DNA of 64,000 nt from NCBI GenBank assembly GCA_945898275.1, contig CAMDHZ010000008.1:67542-131541 (forward strand), written 5' to 3'. The notes beneath the pieces were generated by a model. The model was given only the letters and a program-made list of their open reading frames with translations, searched no databases and was not told the origin of the DNA. Source of the stretch: Chitinophaga pinensis (GTDB lineage: Bacteria; Bacteroidota; Bacteroidia; UKL13-3). Both the position numbers and the translations under genes were made by a program. This document shows, one piece after another, positions 1 to 64,000 of the stretch (within the stretch, counting starts at the first letter, position 1; every line of letters begins with the position of its first letter).

Positions 1-641
1 CCTTATTTGCAGACAGACAAACAGACCGTATGTTAATGGGTTGGGAAATGCCTGCATCGTATTTCCAATCTATCAATCCTTTGGCTGTTATTATTTTAGC
101 ACCAGTGCTTACGATAGTTTGGGGATTTTTATATAGCAGAAAATTAGAACCATCTTCTCCAAAGAAAATGGCGCTTGGACTTTTATTAGTTGCCTTAGGA
201 TACGTAGTTATTGCAATTGCTGTTAAAGGATTAGGCCTTGGCGATAAAGTGAGCATGATGTGGTTAATTTCTTTATATGTAATTCACTCTATTGGAGAGT
301 TATGTTTGTCGCCAATTGGTTTATCCATGGTTTCCAAATTAGCGCCTCTAAGATTATCATCGCTTATGATGGGAACTTGGTTTTTAGCCAATGCTGCTGC
401 CAATAAATTTGCTGGAACATTGAGTGCTTTAATTCCACCTTCTGGAGATATCGACCCAAGTGTTCCTGTTAAGTACCCTAGCATCATTGGTTTTGAAATT
501 ACCAATTTATATGAATTCTTTATGGTGTTTATTGTAATGACCGGAATTTCTGCTGGCATTTTGTTTATCCTAAGTTCTTGGTTGCAAAAAATGATGAACG
601 AAAACCATAACGAATTTAAACCCGATATGGATGCACATTAA
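1..641 (+). CDS. POT/PTR2-family proton-dependent oligopeptide transporter, C-terminal part (5' end lies upstream of the window)
   Basis: The reading frame is open from nt 3 with no start context. The product is multi-TM and hydrophobic. Its C-terminal half resembles DtpT-like transporters and it is followed by a full-length POT paralogue. Confidence 0.65.
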   Translation, partial: LFADRQTDRMLMGWEMPASYFQSINPLAVIILAPVLTIVWGFLYSRKLEPSSPKKMALGLLLVALGYVVIAIAVKGLGLGDKVSMMWLISLYVIHSIGELCLSPIGLSMVSKLAPLRLSSLMMGTWFLANAAANKFAGTLSALIPPSGDIDPSVPVKYPSIIGFEITNLYEFFMVFIVMTGISAGILFILSSWLQKMMNENHNEFKPDMDAH

Positions 642-647
642 TTTGTC

Positions 648-2156
648 ATGAGCCAATTAACTTTATCAGAAATACAAAATTTTAAAGGCAAGTACCCCAA
701 GCAATTGTGGTACTTGTTTTTTAGTGAAATGTGGGAGCGATTCAGCTTCTATGGCATGCGCGGTATGCTTATCATTTTTATGGTGAGCAAACTTAACATG
801 AACTCAGAGGTGGCAAATCTGCAATATGGCGCAACCCAAGCTTTTGTCTATGCATTCACTTTTGTGGGTGGCATGTTTGCTGATAAGATTTTAGGGTATA
901 GAAAATCCCTATTTTGGGGCGGTATTTTAATGATTATTGGAAGTATTATTTTGGCGGTTGACCCAACACGGTTTTTCTTTACCGGAATTGGTTTTACAAT
1001 TATTGGCACTGGCTTTTTTAAACCCAATATTTCTACTATCGTTGGTAAACTATATGCCGAAGGAGATTCAAGAACCGATGCAGGTTTTTCTCTTTTCTAT
1101 GCTGGAGTTAACCTTGGTGCGCTCATTGGCGGTTATTTATGTATAGCTGTAGCCAATGGTAACCTGTTAGAAAATATTGTTCCGATTGCCTTGCGGTGGA
1201 ATGTAGCCTTTGGTTTTGCCTCTGTAGTAATGGTAATTAGCTTACTCACCTTTGTAAATACCCAAAAAAGTTTAGGAGAAATAGGGGAGTCGCCTTTGCA
1301 AGACTTACCCAAAAATAAAAAGAACCTGTATGAGTGGTTAACCTTTGCAGGCTCGATTGCATTTATTCCAGTAGTGATATTAATGGTTTCTAATGCTGAA
1401 TATACTGATTTATTCATGAAAATTATTGGCCCGTTTTCTTTGTTGTATTTGTTTTATGAAATGAAAAATTTCAATGCCAAAGAAAATAAAAAGCTTTTGG
1501 CTGCCTTGGTATTTATCTTATTCTCTATTTTGTTTTGGGCCTTTTTTGAACAAAGCGGAGGCTCATTAAGCTTGTTTGCTGCCAATAATTTAAACAATGA
1601 ATTGTTAGGCGTTAAGCTTGACCCAAATGGCATTAACAATTCCGCCAACTCGTTTTTTGTGATTGCCTTTGCTGCCTTAGTTGGTATCCTTTGGATATGG
1701 ATGGCAAAACGCAAAATAGAACCTAATACTGTTGTTAAATTTGGACTTGGTTTTCTTTTCTTGGCAGGTGGTTTTTATGTGTTTTATCAAACCCAATTCT
1801 TTGCCAATGAAAATGGTATTACCTCTTTAAATCTATTTGCTTTTGGTTGGTTTATCATCACATTTGGAGAGCTTTGTTTATCTCCAATTGGTATGTCTAT
1901 TATGACAAAATTGTCTCCTCAAAAGTTACAAGCAGTAATGATGGGAATGTGGTTTTTGGCTAGCGCTTATGGACAATATTTAGCCGGAATCTTAGGAGCA
2001 AATATTGCAAGTGCCTCAGAAAATTCTAATAACCTCGATAAACTTATCATTTATACAAATGGCTACAAGCAATTGGCCTTATATGCCTTAATAGCAGGGG
2101 TGGTGCTTATAATCATTTCTCCTTTGGTGAAAAAGTTAATGCAAGAAGTAAAATAG
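648..2156 (+). CDS. POT/PTR2-family di-/tripeptide:proton symporter
   Basis: 502 aa with about 12 TM segments. It carries the PTR2 signature region FSEMWERFSFYGMRGMLIIFM (ExxERFxYYG-type motif). Confidence 0.85.
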   Translation: MSQLTLSEIQNFKGKYPKQLWYLFFSEMWERFSFYGMRGMLIIFMVSKLNMNSEVANLQYGATQAFVYAFTFVGGMFADKILGYRKSLFWGGILMIIGSIILAVDPTRFFFTGIGFTIIGTGFFKPNISTIVGKLYAEGDSRTDAGFSLFYAGVNLGALIGGYLCIAVANGNLLENIVPIALRWNVAFGFASVVMVISLLTFVNTQKSLGEIGESPLQDLPKNKKNLYEWLTFAGSIAFIPVVILMVSNAEYTDLFMKIIGPFSLLYLFYEMKNFNAKENKKLLAALVFILFSILFWAFFEQSGGSLSLFAANNLNNELLGVKLDPNGINNSANSFFVIAFAALVGILWIWMAKRKIEPNTVVKFGLGFLFLAGGFYVFYQTQFFANENGITSLNLFAFGWFIITFGELCLSPIGMSIMTKLSPQKLQAVMMGMWFLASAYGQYLAGILGANIASASENSNNLDKLIIYTNGYKQLALYALIAGVVLIIISPLVKKLMQEVK

Positions 2157-2182
2157 TTTCCTATAAACCTTATTTTTATAAA

Positions 2183-2215
2183 AGGGACTTGGTTCAAACC
2201 GAGCCCCTTTTTTTT
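2183..2215 (+). terminator. Rho-independent terminator after the POT operon
   Basis: A GC-rich hairpin GGGACTTGG...CCGAGCCCC is followed by a T8 run. The loop holds a copy of the iterated GGTTCAAACC motif. Confidence 0.5.
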
Positions 2216-2219
2216 ATAT

Positions 2220-2945
2220 TTGACCATGCTGCAAAATGTAGATTTAACCAAAATATTGGTGTTAGACATCGAAACGGTGCCACAGTATTCTTCCTACGAA
2301 AAAATGCCAGAAACATGGCAATACCTTTGGAAGAAAAAGGCTGCCTCTCTTAAAAAAGAAGAAGACCAAACGGAAATAGATATCTATCCACGTGCGGGTA
2401 TTTATGCCGAGTTTGGTAAAATAGTCTGCATTTCTTGTGGGTTTTTTAGTAAAAATGGAAGCGAATATTTGTTTAGGGTAAAGTCGTTTTATGGGGAAGA
2501 AGAGAAACAGTTGTTGTATGAGTTTTCGGCCATGCTCAATACCCATTTCAATAAACCCGATCATTCTTTGTGTGCCCACAATGGTAAAGAATTCGATTAT
2601 CCATTTATTGCCAGGAGATGTTTGCTGAATGGATTGGAAATTCCCGCGATTTTAGATATAGCAGGTAAAAAACCATGGGAAATAAGCCTATTAGACACCA
2701 TGGAATTATGGAAGTTTGGCGATTATAAAAGTTATACTTCTTTGGAATTATTGGCCGCTTCTTTTAATATTCCTACACCTAAAGATGATATTGATGGGAG
2801 CATGGTTTGGAAGGTGTATTGGGAAGAAAACAACTTAGAACGCATTAATACGTATTGCCAAAAAGATGTGGTAACCACAGCTCAATTGTTGTTGCGGTTT
2901 AAAAATGAAAAGCTCCTGCAAGAATCGCAAGTGCAATTGCTTTGA
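2220..2945 (+). CDS. Predicted 3'-5' exonuclease, RNase H-like fold (related to the PolB exonuclease domain, COG3298-like)
   Basis: The product has the motifs ILVLDIETVP (Exo I DxE) and CAHNGKEFDYPF (Exo II-like). A TAnnTTTG-like element TATATTTG at 2212..2219 lies immediately upstream. Confidence 0.5.
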   Translation: MTMLQNVDLTKILVLDIETVPQYSSYEKMPETWQYLWKKKAASLKKEEDQTEIDIYPRAGIYAEFGKIVCISCGFFSKNGSEYLFRVKSFYGEEEKQLLYEFSAMLNTHFNKPDHSLCAHNGKEFDYPFIARRCLLNGLEIPAILDIAGKKPWEISLLDTMELWKFGDYKSYTSLELLAASFNIPTPKDDIDGSMVWKVYWEENNLERINTYCQKDVVTTAQLLLRFKNEKLLQESQVQLL

Positions 2946-2996
2946 GAATTAATAGTACATTCTTTGCTAGAAAAACTATGAATTTTCTGAATTAGA

Positions 2997-3389
2997 TTAT
3001 TTTTCCCAAGGGTTGATTAATTTTAAACCAATAATGGCGTTAAAGTCAGTAATATTTCGACTAAGTAAAGTAAGCCCATAAACGGAAGCTGTTGCAGCTA
3101 TAATTGCATCAGGTAATTTAATTTTGTGAATTCTTCGAATTTCTGCTGTTTTAGTTTTTATCTCTTTTTCTAACTCTATTACTAATGAATCATTTATAAA
3201 ATTTCTCAAAATTTCAAGGTCATAAGGTGTAGCTGTTTTCCAACAAAGCAATTCAATTTCTGTAATAGCCGAAATAACTGGTCGTTCGCTTATTAAAAGT
3301 TCATCTATAAAGATTTCAGCATTGGCTGGGAATTGCTGTTGCAAATAATAAATCACTGTATTTGTATCCCATAAATAATTTACTCCCAT
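2997..3389 (-). CDS. vapC: PIN-domain ribonuclease toxin, VapC-like
   Basis: 130 aa. The PIN acidic residues are in place (LWDTNTVI, ITEIELL, DAIIAATA, NITDF). It overlaps the upstream small ORF by 10 nt. Confidence 0.75.
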   Translation of the reverse strand: MGVNYLWDTNTVIYYLQQQFPANAEIFIDELLISERPVISAITEIELLCWKTATPYDLEILRNFINDSLVIELEKEIKTKTAEIRRIHKIKLPDAIIAATASVYGLTLLSRNITDFNAIIGLKLINPWEK

Positions 3390-3595
3390 TCTTCACGAAG
3401 TTCATTTAGCTGATTATCAATTTCGGACAAAGATTGCTTGGACATTGCTCCTTTATATTTATACTCCCAATTAGTTAAATTTTCAGCATGTTGACTTACT
3501 TTTCTCAGTCGAATAAGTTGTAGCTGCTCTAAATCCTGAAGAAGCTTAATAGCCTTATCGTTTATGATATCAATTGTAATCGTTTGCATAAACAA
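3380..3595 (-). CDS. Putative antitoxin partner of VapC (DUF2281-like)
   Basis: 71-aa ORF immediately upstream of the PIN gene and overlapping it, which is the usual type II TA arrangement. Confidence 0.5.
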   Translation of the reverse strand: MFMQTITIDIINDKAIKLLQDLEQLQLIRLRKVSQHAENLTNWEYKYKGAMSKQSLSEIDNQLNELREEWE

Positions 3596-3693
3596 ATTTA
3601 TTTAAAATATTTTAACTGTTCTAAAATATTTTGATTACAAATTAAATGCGCTAGAATTGTTTTCGTCTTTGCCCTTAAGTAACTAAATTTCAC

Positions 3694-4812
3694 CTAAGTC
3701 CCTAATTTCTGCATCAAGTTTTGAATAATCCCGCTCCAGCTATAGGTTTCAAAAAATTGTTTGGGTAATGTGTTTCGGTTTGAACCAAAATGCGTTTGAA
3801 TCAGTTGAATAAATGCATCCCAATCGTTGTCTTTGGCAATTTTGAGATGATCGCCACAAACCTTTGGGTCAATTCCTTCTGCACCTGTAACAGTTGAAAT
3901 TACCGTTTGGCCTCTTCCCAAAGTATCAATGGCCTTGGTTTTAACGCCACCTCCGCTTAGAATGGGATTAATCATAACATCGACACCATCAATATAAGTT
4001 TCGATGTCTTCTACAAAGCCTAGGTAATGGCAATTTTTTAGAACAGAAATGCCTTGAACCAATTCTGCTGGTAAGTTCTTGCCACAAATAAGGATGCTAA
4101 ACGTTTCTCCAATTTGTTGTTGTAGGCGAGGATAGATTTCATCCTTAATAAAAGCCACTGCATCGTAATTAGGTTTATAGCTTAGCGTTGCAAAAAACAA
4201 CAATAACTTATGTGTTGATGGAAGCTGGTGCCTCTCAAGCAATATCTGGCGCGCATTTTCAGTCTTGGTTGGCAATTCACTTTGTGGAATACCATATGGG
4301 GTGAGTAAGGTTTGGTTCAAACCTAAACCAAATTGCTGGATTGCTTTTTGTTGGTCTATGTCACTCACAAAAATCACCAAATTACTTTGCCTATAAACAA
4401 ATCTTTCATACACGTAAAGCAGGCGCCACCAAGGTTTCCCCATGCTTTTAAAGCGCAGGTATTCTATGTTATTGCTTCTTAAGAAAACTTTTTTGCCCGT
4501 AAGCCATTTGATAAAAGGAATCATCCAACCCATCCAAGGTTGGTCAAAGAAAATGGCATCTGCTTCAAAAGCGTTTATTTTTTTCAGCAGCTTAGGAAGT
4601 AAAAATACATTGGCATACCTAGAAGCTTTAAAGCGCATTCCAAATTCTAATTGAAAGCTAAATGCTTTGGGATTTATGGGTTGATAAGGGTCAACCGTAA
4701 ACACCATCACCTCATTTACCCTTGCCATGTACTCCAAAATGTTTTGGGTAGAAATTTCTCCACCGGTGGTGGCTGGCAAAAAGGGATAAGAGATGATGGC
4801 GTAGATTTTCAA
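3694..4812 (-). CDS. Glycosyltransferase family 4 (GT-B, group 1)
   Basis: 372 aa. The C-terminal GT1 motif reads GGGVKTKAIDTLGRGQTVISTVTGAEGI and includes the E-x7-E region. Confidence 0.8.
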   Translation of the reverse strand: MKIYAIISYPFLPATTGGEISTQNILEYMARVNEVMVFTVDPYQPINPKAFSFQLEFGMRFKASRYANVFLLPKLLKKINAFEADAIFFDQPWMGWMIPFIKWLTGKKVFLRSNNIEYLRFKSMGKPWWRLLYVYERFVYRQSNLVIFVSDIDQQKAIQQFGLGLNQTLLTPYGIPQSELPTKTENARQILLERHQLPSTHKLLLFFATLSYKPNYDAVAFIKDEIYPRLQQQIGETFSILICGKNLPAELVQGISVLKNCHYLGFVEDIETYIDGVDVMINPILSGGGVKTKAIDTLGRGQTVISTVTGAEGIDPKVCGDHLKIAKDNDWDAFIQLIQTHFGSNRNTLPKQFFETYSWSGIIQNLMQKLGT

Positions 4813-4862
4813 GAGTTAAATAAATTATTTTTCTATTTCTTTGCATTATATAATTTTAAAGT

Positions 4863-6333
4863 CATGAAAACAAAACTTCCCCTTTTGCTTCTTTTAAACT
4901 GTATCTTTTTCACTTCCTTTTCTCAAATTACTGTAAACCTTAGGCCAAATGTAAACCAAGGTAAAGATGCCTTAATTAACAGTCAAACCCCTACAACAAA
5001 TGAAGGGAATTCTCAAGACTTCGCTTGTTGGACTTGGACCAGCAATGGTCCTACAATTGCTAGGTCGTTAATGCAGTTCGACTTAACGGCTATTCCAGCA
5101 AATGCAATTATTCAGTCGGCCACATTAAACTTATATTGTAATACTACCTCGGCAATTACTCAACTTCATTATGGTTCAAATAATTCATTTTTAAAAAGAA
5201 TAACTAATTCTTGGCAAGAAAGCACAGTTACTTGGATTACCCAACCTTCTACCACTTCAATTGATCAAGTCACCCTGAGTGAAAGTGTTTCAAGCAACCA
5301 AAATTATCTCAACATTGATTTAAAAAACATGGTAAGTACTTGGGTTGCTGATTCAAATGAAAATTTTGGATTAATGCTACAATTACAAACTGAATCAATT
5401 TATAGAAGTTTAATTCTTGCTTCAAGTGACCACGGGGATTCTACCAAACGTCCATTACTAACAGTAACATACACTATGCCTACCACAGGACCAAGTGATT
5501 GTATCACCATCGTGCCAAATGCTGCTACTGGAAAGGATGCAATGATTGAATTAAGAAATTCTACTGTAAACTCAAATTTTGGCAATAATGTTGATTTTGC
5601 AACTTGGAGTTGGACATTGACGGGAGAACCTACTATTACTAGAAGTTTGATTGAGTTTCAATTACCGACCTTGCCACAAGGGGCCACCATGACAAGTGCA
5701 AAGTTGAGTTTAAAATGTAACACTACATCTTCAATTCCTCAATTACATAGTGGGGCGAATTCATCTATTCTTAAGAGGATTACAGGAACATGGAATGAAT
5801 CAACAGTTACTTGGAATAATCAACCTAGTGCTACAAACAACAATCAAGTATTTTTGAATGCATCAACAAGCAATAATCAAGATTATAATGATATTGAAAT
5901 TATTGGTTTGGTAAATGATGCTAAAGCAGCAAATCAAACTGCGATAGGATTAAGCTTAAGTTTGGTTGATGAGAATGATTATCGAAGCTTAATTTTCGCT
6001 TCAAGTGATCACGTTGATGCTGCCAAAAGACCAAGTTTGAAAATTTGTTTTACGTTGCCAAATAACCATAGCGAACAAGCCTTTTCAAGAAACATTAGTG
6101 TTTTTCCAAATCCCGTTTTTGATGGGAAGTTAAACGTTAAGATGGAAAATGCTCAAGGAAACACAATGGAATATTTTCTTTATTCAATCGCTGGAAACAA
6201 ATGCAAGGAAGGTAGTTTAGAAAATTCAAATAGCATATTAGTTGGTGATTTATCCAATGGTGTTTATCAATTGGTGGTGATCAATTCAAGTGGGTCAAGA
6301 ACTGTTTTACCAATTGTAATCTCTAACCAATAG
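4863..6333 (+). CDS. Secreted T9SS cargo protein with two tandem ~190-aa internal repeats (DNRLRE-like, WxESTVTWxxQPS-containing domains)
   Basis: I took the start at the signal peptide MKTKLPLLLLLNCIFFTSFSQ (4863) rather than the listed 4651, which would overlap the convergent GT gene. The two repeat units are near-identical (…CWTWTSNGPTIARSL…NSWQESTVTWITQPS vs …ATWSWTLTGEPTITRSL…GTWNESTVTWNNQPS). The C-terminal sorting domain reads VFPNPVFDG…. Confidence 0.6.
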
Positions 6334-6339
6334 TTAACC

Positions 6340-6879
6340 TTGGCTGAACAAAATGTTGTATTGAATAACCTTACTTTTGAATTACACATTCAGAACTCAG
6401 AAATTGAATTAAGAATAACGCAACTAGCAAAATTATTGGCAAAAGGGCATTCAAACGCCAATCCACTCTTCATATCAGTACTCAATGGTTCCTTTATTTT
6501 TGCTGCAGATTTGCTTAGGCAACTCGATTTTGCCTGCGAAATAGAGTTTGTAAAAGTGAGTAGTTATGCAGGAACCCAAAGCACTAGAGAGGTTAAACAA
6601 GTGTTGGGATTAAGTAAATCTATAGAAAATAGGACAGTAATTATCCTCGAAGATATTATCGATTCTGGTTTAACCATGGATTTTTTACTCTGCGACTTGG
6701 CTCGGTTCAAACCGAAACAAATAGAAATTTGTACTTTATTATTGAAACCGGAAGCTTTAAAAGTAAAACTTCCGGTTAATTATATTGGTTTTGAAGTAGC
6801 CAATGATTTTTTAGTAGGATATGGCCTAGATTATGATGGCCATGGCAGAAATTTGCCACATATTTATAAAGCGGTTTGA
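6340..6879 (+). CDS. hpt: Hypoxanthine phosphoribosyltransferase
   Basis: 179 aa with the PRPP-binding motif VIILEDIIDSGLT. The stop codon TGA lies inside a copy of the GGTTTGAACC motif. Confidence 0.85.
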   Translation: MAEQNVVLNNLTFELHIQNSEIELRITQLAKLLAKGHSNANPLFISVLNGSFIFAADLLRQLDFACEIEFVKVSSYAGTQSTREVKQVLGLSKSIENRTVIILEDIIDSGLTMDFLLCDLARFKPKQIEICTLLLKPEALKVKLPVNYIGFEVANDFLVGYGLDYDGHGRNLPHIYKAV

Positions 6880-6891
6880 ACCCAGCTTTAA

Positions 6892-7353
6892 TTAAGCCAT
6901 TTTTACATTTACAGCCTGCGGGCCTTTATGGTTAGTTTCTATTTCGAAACTCACTTTGTTGCCTTCTTTGATATTTACAGTTAAACCAGATGAATGCACA
7001 AATACGCCTTCCTTAGTTTTGTCGTCTTTGATAAACCCATAACCTTTACTTTCATTAAAAAAGGTTACTATACCTGTGCGATGTGGGTCATATATCTCTG
7101 CCACTTGCTTGGCAACACCTATTTCGATATCTTCTAATTTAAATTCTTTTTTCCTGCTAGGATCTGGTGGAACCGAAGTTAAGTTTCCATTTTCATCAAC
7201 ATAAGCCATCATGTGCTCCATGCCCATACCTTTTGAAGAACTAGATTTTCTTTGCTCTTTCTTTTCTTCTTTTTCTTTACGCTTGCGTACTTTTTGTTTT
7301 TCTTTTTCCTTCTTGCTGAAGGTTTCTTGTGATTTTGCCATATAAGTTAACAA
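6892..7353 (-). CDS. Cold-shock-domain protein with a K/E-rich N-terminal extension
   Basis: The C-terminal CSD has RNP-like motifs GIVTFFNESKGYGFI and VFVHSS. The N-terminal part is lysine/glutamate-rich low complexity. Confidence 0.75.
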   Translation of the reverse strand: MLTYMAKSQETFSKKEKEKQKVRKRKEKEEKKEQRKSSSSKGMGMEHMMAYVDENGNLTSVPPDPSRKKEFKLEDIEIGVAKQVAEIYDPHRTGIVTFFNESKGYGFIKDDKTKEGVFVHSSGLTVNIKEGNKVSFEIETNHKGPQAVNVKMA

Positions 7354-7500
7354 AGATAATTGTTTATCTAACAGATTTTGAATTATTTTTCAACTTATTT
7401 TGGTTTGTTTTTCACAAAAAGACTGTTCAACTTTTATTTTTTTATAAAAATCATTTGACTAACCCAAATTATACTTTTTATTCGCATCAAAATTAATTCT

Positions 7501-8073
7501 ATGCTCAACCTTGTATTATTTGGACCTCCTGGCGCAGGCAAAGGCACTCAATCAGCCAAACTTATTGATAAATACCATTTGGTACATCTTTCGACAGGCG
7601 ATATTTTTAGAGCCAATATCAAAGGTGGGACTGAATTAGGCGTGCTTGCAAAAAGTTATATCGACAAGGGTCAGCTTGTTCCAGATGAAGTTACTATTGG
7701 TATGCTTGCCGATGAAGTAAATAAATCAGCAGATGCAAAAGGATTTATCTTTGATGGCTTCCCAAGAACTTCTGCTCAAGCCCAAGCCTTGGATAACCTT
7801 TTATCTGAAAAAGGTACCGCAATTTCTATGATGTTGGCTTTGGAAGTTGAGGAGGAAGAACTCAAGAAGCGTTTGCTTATTAGAGGCAAAGACAGTGGCC
7901 GACCAGATGACCAAGACCCAACGATTATTCAAAATAGAATCAATGTTTACAATGCCGAAACAATGCCTGTAAAGACTTTTTATGAAGGTCAGGGAAAGTA
8001 CCACGGTATCAATGGAATTGGTGAAATTGAAGATATTTTCAATTCACTTTGCGAACATATTGACAGGCCATAA
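7501..8073 (+). CDS. adk: Adenylate kinase
   Basis: It has the P-loop LVLFGPPGAGKGTQS and an ADK LID/NMP-binding layout. Confidence 0.9.
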   Translation: MLNLVLFGPPGAGKGTQSAKLIDKYHLVHLSTGDIFRANIKGGTELGVLAKSYIDKGQLVPDEVTIGMLADEVNKSADAKGFIFDGFPRTSAQAQALDNLLSEKGTAISMMLALEVEEEELKKRLLIRGKDSGRPDDQDPTIIQNRINVYNAETMPVKTFYEGQGKYHGINGIGEIEDIFNSLCEHIDRP

Positions 8074-8093
8074 TATTTGGTCCTTTGTGTTGA

Positions 8094-8130
8094 AGCCTGC
8101 AAAAGCTATCTTTGCAGGCATTTTTAATTT
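8094..8130 (+). terminator. Rho-independent terminator after adk
   Basis: A 9-bp stem GCCTGCAAA/TTTGCAGGC with a 7-nt loop is followed by ATTTTTAATTT. Confidence 0.45.
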
Positions 8131-8137
8131 ATAGCAC

Positions 8138-9139
8138 ATGGCCGAGTCTAATTTTGTTGATTACGTAAAAATCTGTTGCCGCAGTGGAAAAGGCGGAGCA
8201 GGTGCCATGCATTTTCACCGCGACAAGCATACTACCAAGGGCGGCCCTGATGGCGGAGATGGCGGCCGAGGTGGTAATATCCTACTGAAAGGAAGCGCAA
8301 ATGTTTGGACGCTTTTACATTTAAAATTCAGAAAACATGTTATTGCAGAACCTGGCAATAACGGAGAATCTGCCCTTAGAAGCGGTAAGGATGGCAAAGA
8401 TGAAATCATTGAAGTACCCTTAGGAACAGTTGCTAAAGATGCCGATACTGGTGAAGTTCTCTTTGAGATTACCAATGTAGGAGAAACTCATGTGCTTTTA
8501 GCAGGAGGTAGAGGTGGGCAGGGAAACCACCATTTTAAATCTTCTACCAACCAAACCCCACGACATTCGCAACCAGGAGAAGAAGGTAAGGAAGAGTGGA
8601 AAGTTCTTGAGTTGAAAATATTAGCAGATGTTGGTTTGGTAGGATTTCCAAATGCTGGGAAGTCAACCTTGTTATCAGTTGTAACTGCTGCAAAACCTGC
8701 TATTGCAGATTATCCTTTTACTACCTTGGTGCCAAATTTAGGAATTGTAAAATATAGAGAATACCAGTCTTTTGTTATGGCAGATATTCCAGGAATCATT
8801 GAAGGCGCCCACGAAGGAAAAGGTTTAGGTACTCGTTTTTTAAGGCACATTGAAAGAAATGCAACTTTGTTGTTTATGATTCCAGCCACCTCAGCAAACA
8901 TCAAAGACGATTTTGCAGTTTTAAAAAGGGAACTCAAACTTTACAATAAAGAATTGCTTAATAAATCTCGTTTGTTGGCAATTACCCAATGTGATTTGGT
9001 AAGTAAAGAAGAAATAAAAGCCATTAAAAAGCTGTTGCCTCGCGTGCCACATGTTTTTATTAGCTCAGCTACTGGAATGGGAATTGATGAATTAAAAGAT
9101 AAACTTTACGACTTAATTCATAATTCAACCGACCTTTAA
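8138..9139 (+). CDS. obg: GTPase Obg/CgtA
   Basis: The N-terminal Obg fold is glycine-rich ([10 protein letters not shown]). G1 [10 protein letters not shown]3 DIPG and G4 TQCD motifs are present. Confidence 0.9.
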
Positions 9140-9627
9140 ACCTTAGTTTCTTCAAAAGAGCCAGTTTGTTTGTTTTTGCGGCAATTGTCCCAAGTAAAAC
9201 ATTTTCCATTCATGGCAATATACACACCATGAGGCAAGGTTTGAGCAAAAGCTAGTGCGCTTCCAAGGTTAAATAAACCGTCGCTAGAGCCAAATTTATA
9301 GGGAATCATTGCGCCAGTTATAACGATAGTTTTGTTTTTTACGGTTTGAGCCAAAAAAGCGCCAGTGTCAGTCATTGTATCAGTGCCATGCGTGATGACA
9401 ATGCGTTCTTCTTCACAATTTTCGCAATTTTCTGCAATTAATTTGCGATCACTATCTGTCATGTCTAAGCTATCAATAAGCATTAACGTGCGAATGGAGA
9501 GGTCTAATTTACTGCGACCAAGTTTTAAAATTTCATGAATGTGACTGTCTTGAAAAAAAAGCTTTCCAGTTAATTCATTGTATTCTTTATCAAAAGTGCC
9601 ACCTGTTACAAATAATCTGATTGCCAT
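9136..9627 (-). CDS. Asparaginase N-terminal-domain protein (short, 163 aa)
   Basis: It carries VTGGTFD and [11 protein letters not shown], both L-asparaginase family signatures. Only the N-terminal domain is present. It is convergent with obg and overlaps it by 4 nt. Confidence 0.55.
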
Positions 9628-9829
9628 AATGCAAAGAAAAGAATTTATTGGATATGTTTTCCGTATTCATCTGATTCGCAAATTTGACAATCATATTCAA
9701 ACATATTTAAACGCTAATTGTCATAATTTTCTACAACATTTATAGATTAAGCCATTACGCCACAATTCTTGTATTTTAAAGTGAATTGCATAGTTTCGTA
9801 GCTTCATTTATAATTTATCATCTAAATTA

Positions 9830-11680
9830 ATGACTGCACATATAGATAAAGAAGTTGAATCTGTAGTAATTCGCTTTGCCGGTGACTCTGGCGATGGGAT
9901 GCAACTTACAGGTACTCAATTTACTAATTCAACCGCCCTTTTCGGGAATGACCTAGCTACTTTCCCAGATTTTCCTGCTGAAATACGCGCCCCATTGGGC
10001 ACGCTGGCTGGCGTTTCGGGCTTTCAAATTCATTTTGGTTCAACCCGAGTTTATACCCCTGGCGACCAATGCGATGTATTGGTGGTTATGAACGTTGCGG
10101 CTTTGAAAGTTAACTTAAACGGCCTCAAAAAGGGGGGAGTTATCATTGTTAATACAGATGGATTTGATGCCAAAAACCTTCGTTTAGCGAATGTGCCCGA
10201 AGCAGATAATCCACTGAAAAATGATTCTTTGAGCGAGTATGATGTTAAAACCATCGATGTTACCAAAATTACAAGGACTGCCTTAGCAGATAGCGGATTA
10301 GGAACCAAGGAAATAGACCGTTGCAAAAACATGTTTGTTTTGGGTTTAATTTATTGGATGTACCACCGCGAAATGGACAATACCATAGATTTTATCAAGG
10401 CTAAATTCAAAAAGAATGAAGCAGTGATGAATGCCAATATCAAGACACTGACGGCTGGTTGGAATTACGGTGAAACCACAGAAATGTTTGCCAATAGGTT
10501 CAATGTAGCCAAAGCAAAAATGGACCCAGGTGTTTATCGAGGTATCATGGGAAATCAAGCAGCTACCTATGGCTTAATCGCCGCAGCAGTGAAATCTGGT
10601 TTGCCGTTGTTTTATGGTACCTATCCAATTACTCCCGCATCTGATATCCTGCATGAACTAAGCAAGTATAAGAACTTCGACATCAAAACCTTCCAAGCAG
10701 AAGATGAAATTGCAGGAATTTGTGCTGCTATTGGTGCATCTTTTGGCGGAAGTCTTGCAGTTACTGGTTCATCTGGCCCTGGTATTGCGCTTAAAACCGA
10801 AGCCATTGGCCTGGCAACCATGCTTGAACTGCCGCTTGTGGTGGTAAATGTTCAACGTGCTGGCCCAAGCACAGGTTTACCAACTAAAACCGAACAAGCA
10901 GATTTGTTACAATCCTTCTATGGAAGAAATGGCGAATGCCCAGTAGTTATTTTAGCTGCGCAATCGCCTGCAGATTGTTTTATCATGGCTTATGAGGCTT
11001 GCCGCATAGCCCTTGAACATATGATTCCTGTTTTCTTCCTTTCTGATGGATATATTGCAAATGGTGCAGAACCATGGAAATTCCCAACTGCTGCAGAATT
11101 ACCTGCAATTACAGTTGCTTTTGCAGAGGCTCGAAACAAAGGAGATGAACCTTTTATGCCTTACCTGCGTGATGAAAAACTAGGCAGACCATGGGCAGTT
11201 CCAGGAACAAAAGGCTTAGAGCATAGAATTGGTGGATTAGAAAAACAAAACATTACAGGTAATATCAGTTATGATGCAATGAACCATGAAAATATGGTGA
11301 AATTGCGTCAAGAAAAAGTGGATAGAGTTGCAAATTATATTCCAGCACAAGCTATAGACAATGGTCCGGAAGAAGGTGATTTGTTGATTTTAGGTTGGGG
11401 TGGAACTTACGGAGCACTTAAAACTGCAACCTTGCAACTTAGAGGAATGGGGTACAATGTTTCACATGCCCATTTGCGTTACCTTAATCCTTTTCCTTCT
11501 AACTTGGCAGAATTGTTAGGTAAGTTTAAAAAGGTGGTGATTCCAGAACTCAACAATGGACAATTGGTTAAAATTATCCGTGACAAATATTTTATAGACG
11601 CTATTCCATATAACAAAATCCAAGGTCAGCCCTTTATGGCCGCAGAAGTTGTTGCTAAAATTAAAGAAATACTCGACTGA
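9830..11680 (+). CDS. korA: 2-oxoglutarate/2-oxoacid:ferredoxin oxidoreductase subunit alpha
   Basis: 616 aa with fused alpha/gamma-type domains. The stop abuts the beta-subunit start. Confidence 0.8.
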
Positions 11681-11682
11681 TT

Positions 11683-12708
11683 ATGACAGATCTAGCAGAA
11701 AAATTAACAGCTAAAGATTTTTCTTCAGACCAAGAGGTGCGCTGGTGCCCAGGTTGTGGAGATTATTCTATATTAAAGCAAGTTCAAACTGTTTTACCAG
11801 AATTGAACCGACCAAGAGAAGAGTTTGTTTTCATATCAGGGATAGGTTGCTCTTCGCGCTTTCCTTATTACATGGATACTTTTGGTATGCATTCTATTCA
11901 TGGTCGTGCAACAGCCGTGGCTACGGGCTTAAAATCAACCCGCCCAGAGCTTTCAGTATGGATTATCACTGGCGATGGAGATGCCTTATCTATTGGTGGA
12001 AACCACTTCATTCATTTGCTACGCCGCAATCCGGATGTGAATGTATTGTTGTTTAACAACCAAATTTATGGGTTAACAAAAGGACAATATTCTCCAACAT
12101 CTGAGCAAGGTAAGGTAACCAAATCAACGCCAATGGGAAGTTTGGATTATCCTTTTAATCCTATTGCTTTGAGTCTTGGTGCAGATGCAACTTTTGTGGC
12201 ACGCAGCATGGATAGAGACCCGAAGCATTTGCAAATGGTAATCAAAAGAGGCTATGAGCATGCAGGTACTTCCTTGGTGGAAATATACCAAAATTGCAAT
12301 GTATTCAATGATGGCGCATTCGAAATATTTACCGAAAAAGGTTCTAAGAAATTAGAAACCATTATGCTCGAAAATGGCAAGCCACTTGTGTTTGGTGAAA
12401 ACAATGATAAGGGTATAAAACTCGATGGGTTCAAACCGATAATTGTTGATTTGAACGATGCTTCAGTAAACGACCTTTGGATACATGATGAAGAAGACTT
12501 GGTTAAAGCCACTATACTCTCTAGGTTTTATGATGATCCAAGTATTGAAGGTCATTTCCCAAGACCGTTTGGCATTTTCTATGTTAACAACAAGAAAGAA
12601 ACCTTCGATAATTTGTTCAATGCGCAAATCGCATATGCCAAAGAAACTTTTGGCAAAGGAGATTTAGACAAATTGATTGCAGGTAAAGAAACTTGGGTTG
12701 TTAATTAA
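11683..12708 (+). CDS. korB: 2-oxoglutarate/2-oxoacid:ferredoxin oxidoreductase subunit beta (TPP-binding)
   Basis: It has the [10 protein letters not shown] cysteine motif and the TPP-binding GDGD…NN region. It starts 3 nt after korA. Confidence 0.8.
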
Positions 12709-12828
12709 TTTTTTGGTTTCGGTTTGAACCGATGATAAAAACATAAATGTTGTTTTTGTTTGGATTTTTAATTTGTAAATTATTAAGAAATGTAATTCTT
12801 AATTTTGAACTAATTAAACAACATAACC

Positions 12829-15411
12829 ATGAAACAATCTTTACCAAAGCAACTTGCTAGGGTATTCTTTTTACTAGCCTTAATCATCATATCAGTTTCC
12901 AGCTATACAAATAGCAGTGGACCGTCAACTGGCAATACTGGTGCCCCTTCAGAATCCGCCTGTGGTGGCTGCCATGGCGTAGCCACAATTACCGGTACCA
13001 ATTATAACGCTATAACCCTAACAGGTATCGCAGGTAATAGTTATGTTGCGGGTCAAACTTATACTGTAACTATCAGCGGCAATGCAGCGGCTACTTCACG
13101 CAATGGTTTCCAAATTACTGCGCTTAATTCATCAAATGCTGCTGCTGGTACATTTACAGCTGGAACTGGAAACACAGCAAGCAGCGCTGGAGGTAGAAAT
13201 TACGTTACTCATAATTCAACTGGTAATACGCAAACTTCATGGAGCTTTCAATGGACAGCACCAAATCCTTCCGTTGGCAATATTACATTTTACCTGGCTT
13301 TCAACGCCACCAATGCCAACTCGGCGACTAGCGGCGATATAGTTTATGCGAAAACATTTACCATCACAAGTGCCGTAGCTGCGCCAGTAGCAACCATCAC
13401 TTCACCAGCCAATGCTGCTGTATTCTGCGTAGGTGATACTGTTCAATTTACTGGAACTGCTACCAATAGCCCTACTAGTTTTGCATGGGATTTCTTAGGT
13501 AATACACCTGCCTCATCCGCACAACAAAATCCAAGAATAGTATTAGGGCCAAATGCAGGTTCTAGAACCATTAGGTTTAGAGCAACCAACGCAGGTGGAA
13601 CTTCACCCAATGCACAAATTGTAATAAATGTTGTGGCTAAGCCAACAGCAACTATTTCAAGTTCAAATACTATAATTTGTGGAACCGACTCAGTTACCTT
13701 AACAGCTAATTCTGGTAACGGACTTAGCTATTTATGGAGCCCAGGAGGGCAAATAACTCAAACTATCAAAACAGCAACACCTGGAAATTATACGGTTCGT
13801 GTAACAAATACGGGCAATTGTTCAATAACGAGCGCAGTAACTACGCTCACAGCTGGAGTTAAGCCTAGTTTAACCGCCACACTTTCTAGCAATAATCTTT
13901 GTATTGGTGATAGCTTAGAAATTACTGCCACACCAGGATTACAAAACTATAAGTACTTTTTTGGTTCAACCCTAATGGATTCAAGTGCCAACAATAAGAA
14001 AAAGTTCTTGATTAACACAGGCTTCTCCACAGTATTTGTTACAGGTTCAAATGGGGTTTGTACGAGTGATCCAGATATAAAATCTGTTAGTATTTCAACC
14101 AAACCTTCTGCTCCAAGTATATCTTGTGGTCCGGTAAATTCTAACTTTGTTTCCTTTACAATTACAGGGAACAATCCACAAATTAGTTTGGATAGTGGTA
14201 AAACATATATTACTCCAAATCAAGGAAACACACATTTAATAACTGGTTTAAGTCCTAATACACAGATTTTAGCATTTGCTAGAACAAGTACATCGGCTCC
14301 TTGTTTATTTTCATTGGCAAGCGGTAAAAGTTGTGCAAGTGCAAACTGTACTCCATTAACCTTGCAAATAAAAGCTCCACGCTACATCTGCGCTAACAAT
14401 CCTACAAGTGATAAAATGATTAAAGTGGTTTCTACAAACGCAACAAACCCATATTATAAGTTTGATTACCCTCAGCCTTTTATTGGCAGCGGTTGGACAA
14501 AATCAGATTCTTTTCCTGCTCAAACTTCACCTTCTGGTGATAGAATTCATAAGGTTACGGTTATTGATTCTGCAAATGCATTTTGCCCAACAAAGGATAC
14601 TAGTTTTACTATTACAGTGGTAAATATTCAGGCGCTGAGCCTCCAATTGAATTTAGATAAAGTTAAGTATTGTTCAGGAGAGTCAATAACTTTTGACATT
14701 TCAAATCCTATTCCAACAAATATCAATAAAATGATTTACTATACAGTTGTTGGTTCAAACCGAACAGAATTTGGCGCTAAAGCTAAACCTAATTATAAGT
14801 TTGGCCCCGTTTCGCTTATTCCAAATTTCCCCAACGGAACAATTGTAACTGCGCAAGCTTTAGATTCTGCTTCTGGTTGTGGCATTTTTTCAAATAATGC
14901 AACCATTAATGTGGATCCTTTGCCAAATGTAGGGTTTACCATTTCTAAAGCTAATTTAGAAGTGGAGCTAACAGATACGAGCAGCAATACTGTAAGAAGA
15001 AATTGGATCATAAATGGTGATACTTTCCCAACAACCAATAAAGTTTACCGCCATGTTTTTGGCACTGCGGGTTCAAAAGTAATTTTAATGGACGCCTTCA
15101 CTGCAAATGACTGTAAAGGTAGCTTAAGCTTACCTGTAAATGTTGTTGCTACAGGTTTATTGGATGCAGCAAATGCTCTAGGAATGCAGTTATATCCAAA
15201 TCCTGCGAATGATAAAGTTACCATTAACTGGGGAGAAAGTGTTGGCCAATTGCAAATGAAAATTTATGATCAATTAGGAAAATTACTTTTAACCAAAGAA
15301 GTTGTAAAAGGGGAGCAATTAGACCTTAAAACTTTTGCTGCTGGGGTTTACACTGTTCAATTAAGTTCAGACGACAAACAAAGTCAGATAAGACTAGTCA
15401 TAGGAAATTAG
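12829..15411 (+). CDS. Large secreted T9SS cargo protein with Ig/PKD-like repeats; the N-terminal domain contains a CxxCH motif
   Basis: 860 aa with a signal peptide. The sequence ACGGCHG is encoded at 12961..12978. The rest is T/S/N-rich beta-repeat regions. The C-terminal T9SS sorting domain reads LYPNPANDKVTINW… A TAATTTTG element lies at 12800..12807. Confidence 0.6.
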   Translation: MKQSLPKQLARVFFLLALIIISVSSYTNSSGPSTGNTGAPSESACGGCHGVATITGTNYNAITLTGIAGNSYVAGQTYTVTISGNAAATSRNGFQITALNSSNAAAGTFTAGTGNTASSAGGRNYVTHNSTGNTQTSWSFQWTAPNPSVGNITFYLAFNATNANSATSGDIVYAKTFTITSAVAAPVATITSPANAAVFCVGDTVQFTGTATNSPTSFAWDFLGNTPASSAQQNPRIVLGPNAGSRTIRFRATNAGGTSPNAQIVINVVAKPTATISSSNTIICGTDSVTLTANSGNGLSYLWSPGGQITQTIKTATPGNYTVRVTNTGNCSITSAVTTLTAGVKPSLTATLSSNNLCIGDSLEITATPGLQNYKYFFGSTLMDSSANNKKKFLINTGFSTVFVTGSNGVCTSDPDIKSVSISTKPSAPSISCGPVNSNFVSFTITGNNPQISLDSGKTYITPNQGNTHLITGLSPNTQILAFARTSTSAPCLFSLASGKSCASANCTPLTLQIKAPRYICANNPTSDKMIKVVSTNATNPYYKFDYPQPFIGSGWTKSDSFPAQTSPSGDRIHKVTVIDSANAFCPTKDTSFTITVVNIQALSLQLNLDKVKYCSGESITFDISNPIPTNINKMIYYTVVGSNRTEFGAKAKPNYKFGPVSLIPNFPNGTIVTAQALDSASGCGIFSNNATINVDPLPNVGFTISKANLEVELTDTSSNTVRRNWIINGDTFPTTNKVYRHVFGTAGSKVILMDAFTANDCKGSLSLPVNVVATGLLDAANALGMQLYPNPANDKVTINWGESVGQLQMKIYDQLGKLLLTKEVVKGEQLDLKTFAAGVYTVQLSSDDKQSQIRLVIGN

Positions 15412-15443
15412 TTTCAGTTAGAGATTGGGTTCAAACCTAACCT

Positions 15444-15497
15444 TAAAAAAAAAGCCACCTGCGAAGATTTCATTTTCGTAGGTGGCTTTTTTTTTGA
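15444..15497. terminator. Bidirectional rho-independent terminator between convergent genes
   Basis: The stem AGCCACCTGCGAA/TTCGTAGGTGGCT has an A9 run on one side and a T10 run on the other. Confidence 0.7.
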
Positions 15498-15507
15498 GAA
15501 AATAAAT

Positions 15508-16677
15508 TTAAACTTCTTCTTCAGTCGCTAATTTTCTTTTATCCCTTGTGCCTTTATAAATTTCAAACTTATGGTAGCGGCATTCTAGGGCGCCATTAAA
15601 TAAGGGAATTCTTTTAGATGGGGCTAATCCTACTTTTTTAAGGGCAGGAATGTTTGAGGAGATAACCCACACATCATAACCATTAAATTCCTTTTTCATG
15701 ATGTCTCCCATTAACTTATAAAATGCACCGATTTCTTCAATAGGCAATCTTTCTCCATAAGGTGGATTAATAATCATAAGGCCGCCTCCTTCGGGGCCTT
15801 TTGCCTCTTCAAACCTTTTGTTGCTTACCGTTATGTCTTCTGCAACATGTGCCCTTTCTGCATTTTCCCTAGTAATTTCAATGGCTTTAAAGGTTTTGTC
15901 GCTACCAGCAATACTGGCTTTTGAGGGGCGCATGTTTTTAATGGCTGTAGCTTTCACACTTTCAAAAATGCCTTTGTCAAAGTTTTTCCAGCTTTCAAAA
16001 CCAAAGCGTTCTCTGTATAAATTTGGAGGCATGTTTTTGGCAATCATTGCTGCTTCAATTAATAAAGTGCCACTTCCGCACATGGGATCATAATAATTGC
16101 CTTCGCCATTCCAGCCTGTAAGCATTATCATACCTGCAGCCAAAACTTCATTGATAGGGGCCAAAGTACTATCTGTGCGGTATCCTCTTCTGTGCAAGCT
16201 TGCGCCAGAACTATTAAGAGCCACGCTTACTTCATCATCATGTATGTGAATGTCTATGCTCAGGTCGGGTTGATCCAAATCTACACTTGGTCGAACACCA
16301 TATTTGTCTCTGAATTGGTCGACAATAGCGTCTTTACATTTAAGAGAAACATAATGGGAGTGAGAGAAAAAGTCACTTCTTAGACTTGTATTAATTGCCA
16401 AAGTTCCATCTTTATCAAGGTATTTGTCCCATTCAATTTCTTGAATCCCTTTATAAAGTTTGTCTTCGTTAATAGCATAAAACTTATGAATTGGAACCAA
16501 TACTTTTAGCGCCGTTCTAAGGCTTAAGTTAGCATGATACATAATGCTTAAATCGCCACTAAAACTTACGGCGCGGTTGTGGGCTTGTACCTCTGTTGCC
16601 CCTAAATTTTGCAACTCTTCTTCCAATAACTCTTCTAAGCCAAATTGTGTTTTGGCAACCATTTTTATCATTTCCAT
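15508..16677 (-). CDS. THUMP-domain class I SAM-dependent RNA methyltransferase (RlmL/COG0116-like)
   Basis: 389 aa with an N-terminal THUMP-like region. The catalytic motif IINPPYGERL (NPPY) and a SAM-binding DPMCGSGT-like region are present. Confidence 0.75.
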   Translation of the reverse strand: MEMIKMVAKTQFGLEELLEEELQNLGATEVQAHNRAVSFSGDLSIMYHANLSLRTALKVLVPIHKFYAINEDKLYKGIQEIEWDKYLDKDGTLAINTSLRSDFFSHSHYVSLKCKDAIVDQFRDKYGVRPSVDLDQPDLSIDIHIHDDEVSVALNSSGASLHRRGYRTDSTLAPINEVLAAGMIMLTGWNGEGNYYDPMCGSGTLLIEAAMIAKNMPPNLYRERFGFESWKNFDKGIFESVKATAIKNMRPSKASIAGSDKTFKAIEITRENAERAHVAEDITVSNKRFEEAKGPEGGGLMIINPPYGERLPIEEIGAFYKLMGDIMKKEFNGYDVWVISSNIPALKKVGLAPSKRIPLFNGALECRYHKFEIYKGTRDKRKLATEEEV

Positions 16678-16857
16678 ACCCTTTAGGATTGTGGGCGAAG
16701 GTAAGGGATAAATTTTATTCCAATAACATGGTAAGCTTTATACCTTATAAAACCGCAACTTGAGAATGACTAGGTTTGATCTAAAAAACTATAAATTTTC
16801 AAATTCAATTGATTTAAGAAGCCAATTATTTAGAAATGATATTGAATAGTAATATCG

Positions 16858-17205
16858 TTAGGTCTTAATTTTTTCAATGTCTTGTATATCTTTTAACAGG
16901 TCATTAAGTTCCTTTTCAGATAAATTTTCTTTTTCTGATTTATCGTAAATTGATAATATATAAACAATGTTTTGATCAATAATTATGTTTGTTATTACCC
17001 TTCCTCCACCAGATTTACCTTTTCCCTTAGATGCAATAGCAATGCGGATTTTGAAGCAATTATTCCCTAAGTTTGTTCCCTGTTGAGGAAATTCCTGTAA
17101 ACTTTCTATTAAAGTTAAAAACTCATTTTTAAGCGATGGGTATTTTTTTGCCAAACGTTTAATTTGCTTCTTAAAAGTTGGAATGGCAATAATACTATAA
17201 CTCAT
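16858..17205 (-). CDS. RelE/ParE-superfamily toxin (HigB-like, KSGGGRVI motif)
   Basis: 115 aa. The motifs FKIRIAIASKGKGKSGGGRVITNII and IVYILSIYDKSEKENL are typical of RelE/ParE-fold toxins. It overlaps the upstream small ORF by 11 nt. Confidence 0.6.
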   Translation of the reverse strand: MSYSIIAIPTFKKQIKRLAKKYPSLKNEFLTLIESLQEFPQQGTNLGNNCFKIRIAIASKGKGKSGGGRVITNIIIDQNIVYILSIYDKSEKENLSEKELNDLLKDIQDIEKIKT

Positions 17206-17401
17206 TCAATAAGTCTTTTGCAGGTATTCCTTTTAGCTTACCTTGTTTAATTAAAGATAATTCATTTACCGCATCCTTAATTTCCTCAAGAAGTAAAGCC
17301 TTTTCATTTGTTAATAATTTTGTTTTAACATAGGATAAACCTTTTAGCACTTCTAATAAGTGCGAAGCTTTATTGTCCTTAATATCTAAAAGTACTTTCA
17401 T
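17195..17401 (-). CDS. Putative antitoxin of the RelE-like toxin
   Basis: 68-aa ORF upstream of the toxin gene and overlapping it. I did not recognise its fold. Confidence 0.4.
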   Translation of the reverse strand: MKVLLDIKDNKASHLLEVLKGLSYVKTKLLTNEKALLLEEIKDAVNELSLIKQGKLKGIPAKDLLNEL

Positions 17402-17561
17402 AACTTATTAATTCTTAGATTTATACTATTCTTTTAGTAAAATTGTTCTATAAAGAAATTGCTGCTACAAATTTATTTAAAAACAACCACTATCAAGAAT
17501 TAATTTAAGAGGTTAAACAATCAACTTAATTTAGAAATAAAATTCAAGTTAAATATTTCAA

Positions 17562-18704
17562 CTACACTTTTTGAAATCCAATAGGTCTGCCTTTTTTAGC
17601 TTCTTGAAAATCTTTTTCCTCTTGGTTGTAAATTGCAGTTAAACTCATGGGTTCTTTTAATTGCGTTTTAAATCCTAATTTATTGGAGAGTTTTTGGGCT
17701 TTCTCAATTTCTAGTTCTTTAAATTCATATTTTGCAATAAGTCTTCCTTTTCTCATTAAAGCACCATCTATTTTAGAAATATCTGTATTAAAAGAGCAGA
17801 TAATCTGAACGTTTAATGAATCAGCCAAAAGTCCATCCGAAATATTTAACAACGCAGAAACAGGTGAATTGCCATCTTTTTCTCTGTCTACAACTATGTT
17901 TTCTGCGTCTTCAATAACCAAAATAGAATTGGGATGGTCTACCAAAATAGAAATCAATTCGGGATTAGTAATGGCAGAAGCCATGTTCGGAGGCAAGAAG
18001 ATTACATTCTTTTTTAAGGAAGCAATAAGGTAACGAATATAGGAGGTTTTACCAGTTCCTGGTTTGCCATGTAACACTACCAAACCCTTGTCATTCTTGC
18101 GAGAAAGTCGTTTGATAATGGTATTGTGAATTTCTTGAAAATCATCATTGTAATTGTCTATGATGTTTAGTTTGGGTTTTTTGATTGGGCAATGAACGGT
18201 CTCAATTCCAGTCATGCCACTGTAAAGCAACAAAATCTCTGGCTTCCCTTTTACAATGCGTTTCTTAAATTTATGGATGCCTTTTACCACTTCTTCTACT
18301 TTGGGTAAGTCTGTTTTGCGGAATAAAAAGCGCACCATGGATTGGTTTGTGTCAAAATCAACTAACAAATCTTCAAATAGAAAGTAAAAGATATCATCTA
18401 ATTCTGCTTTGTTTTGCTTTTTAATGTATTGCCTGCTAAAGTAAAAGTCGTTAATCTCAGGCTCATAATTTTTTACAAACCAATTATTTGCCTTTTGGCA
18501 GTCAATGTCTATTTCACTGATGAAATTTGGAATACAATTAAAATGCGCTGCAAAAAGCGTCATTTCATTAATATAAATATCCCTTCTTCCATTAAATACG
18601 TTTGAAAGATCCATTTTTGCTATAGTTTCGGACAAGCTAATTGGGTTTTTCGAGGCAATTGGATTTGGGTGGTTTTGTGTTTTTTCCATTTGTTCAGGTT
18701 TCAT
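17562..18704 (-). CDS. Stand-alone classical-clade AAA ATPase with an uncharacterised ~190-aa N-terminal domain
   Basis: It has Walker A GKPGTGKT, Walker B VLVIEDAE and a second region of homology/arginine finger LMRKGRL. I found no partner gene. Confidence 0.7.
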   Translation of the reverse strand: MKPEQMEKTQNHPNPIASKNPISLSETIAKMDLSNVFNGRRDIYINEMTLFAAHFNCIPNFISEIDIDCQKANNWFVKNYEPEINDFYFSRQYIKKQNKAELDDIFYFLFEDLLVDFDTNQSMVRFLFRKTDLPKVEEVVKGIHKFKKRIVKGKPEILLLYSGMTGIETVHCPIKKPKLNIIDNYNDDFQEIHNTIIKRLSRKNDKGLVVLHGKPGTGKTSYIRYLIASLKKNVIFLPPNMASAITNPELISILVDHPNSILVIEDAENIVVDREKDGNSPVSALLNISDGLLADSLNVQIICSFNTDISKIDGALMRKGRLIAKYEFKELEIEKAQKLSNKLGFKTQLKEPMSLTAIYNQEEKDFQEAKKGRPIGFQKV

Positions 18705-18833
18705 AAAGCTGTAAAAAATATCAAGAGAGCTAAGGTAAAAACTAAATAAAAATAGTAAGTCACAAATTATCCATAGTGCATAGTTTACGAGTGACTGAGG
18801 AAAAAAGTATCATTTTATCCCTACTTTCGAGGC

Positions 18834-19520
18834 ATGAATTTTAGACTAATAATCCTTTTCTTTTTTGTGCTCGGTTTGAACCTAAAGCCAGTTCAGGCTT
18901 GCAAGTGTTCCCTTATTTCCATTGAAGATAATTACAAACGTGCCGGATTAATTTTTTATGGTAAACATTTAGGTTCTTTTACCTCAAAAGAAGTTTTTGA
19001 TGCAAATGGTAAACCCCTAAAAGTTGAGAATTTTCAAGTCATTCGCTTTTATAAGGGTGCTGATGATGCTGTTTTAAAACAAGACAGCGCCTTTAAAATT
19101 TCTTTGCAATCTACTTGCAACGAAACTTCTTGTGGCTTTTGTTTTAATGCTGGCAAAAACTATTTGGTTTACGCCTCCATGCACGAGGGCGTATTGGGTG
19201 TTGAAACCGATTTGTGCTCACGTAGTAAAGAGATTATGCAAAACAACTTTATTATATCTGGAGGGGTAGACCCAGATGCTGGAAAAGACGAAACCAAAGA
19301 ATTGATGCGTCTTGCAGCCAATGATACCATTCCTAATAACTTAGTTGCTCAAGGCTTGAAATGGCATGAAAATAAGCTAGCAGATGAAGAAATAAAAAAG
19401 CGTTTACAAAAGGAATTAAGAAAGAAAAATAGTATGAGTCTAACCTTAGCTACCACCACCTTAATCTTATTTTTTTATGTAATTTTGGGTTGGTTCAAAC
19501 CGAATAGAAAAAAGGTTTAA
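18834..19520 (+). CDS. Membrane-anchored secreted protein with a possible NTR/TIMP-like N-terminal domain
   Basis: After the signal peptide the mature N-terminus is CKCS…, which is CxC-like as in TIMP/NTR modules. The segment …VIRFYKGA resembles a TIMP OB-fold strand. A C-terminal TM helix is present. Confidence 0.35.
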   Translation: MNFRLIILFFFVLGLNLKPVQACKCSLISIEDNYKRAGLIFYGKHLGSFTSKEVFDANGKPLKVENFQVIRFYKGADDAVLKQDSAFKISLQSTCNETSCGFCFNAGKNYLVYASMHEGVLGVETDLCSRSKEIMQNNFIISGGVDPDAGKDETKELMRLAANDTIPNNLVAQGLKWHENKLADEEIKKRLQKELRKKNSMSLTLATTTLILFFYVILGWFKPNRKKV

Positions 19521-21979
19521 CCTGGGTCAACGTCTGCAAAGGCAATTAGTCCACGCAGCGATTTGTCTTCATAAAGTTGTTTCAATGCGCTTTTTATCAA
19601 GGTTTTACTTTGCAACAAACTGTTGGATTGCCGATTAATTTTAATGAGAATTTCTTTGATATAATAGTTTCTAATTTTGCTCACATATGGGCTGGCTGGG
19701 CCCATCATTATTGCTTGTAAATTGGGTTCAAGCAAGTTTCTTAGTTTAGTTCCCGCATATTCAGCCATATTATAATCTCGGTGCTTTACCACAAGTTTTA
19801 TCAGTCTAAAAAATGGGGGGTAAGCAAACTTTTCTCTGTCTTCCAATTCTTTTTCTAACAATGGCAAATATTGATGTTGCTTCAACAGTTGCAAAACATA
19901 ATGGTTAGGCAAGGTGGTTTGAACAATTACTTTCCCTTGTTTATGCTTTCTTCCGGCTCTTCCACTTACCTGCATGAGCAATTGCATGGCACGTTCATGC
20001 GCTCTAAAATCTGGAAATTGCAGCAAAGCATCCGCATTGATAATTCCTACTAAATTTACATGCTCAAAATCAAGCCCCTTGCTCAACATTTGAGTGCCAA
20101 CAAGAATGTCAAATTGCCTGTTTTCAAAACTTTTGATAATTTCTTCATGCCCATGTTTGGTTTTGGCCGCATCTAAATCTAACCGCGCCACACGTGTTTT
20201 GGGATAAAGTTCTCCTAATTCATCTTCCACTTTTTCGGTGCCAGTTCCTTTTAAACTCATGTGGGGAGAGCCACAGGTATGGCAGCTTTTCGGAATAGCA
20301 GCTGTATATCCGCAGTAGTGGCACTTTAGAGAGTCAATGTATTTATGGTAGGTTAAGCTGATATCACAGTTTTTACATTTGGGCACCCATTCACATTTAT
20401 TACAGCTTAGGAAGGGGGCATAGCCGCGTCTGTTTTGGAAAAGAATGATTTGCTCATTGTTTTGCAAAGTTTCTTCAATGGCTTGGTGTAAAGCAAAACC
20501 AATGTCCTCCTTCATCATTTTCTTGGTTCTTCTTTCTTCGCCAAGGTCGGAAGTTTCAATTTTTGGAAGTGCTACATCATGGTAACGTTTATCCATTATT
20601 ACCCAGCCATATTTGCCTGTTTTGGCCATGAAATAGACTTCCATTGAAGGGGTGGCTGAACCTAATAGTGTTTTGCAAGCATGTATTTTTGCCAACATCA
20701 TAGCTGCATCGCGCGCATGGTAGCGGGGTGCAGGCTCTTGTTGTTTGTAGGAGCTCTCATGTTCTTCGTCTACAATTACCAAACCTAACTCCTGAAACGG
20801 CAAGAAAATAGAACTGCGAGCACCAATAACAACGCGGTATTGACCGTCATTTACCTTATTCCAAATTTCTACCCGCTCTTGGTCGTTAAACTTACTGTGA
20901 TAAGCTATACAATGTTCACCGAAATACTTATTGATGCGTTTGATGATTTGAGAGGTAAGGGCAATTTCTGGCAAGAGGTATAAAACTTGTTTGCCATTGG
21001 CAAGTGCTTCTTCAATGAGTTTAACATACACGTGTGTTTTGCCGCTTCCCGTAACACCTTGCAACAAGGCCACTTCTTTTTCTTCAAATGATTGCTTTAA
21101 GGCCAAGTATGCTTCTTCTTGGTTTGGGTTCAAACTAAAACTTTCTTTTGCCAAAAGTTCCATTTGCAAGCGGTCTATGTTTACTTCGTATGGTGTAAGA
21201 ACTTCGTTTTTAATTAAAGTTTGTAAGGAAGAAGCTGCATTTCCTCCAAATTTTAAAATACTACTTCTGTCTGTTACTTCATTCTGTTGCTTTAAGTGCA
21301 AAAACGACATCAATATTTGCAGTTGTTTTGGCTTTTTTTCAAGCGAATCAAAAAGTGCTGCAAGGGCCTTTTCTCCTTCATAAATTGGGTTCAAAGCAAA
21401 ACAAGTAAGGGTTTTAGGTTTGTATTTGCCTTGTAATTCTTCCCTTATTCTAATCATGCCTTTGCTCACCATACTTTTGATGAGCGGAAATACATTTTTG
21501 AGACGCACAATTTCAGAAACATCTGCCAAGGTTAACTCTGCTTGCACTTCCAAGGCTTCCCAAATTAGAAATTCTTTTTGATCGAGTTCAACGGCATTCG
21601 GGTTAAATTCTTCATTGGCCTCAATGCGGGTAGCCGATTCTAGTTTTAGTCCAGCTGGCAAAGCCGCTTGCATAACATCCCCAAGGCTGCATAAATAATA
21701 TTGGCTCATCCATTCCCAAAACTGAAAATGAATGGGATGCAATAAGGGTTTATCATCTAAAACACTATAGATATATTTTGCTTCATAGCCTTTGGGAGGT
21801 GAGTGGTGTATTTTGGCAATTAAGGCAGAATATATTTTGCGTGCACCAAATTGAATTGCCACTCTTTTGCCAATGGCAATTTCAGATTCCCACTCTCGAG
21901 GCACTCTATAAGTAAAGAGTGCATCGAGGTGCAAAGGAAGCATTACATCAATAAAAACAGCAAAATTTTCTTCCGACAC
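19517..21979 (-). CDS. priA: Primosomal protein N' (replication restart helicase PriA)
   Basis: 820 aa. The motifs present are Walker A LQGVTGSGKTHVY, DEAH-like VIVDEEHE and a Cys-rich zinc-binding insertion (CxxC ×4). Confidence 0.9.
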   Translation of the reverse strand: MSEENFAVFIDVMLPLHLDALFTYRVPREWESEIAIGKRVAIQFGARKIYSALIAKIHHSPPKGYEAKYIYSVLDDKPLLHPIHFQFWEWMSQYYLCSLGDVMQAALPAGLKLESATRIEANEEFNPNAVELDQKEFLIWEALEVQAELTLADVSEIVRLKNVFPLIKSMVSKGMIRIREELQGKYKPKTLTCFALNPIYEGEKALAALFDSLEKKPKQLQILMSFLHLKQQNEVTDRSSILKFGGNAASSLQTLIKNEVLTPYEVNIDRLQMELLAKESFSLNPNQEEAYLALKQSFEEKEVALLQGVTGSGKTHVYVKLIEEALANGKQVLYLLPEIALTSQIIKRINKYFGEHCIAYHSKFNDQERVEIWNKVNDGQYRVVIGARSSIFLPFQELGLVIVDEEHESSYKQQEPAPRYHARDAAMMLAKIHACKTLLGSATPSMEVYFMAKTGKYGWVIMDKRYHDVALPKIETSDLGEERRTKKMMKEDIGFALHQAIEETLQNNEQIILFQNRRGYAPFLSCNKCEWVPKCKNCDISLTYHKYIDSLKCHYCGYTAAIPKSCHTCGSPHMSLKGTGTEKVEDELGELYPKTRVARLDLDAAKTKHGHEEIIKSFENRQFDILVGTQMLSKGLDFEHVNLVGIINADALLQFPDFRAHERAMQLLMQVSGRAGRKHKQGKVIVQTTLPNHYVLQLLKQHQYLPLLEKELEDREKFAYPPFFRLIKLVVKHRDYNMAEYAGTKLRNLLEPNLQAIMMGPASPYVSKIRNYYIKEILIKINRQSNSLLQSKTLIKSALKQLYEDKSLRGLIAFADVDPG

Positions 21980-21984
21980 TTAGG

Positions 21985-23436
21985 TTAAGCCTCTTTAATA
22001 TTTGCAATTACTTCAAGGAAGTACTTCCAGAATTTTTGAACCGAGCTAATCTGCACACATTCGTCTGGAGAGTGCGCACCTCTAATGTTTGGTCCAAATG
22101 ATATCATTTGCATTTGAGGATAGTTAATGCCTAAAATGCCACATTCTAAACCTGCATGTACGGCATTTACATGGGGTTTTTCGTTGAACATTTCTTCATA
22201 TTGATGTTGCATCATTTTCACAATAGCCGAATTGGGTAGGGGAGCCCAACCTGGATATTCCCCTTTGGTTTGGGTTTCGCCATTTAAAAATTCTAATGCA
22301 CTTACAATCATTTCGGCCAAGTCAAGTTTTTCAGAATCTACAGAGCTTCTGCAAAGGCAGTGTATTTCGTAGGTTTCGTTTTGAACCAACACCCTAGCTA
22401 AGTTATTTGAGGATTGAACCAATCCATCTATACCAGGTGTCATGCGGTATATGCCGTTTGGTATAGTATATAAAGCCCCAATGAGATTTTTAGTAAAAGC
22501 AGCTGGCAAACAATGGCTGGTTTCTTCAGCTTCTTTCAGGCTAAGTAACAGTTGTGGGTCGGTTAAAAGATTTTCAATTTTAAAAATACCCGCCAAACGA
22601 TTTATGATATTTGCTAAAATATTAGACTCACTAGCAGGAATGGCAATCACAGCAACTGCCTCTCTTGGAATGGCATTGCGCAAACTACCTCCATCAAATT
22701 TAACCAATCTAAAGGCAATGGTTTTCTGAATTTCTTTTAAGGTGCGTGTCATTAATTTATTGGCATTGGCTCTACCCAAATGAATGTCCATACCAGAATG
22801 TCCGCCAGTTAATCCATTTACTGTTAAAGTATAGGTTTTCCAGTTGCCTGGAACAGCTTCTGCAGTATATTTTCCAACGCCAGAAACGTCTATGCCACCT
22901 GCACATCCAATGCAAAGCTCTCGATCGTCTTCTGTGTCTAGGTTTAGTAAAATATTTCCATTTAAAACACCCGCTTCAAGTCCCATAGCACCTGTCATGC
23001 CCGTTTCTTCATCTATTGTAAAGAGGGCTTCTATGGCAGGATGTTGAATCTCAGTTGAACTTAACAGCGCCATGATGGTTGCCACCCCAATTCCATTATC
23101 GGCTCCTAAAGTGGTGCCACGCGCACGCACCCAATCTCCATCTATAAACATGTCTATGCCTTGAGTTGCAAAATCAAATTGGGTATCTGCATTTTTTTGG
23201 TGCACCATGTCTAAGTGGCTTTGCAAAACAAGGGTTGGTCTAGCCTCCATACCAATTGTTGCAGGCTTTTTAATGATAACATTTCCTACGGCATCCTTGG
23301 TAGTTTGAAGTTGCAATGAAGCACCAAAATCCAACATAAACTGAATGATTTGCGCTTCTTTTTTAGAAGCTCTTGGTATGGCATTCAGGGCCGAGAAATG
23401 GTCCCATAAAGCTTTTGGTTCAATATTGTTTAACAT
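21985..23436 (-). CDS. pepD: Aminoacyl-histidine dipeptidase (Xaa-His dipeptidase), M20 family
   Basis: 483 aa with M20 metal-binding motifs (HLDMV, DNGIGVA, ETGMTGA). Confidence 0.8.
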   Translation of the reverse strand: MLNNIEPKALWDHFSALNAIPRASKKEAQIIQFMLDFGASLQLQTTKDAVGNVIIKKPATIGMEARPTLVLQSHLDMVHQKNADTQFDFATQGIDMFIDGDWVRARGTTLGADNGIGVATIMALLSSTEIQHPAIEALFTIDEETGMTGAMGLEAGVLNGNILLNLDTEDDRELCIGCAGGIDVSGVGKYTAEAVPGNWKTYTLTVNGLTGGHSGMDIHLGRANANKLMTRTLKEIQKTIAFRLVKFDGGSLRNAIPREAVAVIAIPASESNILANIINRLAGIFKIENLLTDPQLLLSLKEAEETSHCLPAAFTKNLIGALYTIPNGIYRMTPGIDGLVQSSNNLARVLVQNETYEIHCLCRSSVDSEKLDLAEMIVSALEFLNGETQTKGEYPGWAPLPNSAIVKMMQHQYEEMFNEKPHVNAVHAGLECGILGINYPQMQMISFGPNIRGAHSPDECVQISSVQKFWKYFLEVIANIKEA

Positions 23437-23581
23437 GATGTTTGAATATAGTGCACTAAAATAGGGTAAAACTTGGAATTGGCCATCTGCTTTTAAAAAA
23501 CTCCTCCTAATCCCAATTGTCTATTTTAAGAAGATGTTTTGGTTTCGTCTTGGCATTAGTTTTTTAACATAAAATTAGGAC

Positions 23582-23700
23582 GTTTACTAATTTTAGTACA
23601 TTAATGTTTACTAATTTTAGTACATTTGTGTTTGCTAAGATTAATACATGTATGTTTGCTAAGATTTGTGCATGTATGTTTACTAAAATTAGTACATAAA
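23582..23700. repeat. Five tandem 24-bp iteron-like repeats (consensus GTTTACTAATTTTAGTACATnnnn), each with the internal inverted repeat TACTAA-N4-TTAGTA
   Basis: The units start at 23582, 23606, 23630, 23654 and 23678. Units 1, 2 and 5 are near-identical. Units 3 and 4 are a diverged subtype (GTTTGCTAAGATT..). The array ends 10 bp before the Fic start codon. Confidence 0.75.
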
Positions 23701-23710
23701 AACTAAGATA

Positions 23711-25270
23711 ATGGCAACTCCGCAGGAGAAATTTGTTGAGGCGCTACGCCTTTTAAAAGAACTACAAGACAGGGGAGTAGTGGGCATACATATTTCTAGC
23801 CTTCCCAACATAAAGCACAGGCAATTGCTTATCAAGCATGGCTTTATTCGAGAGGTAAGCAAAGGGTGGTACATTGCTACTGATCCTGCTGAAATAAATG
23901 GAGAAACAACCGCATGGTTTAGTTCCTATTGGGAGTTTATTGCACAATATCTCGAGCATAAATACAATGAAAATTGGTGTTTGTCTGCCGATCAATCTTT
24001 GGCCATACATGCAGGTAATTGGACAATTCCAGAACAATTGATAGTAAGGTCATCGAAAGGAAATAACAAGCCGACACCTCTACCATATTCAACCTCTTTT
24101 TTTAATTTAAAAACTGATATACCCGCAAAGGGGCATTTAGTTGTTTACAAAGGCATTAGATTATACAGTTTACAAGCGGCCCTTGTTTATTGCACGGCAG
24201 CGTCATTTTCTTATCGCCCCATTGATGCCCGCACCGCGCTTTCTCTCATCAGAGATGCTTCAGAGGTATTACCAATTCTTTTAGAAAACGGACATACAAA
24301 ATATGCGGGTCGCTTGGCAGGTGCTTTTCGAAATAATACCCAAGAAAAAATTGCAGTTCAAATCATCGAGACCTTTAAGCAAGCGGATTATGAAATTAGG
24401 GTAGAAGATCCCTTCAACCAGAAACTTACCATACAGCTTTCAAATCGCACAAGTTCTCCTTATGTAAACCGTATTCGCCTCATGTGGCAGCAAATGAGAG
24501 AAGTTGTTTTAGCACATTTGCCGCCTTCAGTGATATTACCTAATGAGCAACAAAAATTGTTTAAAGTTATTGATGATATTTATCTTACAGATGCTTACCA
24601 TTCATTATCTATAGAGCGATATAAAGTAACACCAGCTTTGATAGAGAAAGTTAGTTCTGGCAAATGGAATTTAAAGGATAATATGGAGGATAGGAAACAA
24701 AGAGATGCCATGGCAGCTAGAGGTTATTATCAATCATTCTTAGCAGTTAAAGAATCCATTAAATCAATACTTGATGGCGGCAATCCAGGTGTTGTTGCAA
24801 ACAACCAACATTCAAAGTGGTATCGAGAATTGTTTGATCCAAGTGTAGCAGCAGGAATTTTGCGCCCATCCGATTTGGCCGGATACCGCAGTCATCAAGT
24901 GTATATTGGCAATTCTAAACATGTGCCTTTAAGTGTTGACGCTATGCGCGATGCCATGCCCGTTTTGTTTGAATTGTTGGAAGAAGAAAAAGAAGCTGCA
25001 GTAAGGGCAGTTTTAGGTCATTTTATATTTGTTTTTATTCATCCGTATATGGATGGAAATGGAAGAATTGGTCGCTTTTTAATGAATGTTATGCTAGTCA
25101 CCGGTGGCTATCCATGGATTGTGATTCCCTTTGAAAATAGAGATGAATACATGAAGGCGCTAGAAAGTGCCAGTGTTGCCATGGATATTGAACCTTTTGC
25201 TAAATTTATCAGCCTTTTGCTCAAAGAAAGCCTTTCTGGAAAAAGTCGTGCGGTTTTACCCAAGCAATAA
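23711..25270 (+). CDS. Fic/Doc-family protein (AMPylase-type)
   Basis: It has the canonical Fic motif HPYMDGNGRIGRFLMN (HxFx[DE]GNGRxxR). Confidence 0.85.
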   Translation: MATPQEKFVEALRLLKELQDRGVVGIHISSLPNIKHRQLLIKHGFIREVSKGWYIATDPAEINGETTAWFSSYWEFIAQYLEHKYNENWCLSADQSLAIHAGNWTIPEQLIVRSSKGNNKPTPLPYSTSFFNLKTDIPAKGHLVVYKGIRLYSLQAALVYCTAASFSYRPIDARTALSLIRDASEVLPILLENGHTKYAGRLAGAFRNNTQEKIAVQIIETFKQADYEIRVEDPFNQKLTIQLSNRTSSPYVNRIRLMWQQMREVVLAHLPPSVILPNEQQKLFKVIDDIYLTDAYHSLSIERYKVTPALIEKVSSGKWNLKDNMEDRKQRDAMAARGYYQSFLAVKESIKSILDGGNPGVVANNQHSKWYRELFDPSVAAGILRPSDLAGYRSHQVYIGNSKHVPLSVDAMRDAMPVLFELLEEEKEAAVRAVLGHFIFVFIHPYMDGNGRIGRFLMNVMLVTGGYPWIVIPFENRDEYMKALESASVAMDIEPFAKFISLLLKESLSGKSRAVLPKQ

Positions 25271-25296
25271 TCTTCCAAACCGCCATTTATCTCCCT

Positions 25297-28200
25297 CTAA
25301 AAACTCCTCCCCATCCCAACTACCCATCTAAAGGCAGTGTTTTGGGTTTCGCCTGATAAAGGTTGGCTGAGATAAAAAGGCATATCAAAGCGAAGGGTCA
25401 AAGGTTTTGGATCATCCAAGATTCCCCATTTTTTGATGGTTAATGCAATTCCAGCACCTGCATCAGCTAAAACACTTGTTTCGAGTTTTAGGTTGCCAAA
25501 TTGTTTACCTAAAAATCCTACATCTGCAAACAAGTAACTATCAAAGTGTACATATTTATTTAGTCCCTTAGGATTGATAAAGGATAGATAATTGTCAAAA
25601 TCAACTTCTACATTTATAGAGCTGCCATATTTGCCACTAATTGCTTCGAACTTTGTATTGTCAAAGGTGATAAAATTAACATACCCTGCATAACCTCTTA
25701 GGTTCAAACCTCCCCCTACCTGAAAATGATTCCCTTCAGTTGTATAATTCATCCATTGCTCAGGCACAATGCCTGAAGCACGGGTAAATTTATTTTCTAA
25801 CATTTCCTCAGTATTTGCGCCAGCAAGGTTTATTAAAAATTCTCCAGGCACGCTGCTGCCATCAATATACGCGGCATACAACCTGCTGCGTAATTCAAAC
25901 TTATGCAATTTGTTGGTTTGAACCAATTGCCCATCTATTCCTGCAAAATTGTAATTTGAAAATGGCGCCATTCCTTTCACGTTTAGGGTAATCTTTCCCA
26001 GACCATTAAGCAGTTGGTAGTTTCTTTCATAGGTAAGGTTAAGGGAGTTTACCCAGTTATTAAAACTTGAAACATTGGGCATACCTGGGAACAAAATTTC
26101 AGGAGCAGAATTAACTGGATTAAATGTATAAGATTGGCTATGCCCCAAGTAATAAATTTGGTGGCGTTTCATGGCTTTAATTGAAGCACTAAATTTATTT
26201 TTGCCTATTGTATTTTCCCAGCCAGCTTTGTAAAGGGTTAAACCATCCAAAAATCTGCTTTGAACAAATACTTCTTGAAACTTTTTAAGACGATGACTAT
26301 AGCTGAATTGGTAATGGAATAAATTAATTTCTGGACCTCTTCTGTATTGTTCTGCTAAACGATTGGTGGCTATGCCTGAATTATGCCAAATGCTTAAACT
26401 AAATTTGTGTTTTAGATTAAGATAATTACCATTTAAATGCAGGCCCACTTTAACGCCATCATAATTGTTGTACCAAACATCTGGTCGCCATTTTAGCGAA
26501 TAATTATGCCTATTTGGAGGCGACGAGATTTGATGATCAAAACTAAATAGCACAGGTAACTTTTTGGAGTTATCTAGCAGGTTAACATCTGCCAATCGCT
26601 TACTTGGGTCAATTATTACATCCTTTACTTTTCCAGTAACAGGCACCAAAACTGTGTGGGTAGGATTTAACAATCCCCAACCAGTCCATTTAGGTAAAAC
26701 GGAAGCAGCAGTTTGTTTGTTGAACCAAGTATTTGGGATATAGAAATTTTGTGAAGTATTGTTTTTATATAGAATGCTAAAATCAAGGGGCATTTGCATT
26801 TCGCCCTTTCTTTTAAAGGTAATGGCTACTGTATCTTTATTTATTTGCTTCACGCGAGGTACACCGTAGTCAATGGTTTTGGTGGTTTCCATCCACTGGT
26901 CAAAAAACCAATTTAAATCTACATGGGTGTATTGAATAATGCTATTTCTAAAATCTTCAAAATAGGGATGAGCCATTTTCCATTGGTTAAAATAATGTTG
27001 CATGGCTGCTAAGAAAAGCGAATCGCCCAACACATATTGCAAGTTATACAACATGGTAGCTGTTTTGTAATATACATTGCTGTAACCCCCACCGTGGTGC
27101 AGTGCGCCGTTAAAGTCATCGCTGTGGGTATTAAGTGGCATGTCTAAGTTTAAGATAGCATCTCTAAGGTAACCATACATTACGGTTTGATCCAAACTAG
27201 ACATGGGGATATAGTTTTTTCCTATATATGAATTCCTGTTTACTTTGGTTTCGCCGCGCAAACGACTCATGCTCCAATGGGTTAAAAATTGTGTGAAGCC
27301 TTCATCCAAGCTTGCTCTATAGGTTTCGTTATTGCCCACCATGCCAAAGAACCAGTTGTGGCCAATTTCGTGGGCAAATAAACCGTAATAGCCGGGCGAG
27401 CGACCATTATCAAGCGTTAGCATTGGGTATTCCATACCGTCACGCGCATCGGCCACAATCATTTTTGGGTAGGCATAGGTTCCAAAATCTTTGCTATAAG
27501 TTTGAATGATGAGGGCGTTAAACTTTGCGGCATCTTGCCAACCAGCAGCATGTGGTTCTTGTACTAGCGAGATACAACGAACTTTTCCGCGAGGATTGCC
27601 AAGCATTGGCAATACGTATTCCCCAAGGCGGTAAGTTGGATCGGCAGTCCACGCAAAGTCGTGCGTGTTTACTGCTTTAAATCGCCAAGTTTTTGTTTTG
27701 CCATCTATTGGAATAATCACAGAGGCTGCTTCGCCATAAGGTTTATCTTTAAAATTGCTAATTTCTAACTTGGCTCGAAGTTCCTCGGGGAGTACTTCTG
27801 ATTCATTTTGCAACTCACCTGTGGCATCTAAAATATAATGAGAAGGAAGGGTGAGGTTAATGTCGAATTGGCCGAAATCTCCATAAAATTCTTTGCCAAG
27901 GTGTTGAGCTGTTTCCCAACCAAATTTTCTGTCATATACGCATATACGCGGATACCAATGCACACCATCGTATTGTTTGTTGCCTTGAGGGTCTTTAAAT
28001 GTTTTCATACGTCGACGTTGGTTGCCGCCATCGTCAAAATAAGTTTCGAAATTAATTTGAAAAGTGGCCTTTGCATTAGGCAAAATCGGATTTTTGAGTT
28101 TGATTTTCATGATAGAAAAATCAATGATGGGAGTAGCTAATTCGCCATTAACAAGCACCCTTTGTATAGTTGTGCCTTTGCCATCCAATTCATATTTTCC

Positions 28201-28527
28201 AAATTTCTGTTTGAACCCATTGGCCAAGTTTAATTGCTCGAGGTAGCCTCCTTTTAAAAAGGCATTTTGGTATAAATGGAAATACACTTCATATAAAGTA
28301 TCGGGGGAATTATTGGTATAAATAAGTAGTTCTTCCGCACTTATTACATCAGTTTGGTCGTTTACCTCAGCATTAATTTTATAATGTACATCTTGCTGCC
28401 AGTAAGCATTGTGGGGTTTTCTATTTTTCCAATAATAGGGATTTTCTGCAGAAGCAAAATCAAAATCTTGGGCAAAACCTGAGGTAATAAGAAGTCCAAA
28501 AAATATAGAAAATACGGTTTTCTTCAT
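25297..28527 (-). CDS. Secreted M1-family zinc metallopeptidase with a long beta-rich C-terminal extension
   Basis: 1076 aa with a signal peptide. The HExxH+E region reads FAHEIGHNWFFGMVGNNETYRASLDEGFTQF and the GAMEN-like motif reads GMEY. Confidence 0.7.
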   Translation of the reverse strand: MKKTVFSIFFGLLITSGFAQDFDFASAENPYYWKNRKPHNAYWQQDVHYKINAEVNDQTDVISAEELLIYTNNSPDTLYEVYFHLYQNAFLKGGYLEQLNLANGFKQKFGKYELDGKGTTIQRVLVNGELATPIIDFSIMKIKLKNPILPNAKATFQINFETYFDDGGNQRRRMKTFKDPQGNKQYDGVHWYPRICVYDRKFGWETAQHLGKEFYGDFGQFDINLTLPSHYILDATGELQNESEVLPEELRAKLEISNFKDKPYGEAASVIIPIDGKTKTWRFKAVNTHDFAWTADPTYRLGEYVLPMLGNPRGKVRCISLVQEPHAAGWQDAAKFNALIIQTYSKDFGTYAYPKMIVADARDGMEYPMLTLDNGRSPGYYGLFAHEIGHNWFFGMVGNNETYRASLDEGFTQFLTHWSMSRLRGETKVNRNSYIGKNYIPMSSLDQTVMYGYLRDAILNLDMPLNTHSDDFNGALHHGGGYSNVYYKTATMLYNLQYVLGDSLFLAAMQHYFNQWKMAHPYFEDFRNSIIQYTHVDLNWFFDQWMETTKTIDYGVPRVKQINKDTVAITFKRKGEMQMPLDFSILYKNNTSQNFYIPNTWFNKQTAASVLPKWTGWGLLNPTHTVLVPVTGKVKDVIIDPSKRLADVNLLDNSKKLPVLFSFDHQISSPPNRHNYSLKWRPDVWYNNYDGVKVGLHLNGNYLNLKHKFSLSIWHNSGIATNRLAEQYRRGPEINLFHYQFSYSHRLKKFQEVFVQSRFLDGLTLYKAGWENTIGKNKFSASIKAMKRHQIYYLGHSQSYTFNPVNSAPEILFPGMPNVSSFNNWVNSLNLTYERNYQLLNGLGKITLNVKGMAPFSNYNFAGIDGQLVQTNKLHKFELRSRLYAAYIDGSSVPGEFLINLAGANTEEMLENKFTRASGIVPEQWMNYTTEGNHFQVGGGLNLRGYAGYVNFITFDNTKFEAISGKYGSSINVEVDFDNYLSFINPKGLNKYVHFDSYLFADVGFLGKQFGNLKLETSVLADAGAGIALTIKKWGILDDPKPLTLRFDMPFYLSQPLSGETQNTAFRWVVGMGRSF

Positions 28528-28586
28528 AGGTGCAAAATAATATTTTTACAACAAACCATCGCTGCATTCATTAGCTTTGCCTTAAT

Positions 28587-29540
28587 ATGAATCAATTAAA
28601 ATTAGGTGACAAAGTTCGTTTTGTAAATGAGTCGATGGAAGGAATTGTTACTTCATTGAAAGATAAAAACTTAGTTGGTGTTACAGTAGAAGACGACTTT
28701 GAAATTCCTGTAATGGCGAGTGAGTTAGTAAAAATTAAATTTGAAGAAAAGGCAGGTAATAATCAACCAGAGCTACCAGCAGCAAAGGCTTTCAAAGGAA
28801 ATTCAATTCATCCTTTAGGAGTTTTCTTTGCCTTTGATAGGGTTGGAGAAGACGGTATTGAATTATTTGTTCACAATAATTTAGCCGAGTGGGTTATCCT
28901 AAATGTGTTTCAAAAAGAAGATGGTGTTTACCATTTGTGGCAACAATTGAAATTAGAAAGAGAAGAAACTTTACTGTTAGGGAAATATAAATTTTCTGCC
29001 ATACAAGATTGGAAAACCTTATTGGTTCAAATGCTGCCTGTTGAGTCGCATACCTTGAAACCAGGGAGTTTGGTTCAAACCGAATTAAACTTTGGCGTTA
29101 AAAAATTCCATCAATGGTTAAAACATTGTTTCTTTTTGAACCGACAAGCTTATATGCTAAGGTTAGATGAAGTTTTAGAACCCTTGAATTTAAAGGCATT
29201 AACACAAAGAGATTTTGCTGAGGCACCTGTTTCAAATATTAAAAATTTAAAGGATAAACCTTCAAGCATCATCGACTTACACTATGAGGCTTTGCAACGC
29301 AATGGATACGGAAGTGCAACAGATATTACAGCTTTTCAAATGGATGTCTTTACGCAAACTTTGGAGGCGGCCTTTGTACATCAAATGAAAGAAATAGTCT
29401 ATATCCACGGAGTTGGCAACGCCTATTTGAAAAATAAAATTCGTACTTGGTTAAGTAAGCATCCCGAAATGGTAAGCGAGTTTGAAGAAGCCGATTTATT
29501 ACAATTTGGCAATGGCGCCACCTTGGTTAAATTAAAATAA
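28587..29540 (+). CDS. Smr-domain protein (DUF2027 N-terminal + C-terminal Smr)
   Basis: The C-terminal region is Smr-like: IIDLHYEAL…VYIHGVGNAYLKNKIRTWL (LDLHG…IHGKG-type). Confidence 0.5.
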   Translation: MNQLKLGDKVRFVNESMEGIVTSLKDKNLVGVTVEDDFEIPVMASELVKIKFEEKAGNNQPELPAAKAFKGNSIHPLGVFFAFDRVGEDGIELFVHNNLAEWVILNVFQKEDGVYHLWQQLKLEREETLLLGKYKFSAIQDWKTLLVQMLPVESHTLKPGSLVQTELNFGVKKFHQWLKHCFFLNRQAYMLRLDEVLEPLNLKALTQRDFAEAPVSNIKNLKDKPSSIIDLHYEALQRNGYGSATDITAFQMDVFTQTLEAAFVHQMKEIVYIHGVGNAYLKNKIRTWLSKHPEMVSEFEEADLLQFGNGATLVKLK

Positions 29541-30014
29541 TTACGACAACAACTCTTGTCTAAGGATAAACTCCATTTGATCAGCACTGCGCTCTGCCGC
29601 ATCTGTGCGCTTGGCTTTTGTTCTAATTTCCTCTTCTTCTGCAAACTTAGCGATTGCCTTTTGTATGGTTTCATCCAATAAAGGCTCTTCCCAAGGTTTG
29701 TTTAAGTAAGCGAAAATCTTCCCTAAATTTACAGCATCAACGGTGTCTTCAAAATTGGCAAAACCTGTAAGCATAATTCTGATTGGAAAAGGATGCAGGT
29801 CAACTAGTTTTTTTAAAAATTCTACTCCAGTAATTTCTGGCATGCGTTGGTCGGTTATGACAACTTGAATATCAGGATTTTTCTCTAAAACAACCAAAGC
29901 ATCTAAAGCACTAATTGCAATAAATACATGATATTTTATTCTAAAACATGCCTTAAAAGACATGAGGTTATTTTCTTCATCATCTACATACAATACCTTA
30001 ATCTTTGTACTCAT
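29541..30014 (-). CDS. Stand-alone response-regulator receiver (REC) protein
   Basis: 157 aa with the REC acidic pocket (VLYVDDEENN…DQRMPE). It is paralogous to the REC of the hybrid kinase at 35183 and divergent from the ThiF-nitroreductase operon. Confidence 0.75.
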   Translation of the reverse strand: MSTKIKVLYVDDEENNLMSFKACFRIKYHVFIAISALDALVVLEKNPDIQVVITDQRMPEITGVEFLKKLVDLHPFPIRIMLTGFANFEDTVDAVNLGKIFAYLNKPWEEPLLDETIQKAIAKFAEEEEIRTKAKRTDAAERSADQMEFILRQELLS

Positions 30015-30100
30015 AATGTTTACCTAAACTTAAAATCAAATATAAAAGTAATTATTTATTTTGCTATTATTGTTATTCTAACAGCAATTATAATATTTTA

Positions 30101-32359
30101 ATGGAGTATACGACTTTGCAAATTACGCCTGAAATTTTAAAATTTACCCAAGCTGTTGAACTTGAGGAATGTATTTCAAGTCTTAAAGAAATCAGTCCTT
30201 TAAAGGTATTTGATAGTATTCAATTACAACTTAAAGACCTTTATAAATGTTTACATCCTCAATTGCCCTTTGCAGCCGCTGCATTTGAAATTTGGCTTAA
30301 AGATAGATTGGCAGATAAGCCATTGAGTTGTTATGGTAATTGGATTTGGTACCCTAGAGAGCGGGACCTAGTTCATCTGTTGCCAGAAGAAGAATTTATT
30401 TTGGTTCGAACCAACCGAAATAAATATAAAATAACCCAACAAGAGCAGGATATTTTGAGTGAAAAAGTTGTTGGGATAATTGGCCTTAGTGTTGGTCAAA
30501 CGGTTGCCATTGCCATTGCCATGGAACGTGGTGCTGGAGAAATAAGATTGGCAGATTTTGATACTATTGACCTAAGTAATCTCAATCGATTACGTTGCTC
30601 AATTACTGATATCGATTTAAACAAAGCAGAGATTTGTGCTAGAGAAATATGGAGAATTGACCCCTATCTTAAGGTTCGAATTTTTAAAGAGGGTCTTCAT
30701 GCCGGAAATATTGACGCATTTTTTACAGAAGGAGCTAAGCTCAATTTATTGATTGAAGAATGCGATGCCTTGGACATTAAAGTTTTGGCTAGACACAAGG
30801 CAAAAGAGCTAGGAATTCCAGTTTTAATGGAAACCAATGACCGCTGTTTAATTGACATTGAACGCTTTGATTTGGAACCAGAAAGGCCTTTGCTTCACGG
30901 CTTAATGGGAGACCTAGACCCTGAGAAACTGAAAGGATTAAGTCAGGAAGAAAAAATAACTTATTTGATGCCAATGGTGGGCTTGCAAGCTTTATCCGAG
31001 CGCATGAAAGCCTCAATGATTGAAGTGCAAAGTTCTATAAGCAGTTGGCCGCAATTGGCTTCTGCCGTGACTATGGGAGCTGGAGTGGCAGCAGATTTAA
31101 GTAGAAAGATTCTATTAAATGAGTCCACCGTTTCAGGCAGATTTTATGTTGATTTAGACGAGTTAATTCCACAACCTATTCAACTAAAAACAGCAATTGA
31201 ATTGGAAATCAGACCGGCTTTGTTGCAAGAACAAGAGTTAAAAACATATATTAACAAGGCTCGGTTTGAACCTAGACCAGATTTGTTAGATGAAATAGAG
31301 AAGCAAAATTTATTGAAAGCATGTATACATGCGCCGTCAGGAGGGAATTGCCAGCCATGGAAATTCTATTTTCACCAAGGAAATTTGTATATTTTTCATG
31401 AGCTGCACCATTCTGTTTCTATGTTAGATTTTGGACATTTTGGTACCTATCTATCCATTGGAGCGGTTGTTGAAAATGCTAGAATTTATGCAAATTCACT
31501 GGGTTTGCTTTTGAATTGTAGTTATTTTCCAGATGCAAGTAATACAATGCTTGTGGCGGCATTGAACTTTGAAAAGTCTTTTGGTCAAGTTGGTCATGTT
31601 TTAACTGTGCAACAACTCTTTGAGCGCCATACAAATCGGTTATTTACAATAAGAAAGGAATTAGATGTTGAACATGAAAAAGCCTTGCTCGACTTGATTG
31701 GTTCAAACCGAATTGGCAACCTGACCTTGATTAAAGATGCAGCTGAAATGAAGGAAGTTGCTGAAATATTAACTGAAGCAGAAAAGTTGTTGTTATTGAA
31801 TCCCCGCGGCCATCAAGATATATTTGAAAGAGAAATTCGTTGGACGAAGGAGGAAGCTGAGGCAAAAAGGGATGGAATTGATTTAGCCACATTAAACATG
31901 AGCAAGGCAGAGGTAATTGCCTTAAAAGTAGCTGGCAGCAGAAAAGTAATGGAGTGGGTGAGTAAATTTGATGGGGGCGAGGCATTTAAGAAAAACACTA
32001 AAAAAGTCATTGCTGCCTCTTCTGCAATAGGAATATTAAGTATGCCATTTCAAAATGTTGAGGCATATTTGCATGGGGGAGAATTAATGGAGCGCATCTG
32101 GATAAAATCCAATGCAATGGGATTAGCTTTTCAACCTGTAACGCAGTTCAGCTATTTATTAGCAAGAGCTGTAAACAATGGAAATGGATTGAATAGGGTC
32201 GAATATGAAAAATTGATTGAGTTAAAAAATCAATTAATTTTAAGGTTTCCAAATCTAAATCAAAGGGAGATTGTATTTATTTTTAGAATTGGTTACACCG
32301 AAAAAACACCAGTCATGGCTATGAGAAGGGAGATTGAAACAATGGTAATTAAAGACTAA
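30101..32359 (+). CDS. Rv1355c-like multidomain protein: ThiF/MoeB (E1-like) domain fused to two nitroreductase-family domains
   Basis: The ThiF nucleotide-binding region reads VVGIIGLSVGQTVAIAIAMERGAGEIRLADFDTIDLSNLNRL. The nitroreductase signature is CIHAPSGGNCQPWKFYF (APSxxNxQPW). The size, 752 aa, fits one E1 plus two NR domains. Confidence 0.65.
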   Translation: MEYTTLQITPEILKFTQAVELEECISSLKEISPLKVFDSIQLQLKDLYKCLHPQLPFAAAAFEIWLKDRLADKPLSCYGNWIWYPRERDLVHLLPEEEFILVRTNRNKYKITQQEQDILSEKVVGIIGLSVGQTVAIAIAMERGAGEIRLADFDTIDLSNLNRLRCSITDIDLNKAEICAREIWRIDPYLKVRIFKEGLHAGNIDAFFTEGAKLNLLIEECDALDIKVLARHKAKELGIPVLMETNDRCLIDIERFDLEPERPLLHGLMGDLDPEKLKGLSQEEKITYLMPMVGLQALSERMKASMIEVQSSISSWPQLASAVTMGAGVAADLSRKILLNESTVSGRFYVDLDELIPQPIQLKTAIELEIRPALLQEQELKTYINKARFEPRPDLLDEIEKQNLLKACIHAPSGGNCQPWKFYFHQGNLYIFHELHHSVSMLDFGHFGTYLSIGAVVENARIYANSLGLLLNCSYFPDASNTMLVAALNFEKSFGQVGHVLTVQQLFERHTNRLFTIRKELDVEHEKALLDLIGSNRIGNLTLIKDAAEMKEVAEILTEAEKLLLLNPRGHQDIFEREIRWTKEEAEAKRDGIDLATLNMSKAEVIALKVAGSRKVMEWVSKFDGGEAFKKNTKKVIAASSAIGILSMPFQNVEAYLHGGELMERIWIKSNAMGLAFQPVTQFSYLLARAVNNGNGLNRVEYEKLIELKNQLILRFPNLNQREIVFIFRIGYTEKTPVMAMRREIETMVIKD

Positions 32360-33046
32360 ATGATTAGAATTCGTGCATTTAAGGTGACGGATGACCACTC
32401 CGCCTGCTTGAGGTACATCAAGGGGCACCATTTGGTATTAGAGTCTTATGGCGTTACTAAGGTTACATCTTTAAATGCAGATTGGATAGATGACCCCAAT
32501 ACTTATGCGATTATAGTTGAATCAGAAGACAGCAAAAAGGTTTATGGTGGAGGCAGGGTTCAGATTAAAAGTGATACCTTAAAAATGCCTATGGAAGATG
32601 CAATAGCCATTTTGGATGATAGAATTTATGACTATACTGAAAAAATTGGGAAGTATCAGGTTGCAGAGTTTTGTGGGCTTTGGAATTCTAAAGAAATAGC
32701 TGGATATGGAATAGGTAGCATTTATATGGGCAGAGTGGGCGTTGCAGTAGCCTCCCAGCTTGGTGTGCAATTAATGGCCTTATGTTCACCAGGAACCTTA
32801 CGCAATTGCTTAAAAGTAGGATTTGATATCATAAGAGAGTTAGGGAACAACGGAACTTTTTATTATCCTAAGGAAGATTTAACGGCAACTGCACTTATAA
32901 TTAATGATTTAGTTAATTTACCTTTTGCCAATCCAGATGAAAAATTGGCAATTGAAAAAATAAAATCTAACTTGAGCGGCGGAGCTACAGAAAAAGGGCC
33001 AAAAGGCGTAATGGATTTTATATATGATTTGCAAATAAACCGATGA
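32360..33046 (+). CDS. Hypothetical protein (228 aa), co-operonic with the ThiF-nitroreductase protein
   Basis: It starts on the nucleotide after the upstream stop and overlaps the downstream kinase by 4 nt. I recognised no motif. A GNAT-like fold is possible but unproven. Confidence 0.4.
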   Translation: MIRIRAFKVTDDHSACLRYIKGHHLVLESYGVTKVTSLNADWIDDPNTYAIIVESEDSKKVYGGGRVQIKSDTLKMPMEDAIAILDDRIYDYTEKIGKYQVAEFCGLWNSKEIAGYGIGSIYMGRVGVAVASQLGVQLMALCSPGTLRNCLKVGFDIIRELGNNGTFYYPKEDLTATALIINDLVNLPFANPDEKLAIEKIKSNLSGGATEKGPKGVMDFIYDLQINR

Positions 33047-35190
33047 AGAAAATTATACTTTTTTTAAGTTTCTTGCTTACTTCAATGCTTTCATTTGGGC
33101 AGAAGCCTATTCTATTTGAAGGGACCAAGCAACTTGTCTTTCAACAAAGTATTTATTTTATTGATTCATCAAAAGTTGCTGGTCCAAATGAAGTAAATCA
33201 AGCTATACATGAAGGAAAGGGTTTTGCAGGGGTATTAGATTTAGACTATACAAAGTATCCTGTTTGGGTATATTTAAAAGTTTTGAATAAATCAAAAAGT
33301 AACCGGTTAACCATAACCATAGAAAATCCATTAATAGATTCAGCCGCCTTATTTTTGATTAATGATTCGCCACTTCCTTATCAACAAAATTATCTAGGTG
33401 AGGGGTATAAAAATCGTGCCTTAGCTGGAACTTATATAAGATTTAATTTACCTTCTGAAATAGGGGATACTAGTACATTTTTGTTAAAAGTATCAGGTAC
33501 AGAACAAATGCTTTTGCCTTTTTCAATTCAAACCGAAAAGGAAAGTCTTTCTAGTTCCATGGAACGAAATTTAATTTACGGTATTTTTATTGGTGTAGTG
33601 CTTGTAATGTTCTTTTATAACCTCTTTGTGTTTTTCTCCACAAGAGACCAAAATTACTTTTATTACATTCTTTATATACTTTTTATAGGTTTGGGTCAAG
33701 CCACCTTGAGTGGACATATTTACGCTTTATTGTTGGGTGATTATGCCGTTTTACATAAACTTTCTATCGTTGTTTTGCCAGCAATGTCGGGTGTTACTGC
33801 GATTTTATTTATTCAACATTTTTTGCAAGTAGAAAAGTTTGAACCTAAATTAAATAAGGCGCTTTGGGTGGTTTTAGTTTCTTATGGATTGGCTGCTTTT
33901 GTGAGAATAATTGGCTATCATCAAATTAGTGCAAGAATGATGGATAGCATTGGATTACCTGGTGCAGCTTTGGTTTACATAATTGCCATAAGAATTTATA
34001 AAAAGGGAGTTAAATCGGCCATTTATTTTATCATTGCTTGGACTGTCTTCATTATTGGGGTTGCCCTTTTTGTGTTGCGGAATTTTGGTTTGGTTCCTTT
34101 AACACCTATTACAACCTATACCTTACCATTTGGAGCGGCAATAGAAGTTGCTCTGTTATCTTTTGCCCTAGCCAACAAGATAAACACGCTTCAATCCGAA
34201 AAAAGTGAAAAGGAAAAGGAAGTAATGATAGCCATGTTAGAGAATGAGCGACTAGTGCGAGAACAAAATGAGATTTTGGAGCATAAAGTTAAGGAAAGAA
34301 CTACCGAATTGTATCAATCAAACAACCAATTATCTGAAGCAATTACCAATTTAAGAAACACCCAAACCCAACTAATTGAACAAGAGAAAATGGCGTCTTT
34401 GGGTCAGCTTACTGCTGGAATAGCGCATGAAATAAACAATCCAATAAACTTTGTAACTTCGAATATTAGTCCTTTGAAAAGGGATATTAAAATGCTAACT
34501 GATTTAATACATGCCCTCGAGGAACAAGTTGGTTTAGAAGGCAGCATTGAAGAGAAGAAAGCTAAAATAGAAAGTTTAAAGGAGGAAATTGACTATGAAT
34601 ATTTGCAAGAAGAACTTGGCTTTTTGCTAAAAGGAATTGATGATGGAGCCCACAGAACTTCTGAAATAGTAAAAGGTTTAAGGATATTTGCAAGGCAAGA
34701 TGAAGACGCACTGCTCGAAGCTGATTTAATAGAAGGGATTAACTCAACGCTTGTCATTTTGAACAATCAATTAGCTGGAATTAAGATTGAAAAGGATATG
34801 CCAACGCATCTTCCTATTCAATGTTATCCAGGAAAACTCAATCAGGTTTTTCTTAACTTGCTAAGTAATGCAATTTATGCTATTCATGAAAGACATAAAG
34901 ATTCTGAAAATGGATTGATTATTATAAAGGTTGAACAACAGGAAGATGATGTTTTTATTAAACTTGAGGATAATGGAACTGGCATGTCTGAAGAGGTGAA
35001 GAATAAAGTGTTTGAACCCTTTTTTACTACCAAACCTGTTGGAGACGGAACAGGATTAGGTATGTCAATAGTTTTTAAAACCATAGAAATGCATCATGGG
35101 AAAATTAAGGTAGAATCCCAATTAGGAAAGGGAACTTCCTTTGAAATAATTTTGAAAAAATCTATAAACCAAACTTCTAAAAATGTCTGA
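33043..35190 (+). CDS. 7TMR-DISM sensor histidine kinase
   Basis: It has a signal peptide and an extracytoplasmic 7TMR-DISM-type domain, then 7 TM helices and a coiled coil. The HisKA H-box is LTAGIAHEINNPINFV. The HATPase_c motifs are DNGTGM and GTGLGMSI. Confidence 0.8.
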   Translation: MKKIILFLSFLLTSMLSFGQKPILFEGTKQLVFQQSIYFIDSSKVAGPNEVNQAIHEGKGFAGVLDLDYTKYPVWVYLKVLNKSKSNRLTITIENPLIDSAALFLINDSPLPYQQNYLGEGYKNRALAGTYIRFNLPSEIGDTSTFLLKVSGTEQMLLPFSIQTEKESLSSSMERNLIYGIFIGVVLVMFFYNLFVFFSTRDQNYFYYILYILFIGLGQATLSGHIYALLLGDYAVLHKLSIVVLPAMSGVTAILFIQHFLQVEKFEPKLNKALWVVLVSYGLAAFVRIIGYHQISARMMDSIGLPGAALVYIIAIRIYKKGVKSAIYFIIAWTVFIIGVALFVLRNFGLVPLTPITTYTLPFGAAIEVALLSFALANKINTLQSEKSEKEKEVMIAMLENERLVREQNEILEHKVKERTTELYQSNNQLSEAITNLRNTQTQLIEQEKMASLGQLTAGIAHEINNPINFVTSNISPLKRDIKMLTDLIHALEEQVGLEGSIEEKKAKIESLKEEIDYEYLQEELGFLLKGIDDGAHRTSEIVKGLRIFARQDEDALLEADLIEGINSTLVILNNQLAGIKIEKDMPTHLPIQCYPGKLNQVFLNLLSNAIYAIHERHKDSENGLIIIKVEQQEDDVFIKLEDNGTGMSEEVKNKVFEPFFTTKPVGDGTGLGMSIVFKTIEMHHGKIKVESQLGKGTSFEIILKKSINQTSKNV

Positions 35191-36277
35191 ATTAAAATTA
35201 GCCAAACCAGTTGTTCTTTATGTAGATGATGAACGCAATAATTTGATGTCATTTAAGGCTTCTTTCCGTTTGGATTTTGAAGTATTATTAGCAAATTCAC
35301 CAGATGAAGCTTTTGATTTACTGAAGAAGCATAAACCGCAAGTAATCATTTCGGATTATAGAATGCCTTTCATGACTGGCGTAGAGATGTTTGAGAAAAT
35401 TCGCTTAATCCATCCAGAACCTTTTCGCGTTTTGCTAACTGCGTACGGAGATGTTGAAGCTTTAACTGATGCAATTAATAAAGGTCAAATATTTCGATAC
35501 ATAAAAAAGCCTTGGATAGAAGATGAAATAAGAAACGTAGTAAAAGATGCCACCGAGTATTACCATACCAAATGGTTGCTAGAAGAAAAAAATAGAGAAT
35601 TGGCTGAAGCATACAAAGAATTGGATAGATTTGTTTACTCTGTTTCCCATGATTTACGTTCACCACTTATGGGTATTTTAGCCATTGCAGGTTTCCTTCA
35701 AAAAACTCAGAAAATGGATGAGGTGCATGAGTTTGGAGACATGATTACCAGTAATGTTACTAGATTAGATGAATTTATCTCTAACCTATTGGAGTACTAT
35801 AAAGTTAAACGCGGGGAACTTACCATTTCCAGTGTAAAATTTGATAAATTATTGGATGAAATCAAGGGTATTTATGCCATCGAGATGATGGAAAAGAAAA
35901 TCAATTGTGAAATTTTTGTTACCCAAAATGAAGAATTTAGAAGCGATAAACTTGTTTTGTTAATTGTGATTCAAAATTTAATATCCAATTCTATCAAATA
36001 TCAAAAACTCGATAATCCTGATAAACAAATATTAATGTCTGCAACAGTGAACAGGGGAGAAGTTACTATTATTGTAAAAGACAATGGAATTGGCATTGGC
36101 AAAGAATTCCAACCTAGGGTATTTGAAATGTTTTTTAGGGCATCCTCTCAAGCTATGGGCTCTGGAATTGGCCTTTATAACGCTAATATGGCACTTAATA
36201 AACTAGGCGGAGAAATAGCCATTGAGTCTGATACAGGACAAGGAACAGCCTTCATTCTTAAAATTCCGAGCAAATAG
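35183..36277 (+). CDS. Hybrid response regulator-histidine kinase (REC + HisKA + HATPase_c)
   Basis: The N-terminal REC reads VVLYVDDERNNLMSFK…DYRMPFMTG. The H-box reads SVSHDLRSPLMGI. The HATPase motifs are DNGIGIG and GSGIGL. It overlaps the upstream kinase by 8 nt. Confidence 0.8.
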   Translation: MSELKLAKPVVLYVDDERNNLMSFKASFRLDFEVLLANSPDEAFDLLKKHKPQVIISDYRMPFMTGVEMFEKIRLIHPEPFRVLLTAYGDVEALTDAINKGQIFRYIKKPWIEDEIRNVVKDATEYYHTKWLLEEKNRELAEAYKELDRFVYSVSHDLRSPLMGILAIAGFLQKTQKMDEVHEFGDMITSNVTRLDEFISNLLEYYKVKRGELTISSVKFDKLLDEIKGIYAIEMMEKKINCEIFVTQNEEFRSDKLVLLIVIQNLISNSIKYQKLDNPDKQILMSATVNRGEVTIIVKDNGIGIGKEFQPRVFEMFFRASSQAMGSGIGLYNANMALNKLGGEIAIESDTGQGTAFILKIPSK

Positions 36278-36318
36278 AAATTCTTGCGCAAACAGCTCTT
36301 CTTGCTTAACTTGCGTGA

Positions 36319-39033
36319 ATGAAATTTTTAAAAATTTTTGGAATTAGCTTAGTTGTTTTATTCCTACTCTTATTAATCGCTCCTTTTCTTTTTAAAGGTA
36401 AAATTGTAGCTGCTGTAAAAAGTGCAACAAACGAGCAACTCAATGCCACGCTTTCTTTTAATGAAGACATTGGCTTGAGCTTAATCAGTAGTTTCCCTAA
36501 TCTATCTTTAACCATTAAAGATATTACGCTAATTAACAAAGCGCCATTTCTTGGAGATACGCTTTTTGCAACCAAAGAATTTAACGCTGTTTTAGATATT
36601 ATGAGCGTTATTAATGGGGAGCAAATCAATATTCGAAAAGTATTCTTGGATCAACCCAAAATTTATGCAGCAATTCTCCCTGATGGTTCTGCCAATTGGG
36701 ATATTACCTTAGTAGATTCAACTGCGTCACAAACGCCAGAGGATACTGCTAGTTCAGCCTTTTCTCTCAAATTAAGAAGCCTTGAAATCAAAGAAGGGCA
36801 TCTAATTTATGACGACAAACAAGGCAATATGAAAGCCGCTCTTCATAACCTTAATTATAAACTTTCTGGAGATTTTTCAGAAACACTTATGACAATGTTA
36901 AGCAATCTTTCTATTGAAGCGCTAACCTATGAAATGGATGGGATAACTTATTTAAACAAAGTTAAGGCTGCAATGGACGGAACTATTGAGGCAAATCTCA
37001 ACCAAATGCAGTTTGCCTTTAAAGAGAATACTTTTAAGCTTAATGCCCTAGAAATGGGTCTTGATGGTAACTTGGCCATGCCAGGTGATGACATGATTAT
37101 GGACCTCAAATGGGGGGTTAAACAAAATGATATTGCACAATTCTTATCCTTAATTCCTGCAGTTTACGCCAGCGATATGAAAGACCTTCAATCAAAAGGT
37201 AAGCTTACTTTAAACGGTTTTATCAAAGGAACTTATAATGAAACCTTAATGCCAGGTTTCGGTTTGAACCTAAGCATTGAAGAGGGTTGGTTTAAATACA
37301 CCGCTTTGCCCTATCCTTTAGAAGCATTGAATGTGAAGTTATCAGTTAATAATCCTGATGGAGTGCCAGACCATACCGAGATCAACCTTGAGAAATTACA
37401 TTGGTTATTACAAGGTGATGCTTTTGACGCCAAACTAATTGCAAAAACACCAGAAAGTGATCCTTATGTTGACGCTGTTTTTGCAGGGAAAATTAACCTA
37501 GGAAACCTAGGCAATTTAGTTCCGCTGCCAACAGGCACACAATTGCAAGGCGTTTTAACATCAGACCTTGCCGCAAAAGGAAATATGAGCACCTTAGATA
37601 AAGGCAATTATGAAGCCTTCGAAGCCAAAGGAAGCTTGCAAATTTCTAAATTGCTATATGCTTCATCTGATTTGCCGAAGCCTTTCAAGATTAATGAAGC
37701 AAGCATGAATTTTACGCCAAAGCAAGTGCTGCTTAATAATTTCGACGCTTCCATTGGCAATAGCGATTTTAAACTAAATGGTGCTTTAGAGAATTTTTAT
37801 GGATACTACTTAGGCAATGCAGTGCTCAAAGGGAACTTAAACCTTAACAGCCAATTGCTGGATGCTAACGAATGGTTAAGTGAAGACCCAGAGGCTGCCA
37901 CAGAGGATACAGCTGCAATGAGCATTGTACTTTTGCCAGAAAATATAGATTTTCAATTTAATAGCAATATTCAGAAATTACTATACACCAACATGGAAAT
38001 TACCAACTTCAAGGGAGGTGTTCATTTGGCAAATAAGCAATTAGATTTACAAAAAATTGCATTGGACTTATTAGGTTCAAACATGAAGTTGGATGGCTTT
38101 TATGAAACTAAAAATCCAATGGTGCCAACAACCAAAATTGACTTTAGCATCCAGAATTTAGATGTTCAGGCTGCTTATAAAACCTTCAATACTGTTAAGA
38201 AATTGGCGCCAGCAGCAGAAAACATCAGTGGAAAAATTAGTACAGTATTTACTATGAATACAGCTTTAACTTCCACCATGCAACCTGATTTAAATACCTT
38301 GATAGCTGAAGGATATTTGAGTATTCCACAGGCATCAATTGGAAACATTAATGCCCTTAACAAGGTTGCCGAGGTCTTAGCAAAACCAGAGTACAAACAA
38401 GTTTCAGTTACAAATGCAAAAATAAACTGGAAGGTATTAAATGGTAGAGTTTATACTGAACCTTTTAATGTGAAAATGGGTACACAAAACATTGAGTTAA
38501 GTGGTTCAACTGGTTTGGATCAAACCATTGCCTATAATGGATTAATAAATATTCCACGTAAAGATCTTGGTGCAGCCGATGCCGCAATCAATTCGGCCAT
38601 TAAACAGTTTAACTCAGCATTAGGTTCAGACCTTAAACTAAATGAAACATTACCATTGGTGTTAAACATTGGAGGCACTTTTACCAAGCCAGAAGTTAAA
38701 ACTAACCTAAAAGATTTGTTAAGTAATCAAGCGGGTTCTGTTAAAGATAAAGCCTTAGAGGAGGCAAAAAAGAAAGCCAAAGAGCTAGAAGCAAAAGCAC
38801 GTGAAGATGCTGCAAAACTGCGCAAAGAGGCTGAGGATAAAGCAAAGGCTGAGTCCCAAAAATTGAAATCAGAAGCAGAGGCTAAGGTAAATGCCGAGAA
38901 AGAAAAATTGAAGAAAGAAGCTGAGGCTAAAAAGAAAGAAGCAGAGGCCAAGGCCAAAGCAGAAGCCGACAAAGCTAAGAAGCAAGCTGAAGAAGAGGCT
39001 AAAAAGAAGTTAAAGGGACTTCTAAAACCATAA
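36319..39033 (+). CDS. AsmA-family protein with a K/E/A-rich low-complexity C-terminal tail
   Basis: 904 aa with an N-terminal TM anchor and a long beta-rich AsmA-like body. The last ~95 aa are coiled-coil-like (KKAKELEAKAREDAAKLRKEAEDKAKAE…). Confidence 0.6.
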   Translation: MKFLKIFGISLVVLFLLLLIAPFLFKGKIVAAVKSATNEQLNATLSFNEDIGLSLISSFPNLSLTIKDITLINKAPFLGDTLFATKEFNAVLDIMSVINGEQINIRKVFLDQPKIYAAILPDGSANWDITLVDSTASQTPEDTASSAFSLKLRSLEIKEGHLIYDDKQGNMKAALHNLNYKLSGDFSETLMTMLSNLSIEALTYEMDGITYLNKVKAAMDGTIEANLNQMQFAFKENTFKLNALEMGLDGNLAMPGDDMIMDLKWGVKQNDIAQFLSLIPAVYASDMKDLQSKGKLTLNGFIKGTYNETLMPGFGLNLSIEEGWFKYTALPYPLEALNVKLSVNNPDGVPDHTEINLEKLHWLLQGDAFDAKLIAKTPESDPYVDAVFAGKINLGNLGNLVPLPTGTQLQGVLTSDLAAKGNMSTLDKGNYEAFEAKGSLQISKLLYASSDLPKPFKINEASMNFTPKQVLLNNFDASIGNSDFKLNGALENFYGYYLGNAVLKGNLNLNSQLLDANEWLSEDPEAATEDTAAMSIVLLPENIDFQFNSNIQKLLYTNMEITNFKGGVHLANKQLDLQKIALDLLGSNMKLDGFYETKNPMVPTTKIDFSIQNLDVQAAYKTFNTVKKLAPAAENISGKISTVFTMNTALTSTMQPDLNTLIAEGYLSIPQASIGNINALNKVAEVLAKPEYKQVSVTNAKINWKVLNGRVYTEPFNVKMGTQNIELSGSTGLDQTIAYNGLINIPRKDLGAADAAINSAIKQFNSALGSDLKLNETLPLVLNIGGTFTKPEVKTNLKDLLSNQAGSVKDKALEEAKKKAKELEAKAREDAAKLRKEAEDKAKAESQKLKSEAEAKVNAEKEKLKKEAEAKKKEAEAKAKAEADKAKKQAEEEAKKKLKGLLKP

Positions 39034-39037
39034 CAGC

Positions 39038-40267
39038 ATGCGTAAATTACTGCTTTTACTTTTAGTATTATTTCTTCGGTTTGAACCTAGCTTTGCACAG
39101 GTGTATGGTTGCACAGATCCCTTAGCAACTAATTATAATAATGCAGCTACTAGAAATAATGGCTCTTGCGTTTATGCTAATACGAGTATTGCTCCTGTTA
39201 AGTCTACCTTAATTTCTGACACACTGAATGAAAGTTCTGGCTTAATTATTTATGGAAACCGACTTTTCACGCACAATGACAATACCAATTTAAACTTATA
39301 TGCCTTGGATTCAATTACGGGCAAAATTGTTAATACTTATGAGGTAAAAGGTGCTAGCAATATCGATTGGGAAGACCTTACACAAGATGCAGAATTTTTT
39401 TACATCGGAGATTTTGGAAACAATAGCAGCGGCAATAGAAAGGATTTAAAAATTTATAAGATTAGCAAAGTGTCATTGCTTTCTCGCAATCCTTTGGTTC
39501 AAACCATAACATTTTCTTATGAACCCCAAACCGATTTTAGCCCGCAAGCCGCTAATCAAACCAACTTCGATTGCGAGGCAATGGCAGCTGGCAAAGATTC
39601 CTTGTTTTTATTTTCTAAAGAATGGAGCAGCAATATAACGAGAGTATATTCGGTGCCAAAAGTTCCTGGAAATTATAAACTCAGGCCCTCATCTTCTTAT
39701 GATGTTAAAGGTTTAATTACTGGCGCATCCTTGCTAGAGGATAAGAGAGTTTTATTGCTTTGTGGTTACTCCACTTTGCTTCAACCATTTTTATATTTGA
39801 TGTATGATTATGAACCAGGTAATTTCTTTAGTGGCAACAAGAGAAAAGTACAATTGGATTTAGGTTTTCACCAAGTTGAAGGAATTGCTTCATTAAATGG
39901 GAAACAGGCATTTATTAGTAATGAGCATTTTATTAAACAACCATTAGCAAATAATCCTCAAAAAATTCATGTGCTAAATTTATCTAGTTTATTGGCAAAT
40001 TACTTGGATAATCCACCAACCTCATTGTCTAAAATTACATCTAGAAATGAAGATATTACTGTTTTTCCAGTGCCTAGCGATGGCGTTTTTAACCTAAAAG
40101 GCTTTTATGGTACTTTGGAGTTGTTTAATACTGCTGGAGAATTGTTAAAGCGATTTGAACCAAGTGAAGGTTTGCGAAAAATTGATTGTTCTGACTTGCC
40201 ATCTGGAATTTACTTTCTAAGAGGAAATGAAATAGAAACTATTAAACTTAGTGTTGAAAAACCTTAA
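39038..40267 (+). CDS. Secreted T9SS cargo protein, function unknown
   Basis: It has a signal peptide, an N-terminal Cys-containing motif CTDPLATNYNNAATRNNGSC, and the C-terminal sorting domain ITVFPVPSDGVFNLKG…. Confidence 0.5.
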   Translation: MRKLLLLLLVLFLRFEPSFAQVYGCTDPLATNYNNAATRNNGSCVYANTSIAPVKSTLISDTLNESSGLIIYGNRLFTHNDNTNLNLYALDSITGKIVNTYEVKGASNIDWEDLTQDAEFFYIGDFGNNSSGNRKDLKIYKISKVSLLSRNPLVQTITFSYEPQTDFSPQAANQTNFDCEAMAAGKDSLFLFSKEWSSNITRVYSVPKVPGNYKLRPSSSYDVKGLITGASLLEDKRVLLLCGYSTLLQPFLYLMYDYEPGNFFSGNKRKVQLDLGFHQVEGIASLNGKQAFISNEHFIKQPLANNPQKIHVLNLSSLLANYLDNPPTSLSKITSRNEDITVFPVPSDGVFNLKGFYGTLELFNTAGELLKRFEPSEGLRKIDCSDLPSGIYFLRGNEIETIKLSVEKP

Positions 40268-40340
40268 GAAATTTTTGTTAATTAATTTCTTGCAGAGTAT
40301 TTTTAATATTGATATAATTGAAGACATTTTATTTATTTAT

Positions 40341-41132
40341 ATGAAAAAAAATATACTTTCATTTTTATTTTTACTATTTATTAGTTCTAAAGGTTTTTCT
40401 GCTTTGATGGTAGAAAATTTAAACATAACTGTTAATGCTGCTAATCCAACTGCAAACATTACACCTTCATTTGTACAGTCACCTTTATTTTCTGTTAACT
40501 ATTTTGCAGCTCCAGGTTCAATATCTATTATTGGAAAAAATGTTGCTCAATTTAAAAGTAAACTAGTTGCTGACCTTATTATTCAAAACAACTACCATCC
40601 AACTAGACTTTATAATAACAGCAATGCGAGTGGCTATAGAAATTATTATACCTCACCTATATTTTTTTCGAATAATTCTTTAGGCTTTGTAAATAGATTT
40701 TCTGGTTTAGGTAATCAATATATTGCTGGTCAGGCTATTTTTACCGAAGGAGATACCATAAATTTTTGGATATTGGTTAACTTAAGTGAAGACGCTTCAG
40801 AGTTGAAAATTGTTAAAATAGGATATGACGACGAATCTGGAAAATTTCCTCAAACAGGTACAGAAGGAATGAATATTCCAATGGGAGTTAACGAGAATTT
40901 AGCTTCTAAATTAAATATTTATCCGCAACCAGCCCACGATGCCATAAATATTGAAATGCTAGGTAAGCAAATTGTTTCTAGTAACATATTTAACCTTAAT
41001 GGCGATTTAGTTGCTCAATACGGTTTAAATAGCAATAAAATTGAAGTAGCAAATTTGCCTAGAGGAGTTTATATATTACAAGTAAAATGTAGTGAAGGTA
41101 TTGTTACCAAGAAGGTGATAATTGGCGAATAA
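40341..41132 (+). CDS. Secreted T9SS cargo protein, function unknown
   Basis: I took the start at the signal peptide MKKNILSFLFLLFISSKGFSA (40341) rather than 40251. The C-terminal sorting domain reads LNIYPQPAHDAINIEM…. Confidence 0.5.
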   Translation: MKKNILSFLFLLFISSKGFSALMVENLNITVNAANPTANITPSFVQSPLFSVNYFAAPGSISIIGKNVAQFKSKLVADLIIQNNYHPTRLYNNSNASGYRNYYTSPIFFSNNSLGFVNRFSGLGNQYIAGQAIFTEGDTINFWILVNLSEDASELKIVKIGYDDESGKFPQTGTEGMNIPMGVNENLASKLNIYPQPAHDAINIEMLGKQIVSSNIFNLNGDLVAQYGLNSNKIEVANLPRGVYILQVKCSEGIVTKKVIIGE

Positions 41133-41152
41133 CTCAATAATTAATAATTAAA

Positions 41153-41193
41153 AAAAGGGACAAGTCTAACTAATAGATTTGTCCCTTTTTTTA
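41153..41193. terminator. Bidirectional rho-independent terminator
   Basis: The stem GGGACAAGTCT/AGATTTGTCCC is flanked by A7 and T7 runs, between convergent genes. Confidence 0.6.
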
Positions 41194-42375
41194 TGCTTTT
41201 AATTCTTCTAAGGCAAGCCAAGACATTAGTCCGGCGCCAATTGCCAAAGCATCTTCGTCAATATCAAAGGTAGGTGTATGTACGCCAGAAATAATCCCTT
41301 TAGACTCATTTCGAGTTCCTAACCTATAAAAACATGAAGGCGCTGTTTGAGAGAAATAGGCAAAGTCTTCAGCAGCCATCCAAATGTCTAAGTCTAGCAC
41401 ATTCTCTTTACCTAAATAGGCTTCTGCTGCTTGCTTAGCTCTTTTCGTGAGCGCTGGGTCATTCATAAGAAAGGGATAGCCTTTTCTAATATCAAAATGA
41501 ATGCTAGCATTGTTTGCCTTAGCAATTCCTTCTGCAATTTCTAGCATTCTTTCATGTGCCTCAGCTCTCCATTTTTCATCAAGGGTTCTAAATGTTCCTT
41601 CTAGGTATACTTCATTCGGAATGACATTGGTAGCACCATTGGCTATTACTTTTCCAAAACTTAATACACTTGGCACAATAGGATTGGCGCTTCTGCTAAC
41701 CACTGTTTGAAGTGCATTGATTAATTGTGCCATAACTACAACTGGATCTACCCCAAGATGTGGCATGGCTCCATGGCCTCCTTTGCCTTTAATGGTAACG
41801 TAAATTTCATCGGTGCTTGCCATATACAAGCCACTTCTAAAGCCAACTTTTCCAACCGGAATTAAAGGCATTACGTGTTGACCCAAGACATTATTAACAG
41901 ATGGATTTTGAAGCACACCTTCTTTTATCATCAATGAAGCACCACCCGGCAGTTTTTCTTCCCCAGGTTGAAATATCAACTTTATGGTTCCTTCAAATTC
42001 ATTTTTAAGTTGGTTCAAAACGCTTGCCACACCTAACAAACAAGTGGTATGTACATCATGACCGCAAGCATGCATTACGCCAACATTTACAGATTTGTAT
42101 GGAACATCATTTGCTTCTGTTATTGGCAATGCGTCCATATCTGCGCGCAAAGCAATTATTTTTTTACTGGGATTTTTACCTTCTATTATAACTACTAAAC
42201 CTGTAGTAGCCATTTCTTTTATATCTGTAATTCTTAATGCTAATAATTGAGCTTTAACATAGCTCATTGTTTGGTGCTCTTGAAAAGATAATTCTGGATG
42301 AGCATGCAGATGTCTTCTTATTTTACTTAGTTCTTCGGCATTTTGCCCAACCAATGACTTTATTTTATCAATCAT
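41191..42375 (-). CDS. M20-family amidohydrolase (N-acyl-L-amino acid amidohydrolase / hippurate hydrolase-like)
   Basis: 394 aa with the metal-binding motifs MHACGHDVHTT and GEEKLPGGA. Confidence 0.8.
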   Translation of the reverse strand: MIDKIKSLVGQNAEELSKIRRHLHAHPELSFQEHQTMSYVKAQLLALRITDIKEMATTGLVVIIEGKNPSKKIIALRADMDALPITEANDVPYKSVNVGVMHACGHDVHTTCLLGVASVLNQLKNEFEGTIKLIFQPGEEKLPGGASLMIKEGVLQNPSVNNVLGQHVMPLIPVGKVGFRSGLYMASTDEIYVTIKGKGGHGAMPHLGVDPVVVMAQLINALQTVVSRSANPIVPSVLSFGKVIANGATNVIPNEVYLEGTFRTLDEKWRAEAHERMLEIAEGIAKANNASIHFDIRKGYPFLMNDPALTKRAKQAAEAYLGKENVLDLDIWMAAEDFAYFSQTAPSCFYRLGTRNESKGIISGVHTPTFDIDEDALAIGAGLMSWLALEELKA

Positions 42376-42411
42376 AACTCAAAGTTAATATTTAGTATTT
42401 ATTCACCAAGC

Positions 42412-45213
42412 TTAGGCCTGGTTTGAACCCACAAAATACATGTCTATTTCTCCCTTGCCTTTTGCAGAAACCTTACCTCTATGGATGCACATAAATTTAT
42501 CTTTTATCAATTCATAGGTACTTTGGCTTATGTTTACCTTGCCTACTTCTCCTGAAGATTCCATGCGTGAAGCGGTATTTACAGTGTCTCCCCAAATATC
42601 ATAGGCAAACTTTTTTATACCCACAATTCCTGCCACCACTGGGCCTGTATGTACACCTATCCTAATTTCGAAATAAGGCAATTGTTCTGCAATTTTTTTT
42701 GCCTTACCCTCTTGCATGAATTGACAAATTTCAAGAGCTGCTTTTACCACGTCTTCTGCATGTGTTTGGTTTGGCATAGGCAAACCACCTGCTGCCATAT
42801 ATGCATCTCCAATGGTTTTAATTTTTTCAATACCATGTTTATGCATAATATGGTCAAATGCAGAGAAACACTCGTTTAAATCACGTACCAATTCTTTCGG
42901 ACTGAGTGTTTCTGACAAGGCTGTAAATCCTTTAAAATCTGTAAACAAAACGGTAACTTCCTCAATTAATTTGGCTTCTGCAGCCCCTGTCGATTTTAAT
43001 TCTTCCGCAACTTCAGCTGGTAAAATATTGAGTAATAACTCGTCACTGCGTTTCTTTTCTTTTGCAGTTCTTCTCAATCCCATAAAAATAGAACTTGCTA
43101 GTAAAAGCATTAAAATAGTACCACCAATAAATAAATTTCTTTGCGCATTTTTAGTTTCTATTTCTTGTTTTTGTGTTTCAACTAAGGCTTGTTGTAATTC
43201 CTTTTCTTGACCCAATACTGTCAATTGGGTAGCTTGCAGTTGCTTTTCCTTTTCAGATATTGTTAGTTGTTTTTCTTTATTTTGCTTTTCAGCTTTTTCT
43301 TTTAAATAGGCAAGATGCTGTAAATCCTTTTCTTTATGGCTGAGTTCTAAATCCATTTGTTTTAGGCCAAGTTCTTGTTGGCTTCTGGCGAACATTTCTT
43401 CACTTAGTTGCTTTTCAAATTTCAATTTAGTTTCATTTTTGTCAAAAGCATACAACATTTCTTTGCGTTCATTCTTACCCTTGATTGCATCTTTTTCAAT
43501 GCTATCTCTTAGCATAATATAATTCTTATATGCTTCATAGGCTTTTGGAAAGTCTCCTTGCTTTTGATAAATCTCACTTAGGCTAGCATAGTTTTCTTTT
43601 TGACCCAATAACCTCCCAATTTCCTTGTTGATTGAAAGAGCTCTGCTTGAGTATTCTATGGCTTTTGTATAACGTTCAATAGGAACAATTCCCATAGCAG
43701 TTAGACCTGCCTCCGAGGCATTATAATACACCTTTCCAATATTACCAAGGTTAATGGCCATATTGGCTTTGTTTCCAAGTTGCTCAAAAATGCTTAGGGC
43801 TTTTTGATTATAGTCTAAAAATTTGGGATAATCAGAAAGTGCTTGATAAACATCCCCAATATTTCCAAGCGTTTCGGCAAAAGCATTTTTATCGCCAATT
43901 TGCTCATTGATGCTTTGTGCTTTTTGATAATAATCTAGCGCTTTGGAATAATTTGCCAAGTAATAATATTCAAGACCTATGTTGTGCAAAAAATTTGATA
44001 TGCTTGTTTTATTCCCTATTTGCTCATTTATGCTAAGTGCCCTTTGATAGTTTTCAATTGCTTTTTCATGTTCAAAAAGATTAGAATTAACCAATCCTAT
44101 TCCGCCATAAGCAAACGCCATTCCTACCTTATTTCCAATCTGTTCATGTATATTTAGTGCTTTTTGGAAGTTTTCAAATGCTTTGGGATAATCAGAATAA
44201 CTCAAATATATATTACCCAAGTTCCCATGAATAGTGGCAGTAGTTCCTTTATTTTCTAATTGTTCATGAATTAATAAGGCTTTTTGAAAATTCACTAATG
44301 CATTTGGGTAGTCCAAATTATTGTAAGAAATCATAGCTATGTTTACCAATAAATTTGCAGCCTTACTTTTATTGCCTATCTGTTCATAAATACTCAAGGC
44401 TCCTAAGTACTTTTCCTGTGCTTTGGCATAATCTGAAAGCGCAGCATGAACCGACCCAATACTGTTTAGATTTGAAGCCATTCCTATTTTATAGCCTAAA
44501 CTTTCATTTATTTTCAAAGCATTTTGTAGGTTTTCAAATGATTTAGGAAATTCGGAAAGGCATTTATAAGCTTGCCCTATACCTGATAGATTATTTGCTA
44601 TGTTGCTTTGATTCCCTATTTGCTCTTGTGTGCGTAGTGCTTTTTGATAATATTCTAAAGCTTTTAAACAATTAGAATTTTTGAGGTGGTAACTTCCAAT
44701 ACTTTCATTTGAAAGGGAAATACCCATTCGATTGTTTAATGCCTCAAATTGATGTAAAGCATTTTCAAAAAGATCCAGGCTCTTTTTTCCTGCTCCTTCT
44801 CGTAAATAAATATATCCAATATTTAAATTGTTTATTGCTGCTCCAAATTTATTTTTCTGTTTTTGATTAATGACAAGTGCTTTATTAAAACAATCCAATC
44901 CAAGAGAATATTCATTCTTAGCTGTATGATTTAATCCTTTGTTGTGGTATGCCTCTGCCAATAAAATTGGATTGTTGAGGTTTTGTGCCAAGCTAATGGC
45001 CAATGTGCTGCTTTCAATACCTTTGTTGGGGTTTATTTTAGCATAGCAAAAAGCTAGTGCATTAAGTGTTTTTAACTTTGAACCATCTTGTTTCGTTTGG
45101 CGCTCGCTGACTTTTATTAAACTATCAAGTGATAATTCTTTAAGGTTTGTTTGCGCCGTTATGGTTCCAGTAAGAAGAAATAAACTACTTAAATACAAAA
45201 AGAATTGTTTCAT
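42412..45213 (-). CDS. Receptor-type class III adenylate/guanylate cyclase with an extracytoplasmic TPR array
   Basis: It has a signal peptide, about 14 TPR-like repeats, one TM helix (LFIGGTILMLLLASSIFMGL) and a coiled coil. The C-terminal CHD cyclase domain reads VTVLFTDFKGFT…IKTIGDAYMAAGG…GDTVNTASRMES. Confidence 0.8.
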   Translation of the reverse strand: MKQFFLYLSSLFLLTGTITAQTNLKELSLDSLIKVSERQTKQDGSKLKTLNALAFCYAKINPNKGIESSTLAISLAQNLNNPILLAEAYHNKGLNHTAKNEYSLGLDCFNKALVINQKQKNKFGAAINNLNIGYIYLREGAGKKSLDLFENALHQFEALNNRMGISLSNESIGSYHLKNSNCLKALEYYQKALRTQEQIGNQSNIANNLSGIGQAYKCLSEFPKSFENLQNALKINESLGYKIGMASNLNSIGSVHAALSDYAKAQEKYLGALSIYEQIGNKSKAANLLVNIAMISYNNLDYPNALVNFQKALLIHEQLENKGTTATIHGNLGNIYLSYSDYPKAFENFQKALNIHEQIGNKVGMAFAYGGIGLVNSNLFEHEKAIENYQRALSINEQIGNKTSISNFLHNIGLEYYYLANYSKALDYYQKAQSINEQIGDKNAFAETLGNIGDVYQALSDYPKFLDYNQKALSIFEQLGNKANMAINLGNIGKVYYNASEAGLTAMGIVPIERYTKAIEYSSRALSINKEIGRLLGQKENYASLSEIYQKQGDFPKAYEAYKNYIMLRDSIEKDAIKGKNERKEMLYAFDKNETKLKFEKQLSEEMFARSQQELGLKQMDLELSHKEKDLQHLAYLKEKAEKQNKEKQLTISEKEKQLQATQLTVLGQEKELQQALVETQKQEIETKNAQRNLFIGGTILMLLLASSIFMGLRRTAKEKKRSDELLLNILPAEVAEELKSTGAAEAKLIEEVTVLFTDFKGFTALSETLSPKELVRDLNECFSAFDHIMHKHGIEKIKTIGDAYMAAGGLPMPNQTHAEDVVKAALEICQFMQEGKAKKIAEQLPYFEIRIGVHTGPVVAGIVGIKKFAYDIWGDTVNTASRMESSGEVGKVNISQSTYELIKDKFMCIHRGKVSAKGKGEIDMYFVGSNQA

Positions 45214-45338
45214 AAAATTGCTAACTATTGGTTTTCAACCTATACAATTAAAGTGAATAAATTAAACTTTTCTGTTTTTTTTTTATCAAACCGAAGGAAA
45301 ACATTTCTTTTGACGTCTAATGCAATAAATTTACTTCC

Positions 45339-45587
45339 ATGAAACTGAATAAAAATATCGCTGTAAGTGATAATGGGTTTATATTTAACCCACTAAGTGG
45401 TGATTCTTTTAGCACCAATCCTATTGGACAAGAAGTTATTCGTTTGATGAAGGAACAAAAAACAAAAGAGGAAATCGTTAAAACATTGGCTCAAAAATAC
45501 AACTCTGAAGAGGCTAATATTGAAAAGGATTTGGTTGATTTTTTTCAAATGCTATTGTCTTATCAATTGATTTCTGAGCATGAGTAA
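45339..45587 (+). CDS. PqqD-like small protein (putative peptide/substrate-binding RRE-type chaperone)
   Basis: Its 82-aa size and sequence pattern (…NPIGQEVIRLMKEQKTKEEIVKTLAQKYN…EKDLVDFFQMLLSYQLI) match the PqqD family. The stop overlaps the ATP-grasp start by 8 nt. Confidence 0.5.
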   Translation: MKLNKNIAVSDNGFIFNPLSGDSFSTNPIGQEVIRLMKEQKTKEEIVKTLAQKYNSEEANIEKDLVDFFQMLLSYQLISEHE

Positions 45588-46629
45588 AAGGAAGATTACC
45601 GTTGCAGTTTCTGGCCTAAACAATATTGATAGTCCAGGTCCAGGAATTCCTGTTATAAGAGGACTTAAAGAAAGCTCCAAATTTGAAGTTAGAATAATTG
45701 GTTTGTCCTATGAGAATCTTGAGCCAGGCCTTTACTTGCATGATTTGGTTGATAAGTCTTATTCCATTCCCTTGCCATCCTCAGGTATGGATAGTTTGTT
45801 ACAAAGACTTGCCTATATCAATAGCATTGAAAATTTAGATGTTATCATCCCAAATTTTGATGCAGAATTGCACAGTTTTATAAAATTAGGTCCGATTTTA
45901 AAACGAGATTATGGTATCTCAAGTTTTATGCCCGATTTGGAAACCTTCGAGAGCCGCCATAAATCAGTATTGTTCGAGTTTGGCGAAAAAAACGAAGTGA
46001 AAGTCCCTAAAAGCAAAATGATTTTCAGTCCGAATGAAATTTTAGCCGTAGGAAATAGCTTTGGTTTTCCGTTAGTTGTTAAAGGAAAATACTACGATGC
46101 CAGCATTGCAGCAACACCTGAACAAGCCATTAATTATTTTCATAAGATTTCTGCCAAATGGGGTTTACCTATTATTCTTCAAGAATTTGTAAGTGGTAAT
46201 GAAGTAAATGTTACAGCAATAGGGGATGGAAATGGGAACTGCATTGGCGCAGTTCCAATGCGAAAACTTTACATTACAGATAAAGGCAAAGCTTGGGCTG
46301 GTATTTCTTTATTAGATGATGAATTAATTGAAATCACCAATAGGGTAATAGGAAATTCTAAGTGGCGTGGTGGTTGCGAACTAGAATTTATCAAAACCAA
46401 CTCAGGCGACTATTATTTATTAGAAATGAATCCTCGCTTTCCTGCTTGGGTTTACTTAGCTGTTGGATGTGGTCAAAATCACCCAGAGGCATTGGTAGCA
46501 ATGGCTTTAGGGGAAGAAGTAAAGCCTTTTGAATCTTATCAGAATGGAAAATTGTTTGTGCGCTATAGCTTCGACCAAATAGTCGATTTAGCAGAATTTG
46601 AAAAAATATCAACTTTAGGAGAATTATAA
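45580..46629 (+). CDS. ATP-grasp-family ligase
   Basis: 349 aa with ATP-grasp motifs: FPLVVKGKYYDAS, ILQEFVSGNEVNVTAIGDG and the catalytic LLEMNPRF. Confidence 0.75.
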   Translation: MSKRKITVAVSGLNNIDSPGPGIPVIRGLKESSKFEVRIIGLSYENLEPGLYLHDLVDKSYSIPLPSSGMDSLLQRLAYINSIENLDVIIPNFDAELHSFIKLGPILKRDYGISSFMPDLETFESRHKSVLFEFGEKNEVKVPKSKMIFSPNEILAVGNSFGFPLVVKGKYYDASIAATPEQAINYFHKISAKWGLPIILQEFVSGNEVNVTAIGDGNGNCIGAVPMRKLYITDKGKAWAGISLLDDELIEITNRVIGNSKWRGGCELEFIKTNSGDYYLLEMNPRFPAWVYLAVGCGQNHPEALVAMALGEEVKPFESYQNGKLFVRYSFDQIVDLAEFEKISTLGEL

Positions 46630-46630
46630 A

Positions 46631-47989
46631 ATGACCAAGTTAACATACGAAAGACCTGTCATTCAGAAATTGAATACCGGCACAATGAATAAGTTTGGTT
46701 CAAGAACCGAATACACACCTGTAACTCATATTGAAGGAGTTTCTGTAAAGTCTTTAATGGCCGACTATGGTTCTCCTTTGTTTGTCATTAGCGAGCCTCA
46801 GATCAGAAGAAATTACCAAAGTGCGGTAAGGGCTTTCAAAACGCGCTACCCAAAAGTTCAATTTGCATGGAGTTATAAAACCAATTATCTCAATGCAGTT
46901 TGTAACGTATTTCATCAAGAAGGTGCTTGGGCAGAAGTTGTTTCTATTTTTGAATACCAAAAGGCAATTAAAAATGGGGTACCTGGGAATAAAATCATTT
47001 TCAATGGTCCTGATAAATCTTCTGATGATTTAAGAACTGCAATCAACAATCATTCTTTAATTCATATCGACCATTTTGATGAATTATACATGTTGATAGA
47101 AATTGCTCAAGAATTAAAAACAAAAGCTACCATTGCCATTAGGGTAAACATGGATACTGGCATTTATCCAATTTGGGATAGGTTTGGTTTTAATTATGAA
47201 AATGGACAAGCCTGGAATGCCATTAATAAAATCATGAGCGCCCCAGAGTTAGAACTCCATGGATTGCATTGTCATATTGGAACTTTTATGTTAAGTGCAG
47301 GTGCATATGCCACTGCTGCTTGGAAACTTTGTGATTTGGCTTGGAATGTGAAACTCAAATGGAATCACATGATTCAGTACTTAGATTTGGGTGGTGGCTT
47401 TGCCTCAGCTAATACACTGAAAGGAAGTTACCTTCAAGGCTCAGATATTATCCCAAGTACAGAAGATTATGCAGATGCAATCGCAACAACCATTCTTAAC
47501 TTTGGGTTCAAACCAGATGAATTGCCAATGTTGTTTTTAGAAACTGGACGATCGCTCATTGACGATGCTGGTTACTTATTAGGGTCTGTGCTCGCAACTA
47601 AGCGACTTAGCGATGGAAGAAGAGCCACCATCATGGATTTTGGTGTTAATTTGTTATTTACAGCCTTCTGGTATAACCATAAAATATCACCAGCCCAAGA
47701 GTTTTCTCATCACACAGAAGATATGGTGTTATATGGTCCATTATGCATGAACATCGATTGTATTAGAGAAAGCATCAATTTACCATTATTGTCAAAAGGA
47801 GATCAAGTGGTGGTGCATAGGGTAGGAGCTTATAATATGACCCAATGGATGCAGTTTATCCAAATGAGACCAAATGTTGTTATGGTTGATGCTAAGCAAA
47901 AAGTACATTTGATTAGAACCAAAGAATCTATTGATACTATGTTGAGATATGAGCTTGTTCCAGAACATTTAGAGCAGTTTAAATTGTAA
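46631..47989 (+). CDS. PLP-dependent decarboxylase, fold type III (Orn/DAP/Arg decarboxylase family 2, LysA-like)
   Basis: It has the PLP-lysine motif FAWSYKTNYLNAV, glycine-rich YLDLGGGF, the EPGR-like motif FLETGRSLI and the C-terminal YGPLCMNIDCI. It starts 1 nt after the ATP-grasp stop. Confidence 0.8.
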   Translation: MTKLTYERPVIQKLNTGTMNKFGSRTEYTPVTHIEGVSVKSLMADYGSPLFVISEPQIRRNYQSAVRAFKTRYPKVQFAWSYKTNYLNAVCNVFHQEGAWAEVVSIFEYQKAIKNGVPGNKIIFNGPDKSSDDLRTAINNHSLIHIDHFDELYMLIEIAQELKTKATIAIRVNMDTGIYPIWDRFGFNYENGQAWNAINKIMSAPELELHGLHCHIGTFMLSAGAYATAAWKLCDLAWNVKLKWNHMIQYLDLGGGFASANTLKGSYLQGSDIIPSTEDYADAIATTILNFGFKPDELPMLFLETGRSLIDDAGYLLGSVLATKRLSDGRRATIMDFGVNLLFTAFWYNHKISPAQEFSHHTEDMVLYGPLCMNIDCIRESINLPLLSKGDQVVVHRVGAYNMTQWMQFIQMRPNVVMVDAKQKVHLIRTKESIDTMLRYELVPEHLEQFKL

Positions 47990-47992
47990 AAT

Positions 47993-50131
47993 TTGAAGAT
48001 TCCCCAACGTTTTAGTTTCTGGATAAATAGTGTATTGAATAGCTATGCACAAGTGTTTTTTAGCCTTAATAAAGTTTTGGCCATAACCTTGTTTGCAGTA
48101 ACCTTTATTAATCCAAGTGTTGGTGTATTCGGATTGCTAAGTGTCTTGGGCAGCAATGTGATGGCCTATGTTTTAGGCTTTGATAAAAAGCAAGTTGAAA
48201 AAGGGATTTATGGTTTTAATGCCTTGTTACTTGGCTTGGCATTGGGTTATTTATATGCCTTTTCACTTGCCTTTCTTTTATTATTCATCATTTCCATTTT
48301 TGCCGTTTTTTTTATCACAGCAGCTTTACAGGCCTCCATGGGTAAAATAAATTTACCATTTTTAAGCCTGCCATTTTTGTTTTGCTATTGGATGATTGCA
48401 TTGGCTTCTCCTCAATTAAGTGCCTTAAGTTTTAAGACTATACAAACTTTGCAAGTTGAATTTAGTTACTTTGAATTTCCAGCTTTTTGGAAAGTGTTTT
48501 TTAATACGCTATCTGCTACCTTTTTCAATAAATCTGTTTGGGGTGGTTTATTAATTGCAATTGCGTTGTTTCTTTCCTCGAGAATTGCATTTAGCTTAGC
48601 CTTATTAGCCTACCTTTCTGCTTATGGTGCTTATCAAGTTTTTGGCGTGGATGTAGCAGCATTAACAGATAACTTGGTTGGTTCAAACTTTATCTTTTTT
48701 GGAATTGCAATTGGCTGCTTTTACCTTATTCCAAATGTGTATTCTTATTTAACAGTGATTGTTTTTACACCAATTTTAATGCTGTTATTGGTCGGTTTGA
48801 ACCAAGCGTTTGCGGTGTTTCATTTAAATGGGTTTACCCTCGCTTTTACTTTGTTAACCATGTTGGTATTGTATGCCTTACACCACAGGTGGATTCCTCG
48901 CTTTTTATACTTGGTGCAAATCCAGTATTATTCTGCAGAAACTACAATTTATAAATATCTAAGCGCAGTAAAAAGGTTAAAATATGCGCAACACAATCAA
49001 TTTGCACTTCCCTTTTTTGGAAGCTGGAAGGTAAGTCAAGGGTATGATGGAAAATTAACTCACTTGGGCGAATGGAGTAATGCCTTAGATTTTGTAATTA
49101 GCGATGAGCAAAACAAAACGTATCAGCTAAGTGGATTAAAAATGAGTGATTATTATTGCTACAATAAACCTGTTTTAGCTCCTGCTGATGGGCTCGTGAT
49201 TCAGATTGTTAATCACATAGACGATAATGAAGTTGGTGAGGTGGATACCAAACAAAATTGGGGAAATACCATTATTCTTAAACATGCCGAAGGTTTGTTT
49301 TCTCAAATAAGTCATCTGAAGAAAGATTCTTTTAAAGTTAATGAAGGCGCATGGGTGAGCAAAGGAACTGTTATAGCAAGTTGTGGAGCAAGTGGAAGGT
49401 CTCCAGAGCCACATATTCATTTTCAAATTCAACAATCTCCTTTGATTGGTTCAAAAACTTTGATTTACCCAATTGCTTATTATATGAGTCAAGATGTTTC
49501 TGGATTGCAGTTAAATTATTTTGAGATACCAAAAGAAGATGCGCTCATTTTTAATGTAGAAACCCAAACTTCTTTAAAGCAAGCTTTCGATTGGCAACCT
49601 GGCAAAAAATTAGTTTGGTTCAACCAAAAACATCCTTCTAAATTAACCAGTTTTGAAGTGTTTACAGACGCCTATAATAGAACTTATATTTTTTGCGCTT
49701 CAACAGGTTCTTACGCCTATTTCATTAATGATGGCTCTCGCTTTTACTTTACAGATTTTGAAGGGGATAAGAAGGGTTTTCTTTTTCAATTGTATCTATC
49801 TTGTTTTTCTGTTTTATTAGCGCATTATCCCTCGCTCAAAATGAAAGATAACATCCCACAAATACATTTTCAAGTGCCAATATTGCATTGGATTCAAGAT
49901 GTAATTGCGCCATTTTATGTGTTTAACAAAGTTGTTTTCGAAGGTGAAAGTAGTTTAACTAATAGTTCTGCAATGCAGTCTAATTATTTGCTTTCAAGTG
50001 AAATTGTAACGCGTTTTATGGGGTTAAAAGTAGCAGCTCAAAGTTACAAAGTTGCTATTGGAAAGAAGGGCTTAGAAAAAATAGAATTTCAACAAAATGG
50101 TGTTAATGAAGAGTGGCTATGCATAAACTAA
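47993..50131 (+). CDS. Fusion protein: N-terminal urea-transporter (UT)-like polytopic membrane domain + C-terminal M23/LytM metallopeptidase domain
   Basis: The N-terminal ~330 aa have about 10 TM segments and a UT-like signature (…NSYAQVFF…GIYGFNALLLGLALGY). The C-terminal M23 motifs are HAEGLFSQISHL and GASGRSPEPHIHFQIQ (HxxxD/HxH). Confidence 0.6.
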   Translation: MKIPQRFSFWINSVLNSYAQVFFSLNKVLAITLFAVTFINPSVGVFGLLSVLGSNVMAYVLGFDKKQVEKGIYGFNALLLGLALGYLYAFSLAFLLLFIISIFAVFFITAALQASMGKINLPFLSLPFLFCYWMIALASPQLSALSFKTIQTLQVEFSYFEFPAFWKVFFNTLSATFFNKSVWGGLLIAIALFLSSRIAFSLALLAYLSAYGAYQVFGVDVAALTDNLVGSNFIFFGIAIGCFYLIPNVYSYLTVIVFTPILMLLLVGLNQAFAVFHLNGFTLAFTLLTMLVLYALHHRWIPRFLYLVQIQYYSAETTIYKYLSAVKRLKYAQHNQFALPFFGSWKVSQGYDGKLTHLGEWSNALDFVISDEQNKTYQLSGLKMSDYYCYNKPVLAPADGLVIQIVNHIDDNEVGEVDTKQNWGNTIILKHAEGLFSQISHLKKDSFKVNEGAWVSKGTVIASCGASGRSPEPHIHFQIQQSPLIGSKTLIYPIAYYMSQDVSGLQLNYFEIPKEDALIFNVETQTSLKQAFDWQPGKKLVWFNQKHPSKLTSFEVFTDAYNRTYIFCASTGSYAYFINDGSRFYFTDFEGDKKGFLFQLYLSCFSVLLAHYPSLKMKDNIPQIHFQVPILHWIQDVIAPFYVFNKVVFEGESSLTNSSAMQSNYLLSSEIVTRFMGLKVAAQSYKVAIGKKGLEKIEFQQNGVNEEWLCIN

Positions 50132-51432
50132 TAATAGGTTTTTTATTGTTATTTTCTTTCGTTTCAAATGCTCAAACGCCTGCTGAAACTTATATTGATA
50201 GTCTTAGTTATGCCTTTTTTAATCAGTATGACTATTCAGAATTAAAACAACTCGGCAAAGAAAGTTTAAAGCAAGGAATAGATTTCTTTTACCTCAGAAC
50301 GCGATTGGGAATTGTTGCTTTTAGAGAGGCAAATTATGAAGCAGCTTGGCATCATTTTGAAAAAGCAGAAAAAATGCAATCTGGCGATAATGTGGTTTTA
50401 GAATATCTCTATTGGAGTTACGTATATACAGGACAAAATGATAAGGCAAATGCCTTGTATGAAAAATATCAAAGTTTGGTTCAAAGCATTCTCCCTGGAA
50501 TAGCCAATAAACAACAAAGCGAAATTGAAATAGGCACACTGCAAACCCAAAACCAAAAGAATTACTTTGATCAGGTGTTAAGAAAAACGGGTGATGCCTA
50601 TGCTGGTGGGAGTTTCTTTTCTTCCATGCATTACTTAAGGTTGTATCATGAACAAAGATTTAAACATAATTGGAGAATCTTTGCTGGTGCTGGAATGTAT
50701 CAGGTGCAAAGTTTTTCAAATGTTTGGACCGAAAACCAATTTCCACCACCCGATAGCTTTTCCTTAAGCCAAAGCGATCCAAATGTTCAGCTTAATTTTG
50801 GTTTATCAAAGTTGTTTTCAAAGGGCATTCGTGCATCTTTTTCTGCAAGTTATTATCATGAAAGATTTACCTCAAATGGTCAGAATACTCAACAGAGTTT
50901 GCTATCTAATAATTATTATGGTGTTGCTGCGGCTATAAGTAAGCGATTTAAATCGTTTGAGCCTGTTGTATTAGTTTCAGTTTTTGATGTTGACGCTGCC
51001 GATAGAATTCAAGTTGAGGCTGGAATTACTTTATTCCCATTTAAAAAGAATAACTTCTTTTCTTTTTCTTCAATTGGTTATGCAAATAATCAGTTTACAC
51101 AAACAAGTGGTTTGATAGCTTTACAGAAATTGGGTTATCATTTTAACAAAAGCACCATGGTTCAAACTTCTTTTTTATATGGTGAGCTAGATAACTATAT
51201 GGGAAATCTAGGATTTGTTACCCTCAATACTTTCGATCCAGTTGATTGGATTGGTTCGGTTCAAGCCGAATTTAAAAAAGGTAAATTAACTTGGTTACCA
51301 GGGTATCAATTGCAATCAAGAAGTAGTTTTTATTCACAATCTCAATCTCTAAACAATATTGAAGATTATAGCAATACAGAATATTCTTATTTTAGTCACT
51401 TAATTTATTTAACCTTAAGATATACACCTTAA
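50113..51432 (+). CDS. Hypothetical secreted protein, possible outer-membrane beta-barrel
   Basis: It has a signal peptide (LLLFSFVSNAQ). The N-terminal part is TPR-like and helical. The C-terminal part has an alternating beta-strand pattern. It overlaps the upstream gene. Confidence 0.4.
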   Translation: MAMHKLIIGFLLLFSFVSNAQTPAETYIDSLSYAFFNQYDYSELKQLGKESLKQGIDFFYLRTRLGIVAFREANYEAAWHHFEKAEKMQSGDNVVLEYLYWSYVYTGQNDKANALYEKYQSLVQSILPGIANKQQSEIEIGTLQTQNQKNYFDQVLRKTGDAYAGGSFFSSMHYLRLYHEQRFKHNWRIFAGAGMYQVQSFSNVWTENQFPPPDSFSLSQSDPNVQLNFGLSKLFSKGIRASFSASYYHERFTSNGQNTQQSLLSNNYYGVAAAISKRFKSFEPVVLVSVFDVDAADRIQVEAGITLFPFKKNNFFSFSSIGYANNQFTQTSGLIALQKLGYHFNKSTMVQTSFLYGELDNYMGNLGFVTLNTFDPVDWIGSVQAEFKKGKLTWLPGYQLQSRSSFYSQSQSLNNIEDYSNTEYSYFSHLIYLTLRYTP

Positions 51433-51434
51433 TT

Positions 51435-52040
51435 ATGAACAAGCTAATACTCTCTGTTTTCATGTTAATCTCCGGATTTTCAGCCCTAGCTCAAGAAAAT
51501 TTAAAGATTGCTTTTCAAAAAAGTTATGAGCAAGAAAAGGCTAAGCAATACAAAGAAGCTTTGCAAACCATCATGGCTTTTAATGACCCAAGTGTTTATG
51601 AAACTCAATTAAGGTTGGGCTGGTTAAATTATTTAGCTGGCAATTTTGCTAAGTCAGCAGAGCATTATCAAAAGGCTGGAGACTTAGTTCCTACTGCTAT
51701 AGAGCCACTTTGGGGCATTATTTATCCTTTGAGTGCTTTAGAAAAATGGACCAACGTAGAAAATGTATACAAAGAAATATTAAGGCGTGACCCAAAGAAT
51801 ACCAAAGCAAATTATTACATGGGATTAATTTATTATAATAGGAAAGATTATACCAATGCTAAAAAGTTTTTAATGGAGGTATATCAACTTTATCCTTTCG
51901 ATTTAGATGCTTGTTTGCTTTTGGGCTGGACGCATTATTTCTTGGGCAATAAAGTGGAGGCCAAAAAGATGTTTAACAAGGTTTTACTGCAACAATCAAC
52001 CAATGCTTCGGCCAAAGAAGGCTTAGGTTTGTGTGGTTAA
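51435..52040 (+). CDS. Secreted TPR-repeat protein
   Basis: 201 aa with a signal peptide and 3-4 TPR-like repeats. It starts 2 nt after the upstream stop. Confidence 0.5.
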   Translation: MNKLILSVFMLISGFSALAQENLKIAFQKSYEQEKAKQYKEALQTIMAFNDPSVYETQLRLGWLNYLAGNFAKSAEHYQKAGDLVPTAIEPLWGIIYPLSALEKWTNVENVYKEILRRDPKNTKANYYMGLIYYNRKDYTNAKKFLMEVYQLYPFDLDACLLLGWTHYFLGNKVEAKKMFNKVLLQQSTNASAKEGLGLCG

Positions 52041-52046
52041 ACCCGA

Positions 52047-52463
52047 ATGATTACATTTGGAAAAATTATTCCATTGAAAGACTTTAAGAAATACTATATC
52101 ATTACAGCCACGCCAGAGGAGGTTTATTTGGCTTTAACCACCGAAATTACCATTCAATTATGGACCAGTGATTTTGCGCATTTTGTTGCAGAGCCGGGTA
52201 CTGAATTTTCTATGTGGGATGGTAGTATTATTGGAAAAAATTTAGTACTTGAACCGAGTAAAAAAATTGAGCAACAATGGTATTTTGGAGAAGAAGAAAC
52301 AGATACGCCAAGTATTGTTACCATCAAATTACATGAACACAAGCAGGGAACCTCGATGGAAGTAAGGCAAAGTAATATTCCTGATGAAGCTTATGATGAT
52401 ATTACTGAAGGCTGGGACAACTCTTATGCAGGCGCATTGCAAGAGTTTTATGAGGAAGATTAA
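52047..52463 (+). CDS. SRPBCC-superfamily protein (AHSA1/Aha1-like)
   Basis: 138 aa. Its size and residue pattern fit the Aha1/BPI-like START/Bet v1 fold. It is the last gene of the operon. Confidence 0.45.
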   Translation: MITFGKIIPLKDFKKYYIITATPEEVYLALTTEITIQLWTSDFAHFVAEPGTEFSMWDGSIIGKNLVLEPSKKIEQQWYFGEEETDTPSIVTIKLHEHKQGTSMEVRQSNIPDEAYDDITEGWDNSYAGALQEFYEED

Positions 52464-52497
52464 TTAAATCTGTTTGATCTAAGTTTAATAGTTTAGA

Positions 52498-53268
52498 TTA
52501 TTTATGTCTGAACCAACAATCCTTTCGCTCATTTTCATACATTTTAAAAATAGTGTTAACGGGTGTGCCGTGTATTAATTGGCTGTTAAATTGAGTTCTT
52601 GCTAGGTAATTAAAGGCTCCCATGTCGCCCGTATATTCGCTTTGATTGTCTAGGTTGTATTTTAAATGGATGTCACAGAGTTTTTGAATTAGTTCTTTCA
52701 TCACAGTAATGTTTCCTCCAATGATGCCGCAATTTAGGAGGAAATCATTTGCATGCTGCTCCTCGAAATCAACATAATCCTTAATTTTACTGCGCAAGTG
52801 GGTTGAATGTGCATGCATCCATTCGTTGTTAAGGATGATTGGCTCATCTCCGCAGAAGATAGCTTGAGGATTTTCCAAAAATAGTTGCTCCTTAAAAGGG
52901 TTTTTAACCACAACTACATCCGCGATATCGGTTACAAAAATACTTTCTAATTTATGAAAGTGTTTTTCAATAAAATCTCTATAAACAAAATAACGATAGG
53001 TATTTGTGTTGAACTGAGGGTTAAAATCTACTTTAACAAATTTGATGTATTCAGTTTCAAATTGCTTGCAGGTTTCGTTGGAAAATTTGTTGTGAAAAAT
53101 AACCCCATGAAGTTTTAAGGCTGAGATAGATTCTGCCCATTCTCGCACCAATTCATAATAGTCATCTGGTAAAGTAGTTTTTCTATTGACATCATATATA
53201 CCAGAAAAAAGACAAGCCAAGATTAGGTTTTTGGAAGTTGGAATGTAATTCCGAATTTCATCTGCCAT
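52498..53268 (-). CDS. Hypothetical protein (256 aa), co-transcribed with a GT2 glycosyltransferase
   Basis: Its start overlaps the stop of the upstream GT2 gene. I recognised no motif. Confidence 0.4.
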   Translation of the reverse strand: MADEIRNYIPTSKNLILACLFSGIYDVNRKTTLPDDYYELVREWAESISALKLHGVIFHNKFSNETCKQFETEYIKFVKVDFNPQFNTNTYRYFVYRDFIEKHFHKLESIFVTDIADVVVVKNPFKEQLFLENPQAIFCGDEPIILNNEWMHAHSTHLRSKIKDYVDFEEQHANDFLLNCGIIGGNITVMKELIQKLCDIHLKYNLDNQSEYTGDMGAFNYLARTQFNSQLIHGTPVNTIFKMYENERKDCWFRHK

Positions 53269-53921
53269 TAAACTTGTGGAATTAGATTTTGCTTTTTAAG
53301 AGATGAACAAATGCTATTGGGAACATTTCTATAATAAACATAAGTTCTTAGGTTAGCTTTTTTTACCCTAAATTGTTTTTTGGCTCGAGCAAAAAATTCT
53401 GCATCTGCTGCAAAACTGTCCCTAAAAAATAGAGTTGTAAATACTTCTCTTCTCCCAAATAAGGTGGCAAATAAGGTACATTCATCTACATGTATTAAGC
53501 GAGTTATGTCATTTTTATCCGGAACATAATAGTCTTCCAAACTATCCACAACTGTTTCTGTAGAAGAAGAAATTAAATCTACATAATCCATTTCTTGCAG
53601 GCAGGCGCTTAAGTGATGCGGTTTATAGGCATCATCGCTGTCAATGATGGTAATAAATTCTCCCACACTCTTAACTATCCCGCGATTGATAGACTGTGAT
53701 TGACCGCAGTTGCTATGTCTCATGTAAATGATTTTATCTTCATTTAATTCAACATATTTTGCAATTTTACGGCTGCAACTCAACTCACTGCCATCGTCAA
53801 TAATAATAAATTCAAAATCTTGCAAATCTTGGTTCAAAACCGAATCTATAGCCCTCTTTACCAATGCGAAATCAGTATTGTAAACAGCCATTAAAACAGA
53901 TACTTTTACTTGATTTGACAT
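53268..53921 (-). CDS. Glycosyltransferase family 2
   Basis: The N-terminal GT-A motifs are VSVLMAVYNTD and FIIIDDGSEL (DxD). Confidence 0.8.
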   Translation of the reverse strand: MSNQVKVSVLMAVYNTDFALVKRAIDSVLNQDLQDFEFIIIDDGSELSCSRKIAKYVELNEDKIIYMRHSNCGQSQSINRGIVKSVGEFITIIDSDDAYKPHHLSACLQEMDYVDLISSSTETVVDSLEDYYVPDKNDITRLIHVDECTLFATLFGRREVFTTLFFRDSFAADAEFFARAKKQFRVKKANLRTYVYYRNVPNSICSSLKKQNLIPQV

Positions 53922-54093
53922 TATTTTTCTTAAATAAGAAGTTACGAATGTAATTGCCGTATCTTAAGAATAGGTTAAGTTAAATTTAATATTACAAACT
54001 ACCTTACCTTATAAAAGTATTTTTGGATTACTTTTTCAAAATGAAAATTTTTAAGTCAAATGGTTTTTCTTTGAGTTAACAAAACCAAAAATC

Positions 54094-55467
54094 ATGAAAC
54101 GAAAAATTTACTTTTTAGCTTTATTTTTCTTAAGTTATAGCGCTGCTATTGCACAAATTTCGCCAGATTTAACGGGTAGACTGCAAAACACACTTGATAG
54201 TATTTGCACAAAATACAAGGTTAAAGGTGCTTCTGCTGCTTTGCTTTTGCCTAATGTTGGCACATGGACAGGCACCTTTGGAATCTCTAAACCAGGTGTA
54301 CCCATATCTCCACAAATGGCCTTAGGAATGGGTAGCAATACCAAAACCTATATTGCAGCTCTCCTGCTAAAATTACAAGAAAAAGGTTTGTTAGATTTAG
54401 ATGATTCTATTGGTAAATGGATTCAAGGTTACCCAAACATCAATACCAGCGCTAGCATTAGGCAATGCCTAAATCACACCTCTGGTAATAAAGAATATTT
54501 GAACGCTAGTTTTAACGATAGCCTTCTTTTAAATCCACCTAAAATCTGGACCATGGAAGAAGTATTAAGTACTGTTGGTGCGCCCAACTTTGCACCTGGA
54601 GCTTCTTGGGGCTATTCAAATACCAATTTTATAGTAGCTGGAATCATTATTGAAAAGGTGGCTAAAATGTCTTTTGCCAATGCAATGAGTGTTTATGTTC
54701 TTGAACCTAATAATTGGAATAGTACTTTCTTTTTTGGCGAACCAAATCCGGCACCTATTCCTAGTCAGTGGACCATGAACCTTACAGGAACCAGCTTGGT
54801 TGAAATGAATACTTATCCAATAAATATTATCAATCAATTGTTTAGTGCTGCGGGCCCCGCAGGGGCCATGATGGTAACAGCAGAGGAGAATGTTCAATTC
54901 TGGTACAAACTTATCAAAGGTGATTTATTATCTAAAGCATCGCTTCAAGAAATGACCAGCACCGTTAGGCTAAATAATTCTGTGTCTTATGGCCTTGGAA
55001 TTTTTAGGTATAACAGAGAAATAAATAACCGCACTATATACTGTCATGGCGGAACTTTTATTGGCTTCATCAACGAGAATGCAGTTGACACACTTTCGGG
55101 CGTTACCATTTCTGTATTAACCAATCAAGATAGTTTAGATAACGATTTTCTGTTATCTGTAGTTATTCCAGCCTTGCACAAACATGTGCTTAATGCGCCG
55201 CCAACTGGCATAGATGACTTTAACAACAATGCCTCATTTAAACTTTTTCCAAATCCTGCCAATGATTTTGTGAATATCGATTATCCTTTGGCTAATGCAA
55301 ATGATGTTTGCCAAATCATTGATATCAATGGGAGAATTGTGAAGCAACAGTTCTTGGTTCAAACCAAGCTAAACCTTACCGACTTAAACAATGGCGTTTA
55401 TTTCTTGCAAATTTTTAAGCACAATGGCAATGCTGTTTTAACGCAAAAACTTGTTGTAGCACACTAA
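54094..55467 (+). CDS. Class C beta-lactamase-related serine hydrolase with a T9SS C-terminal sorting domain
   Basis: It has a signal peptide and the SxxK active-site motif GSNTKT. The C-terminal sorting domain reads FKLFPNPANDFVNIDY…. Confidence 0.7.
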   Translation: MKRKIYFLALFFLSYSAAIAQISPDLTGRLQNTLDSICTKYKVKGASAALLLPNVGTWTGTFGISKPGVPISPQMALGMGSNTKTYIAALLLKLQEKGLLDLDDSIGKWIQGYPNINTSASIRQCLNHTSGNKEYLNASFNDSLLLNPPKIWTMEEVLSTVGAPNFAPGASWGYSNTNFIVAGIIIEKVAKMSFANAMSVYVLEPNNWNSTFFFGEPNPAPIPSQWTMNLTGTSLVEMNTYPINIINQLFSAAGPAGAMMVTAEENVQFWYKLIKGDLLSKASLQEMTSTVRLNNSVSYGLGIFRYNREINNRTIYCHGGTFIGFINENAVDTLSGVTISVLTNQDSLDNDFLLSVVIPALHKHVLNAPPTGIDDFNNNASFKLFPNPANDFVNIDYPLANANDVCQIIDINGRIVKQQFLVQTKLNLTDLNNGVYFLQIFKHNGNAVLTQKLVVAH

Positions 55468-55513
55468 AAACTATTTTTTAAATAAGTTTCGGTTTGAACC
55501 AAACACCGATAAT

Positions 55514-55553
55514 AAAAATGCCGACTCAAAATTATGAGTCGGCATTTTTTATT
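55514..55553. terminator. Bidirectional rho-independent terminator
   Basis: The stem GCCGACTC/GAGTCGGC has an 8-nt loop, an A-run upstream and a T6 run downstream, between convergent genes. Confidence 0.7.
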
Positions 55554-56148
55554 TAAAATTTACTTTTAAGCCTATAGCGCGGTTTTCTATGCCAGGGCTG
55601 TAAACTAAATAAAGTGTTTTTCCTTTCAATTCTTTTAAATCAATGTTGCTTTTTCCAGGTTCAAAAATACTGCTAACACTTCTTAAGCCTATCCAATTAT
55701 CCTTTGTGGTTCCCCAAACTTGATCAAATCGAATAAATTCCTCATCCTCAGAAAACGCATATAGGCAGTGGTAACCGTCAGAAGCATTGTTTACAACACT
55801 TAAATCATGGTCTTGGTTCTTACTGTTTTCGGCAAAGGTTTGTGGTGGCGTAAATACATCAATTTTCTCTAATTGATTGAGGTTGGCATAATGATAGGCC
55901 ATCGAATCATAACTGCAATTTAGAAACACACAATCTGTATTTTGGGTAGAAAAGTATAATCTAAAAGAGTCTGTGCTTAAAACAATTTCTTTAGTTTTAT
56001 CTGTTATCACCAAGCTGTCTTTTCCTTGCACAATGCTAAGAGTGGTTTTAGGAAGAGTATCATTTGAATTGATCCAATTCCCCATTAACTTTTGGTTCAA
56101 ACCAAATGAAAACAGAAGGACAATAATAATTATGTGTTTAAATTTCAT
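55549..56148 (-). CDS. Hypothetical secreted protein
   Basis: 199 aa with a signal peptide. I saw no recognisable motif. Confidence 0.45.
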   Translation of the reverse strand: MKFKHIIIIVLLFSFGLNQKLMGNWINSNDTLPKTTLSIVQGKDSLVITDKTKEIVLSTDSFRLYFSTQNTDCVFLNCSYDSMAYHYANLNQLEKIDVFTPPQTFAENSKNQDHDLSVVNNASDGYHCLYAFSEDEEFIRFDQVWGTTKDNWIGLRSVSSIFEPGKSNIDLKELKGKTLYLVYSPGIENRAIGLKVNFK

Positions 56149-56201
56149 AATTGTTTTTTTATTTCATTTTATGATTAAACAATTAATGCAAAAAAATGGC
56201 A

Positions 56202-56234
56202 AAAAAAAAGACCCAAAATATTTTGGGTCTTTTG
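56202..56234 (-). terminator. Rho-independent terminator downstream of tRNA-Val
   Basis: On the minus strand the hairpin GACCCAAAATATTTTGGGTC is followed by a T9 run. Confidence 0.5.
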
Positions 56235-56309
56235 TGGAGGCTATAGGATTCGAACCTATGACCCTCTGCTTGTAAGGCAGATGCTCTAAACCAACTGAGC
56301 TAAGCCTCC
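56235..56309 (-). tRNA. tRNA-Val (anticodon TAC)
   Basis: I folded the cloverleaf by hand. The acceptor stem is GGAGGCT/AGCCTCC and the anticodon stem is TCTGC/GCAGA. The anticodon loop is CTTACAA, the T-arm is ATAGGTTCGAATCCTAT, and the discriminator is A. No CCA is encoded. Confidence 0.9.
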
Positions 56310-56428
56310 TATTGTATTCCCGAAAGGGGAGTGCAAAGATAATTTTGAAGTGGATATTTGCAAGCCTTTTCTTAAAAATGTTTAGTTAAACAGGATTATA
56401 ATTATTCTATTTATTCAAAATCAAGCGC

Positions 56429-56725
56429 TTAATTTTCTTTTTTGATACTAATATATTGCTTTAGGTTTTTAACATAAGCTTCAAATGCAGCAATTCCATC
56501 TTTGCTGATTTTACAAGTAGTTAGAGGGAAATTGTCTTTAAATGATTTCTCAATTTCAATATAACCTGCCTCTTTTAGCTTTTGCAATTGAACACTTAAG
56601 TTTCCTGCAGTTGCTCCAGTTTTCTCTTTTAAAAATGTAAAGTCGGCTTCTTTTACCGAAATCAAAAGTGATATGACGGCCAACCTAAGTTGAGAATGAA
56701 GTATCGGGTCAAGCTCCTTAAACAT
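56429..56725 (-). CDS. Small winged-helix transcriptional regulator
   Basis: 98 aa with an HTH-like segment LRLAVISLL…GNLSVQLQKLKEAGYIE. It overlaps the upstream membrane-protein gene, forming a 2-gene unit. Confidence 0.5.
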   Translation of the reverse strand: MFKELDPILHSQLRLAVISLLISVKEADFTFLKEKTGATAGNLSVQLQKLKEAGYIEIEKSFKDNFPLTTCKISKDGIAAFEAYVKNLKQYISIKKEN

Positions 56726-57290
56726 TCTTTTTAAATAACATATTTAGTAAATGTTCTGGAACTACAAATCCAGCCAAAACGCCAGCAGCTAACAATAACA
56801 ATTGATGTTGATAAGGCATAAAAAAAGCTATTGCACCCAATGCCCAAACAGCTAAAGCCCCATATTGTAAGGGCTTAAACCTGAGAATACCGCCTGATAC
56901 AAACAATGCAAAAGCATAAACTACCATCAGAGTTGGAAAGAATGAACGCCAGTTGTTTTGTGTCATTGGCATGATAAAACAAACAATAAATAAACTGATG
57001 GTAAAGGCAATCATTAAATGTCTGAACATTTCGTCAATGTAGGTTATGGTTGTTTGTTTTTTCTTGTCTTTAATACCTTTAATAATACTCACCAATCCTC
57101 CAAAAGGCATTGCAATAGCCCATACTAAGGCATGTTTCGGGTGATTCATCATCAGCATTATATAATCTGTTATGGCAGATAAAAATACTAAATAACCCCA
57201 AAACATATAGTAAAAACCATTGTCTTTGATTTCTCTTTTTGCACTTAGAATCATGTTTTCTATAAGTGCCAAGGCTTGATTTGTTTCCAT
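56718..57290 (-). CDS. Hypothetical integral membrane protein (4-5 TM)
   Basis: 190 aa and hydrophobic. It is co-transcribed with the wHTH regulator. Confidence 0.45.
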   Translation of the reverse strand: METNQALALIENMILSAKREIKDNGFYYMFWGYLVFLSAITDYIMLMMNHPKHALVWAIAMPFGGLVSIIKGIKDKKKQTTITYIDEMFRHLMIAFTISLFIVCFIMPMTQNNWRSFFPTLMVVYAFALFVSGGILRFKPLQYGALAVWALGAIAFFMPYQHQLLLLAAGVLAGFVVPEHLLNMLFKKNV

Positions 57291-57295
57291 TTTGT

Positions 57296-58195
57296 TTATT
57301 TATTTATTACAATACGATGAAAGCTACAGCTTTGTTTGCTGCTCAATTTTAAGATATAATTACCTGACGCTAGTTGGTTCAAACCGTAAACCTTTGACGC
57401 AACAGTTACGCCTTCCTTTACCAAGTTTCCTGTTAATTCATAAATAGTAAAATTAGCCTCTTCAATTAATCCATTAATATGTAAAGTTTCTATGCAAGGA
57501 TTTGGAAACAAGGTCAATTGACTTTGTGAATGTTCGCGTACCGAATTTGAATAGGTTAATTTTAAATCATCTAGCATAAGTAAACTTCCTGCAATTGGAC
57601 TAAATCCATCTCTGCTTGAGCTTGCAATAAATGACATGGAGTCTGGTGTAAGATCTGAAACATACACAAAAGGTACATTTGCCTCTGTATAACTAGATAC
57701 AATTGAATCCATTTCAAAATTTGCAAAGCCAATTGTATCACGGTTGCCATCAACCCATTTAGTTAAAAGCATGAAAACAATATTTGCATCTTTTGGTTCA
57801 GGAAATGCCTGATACCAAAATAGAATAGAATTTGGCCTACCATTAAAAGCAACTCTGTTTTTTTCTATGTCTGGTAAACCGTTTATACCTATAATATTTT
57901 GAGCAGTTAATAGGCCAGGTATGCTAGTTGTCGGTCCTAACATCGATTCTAGCATTACAGCCTTACTGCCAACTTTTGCATTGCTTGTTTCAAAAGTGGA
58001 TTCTTCAAATCCAAAGGCTTTCAGCAGGTTTAAGGTATACCAGCCTTGTGGGTCTTGATAGTTGGTGCCATTAAAGGTTTTGGTTTCCCAATTTTCAAAT
58101 CCAAAATTTGGCAACTGCGCCTGCCCAATACTTTTATTGGTTAACAGCACTCCTAATAGCAAAAATACTAAAGTGTAAAAATTATTTGTTTTCAT
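57296..58195 (-). CDS. Secreted T9SS cargo protein, function unknown
   Basis: It has a signal peptide and the C-terminal sorting domain LTLFPNPCIETLHINGL…. Confidence 0.5.
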   Translation of the reverse strand: MKTNNFYTLVFLLLGVLLTNKSIGQAQLPNFGFENWETKTFNGTNYQDPQGWYTLNLLKAFGFEESTFETSNAKVGSKAVMLESMLGPTTSIPGLLTAQNIIGINGLPDIEKNRVAFNGRPNSILFWYQAFPEPKDANIVFMLLTKWVDGNRDTIGFANFEMDSIVSSYTEANVPFVYVSDLTPDSMSFIASSSRDGFSPIAGSLLMLDDLKLTYSNSVREHSQSQLTLFPNPCIETLHINGLIEEANFTIYELTGNLVKEGVTVASKVYGLNQLASGNYILKLSSKQSCSFHRIVINK

Positions 58196-58371
58196 ATGTT
58201 TTAATATTGTGATACAAACATATAGAGTAGTTTATAATATAAACTAGTTTTAAATTTTAGTACTATTCAAAAAATTGATTTACAATGTTTTAAAATTTTA
58301 CTTCAGCGCTGGTATGACTATTTTCTTATGCCTTTTAAAAGTTTTCCGCCTTTATTTGTGTATTAGTTAGG

Positions 58372-60906
58372 TTGAATTTTCGTTGGATAGAAATACCTTG
58401 CATCCATCATATGAATAAGTATTTCAAATATTTTTTAATTTCGCTATTAAGCATCTTGGGATTAATAGGATTAACCTTTGTACTTATCTATCAAAACATT
58501 GAGACCTTACAAAAATATGCATTAGACGAATTAAACAAGAACCTAAAAGCTCCCCTCACCACAAAAGAAATTTCAGTTTCTATTTTCACTACTTTTCCTA
58601 TGGTGAGCCTAGAATTTAAAGAGGTAAATATAGCTGATCCATTAAGGAAAAACATCAGTTTGATTGAGGCGCAAAGACTTTATCTTGGTTTTAATATTGT
58701 TGATGTTATTAATAAAAAATATAAAGTTCAACTTATTGAAATTGACAGCGGCAGCATAAATATGTACGTTAACAAAAAGGGTCGCAAAAATTTTGATATT
58801 CTTAAATCGCAACCAGAATCTAAAGAAAAATTAAACACTTCCGATGCATTTTCCTTTCAGTTAAATAAGGTTGGTTTGAACCGAATCAGAATCAATTATG
58901 AAGACAAATCTGCCTTAACACATCTAGACGTTTTTGCCAAAGAAGCTGAAATACACGGACAGTTTACTGAGAAAGAATTTGAAATGGAAGTCAAACTTAG
59001 TGGCCTTTGTCATCAAATGAAATTTGGAACTTTAGCTCTTTTTAAGCAAAAAACATTAAACCTTAACCTAGCATTTCAAGTTGATAATACAACCAATAAT
59101 TATCTTATCAAAAAAGGAGAATTTGCCATAAATACGCTTTTTTTACACCTTACGGGCGATTTGAGGTTTGAACCCAAAAAAGCAAATTATAACCTTGCAT
59201 TTTCAACCGAAAAAATAACCATTCAAGACCTTATTTCCATCATGCCGTTTGAAATGCCAAGTCATATTAAAACCTACGCTTCTCAAGGTAAAGTGTACTT
59301 TAAAGGTAAATATGCTGGCACACAATCCAATCTTGCAAGTCCACAATTATTAGTCGATTTTGGAATTGAAGAGGGGCAATTAATTGAGCCTGAAACCGGT
59401 ATTAAAATTGAAAATATTAATTTAAATGGGAGTTACAAAGGCAATAACGATTTATCAAGATCAACACTTACTATCCCTTCTTTAAATGCTAAATTTTCAG
59501 GCTCGCAAATAAGAGGAAATTTGCAATTAACAAATTTGCTCAATCCGTCTTTATTTGCAGAATTAAACGGCAATGCCGACCTAAAAGCGCTTAATAGTTT
59601 TTTAAAGCTAGAAGACGTAAAGTCAATCAATGGAAACCTAGAATTTTCTCTAACTGTAAAAGGATCTCAAAAGGATAGTGCTTGGATTTGGGATTCGAAT
59701 TTTTCTCAAGGGATATTTAAAATGGAAATTCCTGAGCTTACCCTTACCTATATTAATAAGCCTTTTAATAAGGTTCAATTAGTTGCAGGACTTAGCGGTA
59801 GTAATTTATCAATAGACAAACTAACTTTTCAAATTGGCGAAAGCGATTTTGATTTAAATGGGAAGTTTCCAAGTTTCTTGTCTGCTTTTGGCAAACAAAA
59901 AGAGGTATTTCAAGGTAATCTCAATCTCAAATGCAATCTTCTTAACTCAAATGATTTGCTGATTTATAATGCAAGTGATCCTAAAGAGAATGATGATGCT
60001 TCCTTCCAATATAAAATTGGATTAAACCTTATAGCCAATAAATTTGTATATAGTAATTTCATCGCTGCCAACCTTAGTTGTAAAACTATTCTTGTTCCCA
60101 ATAAAACAGAAATTCCATATTTTAGCTTGCAAACTTGCTCAGGAAGCTTTGCTGGAGAAGCCTCTTGGCAAATGGTTCCAGAGGGCTACGTTCTCAAAGC
60201 CAATCACCAAGCAACGCATATAGATTTAACTCAATTACTAGCGTCCTTTAATGATTTTGGTCAAACCGAAATTACCTCAAAACACTTAAAAGGCTTGCTT
60301 TCGGCTCAAACCGATATGATTATTTACTTCGACCCCGAAATGAAAGTATTAAATAAAAAGTTATTGTTGGTTTCAACCCTCAATATGAAACAAGGGGAAT
60401 TAATTGACTATAAACCGCTTTTAGGTTTGTCTAGATTTGCTGATGTTTCAGAACTTAAACACCTTAAGTTCTCCGAATTGAATAATACTTTAACAATTAA
60501 AAATAATATCATTAGTATTCCAGAAATGGACATTAAAACCAATGCCATTAATTTAGGTCTTAGCGGTAAACATGGCTTTGACAATGAAGTAAATTACAAG
60601 GTCAAATTGGCTTTATCGCAGTTGCTAAACAAAAAACGAAAAATTCAACCTAACGAATTTGGGGAGGAAGATCCCGTTTCAAAAAACTGGATTATCTATG
60701 TTAGCATTGAAGGCTCATTAAACAACCTTAGATATTCTTTCGACAAAAATGGATCGACCGTTCAGTTAAAAGAAGAAGTAAAAAAAGAAAAAGAAAACAT
60801 CAAAGAAATTCTAAAACAAGAATTTCAAATTAAGAAAGATACCAGTCTTAAAAAAGTTGAAACCAATAATAATAACCCTGATGAACTTGAATTTGAAGAA
60901 GAGTAA
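58372..60906 (+). CDS. Large membrane-anchored AsmA-like protein with a charged C-terminal tail
   Basis: It has an N-terminal TM helix and a long beta-rich body. The C-terminal segment is K/E-rich and ends EEE. The true start may be the internal Met at 58414. Confidence 0.5.
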   Translation: MNFRWIEIPCIHHMNKYFKYFLISLLSILGLIGLTFVLIYQNIETLQKYALDELNKNLKAPLTTKEISVSIFTTFPMVSLEFKEVNIADPLRKNISLIEAQRLYLGFNIVDVINKKYKVQLIEIDSGSINMYVNKKGRKNFDILKSQPESKEKLNTSDAFSFQLNKVGLNRIRINYEDKSALTHLDVFAKEAEIHGQFTEKEFEMEVKLSGLCHQMKFGTLALFKQKTLNLNLAFQVDNTTNNYLIKKGEFAINTLFLHLTGDLRFEPKKANYNLAFSTEKITIQDLISIMPFEMPSHIKTYASQGKVYFKGKYAGTQSNLASPQLLVDFGIEEGQLIEPETGIKIENINLNGSYKGNNDLSRSTLTIPSLNAKFSGSQIRGNLQLTNLLNPSLFAELNGNADLKALNSFLKLEDVKSINGNLEFSLTVKGSQKDSAWIWDSNFSQGIFKMEIPELTLTYINKPFNKVQLVAGLSGSNLSIDKLTFQIGESDFDLNGKFPSFLSAFGKQKEVFQGNLNLKCNLLNSNDLLIYNASDPKENDDASFQYKIGLNLIANKFVYSNFIAANLSCKTILVPNKTEIPYFSLQTCSGSFAGEASWQMVPEGYVLKANHQATHIDLTQLLASFNDFGQTEITSKHLKGLLSAQTDMIIYFDPEMKVLNKKLLLVSTLNMKQGELIDYKPLLGLSRFADVSELKHLKFSELNNTLTIKNNIISIPEMDIKTNAINLGLSGKHGFDNEVNYKVKLALSQLLNKKRKIQPNEFGEEDPVSKNWIIYVSIEGSLNNLRYSFDKNGSTVQLKEEVKKEKENIKEILKQEFQIKKDTSLKKVETNNNNPDELEFEEE

Positions 60907-60925
60907 ATTACTCTTAATGGCATTA

Positions 60926-61660
60926 TTTGCCCTAGTATGTATTAAAAATTCGAATGCCCAATCTAAATCCAAATTTGGTTTTGTAGGGTCGGTCAATATT
61001 GGTTATGGGTCTGCTTTTATTTCTGATGAAAAATACCAACAATTCATGGATACCATGCAATCCAAAACCAATAGTGTTTTAACCAAATCTGTAAATGGAT
61101 GGTTCATGTATAGTTTCAGTAAGAAAGTAGACTTGCTTTTTGGAATTGGCTACCAAGAAGCTGCTTTTGGTAGAAGACAAAGTAATTTAAACTTTAAAAA
61201 TTACACCTATCCTGGTATCGGAATTGGTAAAATAGAAGACCTCTCTAATCTTGAAAGGGGAATACAATATACCTATCGTTTTAGCTATTTAAATTTACCT
61301 TTTCAAATGATGTTAAATACTGGACGATCAAGCGATTATAAATGGACATTTAGCTTTGTACCTGGTGCCGCCCTAAATATTCTAATGAACCATAAAATGA
61401 TAGCTAATTTAGATGATGGATTTACCATTGACCTAAAAGATAAATTTACTTTAGACTCAACTGGATTCAAAGCAAGACCAATTGCTATCAATTTTAGCGC
61501 TGGATTTAGGTTCCAAAAAAAGGATGAAGATGGGAAGTCTTATTTTTTACAGCCCATGGCAATGGTATATCCGCTTTCTGTAACAAGTGCAGATTTAAAA
61601 GCTGTGCCTTGGTCTATTTCTCTGCAATTTGGTGCAATATTTTCTGCCTCTAATAAGTAA
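60926..61660 (+). CDS. Putative outer-membrane beta-barrel protein
   Basis: I took the start at MALFALVCIKNSNAQ (60926). The earlier ATG at 60857 overlaps the upstream gene. The product has an alternating amphipathic beta pattern. Confidence 0.45.
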   Translation, partial: FALVCIKNSNAQSKSKFGFVGSVNIGYGSAFISDEKYQQFMDTMQSKTNSVLTKSVNGWFMYSFSKKVDLLFGIGYQEAAFGRRQSNLNFKNYTYPGIGIGKIEDLSNLERGIQYTYRFSYLNLPFQMMLNTGRSSDYKWTFSFVPGAALNILMNHKMIANLDDGFTIDLKDKFTLDSTGFKARPIAINFSAGFRFQKKDEDGKSYFLQPMAMVYPLSVTSADLKAVPWSISLQFGAIFSASNK

Positions 61661-62115
61661 TGGAAATTAATAGATTTACCATTCGGGTTTATGGTTTATT
61701 ATTTAATGAACATAAACAAGTTTTATTGGTGCACGAGAAAATGCCACATTTACATTTTACCAAGTTCCCAGGAGGTGGGTTAGAATTTGGTGAAGGCACT
61801 CGAGACTGTCTGGTTAGAGAATTTATGGAAGAATCGGGTTTAGAAATTAGAGTAAAAGATCATATTTATACGACAGATTTCTTTCAACCTAGCGCATTTA
61901 GAAAAGGCGACCAGCTTATGGCAATTTACTACCAAGTTGAACTTTCCCATCCTGCACAAACTGTTTCGCTTGAAGAAATTACCTTAACCATTGGCGATAA
62001 AAATGAAACCTTAAGGTTTTTTTGGAAAAATTTAGATGAACTAGACCCAGAAAAAGATTTAAGCTTCCCAATTGATAGAATTGTGGCACGAAAATTTCTC
62101 TCAGAAAAGTTATAA
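61660..62115 (+). CDS. NUDIX hydrolase
   Basis: The Nudix box reads GGGLEFGEGTRDCLVREFMEESGL (Gx5Ex7REUxEExGU). Confidence 0.8.
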   Translation: MEINRFTIRVYGLLFNEHKQVLLVHEKMPHLHFTKFPGGGLEFGEGTRDCLVREFMEESGLEIRVKDHIYTTDFFQPSAFRKGDQLMAIYYQVELSHPAQTVSLEEITLTIGDKNETLRFFWKNLDELDPEKDLSFPIDRIVARKFLSEKL

Positions 62116-62124
62116 TTATTCAAC

Positions 62125-62679
62125 ATGAAACATCTTAAAATATACTTTCCCTTATCTTTATTATTAATCCTAATTGCTTGTGGCTCATCTAAAAATGGTC
62201 TGAACCAAGTGAAGATACCTTTTAAAGGCAATGCCTATGAATCTAATCGCAGGTTTTTTAGAAGTGTTGCCAGTGGCGAAAGTATTAACTTAGAAACTGC
62301 GCGCAGTAAAGCCTTACTTATCGCAAACCAACGCATCGCATCCTCGGTTCAAACCGAAATAAAAAATGTAACCGAAAACTACTTAAATGAAAGAAAAGAT
62401 GGTAACCAACTTGGTGATTATGGCGAACGATTTCAACAACTTACCCGAGAAGTGATGAGCACAAGCATCAATGGAATGCGAACTTTTGATGAAAAAGTTT
62501 TTATGAAAACTGATAAATCCTACCAAGTTTGGGTAGCAGTAGAGGCTAGAAAAAAAGATATTTACAAGAGAATGAAGCAAACTGCAAAAGAGAGAAGTAC
62601 CTTAAGCGAAAAAGAGAAAATTGCCATTGCAGAAATGATAGATAAAGCCATTGAAGATACTGGTGATTTAGATAACTAA
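62125..62679 (+). CDS. Lipoprotein, function unknown
   Basis: It has a lipobox LLILIACGSS. The mature part is charged and helical. Confidence 0.5.
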   Translation: MKHLKIYFPLSLLLILIACGSSKNGLNQVKIPFKGNAYESNRRFFRSVASGESINLETARSKALLIANQRIASSVQTEIKNVTENYLNERKDGNQLGDYGERFQQLTREVMSTSINGMRTFDEKVFMKTDKSYQVWVAVEARKKDIYKRMKQTAKERSTLSEKEKIAIAEMIDKAIEDTGDLDN

Positions 62680-62736
62680 ATACTTTTTTTGTATCCATAA
62701 TTTCTTTCTGTTATATTTACCATATTATCGTAAGAC

Positions 62737-64000
62737 ATGACCGAATTAATTAGCGAAGAAGATTTTGCAAAAGCCCTAAAACTTGAAAAAGTAAAGTTGA
62801 ATCTTTTGGCGCCCGCCTTGATGCGACTGCTTAAATTAGACGAGGTTAACGAAATATATTCACAAACCAGCAAATTAGAAGGAGCTGATTTTGCAGAGAA
62901 AATGCTAGAAAGAATGGGGGTTGAATATGAAATCAGTGATGCCGATTTGGCGAATATCCCCAAAACAGAACCCTTTATTTTAATTGCAAATCACCCTTAC
63001 GGTGGCGTAGATGGAATGATTCTAATGGCTATTTTAGCCAAACATCGTCCTGATATAAAATTTCTTGCTAATTTTTTATTGAACCAAATTGAACCACTCA
63101 AAAACTGGATTATTCCAGTAAACCCTTTTGAAGATGTTGGGGACAAGGCTATGAACATTAAGGGTGTAAAAGAGATTTTAAACCACCTTAAAACCAGTCC
63201 AATTGCCCTTTTTCCAGCAGGTGAAGTGAGTGCTTTAAAACTGAATAACTTCAAAATTTCAGACAAAAAATGGGAACCTTCGGTTGGAAAAATTATTTCT
63301 AAAGCTGGCCTAAAAGTTATTCCTGTTTATTTTTCAGGCCATAATAGTTTAGCATTTAACCTGCTAGGCTTAGTTCATCCAGGTTTAAGGACAATAAAGC
63401 TTCCTTCTGAAATGTTTAACAAGTCAAAAAATAAAGTTAAACTAAGAATCGGAAAGCCAATTCCTTTCAAAGAACTTGCAGATTTGGATCAACCCAAACT
63501 GTTAGACTTTCTAAGAGCCAAAACCTATGCACTTGGCGCAACTGAAGAACAAAATACTAAATTTAAGTTAAATCTAAAGAAACTTGCTAGACCACATAAA
63601 ATAGTAAATGCTGTCCCAAGTCACTTGCTAGAAAAGGAAATTGAAAGCATCTCAAGTGAGTGTAAACTTTTTAACTATGACAATTTCGAAGTTTACATTT
63701 CCGATTATGATAAAATCCCTTTCATCATTCATGAAATTGGAAGATTAAGAGAAATCACCTTTCGAGAAGTTGGAGAAGGCACCAACCGCAGCATTGATTT
63801 AGACGACTTTGACAAGCATTACAAACATTTATTTGTTTGGGACAAAGAAGCTAAAACAATTGCTGGTTCATACAGAATAGGGGAGGGAGATGTGCTTTTT
63901 AGAAAGTTTGGTATTCAAGGATTTTACTTGAACCAACTTTTTAGAATGAGCAAAGAAATGTATCCAATGGTTTACCAATCTATTGAATTAGGACGCTCAT
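62737..64000 (+). CDS. OlsF-like bifunctional acyltransferase (N-terminal PlsC-type lysophospholipid O-acyltransferase + C-terminal GNAT-like N-acyltransferase), 3' end beyond the window
   Basis: This ORF is not in the supplied track because it has no stop within the window. I translated it by hand from ATG 62737 (MTELISEEDF…) and found it open through 64000. The PlsC HX4D motif reads IANHPYGGVDG. This architecture matches the ornithine/amino-acid lipid synthase OlsF described in Flavobacterium and Serratia. Confidence 0.6.
   Translation, partial: MTELISEEDFAKALKLEKVKLNLLAPALMRLLKLDEVNEIYSQTSKLEGADFAEKMLERMGVEYEISDADLANIPKTEPFILIANHPYGGVDGMILMAILAKHRPDIKFLANFLLNQIEPLKNWIIPVNPFEDVGDKAMNIKGVKEILNHLKTSPIALFPAGEVSALKLNNFKISDKKWEPSVGKIISKAGLKVIPVYFSGHNSLAFNLLGLVHPGLRTIKLPSEMFNKSKNKVKLRIGKPIPFKELADLDQPKLLDFLRAKTYALGATEEQNTKFKLNLKKLARPHKIVNAVPSHLLEKEIESISSECKLFNYDNFEVYISDYDKIPFIIHEIGRLREITFREVGEGTNRSIDLDDFDKHYKHLFVWDKEAKTIAGSYRIGEGDVLFRKFGIQGFYLNQLFRMSKEMYPMVYQSIELGRS

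Follow-up and report, generated by a model that had tools for sequence, protein, structure and literature searches.

Among self-recognition signals for natural transformation, the DUS of Neisseria reaches ~2,000 copies at a spacing of ~1.1-1.5 kb, and its motif is highly conserved within DNA that is no better conserved than background (PMC2397512). HIP1, the other hyperabundant word carried within genes, is now also tied to transformation (bioRxiv 10.1101/2024.09.10.611283, 10.64898/2026.06.24.733823). In Bacteroidota, natural transformation exists and uses partly unique machinery (PMC8459023), and Riemerella columbina favors its own DNA, with no uptake sequence found there (PMC7965970). An uptake-sequence-like signal is not yet described in Bacteroidota, and we found no prior description in the searchable literature of the motif discussed here, a 15-base word conserved at the DNA level, not the protein level, whose closest likeness appears to be the DNA uptake sequences of Neisseria and Haemophilus.

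The window, by which we mean the whole 64-kb stretch analyzed, comes from a lineage of uncultured freshwater Bacteroidota represented by metagenome-assembled genomes (MAGs). It holds 30 exact sites of GGTTYRAACC (16 GGTTCAAACC, 13 GGTTTGAACC, and 1 GGTTCGAACC), compared to a mean of 0.27 and a maximum of 2 in 100 dinucleotide-preserving shuffles of the window. In simulated Markov sequences, the expectation for TNGGTTCAAACC was 0.23 (order-3) or 0.8 (order-5) exact copies and 2.6 or 6.5 one-mismatch copies, versus 29 and 23 observed. Exact copies are enriched ~35- to 125-fold and are present at 0.45 per kb, or 0.8 per kb when up to one mismatch is allowed, with Poisson-like spacing. These counts confirm that the hyperabundance proposed in a preliminary description of this DNA is real. 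Its exact coordinates held with one exception (3776 should read 3777), and variants at 21127, 51258, 53831, and 46697 were correctly placed, the last two being one-base-insertion forms, whereas those given as 10039, 13983, and 38044 lie at 10037, 13963, and 38074.

Because the copies occupy all five stop-free reading frames and run both sense (14) and antisense (11) to their host genes, selection on DNA rather than on a peptide is supported, as was first suggested from the reading frames. Those readings were correct when checked: GSN at 14752 and 31700, FKP at 6704, 12428, 19492, and 47505, VQT at 29072, 39496, and 55356, and GLN at 4314 and 18873. GSN is encoded by TTGGTTCAAACCGAA at 3774..3788 (-) in a glycosyltransferase (ORF 3694-4812(-), sense), at 14750..14764 (+) in a T9SS-cargo ORF (12829-15411), and at 31698..31712 (+) in ORF 30101-32359. 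FKP is read at 6702..6716 (+, TCGGTTCAAACCGAA) in the phosphoribosyltransferase ORF 6340-6879 and at 19490..19504 (+, TTGGTTCAAACCGAA) in ORF 18834-19520, and GFKP is read at 12426..12440 (+, TGGGTTCAAACCGAT) in the 2-oxoacid:ferredoxin oxidoreductase beta ORF 11683-12708, where the peptide is conserved in distant relatives, and at 47503..47517 (+, TGGGTTCAAACCAGA) in the PLP-decarboxylase ORF 46631-47989, a site common to the related loci L147 and L153. VQT arises at 25912..25926 (-, TTGGTTCAAACCAAC) in the M1-peptidase ORF 25297-28527(-), sense; at 29070..29084 (+, TTGGTTCAAACCGAA) in the Smr-domain ORF 28587-29540; at 39494..39508 (+, TTGGTTCAAACCATA) in ORF 39038-40267, again common to L147 and L153; at 55354..55368 (+, TTGGTTCAAACCAAG) in the beta-lactamase/T9SS ORF 54094-55467; and at 62344..62358 (+, TCGGTTCAAACCGAA) in ORF 62125-62679. 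Antisense copies encode GLN at 4312..4326 (+, TTGGTTCAAACCTAA; ORF 3694-4812(-)), where distant relatives have unrelated codons at the orthologous position, and at 18870..18884 (-, TAGGTTCAAACCGAG; ORF 18834-19520), and FEP at 31260..31274 (-, TAGGTTCAAACCGAG; ORF 30101-32359), 39075..39089 (-, TAGGTTCAAACCGAA; ORF 39038-40267), and 59162..59176 (-, TGGGTTCAAACCTCA; AsmA-like ORF 58372-60906). Also antisense are the copies at 25699..25713 (+, TAGGTTCAAACCTCC) in the M1-peptidase ORF, 37258..37272 (-, TAGGTTCAAACCGAA) in the DUF748 ORF 36319-39033, 48791..48805 (-, TTGGTTCAAACCGAC) in ORF 47993-50131, 56092..56106 (+, TTGGTTCAAACCAAA) in ORF 55549-56148(-), 57374..57388 (+, TTGGTTCAAACCGTA) in ORF 57296-58195(-), and 58870..58884 (-, TCGGTTCAAACCAAC) in the AsmA-like ORF; those at 37258 and 48791 are common to L147 and L153. 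Close to the 3' end of the TPR-cyclase ORF 42412-45213(-) lies 42417..42431 (-, TGGGTTCAAACCAGG). The proteome carries an imprint of the motif: compared to distant relatives, motif-encoded tripeptides are more frequent by a factor of 2.2-3.6 and tetrapeptides by a factor of 9-55.

The preliminary description called the word essentially palindromic and gave it a 16-bp consensus, TTCGGTTYRAACCGAA. We reject that palindrome, as flanks, center, and mismatches are all asymmetric. In the GGTTCAAACC orientation, position -2 is T in 30/30 exact copies, position -1 is T15/G6/A5/C4, and position +1 is G18/A8/T4/C0; because the last two compositions differ (C at -1 versus G at +1, Fisher P = 0.0004), the consensus is the oriented 15-bp word TTGGTTCAAACCGAA, with a core of T-N-GGTTCAAACC extended to T-N-GGTTCAAACC-G-A-A. 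A CA/TG center is found in 29 copies out of 30, none has TA, and the sole CG-centered, perfectly palindromic copy is TTGGTTCGAACCAAC at 30401..30415 (+) in ORF 30101-32359. The half-sites GGTT..AACC and T..A are still near-palindromic.

Beyond the 30 exact sites, 21 one-mismatch copies were itemized, and their mismatches fall in the 5' half in 4 and in the 3' half in 17 (P = 0.007), so that the 5' half (TTGG-TCA) is under tighter constraint by a large margin. On the plus strand these copies are TTGGTTCAACCC at 10035..10046 and 13961..13972, TGGGTTCAAACT at 21125..21136 and TGGGTTCAAAGC at 21386..21397 (both in priA), TAGGTTCAAACA at 38072..38083, TTGGATCAAACC at 38515..38526, TAGGTTCAGACC at 38621..38632, TTGGTTCAAAAC at 42010..42021, TTGGTTCAAACT at 48678..48689, TTGGTTCAAAGC at 50476..50487, TCGGTTCAAGCC at 51256..51267, TTGGTTCAAAACCGAA at 53829..53840 (one mismatch or one insertion), and TCGGCTCAAACC at 60301..60312. 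On the minus strand they are TTGGCTCAAACC at 9343..9354, TTGGTTCAAAAC at 22378..22389, TTGGTTCAATCC at 22411..22422, TTGGATCAAACC at 27184..27195, TGGGTTCAAACA at 28208..28219, TAGGTTCAAACT at 33836..33847, TTGGTTCAAATC at 40152..40163, and TTGGTTCAGACC at 62197..62208. At 40152 and 50476 the orthologous site in L153 is an exact copy, and the copies at 38621 and 62197 match the dialect of sister lineages.

Relatives bear out the conservation that the preliminary description had proposed checking. Against the JAIYCU01 MAG, at ~80% nucleotide identity, positions -3..+12 are identical in 185/192 cases (96%) and the flanks in 522/648 (81%), leaving a sharp 16-bp footprint inside otherwise diverging coding DNA (P = 7.8e-9). 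In relatives at 91-94% identity, the motif core is identical at 149/150 positions. Of 26 motif sites that aligned in relatives, 24 also occur in the window and the remaining two are one-mismatch copies there; the motif is highly conserved, while conservation of the DNA around it does not exceed background (74-88%). Sites are mostly old and common to the whole genus, which fits upkeep by any selection and not specifically drive. The distribution is lineage restricted and graded with phylogenetic distance: per 10 kb, the window has 4.5 exact copies, and relatives have 3.8 at 98% Obg identity, 2.4 at 94%, 1.7 at 90%, and 0.43 at 78-84%; below 75%, 952 kb contained none. In six sister loci, TTGGTTCA is enriched 4.6-13.5 times and is joined to another 3' half, as in the form TTGGTTCAG(A/C)CCGAA of L010, L009, and L008. 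Judged from 5-12 copies per locus, these look like dialects, and forms such as TTGGTTCAGACCGAA are wholly nonpalindromic. The motif is genome-wide: independent metagenome contigs with housekeeping genes (SHMT, aminoacyl-tRNA synthetase, ribosomal protein S1, and ATCase) hold 2-4 copies in 2-12 kb.

Our leading reading, to which we give roughly even credence, is that the motif is a self-recognition signal of the DUS/USS type that serves natural transformation and spreads through biased uptake and recombination. Under such a model, TTGGTTCAAACCGAA would label double-stranded DNA as "self" for a group of species, as DUS does in Neisseria and USS in Pasteurellaceae, and the DNA receptor for natural transformation would prefer fragments bearing it. 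Uptake and recombination into the chromosome would then favor such fragments over motif-free alleles, and therefore point mutations that create or improve copies would spread through the population by molecular drive, decayed copies would be replaced, and the word would climb to ~1 copy per kb in places where the encoded protein allows it, reshaping local amino acid sequence along the way. Occasional copies could be co-opted, for example as a terminator hairpin apex or a stop codon. The preliminary description had likened the motif to HIP1, DUS, and USS, and its overall behavior does match these words; on the functional side of that analogy, we infer that uptake is the selective agent and that the lineage has natural competence and a receptor that is sequence specific. 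The interpretation in the preliminary description is, overall, partly supported. The motif differs from DUS and USS in its near-palindromic half-sites, which would also suit a dimeric DNA-binding protein with another function, and from DUS in that paired inverted copies acting as terminators, common for DUS, were not seen in the window, where one single copy lies in a clear terminator. No competence gene was found in the 64-kb window, and the depletion in accessory or foreign DNA predicted by uptake-driven accumulation was not shown, accessory segments being few.

One possible but rather doubtful alternative is that the word is bound by an abundant DNA-binding protein specific to the lineage, or modified by an orphan methyltransferase, serves chromosome organization, repair, or self-marking, and is kept by purifying selection with no uptake bias, much as HIP1 was read before 2024. 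The half-site symmetry with T/A at +/-2, the age and genus-wide conservation of the sites, their use of both strands, and their Poisson-like spacing would all suit such a protein, but palindromic centers are nearly absent, the two halves are very unequally constrained, and the dialects of sister lineages lack palindromy. We know of no nucleoid or segregation site with ~100-fold in-gene enrichment of a 12-15-mer without strand skew, and the 64-kb window contains no DNA methyltransferase gene. HIP1 sites, likewise conserved by selection, are recognized by methyltransferases (PMC5861425), which counts for a binding or modification site, but links between HIP1 itself and transformation are now being drawn. 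It is improbable that the motif is instead a nonfunctional by-product of biased mutation, repair, or gene conversion turning near-matches into the motif, for example through template switching at quasi-palindromes or very-short-patch repair coupled to a modification enzyme. The word is a quasi-palindrome, and some sites, 4314 among them, differ from their orthologues by many substitutions packed into 10 nt, which suggests patch replacement rather than stepwise mutation. However, one-mismatch neighbors are not depleted but 3.5- to 9-fold enriched, the center remains CA although template switching would make the palindrome perfect, and the footprint takes in the asymmetric flanking bases T-2, G+1, A+2, and A+3. 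Enrichments from known repair biases stay below a few fold.

An asymmetric and very frequent word could be oriented, yet a polar signal oriented with replication, be it a Chi-type recombination hotspot or a KOPS/AIMS-type guide for FtsK, is very unlikely. The preliminary description had also thought a Chi-like or FtsK-orienting role less likely, citing palindromy and the similar frequency of both center orientations; the rejection stands not on palindromy but because strand skew is absent over the 64 kb (16+/13- for exact copies and 30/22 with one-mismatch copies; P = 0.016 and P = 0.005 under a 75:25 skew). GC skew tracks only gene orientation across the window, and Chi and KOPS octamers are much shorter and far less enriched. 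An RNA-level element (hairpin, terminator, or processing signal), a repeated peptide, or a MITE/REP-type repeat has very little probability and is refuted as a general account, holding only for individual co-opted copies. The mixed orientations and five frames speak against RNA and peptide, and the unique flanks (pairwise identity between copies 0.276 versus 0.270 expected) rule out a MITE or longer dispersed repeat, in keeping with the original view of isolated words. The motif had no Rfam match, and positions -1 and +1 are pairable in ~20/30 copies versus ~17 expected by hand count, with no convincing covariation. In favor of RNA, 40-nt windows at the copies have slightly more stable folds than random ones (-6.9 versus -4.2 kcal/mol), and 5/30 copies are intergenic or at gene ends, compared to 6.6% noncoding sequence (P = 0.045). 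The gene-end assignments made earlier for 6873, 12721, 15428, 55491, and 2191 were borne out. At 6870..6884 (-, TGGGTTCAAACCGCT), the phosphoribosyltransferase ORF 6340-6879 takes its stop codon from the TGA of the motif. Intergenic copies lie directly past ORF 11683-12708 (12718..12732, -, TCGGTTCAAACCGAA) and between convergent ORFs (15426..15440, +, TGGGTTCAAACCTAA; 55488..55502, -, TTGGTTCAAACCGAA); the four intergenic or gene-end copies other than that at 2189 form only weak hairpins. The intergenic copy at 2189..2203 (+, TTGGTTCAAACCGAG), conserved in L001 and L003, sits at the top of a 13-bp stem, which is followed by T8 and belongs to a good intrinsic terminator downstream of ORF 648-2156 (-15.8 kcal/mol).

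The 64-kb window holds 30 copies of the 10-mer core GGTTYRAACC (16 of GGTTCAAACC, 13 of GGTTTGAACC, and one of GGTTCGAACC), an enrichment of about 100-fold. One hundred dinucleotide-preserving shuffles of the window produced a mean of 0.27 copies and a maximum of 2, and Markov simulations produced 0.23 (order 3) or 0.8 (order 5) copies of TNGGTTCAAACC, compared to 29 exact copies observed. One-mismatch copies are in excess as well (23, versus 2.6 at order 3 and 6.5 at order 5), and sites with one mismatch or fewer number 51, or one per 1.2 kb. The maximal-order (k-2) Markov model returned an observed/expected ratio of about 1, with every sub-word dominated by the motif itself; as that model is uninformative, the order-3 and order-5 simulations and the shuffles were used in its place. 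The preliminary description had called the motif highly iterated, and both comparisons agree (29 to 30 copies versus 0.23 to 0.8 expected). Its coordinates were mostly correct, with corrections from 3776 to 3777, 10039 to 10037, 13983 to 13963, and 38044 to 38074. The related words TTGGGTCA and TTGGATCA are likewise enriched 5- to 6-fold, their continuation often being A-N-CC. Spacing of the motif across the window is Poisson-like at the kilobase scale (coefficient of variation of 0.87 versus 0.97 under random placement), and neither regularity nor clustering was found.

With all 30 copies oriented on the GGTTCAAACC strand, the two flanks differ. Every one of the 30 has T at position -2, position -1 is T in 15, G in 6, A in 5, and C in 4, and position +1 is G in 18, A in 8, T in 4, and never C, while A occupies position +2 in 23 copies and position +3 in 18. 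The flanks are thus asymmetric (C at -1 versus G at +1, P = 0.0004), and 29 copies have CA/TG at the core centre, against a single CG and no TA. T at -2, GG, and TC are unaltered in every one-mismatch copy, and 17 of the changes fall in the 3' AAACC compared to 4 in the 5' half (P = 0.007). Based on these asymmetric flanks, the CA/TG centre, and the concentration of mismatches on one side, the element is an oriented 15-mer, TTGGTTCAAACCGAA, in which the 5' half is fixed more tightly than the 3' half. It is not the 16-bp palindrome TTCGGTTYRAACCGAA of the preliminary description. Across 80 flanking bases, pairwise identity was 0.276 versus 0.270 expected; outside -3 and +13 the flanks are unique, which rules out a MITE or a longer dispersed repeat. 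Mimicry of the tRNA T-arm was also rejected, the word being one base too short with its stem unpaired and the only tRNA in the window unrelated, and known sites of other kinds (the Bacteroidota promoter TAnnTTTG, IHF, dif, and Dnd GAAC/GTTC) are mismatched or cannot explain the over-representation.

These copies sit in an unremarkable stretch of Bacteroidota chromosome, about 93% of which is coding, with genes for POT transporters, adenylate kinase, Obg, a KorAB-like oxidoreductase, PriA, peptidases, and two-component systems, and with type IX secretion system (T9SS) C-terminal sorting domains on at least eight proteins. Most copies (25 of 30, 83%) lie inside open reading frames, 14 in the sense and 11 in the antisense orientation. 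All five stop-free frames are used (GSN 4, FKP 4, VQT 6, GLN 8, and FEP 3), and the sixth, which contains TGA, is used once, as a stop codon. Mapping of the reading frames bore out the frame readings made by eye, the intergenic position of the copies so described, and the supply of a stop codon by the copy at 6873. Five of the 30 copies are at gene ends or intergenic, compared to 6.6% noncoding DNA (P = 0.045). The copy at 2191 is part of a convincing intrinsic terminator (13-bp stem, T8, -15.8 kcal/mol) and is the sole such case; no inverted motif pairs forming terminators were found in the window, where a single copy lies in a terminator stem. A tRNA-Val gene (anticodon TAC; 56234-56309, minus strand) is the window's sole Rfam or ARAGORN match and has no relation to the motif. 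Accessory-type genes encoding a PIN toxin (2997-3389), a RelE/ParE toxin (16858-17205), an AAA ATPase (17562-18704), and a Fic protein (23711-25270) carry no exact or one-mismatch copies, which is the trend one would predict were the motif missing from foreign DNA, but at about 3.4 kb in total they are too short to judge by; clearly non-syntenic sequence likewise holds no copies in just about 2.4 kb. No competence, restriction-modification, or DNA methyltransferase genes were found within the 64 kb, nor was a gene for a ComP-type minor pilin.

An Obg-based sample of 80 GTDB species, with the window and about 0.4 Mb from relatives examined in total, placed the source among uncultured freshwater (pond or lake) Bacteroidota, the nearest representative being the metagenome-assembled genome (MAG) JAIYAT01 at 91% nucleotide identity; loci L147-L152 represent 94 to 96% identical strains. 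Motif density drops as Obg distance from the window grows, from 4.5 exact copies per 10 kb in the window to 3.8 at 98%, 2.4 at 94%, and 1.7 at 90% Obg identity, then to 0.43 at 78 to 84% (281 kb) and 0 below 75% (952 kb). Two records in this sample are probably mislabelled or mis-binned MAGs: one listed as the cyanobacterium 'Vulcanococcus limneticus' (L020) has an Obg 79% identical to the Bacteroidota protein of the window and aligns over about 7 kb of its Obg neighborhood, and one listed as 'Candidatus Competibacteraceae' (L033) has an Obg 66% identical and aligns over the Obg gene only.

When orthologous DNA was aligned, 24 of 26 copies in five loci from relatives (L001, L147, L002, L153, and L003) coincided with window copies and the other 2 with one-mismatch window copies, and no indels were found at orthologous motif sites, the alignments being gap-free. 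The copies are common to these relatives and are not independent insertions. Copies were kept in 8/9, 6/6, 4/7, 4/5, and 2/5 cases, compared to rates of 0.51, 0.62, 0.20, 0.12, and 0.10, respectively, for background 10-mers, and in closer relatives 149 of 150 core positions were identical. The positional profile against the MAG JAIYCU01, assembly GCA_027487835.1, is the most telling evolutionary result: identity was 74% at -12 to -4, 92% at -3 to -1, 97% in the core, 100% at +10 to +12, 88% at +13 to +21, and 78% at +22 to +39. Since the footprint from -3 to +12 is identical at 185 of 192 positions (96.4%) and the flanks at 522 of 648 (80.6%; P = 7.8e-9), the constraint acts on 16 bp of DNA rather than on the surrounding protein, as had been proposed from the use of many frames.

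The word has left its mark on proteins. Tripeptides encoded by the motif are 2.2 to 3.6 times and tetrapeptides 9 to 55 times more common in the window and two related loci (L001 and L147) than in distant loci, with P values inflated by the overlap of these three by orthology. At 12428 and 47505, the orthologous codons of distant relatives specify a pre-existing compatible peptide, GFKP; at 4314 they hold unrelated sequence.

Sister lineages likely carry dialects of this word, a reading not proven, as the counts are small (6 to 12 copies per locus). The 5' half, TTGGTTCA, is enriched 4.6- to 13.5-fold in six loci of the 78 to 84% group (L005, L007, L008, L009, L010, and L021), and the remaining loci at this distance have no such enrichment. 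Motif-free sister MAGs include those represented by L011, L012, L014-L018, and L020. The 3' half is often G(A/C)CCGAA in L010, L009, and L008 and AAC(A/T) in L021, and one dialect form is TTGGTTCAGACCGAA; these variants are non-palindromic. A pattern scan of JGI metagenomes returned at least about seven contigs clearly of the lineage among the matches listed. Independent contigs encoding serine hydroxymethyltransferase (SHMT), an aminoacyl-tRNA synthetase, ribosomal protein S1, aspartate carbamoyltransferase, or T9SS cargo held 2 to 4 copies in 2 to 12 kb, which shows that the motif extends beyond the 64-kb region. No competence genes were found on the lineage contigs, and a DUF748 protein used as a metagenome query found no relatives. 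A scan of IMG/VR for TTGGTTCAAACCGAA returned 66 stretches; two adjacent matches stood in one of them and a single match in each of the other 65. At no viral locus was the 10-mer core present more than once, so no phage is enriched.

Other repeats were seen among the relatives. Tandem arrays occur in Obg loci at L019:11024-11215, L006:8175-8445, L009:2387-2445, L056:37-120, and L053:8493-8525; the unit differs in each lineage. Heptanucleotide units are (TACATCG/TACATTG)n, repeated about 28 times; (AATTACG)n, arranged as two inverted blocks; (TAATTCA)n; and (GAGTTAT)n. One further array has the hexamer unit (ATGAAA)n. In a Bacteroidota MAG with 67% Obg identity (L046:559-11778), 12 copies of the 12-mer AAAAAATGCTTT are dispersed over both strands of 12 kb, each with TATAT(G/A) about 14 nt upstream; the 12-mer may act like a promoter element or be a further hyperabundant word specific to its lineage.

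To our knowledge, classic uptake sequences are known from two proteobacterial families only, with HIP1 lately proposed as a third case, and we know of no word of this hyperabundant kind other than HIP1 beyond those of Neisseriaceae (DUS) and Pasteurellaceae (USS). The motif resembles the DUS GCCGTCTGAA and AT-DUS in having an oriented 10- to 12-mer core with weaker flanking bases, and probably in having related lineages that hold part of the word in common and differ elsewhere. DUS likewise occur about once per kilobase, on either strand, both within genes and at their ends; they are strongly conserved when the surrounding DNA is not, and some copies differ from their orthologues by more than simple point mutation would explain (PMC2397512). 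The DUS is unrelated in sequence and belongs to a different phylum, however, whereas the half-sites of the motif are nearly palindromic; inverted copy pairs also act as terminators in Neisseria, a trait that is not defining for USS. The USS AAGTGCGGT, of Hin and Apl types, is reported to be hyperabundant in coding regions in several frames, to leave a peptide imprint, and to have family-level subtypes and many imperfect copies (PMC1626085, PMC3458573), broadly as seen here. USS have helically phased AT-rich flanks, in contrast to the G-A-A and mild A-richness after the core of the motif, and uptake specificity has been measured for USS. HIP1, GCGATCGC, is also a hyperabundant word in genes across a whole lineage, and its sites, one-mismatch ones included, are conserved beyond codon or peptide constraints (PMC5861425). 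Its function was long obscure and has now been linked to natural transformation in two recent preprints (bioRxiv 10.1101/2024.09.10.611283, 10.64898/2026.06.24.733823). HIP1 differs in being a perfect 8-bp palindrome tied to methyltransferases (PMC5861425) and found phylum-wide, and HIP1-type words are periodically spaced over tens of kilobases; the 15-mer described here is asymmetric, has CA at its centre, and is confined to a clade of genus-to-family level.

By analogy with these systems, the motif would be a hyperabundant word of the uptake-sequence type, quasi-palindromic in architecture and found in a new phylum. The mechanism we consider most likely, giving it about an even chance, is a DUS/USS-like self-recognition signal for transformation, which would be kept up by uptake bias and recombination. 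This reading draws on an oriented 12- to 15-mer enriched about 100-fold, present about once per kilobase on both strands equally and in every usable frame, whose copies are conserved amid diverging surroundings, imprint the proteome, are restricted to one clade, and probably have variants in sister lineages, a combination described for the Neisseria DUS and the Pasteurellaceae USS. The genomic signature itself is observed, and from it we infer the agent, meaning uptake, a receptor, and competence. That the motif is the first sequence-specific DNA uptake signal in Bacteroidota, complete with sister-lineage dialects, is a tentative proposal that we place a shade short of even. Searches for the literal 10-mer, or for uptake sequences in Bacteroidota or Bacteroidetes, returned nothing relevant in the searchable literature. 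In this phylum, transformation of Riemerella anatipestifer needs ComEC, DprA, ComF, RecA, and four proteins of unknown function (PMC8459023), and Riemerella columbina favours its own DNA, with a k-mer search there giving only poly-A words (PMC7965970).

The half-site symmetry and the age and conservation of the sites would also suit a binding or modification site of a chromosomal protein unrelated to uptake, which we regard as unlikely but far from negligible; it fits poorly with a centre that is strictly CA, with constraint that is asymmetric, and with dialects that are not palindromic. Biased repair or conversion could leave such a word as a by-product, but one-mismatch neighbors are enriched rather than depleted and the footprint takes in the asymmetric flanks, making this an improbable source. 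A polar signal of the Chi/KOPS type is highly improbable. Like the motif, Chi and the KOPS/AIMS octamers are short, asymmetric, over-represented chromosomal words, but they are enriched only a few-fold with a strong leading-strand skew, whereas the motif is enriched about 100-fold and its strand use is balanced, at 16/13 for exact copies and 30/22 with one-mismatch copies included, counts incompatible with a 75:25 skew (P = 0.016 and P = 0.005, respectively).

Explanations based on RNA, a peptide, or a MITE we consider the least probable of all, contradicted by the orientation, the frames, and the unique flanks. An RNA hairpin would also have to accommodate the lack of transcription-strand bias, the absence of an Rfam family matching any motif copy, and covariation between -1 and +1 no higher than expected in the 30 copies. 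REP/BIME, Correia/NEMIS, and MITE-like repeats share a dispersed, partly palindromic character and, in some cases, a position near gene ends, yet they are extragenic units of 20 to 150 bp spread by insertion, unlike 15-bp words with unique flanks, 83% of them in open reading frames, and no insertion in orthologous alignments. These explanations survive just as co-option of single copies, the one that forms part of the terminator at 2191 and the one that supplies a stop codon at 6873.

If the uptake reading is true, abundant uncultured freshwater Bacteroidota carry out self-biased natural transformation via a receptor unrelated to ComP, the type IV minor pilin that is the DUS receptor in Neisseria, and uptake sequences arose independently in at least a third bacterial phylum. 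Sequence-biased transformation would then extend to a phylum in which competence has barely been studied and the machinery seems partly novel. The 15-mer and its dialects would serve as bait for the receptor, by phyletic correlation or pull-down, and as a lineage barcode for binning and for detecting foreign DNA in MAGs of this lineage, and they would show how strongly such a word can remodel protein sequences. Even without a role in uptake, a 16-bp DNA-level footprint about every kilobase inside genes calls for explanation.

Features of the window other than the motif were also noted. The listed TTG start of a CBM96/T9SS reading frame (4651-6333) overlaps the start of a divergent glycosyltransferase frame (3694-4812) by 160 nt (4651-4812), and its true start is probably further downstream; unrelated sequence stands in place of this gene in one relative (L001). 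Relative to 52463-52498, the 94% identical JAIYDE01, assembly GCA_027487655.1, has two extra reading frames (L147:15834-17833; 357 and 235 amino acids, no Pfam match) between an AHSA1-like gene and the following gene, and collinearity with it is lost downstream of 53993. A conserved cluster at 45300-50131 comprises a small PqqD-like reading frame, whose place just upstream of 45580 follows from gene calls in relatives, together with an ATP-grasp enzyme, a pyridoxal phosphate-dependent decarboxylase of the Orn/DAP/Arg type, and a urea transporter family protein fused to an M23 peptidase domain; its order is the same in three relatives (L147, L153, and L154), and it may represent a peptide-modification or small-molecule pathway.

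What the first reader, a model, noticed from the sequence alone, without database searches (positions are those of the whole stretch)
23496..25355. Fic gene looks like an inserted cassette: imperfect ~60-bp direct repeats flank it, one being the 3' end of the adjacent M1-peptidase gene
Sequence at 23496..23553 reads AAAAACTCCTCCTAATCCCAATTGTCTATTTTAAGAAGATGTTTTGGTTTCGTCTTGG. Sequence at 25299..25355 reads AAAAACTCCTCCCCATCCCAACTACCCATCTAAAGGCAGTGTTTTGGGTTTCGCCTGA. The two align at about 70%, roughly 43 of 62 positions, and far better at the ends (AAAAACTCCTCC and GTTTTGG-TTTCG).

The right copy encodes the last residues (…VVGMGRSF-stop) of the minus-strand M1-peptidase gene. The left copy is a decayed non-coding duplicate lying 1.8 kb away, beyond the Fic gene. 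This is the footprint expected when an element integrates into the 3' end of a gene and carries a replacement gene end.

No integrase is present, so this may be an old, immobilised cassette. It could also be a site-specific-recombination target shared with elements elsewhere in the genome. Fic toxins are frequent cargo of such islets.
Basis: seen in the sequence. Interest (0 to 1): 0.55.

Follow-up and report, generated by a model that had tools for sequence, protein, structure and literature searches.

The report
Fic gene islet with duplicated gene-end
A single Fic (AMPylase) gene of the kind carried by Bacteroidota conjugative elements was inserted into the end of a peptidase gene, duplicating about 70 bases of that gene end; a sister lineage used the same site a second time, so this is a small, decayed, integrase-less insertion scar of a well-known kind.

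Summary
The repeat is real. Window 23485-23551 and 25289-25355 align at about 70%, with a local score of 27, against a maximum of 18 in about 2900 real control segments. The window holds only these two copies.

Comparative data support an insertion:
- More distant relatives (L003, L010) have M1 followed directly by pepD, with one copy of the gene end and no Fic.
- Closer relatives (L188, L001) have Fic at the same place with much better preserved repeats.
- L171 lost the Fic ORF by internal deletion but kept both repeat copies.
- L184 has three copies of the M1 3' end, arranged M1 / DUF1016 / copy 2 / Fic / copy 3 / pepD. The gene end was therefore hit twice, and each hit displaced the previous end.

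The cargo is a FICD-like Fic gene plus a conserved 24-bp tandem array. Elsewhere this module sits inside Bacteroidota ICEs. No integrase is present in the window or in any related locus.

The best reading is Campbell-type integration carrying a replacement gene end, followed by decay, as in a cis-mobilizable element (CIME) with accretion. Whether an integrase or RecA did the joining is unresolved.

The cassette alleles now also move between lineages by homologous recombination: Fic is 98% identical between the window and L188, against about 90% for the flanks.

It is a new member of a known kind, of moderate interest.

The parts
25289..25355 (-). R copy of the direct repeat. This is the functional 3' end of the M1-peptidase gene (last 19 codons, stop at 25297-25299) plus about 8-10 nt past the stop.
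   Evidence: It is conserved in all relatives, including the empty-site genomes L002 and L003.
23485..23551 (-). L copy of the direct repeat. This is a displaced, non-coding, decaying duplicate of the M1 3' end, lying 48 nt upstream of pepD. Its M1-proximal 17 nt (23535-23551, AAGACGAAACCAAAACA in M1 sense) carry a signature shared with L188.
   Evidence: Identity to its own R copy is 16/20 in the 5' part and 28/40 in the 3' part.
23711..25270 (+). Fic gene (519 aa). The Fido domain is FICD-like, with active-site motif HPYMDGNGRIGR and an inhibitory-helix-like SLSIER. The N-terminal ~250 aa have no known domain.
   Evidence: Pfam Fic 4.2e-12. PDB FICD 1.2e-18. Foldseek top hits are FICD. PADLOC SoFic 8.7e-23, over the Fic domain only. 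Homologs are 65-71% identical across Bacteroidota and ICE-borne.
23558..23697 (+). Tandem array of about 5-6 units of 24 bp (consensus GTTTACTAAGATTAGTACATGTAT, palindromic core TACTAAnnTTAGTA) directly upstream of Fic. It is probably the operator/promoter region that travels with the gene.
   Evidence: the repeat finder family D1. TRF gives 23582-23697, period 24, 4.8 copies. The same array lies upstream of Fic homologs in ICEs.
25271..25288 (.). 18-nt spacer between the Fic stop codon and the R copy (the cassette edge on the M1 side).
23552..23557 (.). Junction between the L copy and the first (degenerate) array unit (the cassette edge on the pepD side).
25297..28527 (-). M1-family peptidase gene (1076 aa), the target gene whose 3' end was duplicated.
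21985..23436 (-). pepD (beta-Ala-His dipeptidase, M20), the downstream neighbour. Its native upstream region (23437-23484) is conserved with the empty-site genome L003.

Best explanation
The Fic gene and its 24-bp upstream array are horizontally acquired DNA. This module is otherwise found inside Bacteroidota integrative conjugative elements (ICEs).

Proposed mechanism:
1. The module entered the chromosome by a Campbell-type (single reciprocal crossover) integration into the last ~57 nt of the M1-peptidase gene.
2. The incoming DNA carried its own copy of that gene end. M1 therefore kept an intact reading frame; this is the R copy, 25289-25355.
3. The original end was pushed 1.8 kb away, next to pepD, where it now decays. 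This is the L copy, 23485-23551.
4. The joining was most likely done by a site-specific (tyrosine-type) recombinase. That recombinase belonged either to a larger element later trimmed by deletions, or to an element acting in trans.

What is left is an immobilised, integrase-less islet, comparable to a cis-mobilizable element (CIME).

The same gene end was used again in a sister lineage by a DUF1016 nuclease cassette. That insertion displaced the then-current gene end and produced a three-copy array (accretion, youngest cassette nearest M1).

Today the islet is inherited vertically, is eroded by deletions, and its alleles are exchanged among related lineages by homologous recombination.

Shown: the insertion, the duplication, the recurrence, the ICE origin of the cargo family, the decay and the recombination tracts.
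Inferred: the circular intermediate and the identity of the enzyme.
For: Insertion and duplication:
- The repeat is far above chance and unique in the window.
- Empty sites with one gene end occur in L003 and L010.
- The occupied site has a well-preserved repeat in L001 (49/55) and L188 (38/40 in the 3' part).
- L171-L173 keep both copies, three array units and the first ~30 and last ~25 nt of Fic after an internal deletion. The insert is therefore ancestral to the clade and is being eroded.

Recurrence:
- L184 reads M1 / DUF1016 / copy 2 / Fic / copy 3 / pepD. The 3' flank of copy 2 is identical to the M1 stop-flank of L001.
- This order matches the three-step CIME/accretion model described for integrative mobilizable elements (IMEs) (PMC5704250).
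- It also matches the tandem ssrA islands of Dehalococcoides, some of which lack integration genes (PMC3146451).

Foreign origin and decay of the cargo:
- Fic homologs 65-71% identical occur across Bacteroidota classes.
- They lie within ICEs, next to T4CP/relaxase/MobC.
- Or they are the second gene from the end of a 99.8-100% identical ICE present in six different chromosomal contexts, between two large serine recombinases.
- They are always preceded by the same array.
- The DUF1016 cassette still carries about 40 nt of the hsdM 3' end and about 35 nt of the hsdS 5' start from its native type I R-M context. It is therefore a trimmed remnant of a bigger insert.

Lateral movement after insertion:
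- Between the window and L188, the flanks are 88-91% identical in nucleotides but Fic is 98.1% identical.
- The high-identity tract ends inside the L copy, right after its 17-nt 5' signature.
Against: - No integrase, excisionase or transposase is found in the window or in any of about 10 related loci. No att-like copy is found in viral contigs.
- The two insertion events duplicated different stretches: M1 -57..+12 for Fic and -175..+1 for DUF1016. This is compatible with different elements carrying mimics of different length, but is also what a non-site-specific process would give.
- None of 150+ other M1 loci from related families shows a repeat, so the site is not a widely used attB.
- The cassette is trimmed to within about 6 and 18 nt of the repeats. 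This is tidy for random decay of a large element.
- The decay of the L copies is heterogeneous, which suggests later gene conversion or re-acquisition that blurs the original junctions.
Confidence: 0.5

Rival explanations
1. The topology is the same (insertion with duplication of the M1 end), but no site-specific recombinase was involved. Two routes are possible. In the first, a DNA fragment from a relative, containing the M1 3' end plus an adjacent foreign gene, circularised and integrated by RecA-mediated single crossover. In the second, it entered by homology-facilitated illegitimate recombination, with the illegitimate join falling upstream of the gene end. Once made, the repeat acts as a built-in second homology arm, so the cassette can invade naive M1 loci by ordinary double crossover.
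For: - No recombinase is found anywhere.
- The two events have different duplication limits.
- The DUF1016 cargo is an arbitrary fragment of a type I R-M locus, with pieces of both neighbours.
- There are clear homologous-recombination tracts at this locus. The window/L188 tract starts about 400 nt inside M1 and ends inside the L copy.
- The DUF1016 ORF is 94-99% identical between L184 and L002, while M1 is about 80%.
Against: - It does not explain why two independent duplicative insertions hit the same gene end in one small clade.
- It requires the foreign gene to have been next to M1 already in some donor, which only moves the problem.
- Campbell insertion on 57-175 nt of homology is inefficient.
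Confidence: 0.3
2. Local duplication came first. A short tandem duplication of the M1 end arose by slippage or unequal crossing-over, and foreign genes were later dropped between the two copies.
For: Direct repeats can promote unequal crossing-over. L184 shows that copy number at this site can change.
Against: - No genome has two copies without cargo or a cargo scar. The 'empty-looking' L171 still holds Fic ends and array units.
- Copy 2 of L184 reaches to -175, beyond the limits of the Fic repeat. It is therefore not a derivative of the first duplication.
- It needs two rare events each time.
Confidence: 0.07
3. The similarity is not a duplication of this gene end. It is either chance or a remnant of a paralogous gene with a similar C-terminus.
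For: At 70% identity over about 65 nt, the window pair alone is modest.
Against: - The score is far outside the controls.
- The similarity continues past the stop codon.
- The L copies of L188 and L001 are 88-95% identical to their own M1 ends.
- The repeat is absent from 150+ other M1 loci.
Confidence: 0.02

Closest known systems
CIMEs (cis-mobilizable elements) and tandem accretion at gene 3' ends (ICESt1/CIME of Streptococcus thermophilus; IME review PMC5704250)
   Same: [quoted passage not shown] A second element has integrated into the att copy that contains the gene end, giving a tandem array with the youngest element nearest the gene (L184).
   Different: No cognate integrase or functional relative of the element is known here. 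Each unit is a single gene of about 1.2-1.9 kb. The repeat lengths differ between the two units (about 70 and about 175 nt). The host is an uncultured freshwater Bacteroidota, and the target is an M1 peptidase gene.
Dehalococcoides ssrA genomic islands (PMC3146451)
   Same: There are several islands in tandem downstream of one gene, each bounded by a direct repeat of that gene's 3' end. Some islands lack an integration module. A short motif upstream of the repeat does not match the gene, which marks the crossover side. The 17-nt AAGACGAAACCAAAACA signature of the L copies here is comparable.
   Different: There, the repeat is a fixed 20 bp, many islands still carry the serine integrase dsiB, and the target is tmRNA. 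Here, no integrase remains, the repeats are longer and of variable extent, and the target is a protein-coding gene.
Phage 21 / e14 integration into icd of E. coli
   Same: The element integrates inside the 3' part of a protein-coding gene and brings an alternative gene end of tens to more than 100 nt. This leaves a displaced, slightly different pseudo-end at the far side.
   Different: Those are prophages or prophage remnants with their own integrase. Here there is a single non-phage gene and no integrase.
Defence-gene hotspots / single-gene defence islets between core genes
   Same: Both cargos match candidate single-gene anti-phage systems in PADLOC: DUF1016 matches PDC-S02 at 2e-139, and the Fic domain matches SoFic at 8.7e-23. 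Content varies between close relatives at a fixed core-genome position.
   Different: Defence function is untested. The Fic match covers the Fic domain only, and the protein is 519 aa with an unrelated N-terminal half.

Membership tests
Site-specifically integrated island / CIME | [quoted passage not shown] | tested here: met
   The R copy is the M1 3' end and the L copy is its duplicate.
Site-specifically integrated island / CIME | Empty site with a single copy in relatives | tested here: met
   L003 and L010.
Site-specifically integrated island / CIME | A cognate integrase, in the element or in a related intact element at the same site | tested here: not met
   None is found in the window or in L001, L171-L174 and L184-L188. 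The viral scans were empty. Whole genomes of the clade could not be searched.
Site-specifically integrated island / CIME | Tandem accretion at the gene-proximal att copy | tested here: met
   L184 has three copies, with DUF1016 between M1 and the older Fic unit.
Site-specifically integrated island / CIME | Excision as a circle, or a precise restored attB | not testable with these tools
   This needs read-level data. L001 compared with L184 (97% nt identity, without and with DUF1016) is compatible with precise loss, but equally with the pre-insertion state.
Integron gene cassette | attC: an imperfect palindrome that folds as single-stranded DNA, with intI nearby | tested here: not met
   The repeat folds no better than shuffles (z from -0.08 to 0.91). 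No integrase is present.
Transposon / IS | Transposase, terminal inverted repeats and a short target-site duplication | tested here: not met
   There is no transposase. No inverted repeats pair the cassette ends. The duplication is 67-175 nt.
Fic/Fido AMP-transferase | Fido fold with the HxFx(D/E)GNGRxxR motif | tested here: met
   The motif HPYMDGNGRIGR is invariant in 30 homologs. Pfam Fic scores 47.2 bits against a cutoff of 24. FICD hits come from both sequence and fold searches.
SoFic anti-phage defence | Full-length match to SoFic (Fic plus C-terminal wHTH, about 370 aa) and a demonstrated defence phenotype | tested here: inconclusive
   The PADLOC SoFic hit covers residues 283-507 only. 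NCBIfam SoFic scores 27 bits against a cutoff of 550. No phenotype was tested.

The most novel reading that the evidence does not exclude
The M1 3' end could be the growing point of an integrase-less, integron-like array of single defence genes in uncultured Bacteroidota. Each cassette would carry a copy of the target gene's end. That copy would act as a portable homology arm (or as the site for a recombinase encoded elsewhere), so the cassette could home into naive M1 genes without disrupting them, stacking with the newest cassette nearest the gene. The 24-bp array and the unknown N-terminal half of the ICE-borne Fic protein might also take part in DNA transactions rather than only in regulation.
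Probability: 0.15. Interest if true: 0.65.

Novelty: new member of a known kind. Interest (0 to 1): 0.4.

Why it matters
This is a clean, sequence-resolved example of how single accessory or defence-type genes from conjugative elements and restriction-modification loci become fixed between core genes without leaving any mobility gene. It shows that an imperfect duplicate of a gene's 3' end can be the only remaining clue.

The series across relatives captures the whole life cycle in one small clade:
- empty site;
- one cassette;
- two cassettes with three repeat copies;
- a scar after deletion.

That makes the M1/pepD junction of this freshwater Bacteroidota lineage a usable natural system for asking two questions: whether such islets are built by integrases or by homologous recombination, and how fast they decay.

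It does not reveal a new kind of element.

Tried and rejected
- **Metagenome scan with M1.** The best relative was 61% identical, so it was of no use for strain-level presence/absence.
- **Exact look-up of the window's pepD.** It is not on record.
- **att-like pattern scans of viral contigs, three patterns.** All gave zero hits.
- **The idea that the M1-pepD gap is a general hotspot.** L004, L006, L008 and L012 have 2-8 kb there, but the genes are ordinary chromosomal ones: a 1320-aa T9SS surface protein, a small lipoprotein, outer-membrane proteins and a beta-lactamase-like protein. There are no repeats. Rejected.
- **L171-L173 as empty sites.** Gene calls suggested this, but the sequence shows a deletion scar. 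Rejected as empty sites.
- **attC / integron reading.** No hairpin. Rejected.
- **Transposon reading.** No terminal inverted repeats and no transposase. Rejected.
- **tRNA/tmRNA or another known RNA at the repeat.** None found.
- **Compositional anomaly of Fic.** None.
- **N-terminal half of Fic.** There is no Pfam hit even at E = 10. The AlphaFold model is of low confidence there (mean pLDDT 69 overall), so no fold assignment was made.
- **Locating the crossover point of the DUF1016 event.** I compared L184 copies 1 and 2 with L001 and L002. The pattern was ambiguous.
Full report
**1. The observation**

The two quoted strings are at 23496-23553 and 25299-25355.
- A global alignment gives 43 identities in 60 columns.
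- The best local alignment is slightly longer, 23485-23550 versus 25289-25354, with score 27 under +1/-1 scoring.
- 2000 shuffles of the left intergenic region reached at most 16 (mean 9.7, sd 1.3).
- 2893 real 274-nt segments of the same window, on both strands, reached at most 18.
- A sensitive blastn of each copy against the 64-kb window finds only the partner (E = 5e-6).

The right copy is the end of the minus-strand ORF 25297-28527 (1076 aa, Peptidase_M1). It reads ...FRWVVGMGRSF-TAG, and the similarity runs about 10 nt past the stop. The left copy is non-coding and lies 48 nt upstream of the start of ORF 21985-23436. That ORF is a beta-Ala-His dipeptidase (TIGR01893, 562.7 bits). Between the copies lie only a 24-bp tandem array (23558/23582-23697) and the 519-aa Fic ORF 23711-25270 (Pfam Fic). 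GC content shows no anomaly.

**2. Comparative evidence for an insertion**

A scan of one genome per species with the M1 protein returned 80 loci, all from uncultured, mostly freshwater Bacteroidota MAGs. Mapping the neighbouring genes and reading the junctions gave three results.
- L001 (M1 92% aa identity) has Fic in the same place. Its repeat is 49/55 identical and includes 12 nt after the stop.
- L003 (76%) and L010 (60%) have M1 followed by pepD after 133 and 177 bp. They have one gene end only, no Fic and no array motif.
- The pepD-proximal 45 nt of the window (23437-23484) is conserved with L003. The left copy therefore sits on native pepD upstream DNA.

Among 162 M1 loci with a recognisable gene end, only the window's own clade shows a second copy downstream. 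More distant relatives with 2-8 kb between M1 and pepD carry ordinary chromosomal genes and no repeat. The junction is therefore not a general hotspot.

**3. Close relatives show the life cycle**

Cluster look-ups and contig look-ups gave near relatives.
- L188 and L174 carry Fic.
- L171-L173 look empty by gene calls (M1, then 208 bp, then pepD). The 208 bp consists of the last ~25 nt of Fic fused to its first ~30 nt, three array units and the pepD-proximal repeat copy. The Fic ORF was therefore lost by internal deletion, both copies stayed, and the insertion predates the clade.
- L184 (97% nt identity to L001) reads M1 / DUF1016-YhcG nuclease (364 aa) / copy 2 / Fic / copy 3 / pepD.

Details of copy 2 in L184:
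- It corresponds to M1 -175..+1, with an internal 56-nt gap.
- Its downstream flank is identical to the sequence that follows the M1 stop in L001.
- A second insertion therefore entered the gene end that existed after the Fic event, and displaced it.

L002, L185, L186 and L187 also have DUF1016 right after M1.

The order (youngest unit nearest the gene, each unit followed by a displaced gene end) is the pattern described for decay to a cis-mobilizable element (CIME) followed by accretion at the att copy containing the gene end (PMC5704250). It is also the pattern of the tandem ssrA islands of Dehalococcoides, some of which lack integration genes (PMC3146451).

**4. What the cargo is**

*Fic*
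- The Fic protein has a FICD-like Fido domain (PDB 6i7j, E = 1.2e-18; Foldseek top hits are FICD).
- The motif HPYMDGNGRIGR is invariant in 30 homologs.
- A glutamate lies in an inhibitory-helix-like SLSIER.
- The N-terminal ~250 residues match nothing, and the model is weak there.
- Homologs 65-71% identical occur in Flavobacterium, Sphingobacterium, Chitinophaga, Elizabethkingia and others. Identity that high across classes points to horizontal spread.

*Genomic contexts of the Fic family*
- Inside ICEs, between a 1780-aa methylase/helicase and T4CP/relaxase/MobC/ParA (L087-L090, L177).
- As the second gene from the end of an ICE that is 99.8-100% identical in six different chromosomal contexts, between two large serine recombinases (L178-L183).
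- In Sphingobacterium, within a decayed ICE, with remnants of the methylase and the T4CP and with variable DNA beside it (L081-L086).
- In every context the same 24-bp array precedes the gene. Array plus Fic is therefore one module, and the array is most simply its operator region.

*DUF1016*
- The DUF1016 protein matches the PADLOC candidate PDC-S02 (2e-139). Fic matches SoFic over the Fic domain only.
- Homologs of the DUF1016 gene at 90-94% aa identity sit inside type I R-M loci (L189, Mongoliitalea).
- The L184 cassette still carries about 40 nt of the hsdM 3' end and about 35 nt of the hsdS 5' start. It is therefore a trimmed piece of a larger insert.

**5. Mechanism**

No ORF of 120 aa or more in the window is an integrase, transposase or conjugation gene, and none is found in the related loci. 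The other candidate mechanisms were checked as follows.
- The repeat is not a known RNA.
- It does not fold like an attC.
- No inverted repeats pair the cassette ends.
- A 67-175-nt duplication of a gene end excludes transposition.
- It fits a single reciprocal crossover between the chromosome and a circular DNA carrying a copy of that gene end.

Two features bear on the enzyme.

*For site-specificity*
- Two independent events hit the same 57 nt in one small clade.
- Gene-end replacement is the hallmark of integrase-driven islands.
- Both cargo families come from mobile or defence contexts.
- The DUF1016 unit is visibly a decayed remnant.

*Against site-specificity*
- No integrase is found anywhere.
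- The two duplications have different limits.
- The site is unused in 150+ other M1 loci.

I put about 0.5 on an integrase-mediated event followed by decay, and about 0.3 on RecA-mediated or homology-facilitated illegitimate insertion.

**6. After insertion**

Between the window and L188 the flanking genes are 88-91% identical in nucleotides, but Fic is 98.1% identical. The high-identity tract begins about 400 nt inside M1, covers the R copy, Fic and the array, and stops inside the L copy right after its first 17 nt (AAGACGAAACCAAAACA, window 23535-23551). Beyond that point the two genomes are barely alignable.

The L copies are heterogeneous (identities to the genome's own R copy):

| Genome | 5' part | 3' part |
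|---|---|---|
| Window | 16/20 | 28/40 |
| L188 | 16/19 | 38/40 |
| L001 | 8/18 | 35/40 |

The DUF1016 ORF is 94-99% identical between L184 and L002, while M1 is about 80%.

The islet alleles are therefore exchanged between lineages by homologous recombination, and possibly refreshed by conversion. The L copy could serve as the right-hand homology arm when a naive M1 locus is invaded. That last step is inference.

**7. Verdict**

The alternative that the 60-mer is a shared recombination target found elsewhere finds no support.

The structure is a new member of a known kind (a decayed, att-flanked islet with accretion). It occurs in an unusual host, at an unusual target gene, with single-gene units. 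Interest is moderate. The open point is whether any recombinase was involved.

Noticed in passing
window 23558-23697; also L087 4846-4985, L177 5830-5920, L001 14853-14965: An array of 5-6 tandem 24-bp units with a palindromic core (TACTAAnnTTAGTA) lies immediately upstream of every member of this 519-aa Fic family. This holds whether the gene is in an ICE, in an ICE remnant or in this chromosomal islet. It looks like a multi-site operator, perhaps for the uncharacterised N-terminal half of the protein. No function is known.
   Followed up: partly
L178-L183, about 4245-13563: A 99.8-100% identical ICE end is present in six different chromosomal contexts and genomes. Its terminal genes are a large serine recombinase (524 aa), the array plus Fic, and a second large serine recombinase (519 aa). 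The element boundary lies about 12 nt beyond the stop of the first recombinase gene. It appears to be a very recently spreading Chitinophaga-type ICE.
   Followed up: partly
L171 5646-5900 (also L172, L173): This is a deletion scar. The Fic ORF is reduced to its first ~30 and last ~25 nt, three array units remain, and both repeat copies are kept. Gene calls make it look like an empty site.
   Followed up: yes
L002 14167 and L185 12155 (contig ends): Two MAG contigs from different species (about 85% nt identity in this region) both break at the same codon (281) of the DUF1016 gene. This suggests that the distal part of the gene is multi-copy, or is shared nearly identically between co-occurring genomes.
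   Followed up: no
L184 11232-11311 and 12403-12440: The lone DUF1016 gene keeps about 40 nt of an hsdM 3' end (with an internal 57-nt deletion) upstream, and about 35 nt of an hsdS start downstream. These are remnants of a type I R-M operon like that of L189.
   Followed up: yes
L001 15020-15110, L171 5855-5942, L184 14348-14437: Gene callers extend pepD by 29 codons (512-513 aa instead of 483-484). They start at a TTG inside the displaced M1-end copy, in a different frame from M1. The extension is not conserved in the window or in L188, so it is probably an annotation artefact created by the repeat.
   Followed up: partly
window 28528-28586 versus L171 821-2416 and L174 6132-8001: There is a second presence/absence difference on the other side of M1. 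L171, L172 and L174 have an amine-oxidase-like gene (395 aa) plus a small ORF between Smr and M1. In the window, L001, L184 and L188, Smr abuts M1 directly.
   Followed up: no
window 2997-3389 (-): This is a 130-aa PIN-domain ORF (Pfam PIN, 1.1e-10), possibly a VapC-type toxin. I did not look for an antitoxin partner.
   Followed up: no
window 25356-25700 (M1 3' 400 nt), and M1 generally: M1 is mosaic between close relatives. Identity in 60-100-nt windows ranges from about 65% to 100% within one gene pair (window versus L188, L184 versus L001, L184 versus L002). This indicates frequent short recombination tracts in this gene.
   Followed up: partly
window 56234-56309 (-): tRNA-Val (TAC) is the only tRNA in the window. 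Nothing is integrated next to it, as far as ORF annotation shows.
   Followed up: no

What the first reader, a model, noticed from the sequence alone, without database searches (positions are those of the whole stretch)
29541..36277. E1-like (ThiF) + tandem nitroreductase fusion protein in an operon with an unknown 228-aa protein and two sensor kinases; paralogous REC encoded divergently
The 752-aa protein has an unassigned ~120-aa N-terminal region, then a ThiF/MoeB adenylation domain, then nitroreductase-fold domains carrying the APSGGNCQPW signature. Among proteins I know, this architecture is found only in Rv1355c (MoeY)-type proteins of unknown function.

E1-like plus SagB-like nitroreductase is also the domain logic of azoline-oxidising TOMM machinery, but this locus has no YcaO cyclodehydratase. 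The gene is followed by a 228-aa protein with no recognisable motif. Next comes a 7TMR-DISM histidine kinase, whose periplasmic domain is usually a carbohydrate or small-ligand sensor, and then a REC-HisKA-HATPase hybrid. The first two genes abut and the last two junctions overlap by 4 and 8 nt.

A single-domain REC paralogue is encoded divergently. Its N-terminus VLYVDDEENNLMSFKACF matches the hybrid's VVLYVDDERNNLMSFKASF.

The tight coupling suggests the E1/nitroreductase enzyme makes, modifies or responds to the signal handled by the phosphorelay. It could be a candidate signalling-metabolite circuit or a redox-stress circuit.
Basis: partly seen in the sequence, partly recalled or inferred. 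Interest (0 to 1): 0.6.

Follow-up and report, generated by a model that had tools for sequence, protein, structure and literature searches.

The report
Oxazolone synthase operon with sensor kinases
This is a five-gene cassette, conserved across environmental Bacteroidota, that joins the two enzymes known to make N-acyl-oxazolone lipids (TrzS/TrzA type) to a membrane sensor kinase and a phosphorelay, which gives a concrete way to test whether these recently discovered lipids are bacterial signals.

Summary
Two of its statements are out of date.

The 752-aa ThiF + tandem-nitroreductase fusion belongs to the Rv1355c family (NCBIfam 733 bits, cutoff 476). That family was characterised in 2025 as TrzS, an ATP-dependent cyclase plus flavin oxidase that converts N-acyl-tryptophan to an N-acyl-oxazolone. 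OxzB (2020/21) is a related enzyme.

The "unknown" 228-aa protein is the missing N-acyltransferase:
- Its AlphaFold model (pLDDT 89.6) best matches BjaI and FeeM, the same two top hits published for TyzA.
- Its family profile aligns end to end with a TrzA family profile (E 2.8e-4), and the invariant residues coincide.

In 71 of 72 Bacteroidota genome loci with enough sequence, the enzyme pair is followed directly by the 7TMR-DISM kinase. The REC-kinase and a single-domain REC usually accompany it, and the flanking genes differ. Relatives in Sorangium, Blastocatellia and Actinobacteria lack the kinases. In Nocardia, c-di-GMP genes sit there instead.

Best reading: an oxazolone biosynthetic pair wired to a dedicated phosphorelay, most likely as a signal-synthase/receptor circuit. 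That last step is inferred, not shown. I found no paper describing this coupling. It is a new variant of a known kind.

The parts
29541..30014 (-). Single-domain response regulator (157 aa), transcribed divergently. Phospho-acceptor Asp55 lies in ITDQRMP and the KPW motif is at aa 106-108. A ~35-aa helical tail follows and there is no output domain.
   Evidence: Pfam Response_reg aa 7-117, E 3.8e-15. 39% identical to the REC of the hybrid kinase. Motif positions. A small REC gene lies next to the cassette in most loci, upstream divergent or downstream.
30015..30100 (.). 86-bp AT-rich divergent intergenic region. It presumably holds the promoters for the REC gene and for the four-gene operon.
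   Evidence: Sequence read. No Rfam family. The sigma-70 scan is not informative for Bacteroidota promoters and found no more sites than in shuffles. Its role is inferred from position only.
30101..32359 (+). TrzS/OxzB-type oxazolone synthase (752 aa). It has a family-specific N-terminal domain (aa 1-~100), a ThiF-like ATP-dependent cyclase (aa ~110-341) and a tandem-nitroreductase flavin-dependent oxidase (aa ~397-749).
   Evidence: NCBIfam NF005901 'Rv1355c family' 733 bits against a cutoff of 476, covering aa 22-749. Pfam ThiF E 3.8e-17. PDB sequence hits are Acg nitroreductase 2ymv and ThiF-type proteins. Motifs are invariant from Bacteroidota to Actinobacteria, Sorangium and Blastocatellia.
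30428..31123 (+). ThiF-like adenylation/cyclase domain of the fusion. It carries G125xxGLSVG132, D152/D154, SNLNR163, K175 and ECD222xxD225.
   Evidence: Pfam ThiF aa 110-341. Invariant columns in alignments A2 and A4. Motif positions.
31289..32347 (+). Flavin-dependent oxidase (FDO), a single-chain double nitroreductase fold. It carries APSGGNCQPW (411-420), R509xxxR513 and E578xR580.
   Evidence: NCBIfam Rv3131_FMN_oxido aa 404-683. PDB 2ymv Acg aa 397-684. R580 aligns with R539-R545 of actinobacterial homologues, near R540 of M. smegmatis TrzS, whose R540A variant loses desaturase activity (PMC12856293).
32360..33046 (+). TrzA-like N-acyl amino acid synthase (228 aa, GNAT fold). Invariant residues are G63-G64-x-R66-x-Q68, E103, W108, a G115xG117xG119 loop and Y169-P170.
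   Evidence: AF2 model pLDDT 89.6, pTM 0.88. Foldseek PDB top hits are BjaI 5w8e (E 8.4e-7) and FeeM 2g0b (E 1.9e-6, TMt 0.73). hhalign against a Nocardia/Rhodococcus TrzA family gives E 2.8e-4 over 179 columns with coinciding invariant residues. It sits adjacent to the TrzS-like gene in the Bacteroidota loci.
33043..35190 (+). 7TMR-DISM sensor histidine kinase (715 aa). It has a signal peptide, an extracytoplasmic DISMED2 domain (aa 38-163), seven TM helices (aa 175-378), a coiled coil, an H-box AH462EINNP and an HATPase domain.
   Evidence: Pfam 7TMR-DISM_7TM E 1.5e-48, 7TMR-DISMED2 E 4e-12, HATPase_c E 1.9e-22. H-box position. It lies immediately downstream of the biosynthetic pair in 71 of 72 informative Bacteroidota loci.
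35183..36277 (+). Response-regulator-controlled histidine kinase (364 aa). It has an N-terminal REC (Asp58), HisKA (His156 in SHDLRSP) and HATPase, with no TM segment.
   Evidence: Pfam Response_reg aa 11-120, HisKA aa 147-209, HATPase_c aa 257-363. Motif positions. It follows the 7TMR-DISM kinase in most loci. Its distances co-vary with the kinase core of the 7TMR-DISM protein (rho 0.67).

Best explanation
The locus is a conserved five-gene cassette that couples synthesis of an N-acyl-oxazolone lipid to a dedicated phosphorelay.

Biosynthesis (inferred from homology to characterised enzymes; motifs shown here to be intact):
1. The 228-aa GNAT-fold enzyme, which is TrzA/TyzA/OxzA-like, N-acylates an L-amino acid with an acyl-CoA or acyl-ACP. 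The amino acid is aromatic in every characterised system.
2. The ThiF-like domain of the 752-aa protein adenylates the carboxylate and closes the ring to a 5(4H)-oxazolone.
3. The fused flavin oxidase domain desaturates C-alpha/C-beta with O2.

Coupling (shown by synteny): the two biosynthetic genes form one tightly packed operon with a 7TMR-DISM membrane kinase and a REC-kinase. A paralogous stand-alone REC is encoded divergently.

Mechanism I commit to (inferred):
- The lipid product, or its hydrolysed N-acyl-dehydro-amino acid, is the ligand of the co-transcribed 7TMR-DISM kinase. It binds in the DISMED2 domain or the 7TM bundle.
- Phosphate then passes from H462 to D58 of the REC-kinase.
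- That kinase (H156) in turn phosphorylates D55 of the single-domain REC.
- The REC acts by protein-protein contact, because the cassette has no DNA-binding output.

This is the logic of a signal synthase next to a multi-pass receptor kinase, as in LuxM/LuxN and CqsA/CqsS.

Sub-confidences:
- Enzyme pair makes an N-acyl amino acid-derived oxazolone: about 0.85.
- Functional coupling to the phosphorelay: about 0.85.
- Product is the kinase's ligand: about 0.4.
For: - Family membership of the fusion: NCBIfam Rv1355c equivalog 733 bits against a cutoff of 476. ThiF and FMN-oxidase motifs are invariant across four phyla.
- Rv1355c/TrzS, TrzA, TyzABC and OxzAB are biochemically characterised (PMC12856293, PMC10404671, bioRxiv 10.1101/2020.06.11.147165).
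- The 228-aa protein has a confident model. Its best PDB matches are BjaI and FeeM, the same pair reported for TyzA.
- Its profile aligns with a TrzA family profile at E 2.8e-4 over 179 columns. The aligned invariant residues are GG-R-Q, Glu, Trp and Tyr-Pro.
- Synteny: 71 of 72 informative Bacteroidota loci have the 7TMR-DISM kinase immediately after the pair. There are two gene orders (S-A-HK and A-S-HK) and the flanks are unrelated.
- The loci are labelled Sphingobacteriales, Chitinophagales, Cytophagales and Cryomorphaceae genera, plus uncultured lineages.
- Start/stop overlaps of 0, 4 and 8 nt occur in the window, and similar overlaps occur in L001.
- All phospho-acceptor residues are intact.
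- The kinase's sensor regions co-diversify with the oxidase domain after controlling for the kinase core and ThiF (partial Mantel r 0.34-0.35, p 0.002).
- Published speculation that oxazolones are signals: PMC12856293 discussion.
Against: - No experiment on any Bacteroidota member exists. The product, its amino acid and its acyl chain are unknown.
- The TrzA homology rests on a moderate hhalign probability (41%) plus fold similarity. Single GNATs next to other TrzS-like genes showed no similarity.
- Nothing shows that the kinase binds the product. The co-diversification signal could arise merely because fast-evolving domains resolve the same recent divergences.
- The cassette has no DNA-binding output and no exporter.
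- One Pedobacter (L020) keeps the enzyme pair without the kinases, so the pair can function alone.
- Only the 80 most similar of at least 594 genome hits were examined.
Confidence: 0.45

Rival explanations
1. The phosphorelay senses an external or envelope cue, such as a carbohydrate, a cation, antibiotic stress or envelope stress, through the DISMED2 domain and controls how much oxazolone is made. The lipid is an effector (membrane component, antimicrobial, antioxidant or pigment) and not the kinase's ligand. Co-transcription then only keeps a pathway-specific regulator with its pathway.
For: - Characterised 7TMR-DISM sensors respond to external cues rather than to products of neighbouring genes. 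This rests on my general knowledge of LadS and NicD; the literature list shows no lipid-autoinducer example.
- Oxazolone production in Proteobacteria is induced by sub-lethal antibiotics, and the Mtb tyz genes are linked to oxidative-stress phenotypes.
- N-acyl-tyrosine derivatives of Stieleria have antimicrobial activity.
- L020 shows that the pair can exist without the kinases.
Against: - No transcription factor or other DNA-binding output is encoded in the cassette, so the route from the relay back to expression is not evident.
- The kinase genes lie downstream of the biosynthetic genes in one operon, so relay and enzymes are made together. This suits a synthase-receptor pair at least as well.
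- Sensor regions track the oxidase domain rather than their own kinase core.
Confidence: 0.35
2. The Bacteroidota enzyme pair carries out different chemistry from TrzAS/OxzAB. For example, the E1-like domain might activate the C-terminus of a peptide or protein, or the GNAT-fold protein might acylate something other than an amino acid. In that case the product is not an oxazolone.
For: - Identity to actinobacterial TrzS is only 32-34%.
- The acyltransferase family has no Pfam or NCBIfam model and is only remotely related to TrzA.
- The conserved N-terminal domain has no known fold match.
- In related clusters from other phyla only N-acyl-dehydrotyrosines, not oxazolones, were observed (PMC12479983).
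Against: - The protein scores well above the curated cutoff of the Rv1355c equivalog model over its full length.
- All ThiF and FDO motifs tested are invariant.
- The partner has the FeeM/BjaI N-acyl-amino-acid-synthase fold.
- No small ORF or ubiquitin-like or carrier-protein gene is in the cassette.
Confidence: 0.08
3. The adjacency has no functional meaning. A two-component module and a biosynthetic pair simply travel together by descent or horizontal transfer.
For: Non-Bacteroidota relatives (Sorangium, Blastocatellia, actinobacterial plasmids) lack the kinases.
Against: - The linkage survives in 71 of 72 loci across several orders, with complete turnover of flanking genes.
- It also survives a rearrangement that moved the acyltransferase from downstream to upstream of the synthase while the kinase stayed directly behind the pair.
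- Translationally coupled junctions occur in the window.
Confidence: 0.03
4. A TOMM/RiPP-like system in which the E1-like and nitroreductase domains process a ribosomal peptide.
For: There is a domain-logic analogy with azoline-forming and azoline-oxidising enzymes. MccB and PaaA-type ThiF enzymes have N-terminal peptide-binding domains (my general knowledge).
Against: - None of the six proteins scanned (the five cassette proteins and the upstream Smr protein) has a YcaO domain. No ORF of at least 80 aa other than the cassette genes and antisense or nested ORFs lies within the cassette, and the only intergenic gap is 86 bp.
- The N-terminal domain has no RRE or wHTH match.
- The family's characterised members act on N-acyl amino acids.
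Confidence: 0.01

Closest known systems
TrzAS of Mycobacterium tuberculosis, M. smegmatis and Rhodococcus jostii (Rv1356c/Rv1355c; PMC12856293)
   Same: The same ThiF-cyclase + flavin-oxidase fusion, from the same NCBIfam equivalog family, with conserved ATP-binding and FMN/substrate motifs. It is paired with an adjacent small N-acyltransferase that lacks a Pfam model and is remotely homologous to the 228-aa protein.
   Different: - Only 32-34% identity.
- Gene order here is synthase then acyltransferase, the reverse of trzA-trzS. A subset of Bacteroidota keep the A-S order.
- In Nocardia the neighbouring signalling gene is a GAF-GGDEF-EAL (c-di-GMP) protein, and the paper reports c-di-GMP genes beside trzAS in Mtb. 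Here it is a co-transcribed 7TMR-DISM kinase phosphorelay.
- The amino acid and acyl specificity here are unknown.
OxzAB of Pseudoalteromonas rubra and other Proteobacteria (de Rond et al.; bioRxiv 10.1101/2020.06.11.147165)
   Same: A two-gene N-acyltransferase + ThiF-nitroreductase di-domain system that makes N-acyl tyrazolones and phenazolones. The biological role is unknown and a signalling role has been suggested.
   Different: In the published ThiF-domain network, OxzB falls in a different subcluster from TrzS. It was reported in alpha-, beta- and gammaproteobacteria only. No sensor kinases were reported in its neighbourhood.
TyzACB of M. tuberculosis (PMC10404671)
   Same: The same three activities: acyltransferase, ThiF cyclase and FDO desaturase. 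TyzA, like the 228-aa protein, is an unannotated protein whose closest structural relatives are FeeM and BjaI.
   Different: ThiF and FDO are separate proteins, and the acyltransferase is divergently transcribed and 322 aa long. There is no two-component system.
Autoinducer synthase / multi-pass membrane kinase pairs: LuxM-LuxN and CqsA-CqsS of Vibrio (my general knowledge, not tested here)
   Same: A gene for a lipid-like signal synthase lies directly next to a polytopic membrane histidine kinase that feeds a multi-step phosphorelay.
   Different: The enzyme and sensor families are unrelated. Ligand binding is proven for the Vibrio pairs and not here. No Hpt or LuxO-type output is found in the cassette.
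7TMR-DISM sensors RetS and LadS (Pseudomonas) and REC-HK hybrids such as Leptospira LvrA/LvrB
   Same: The same sensor architecture (DISMED2 + 7TM + kinase). They belong to multi-kinase networks in which one kinase acts through another. The REC-HK matches NCBIfam LvrB and LvrA models below their cutoffs.
   Different: They are not orthologues, since all NCBIfam hits are far below their cutoffs. None of these is encoded in an operon with a small-molecule biosynthetic pair.

Membership tests
TrzS/OxzB-type oxazolone synthase (Rv1355c family) | Single polypeptide with an N-terminal ThiF-like domain fused to a C-terminal flavin-dependent oxidase of the nitroreductase superfamily | tested here: met
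   Pfam ThiF aa 110-341. NCBIfam Acg-type FMN oxidoreductase aa 404-683. PDB 2ymv aa 397-684.
TrzS/OxzB-type oxazolone synthase (Rv1355c family) | Full-length score above the curated cutoff of the NCBIfam equivalog NF005901 | tested here: met
   733 bits against a cutoff of 476. Aligned aa 22-749 to model positions 24-718 of 722.
TrzS/OxzB-type oxazolone synthase (Rv1355c family) | Conserved ThiF adenylation residues (Asp217 in M. smegmatis TrzS) and FDO active-site Arg (Arg540) | tested here: inconclusive
   All candidate residues are invariant across phyla (D152, D154, D222, D225, D247, R509, R513, R580). R580 maps to R539-545 in actinobacterial homologues. I did not have the M. smegmatis sequence, so the one-to-one mapping of D217 and R540 is approximate.
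TrzS/OxzB-type oxazolone synthase (Rv1355c family) | Adjacent N-acyl amino acid synthase gene (TrzA/OxzA/TyzA) | tested here: met
   The 228-aa gene abuts the synthase. It has a FeeM/BjaI-like fold and profile-profile similarity to a TrzA family (E 2.8e-4). It is adjacent in the Bacteroidota loci.
TrzS/OxzB-type oxazolone synthase (Rv1355c family) | ATP-dependent cyclisation and O2/FMN-dependent desaturation of an N-acyl amino acid to an oxazolone | not testable with these tools
   This needs enzyme assays or LC-MS of heterologous expression.
TrzA (Rv1356c) acyltransferase family | Sequence-level membership in the actinobacterial TrzA family | tested here: inconclusive
   hhalign A1 against A5 gives probability 41%, E 2.8e-4 and 22% identity over 179 columns, with coinciding invariant residues. 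The family was not retrieved by direct search, and a single-sequence comparison gave E 0.025. I treat it as a remote homologue, not a member.
Signal synthase / receptor-kinase (quorum-sensing-like) circuit | Synthase gene genetically linked to a membrane sensor kinase across taxa | tested here: met
   71 of 72 informative Bacteroidota loci.
Signal synthase / receptor-kinase (quorum-sensing-like) circuit | The kinase binds and responds to the synthase's product, and the product is released and accumulates | not testable with these tools
   Only indirect evidence exists: sensor regions co-vary with the oxidase domain (partial r 0.34-0.35, p 0.002). Published data show that N-acyl-Trp intermediates accumulate in supernatants and tryptazolones mainly in cells.
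Signal synthase / receptor-kinase (quorum-sensing-like) circuit | Dedicated transcriptional output regulator | tested here: not met
   No DNA-binding domain is found in any cassette protein. The only outputs are REC domains.
7TMR-DISM receptor family | 7TMR-DISMED2 extracytoplasmic domain followed by a 7TMR-DISM_7TM module | tested here: met
   PF07696 E 4e-12 (aa 38-163) and PF07695 E 1.5e-48 (aa 175-378), both above the gathering scores.
TOMM / azol(in)e RiPP cluster | YcaO cyclodehydratase and a precursor peptide gene | tested here: not met
   None of the six scanned proteins has a YcaO domain. No candidate precursor ORF appears in the ORF list at 80 aa or more, and the only intergenic gap is 86 bp. 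The rest of the window was not scanned for YcaO.
RRE / winged-helix peptide-binding N-terminal domain (MccB/PaaA-like ThiF enzymes) | N-terminal domain with an RRE or wHTH fold | tested here: not met

The most novel reading that the evidence does not exclude
Environmental Bacteroidota have no established native autoinducer system (my general knowledge). They may possess a phylum-wide, self-contained chemical signalling module. In it, an N-acyl-oxazolone (or its N-acyl-dehydro-amino acid hydrolysis product) made by TrzS/TrzA-type enzymes is the cognate ligand of a co-transcribed 7TMR-DISM kinase. Sensor and oxidase domains would then co-diversify to give lineage-specific signal/receptor pairs. 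This would also supply the first physiological role for the oxazolone lipids, including by analogy those of M. tuberculosis, where c-di-GMP enzymes flank the same genes.
Probability: 0.35. Interest if true: 0.85.

Novelty: new variant of a known kind. Interest (0 to 1): 0.6.

Why it matters
The authors of the 2025 TrzAS paper call the physiological role of oxazolones "a major unresolved question". The suggestion that they are signals has so far rested on structural resemblance to acyl-homoserine lactones and on neighbouring c-di-GMP genes.

This cassette offers a much sharper handle:
- In many Bacteroidota species the biosynthetic genes sit in one operon with a membrane sensor kinase and a phosphorelay.
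- Several carriers are culturable, including Pedobacter, Daejeonella, Dyadobacter and Cryomorpha.
- A synthase knockout, add-back of the compound, and kinase phosphorylation assays would therefore test the signalling hypothesis directly.

If the product is the ligand, this would be a new class of bacterial autoinducer and the first ligand of its kind for a 7TMR-DISM receptor. It would also be a candidate cell-cell signalling system in a phylum where none is well established.

If it is not the ligand, the cassette still extends oxazolone biosynthesis to Bacteroidota. It also defines an unannotated acyltransferase family with more than 1,600 database members.

Tried and rejected
- **N-terminal domain.** Tested for an RRE or wHTH fold. 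The model is confident but has no PDB match, so I make no fold assignment.
- **Single GNAT comparisons.** I compared the 228-aa family profile with single GNAT or hypothetical proteins beside TrzS-like genes. These were from Blastocatellia (L075), a Streptomyces plasmid (L088) and a Rhodococcus plasmid (L087). None showed similarity. Those partners are either different GNAT families or not acyltransferases.
- **PDB sequence search** with the 228-aa profile found nothing meaningful.
- **Plasmid copies.** Plasmid-borne Rv1355c genes in Rhodococcus and Mycolicibacterium were inspected as sources of TrzA. They are not canonical trzAS operons. The Nocardia locus L091 was used instead.
- **Rfam scan** of the window and three related loci found no RNA element in or near the cassette.
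- **Promoter and terminator scan.** The sigma-70 consensus scan found fewer promoter-like sites than in shuffles, and it is unsuited to Bacteroidota. I draw no promoter claim from it.
- **Source organism.** Three look-ups did not identify it. The nearest relatives are uncultured freshwater Bacteroidia MAGs (L007, L001).
- **TOMM/RiPP reading** rejected: no YcaO domain and no precursor ORF in the cassette.
- **Co-diversification test**. I keep it only as suggestive, because it is not phylogeny-aware.

Full report
**1. Observation**

- A 157-aa protein at 29541-30014 on the minus strand.
- On the plus strand, four genes:
  - 752 aa (30101-32359)
  - 228 aa (32360-33046)
  - 715 aa (33043-35190)
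  - 364 aa (35183-36277)
- The junctions are an abutting stop/start, then overlaps of 4 nt and 8 nt.

Pfam and NCBIfam confirm each domain call.
- The 752-aa protein has ThiF at aa 110-341 and an Acg-type FMN oxidoreductase at aa 404-683.
- The 715-aa protein has 7TMR-DISMED2, 7TMR-DISM_7TM (E 1.5e-48) and HATPase.
- The 364-aa protein has REC, HisKA and HATPase.
- The divergent protein is a lone REC.

The two REC domains are 39% identical over 151 residues (E 1e-34). The phospho-acceptor residues are all present: H462, D58, H156 and D55.

**2. What the enzymes are**

The 752-aa protein scores 733 bits on the NCBIfam equivalog "Rv1355c family protein" (cutoff 476) over nearly its whole length.

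That is no longer so.
- A full-text search for Rv1355c led to Kleetz et al., J Biol Chem 2025 (PMC12856293).
- They show that Rv1355c is TrzS. Its ThiF-like domain catalyses ATP-dependent cyclisation of N-acyl-L-tryptophan, and its fused flavin-dependent oxidase then desaturates it with O2. The product is an N-acyl-tryptazolone.
- The N-acyl-tryptophan is made by the adjacent acyltransferase TrzA (Rv1356c).
- Related systems are TyzACB of M. tuberculosis (PMC10404671) and OxzAB of Pseudoalteromonas rubra (bioRxiv 10.1101/2020.06.11.147165).

I aligned the window protein with homologues from Rhodococcus, Mycolicibacterium, Mycobacterium, Blastocatellia, Sorangium, Pedobacter and an uncultured Bacteroidetes bacterium. 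These motifs are invariant:
- The glycine-rich loop G125xxGLSVG132, plus D152/D154, SNLNR163 and K175.
- ECD222xxD225 and D247-R248.
- The flavin-oxidase motifs APSGGNxQPW, R509/R513 and E578xR580.

R580 corresponds to R539-R545 in the actinobacterial sequences. That is close to the R540 whose substitution abolishes desaturation in M. smegmatis TrzS. I did not have that sequence, so the mapping is approximate.

**3. The "unknown" 228-aa protein**

It has no Pfam or NCBIfam hit, even at E<=1 for 44 family members, and no sequence hit in the PDB. Its family is large, with 1,603 database hits.

- An AlphaFold2 model built on 44 homologues is confident (pLDDT 89.6, pTM 0.88).
- Foldseek against the PDB puts two proteins at the top. 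One is the CoA-dependent acyl-homoserine-lactone synthase BjaI (5w8e, E 8.4e-7). The other is the N-acyl amino acid synthase FeeM (2g0b, E 1.9e-6, TM 0.73 normalised to FeeM). LasI, TofI and EsaI follow.
- FeeM and BjaI are exactly the two closest structural relatives that Grigg et al. reported for TyzA.

To test homology with TrzA itself I needed a genuine TrzA.
- The Nocardia farcinica locus L091 reproduces the M. tuberculosis arrangement. A 249-aa protein with no Pfam match sits directly upstream of TrzS, and a GAF-GGDEF-EAL protein lies downstream.
- I collected that protein's family from Nocardia, Rhodococcus, Williamsia and Gordonia and aligned 29 members.
- I then compared the two family profiles. 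The result was E 2.8e-4, probability 41%, over 179 aligned columns spanning almost the full length of both.
- The invariant residues of the two families coincide:
  - G63-G64-x-R66-x-Q68 with GG-x-R-A-Q
  - E103 with E131
  - W108 with W136
  - Y169-P170 with Y195-P196

I conclude that the 228-aa protein is a remote homologue and the functional counterpart of TrzA/TyzA/OxzA. I do not claim it is a member of the TrzA family in the narrow sense.

**4. Is the link to the kinases real?**

Neighbourhood look-ups found the same five genes with entirely different flanks in four genomes:
- Bacteroidetes bacterium B1
- Dyadobacter fanqingshengii
- Pedobacter hartonius
- A Chitinophagales MAG

A scan of one genome per species found at least 594 genomes encoding a relative. 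The 80 most similar loci were fetched, and I annotated them with profile searches.
- 75 loci have at least 1.5 kb downstream of the synthase. In 71 of them the 7TMR-DISM kinase lies immediately behind the biosynthetic pair. The REC-kinase usually comes next, and a small REC gene lies nearby.
- All four exceptions lack the kinase. Three are non-Bacteroidota: two Sorangium and one Blastocatellia, the last with a canonical GNAT overlapping the synthase start. The fourth is a single Pedobacter (L020) that keeps only the enzyme pair.
- Two gene orders exist: synthase-acyltransferase-kinase, and acyltransferase-synthase-kinase. The kinase therefore stayed attached through a rearrangement.

Actinobacterial plasmid copies have no kinases. 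In Nocardia and on one Rhodococcus plasmid the neighbours are c-di-GMP enzymes, as the TrzAS paper notes for M. tuberculosis.

The functional link is therefore strongly supported. It is specific to Bacteroidota among the loci examined.

Limitation: only the 80 best of at least 594 hits were inspected.

**5. Mechanism**

Shown or strongly inferred:
- The pair makes an N-acyl amino acid.
- It then converts that to a 4-alkylidene/arylidene-oxazolone by adenylation-driven cyclodehydration and flavin-dependent desaturation.
- The amino acid and the acyl chain cannot be predicted.

The cassette encodes no transcription factor, no exporter and no RNA element.

I commit to the following reading, at about 0.4.
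- The product, or its hydrolysis product, is the ligand of the co-transcribed 7TMR-DISM kinase.
- The kinase signals through the REC-kinase to the paralogous single-domain REC.

The reasons are these.
- Operon logic. A synthase and a polytopic kinase made from one transcript resemble LuxM/LuxN and CqsA/CqsS (my general knowledge).
- The published view that oxazolones resemble acyl-homoserine lactones and are labile and inducible.
- An exploratory rate analysis. Across 66 loci the fastest-evolving parts are the extracytoplasmic DISMED2 domain (median 25% identity to the window) and the oxidase domain (33%). The ThiF domain (53%) and the kinase core (56%) are the most conserved.
- An exploratory distance analysis. 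In all-against-all distances over 58 cassettes, the DISMED2 and 7TM regions correlate better with the oxidase domain (rho 0.49 and 0.46) than with their own kinase core (0.23 and 0.27). Partial Mantel correlations controlling for kinase core and ThiF are 0.34-0.35 (p 0.002).

The distance result is suggestive only. The test is not phylogeny-aware, and fast-evolving domains may correlate for trivial reasons.

The main rival, at about 0.35, is that the relay senses an outside cue and tunes production of a lipid effector.

**6. Other checks**

- None of the six proteins scanned has a YcaO domain, and no candidate precursor ORF lies in the cassette. The TOMM reading is rejected.
- The flanking genes in the window are not conserved next to the cassette elsewhere and are not part of it. 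They are an M1-peptidase-like protein, an Smr protein, a DUF748-like protein and a T9SS-sorted protein.

**7. Comparison and novelty**

- The enzyme pair is a new, distant member of the known OxzAB/TrzAS/TyzACB kind.
- The cassette as a whole is an oxazolone pair transcriptionally fused to a 7TMR-DISM kinase, a REC-kinase and a REC. It is not mentioned in any of the seven papers in the library that name these compounds. No paper combines 7TMR-DISM with ThiF.
- I rate it a new variant of a known kind.
- Its value is that it turns the stated open question, what oxazolones are for, into a set of direct experiments in culturable Bacteroidota.
- Interest is 0.6. If the product proves to be the kinase's ligand, the interest would be about 0.85.

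Noticed in passing
window 30001-36000: GC skew over the cassette is strongly positive (+0.14 to +0.19 in 2-kb windows) against roughly -0.04 to +0.07 in the flanks. GC content is unremarkable at 34-37%. This may be a coding-strand purine bias of these four genes or a trace of separate ancestry.
   Followed up: no
L088 4839-6637 (Streptomyces sp. NBC_01471 plasmid), also hits H17-H19: Streptomyces and Kitasatospora plasmids carry a stand-alone ThiF protein that is 43-48% identical to aa 19-396 of the window enzyme. That is more than actinobacterial TrzS (32-34%). In L088 a GNAT gene overlaps its end by 4 nt and there is no oxidase domain. This may be a cyclase-only pathway giving a saturated oxazolone.
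   Followed up: partly
L091 3069-7841 (Nocardia farcinica); L087 2851-6944 (Rhodococcus plasmid): In Actinobacteria the TrzS gene is flanked by c-di-GMP enzymes: GAF-GGDEF-EAL in Nocardia and a GGDEF protein on the Rhodococcus plasmid. In two phyla, therefore, oxazolone genes sit beside signal-transduction genes of different kinds. The REC domains of the window cassette best match the REC of NosR-family c-di-GMP phosphodiesterase regulators, below that model's cutoff.
   Followed up: partly
L023 12406-13856; L026 2796-4240; L063 14539-18707: There are cassette variants. L023 and L026 have tandem duplicated acyltransferase genes. L063 has a second, inverted copy of the 7TMR-DISM kinase + REC-kinase pair next to the first. 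These may reflect more than one signal or receptor specificity per genome.
   Followed up: no
L014, L042 (labelled Bifidobacterium), L026 (Akkermansia), L066 (Azovibrio restrictus): MAG contigs with non-Bacteroidota labels carry the complete Bacteroidota-type cassette at 38-42% identity to the window enzyme. These are probably mis-binned or mislabelled contigs rather than horizontal transfer.
   Followed up: no
L001 7740-10696 compared with window 30101-33046: Among close relatives the acyltransferase is much more conserved than the synthase (81% against 52% identity in Bacteroidetes bacterium B1). Among distant relatives the two are similar (median 43% against 41%). This is unusual for a secondary-metabolite tailoring enzyme.
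   Followed up: partly
H12-H15 (Nitratidesulfovibrio vulgaris megaplasmids): The well-studied Desulfovibrio vulgaris Hildenborough megaplasmid encodes a full-length ThiF-nitroreductase fusion, about 24% identical over 88% of the query and annotated only as a ThiF family adenylyltransferase.
   Followed up: no
window 25297-28527 (-), 28587-29540 (+), 36319-39033 (+), 39038-40267 (+): The flanking genes are a 1076-aa M1-peptidase-like protein with a long C-terminal extension and a 317-aa Smr-domain protein whose stop abuts the REC gene's stop. There is also a 904-aa DUF748-like protein with a Lys/Glu/Ala-rich tail and a T9SS-tail protein. None is conserved beside the cassette in other genomes.
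   Followed up: partly
L075 1720-5153 (Blastocatellia MAG): An acidobacterial TrzS relative (38% identity) is preceded by a 370-aa canonical Pfam GNAT (Acetyltransf_1) that overlaps it by 4 nt. This GNAT shows no similarity to the Bacteroidota acyltransferase family, which suggests that the acyltransferase partner has been replaced non-orthologously in different phyla.
   Followed up: partly
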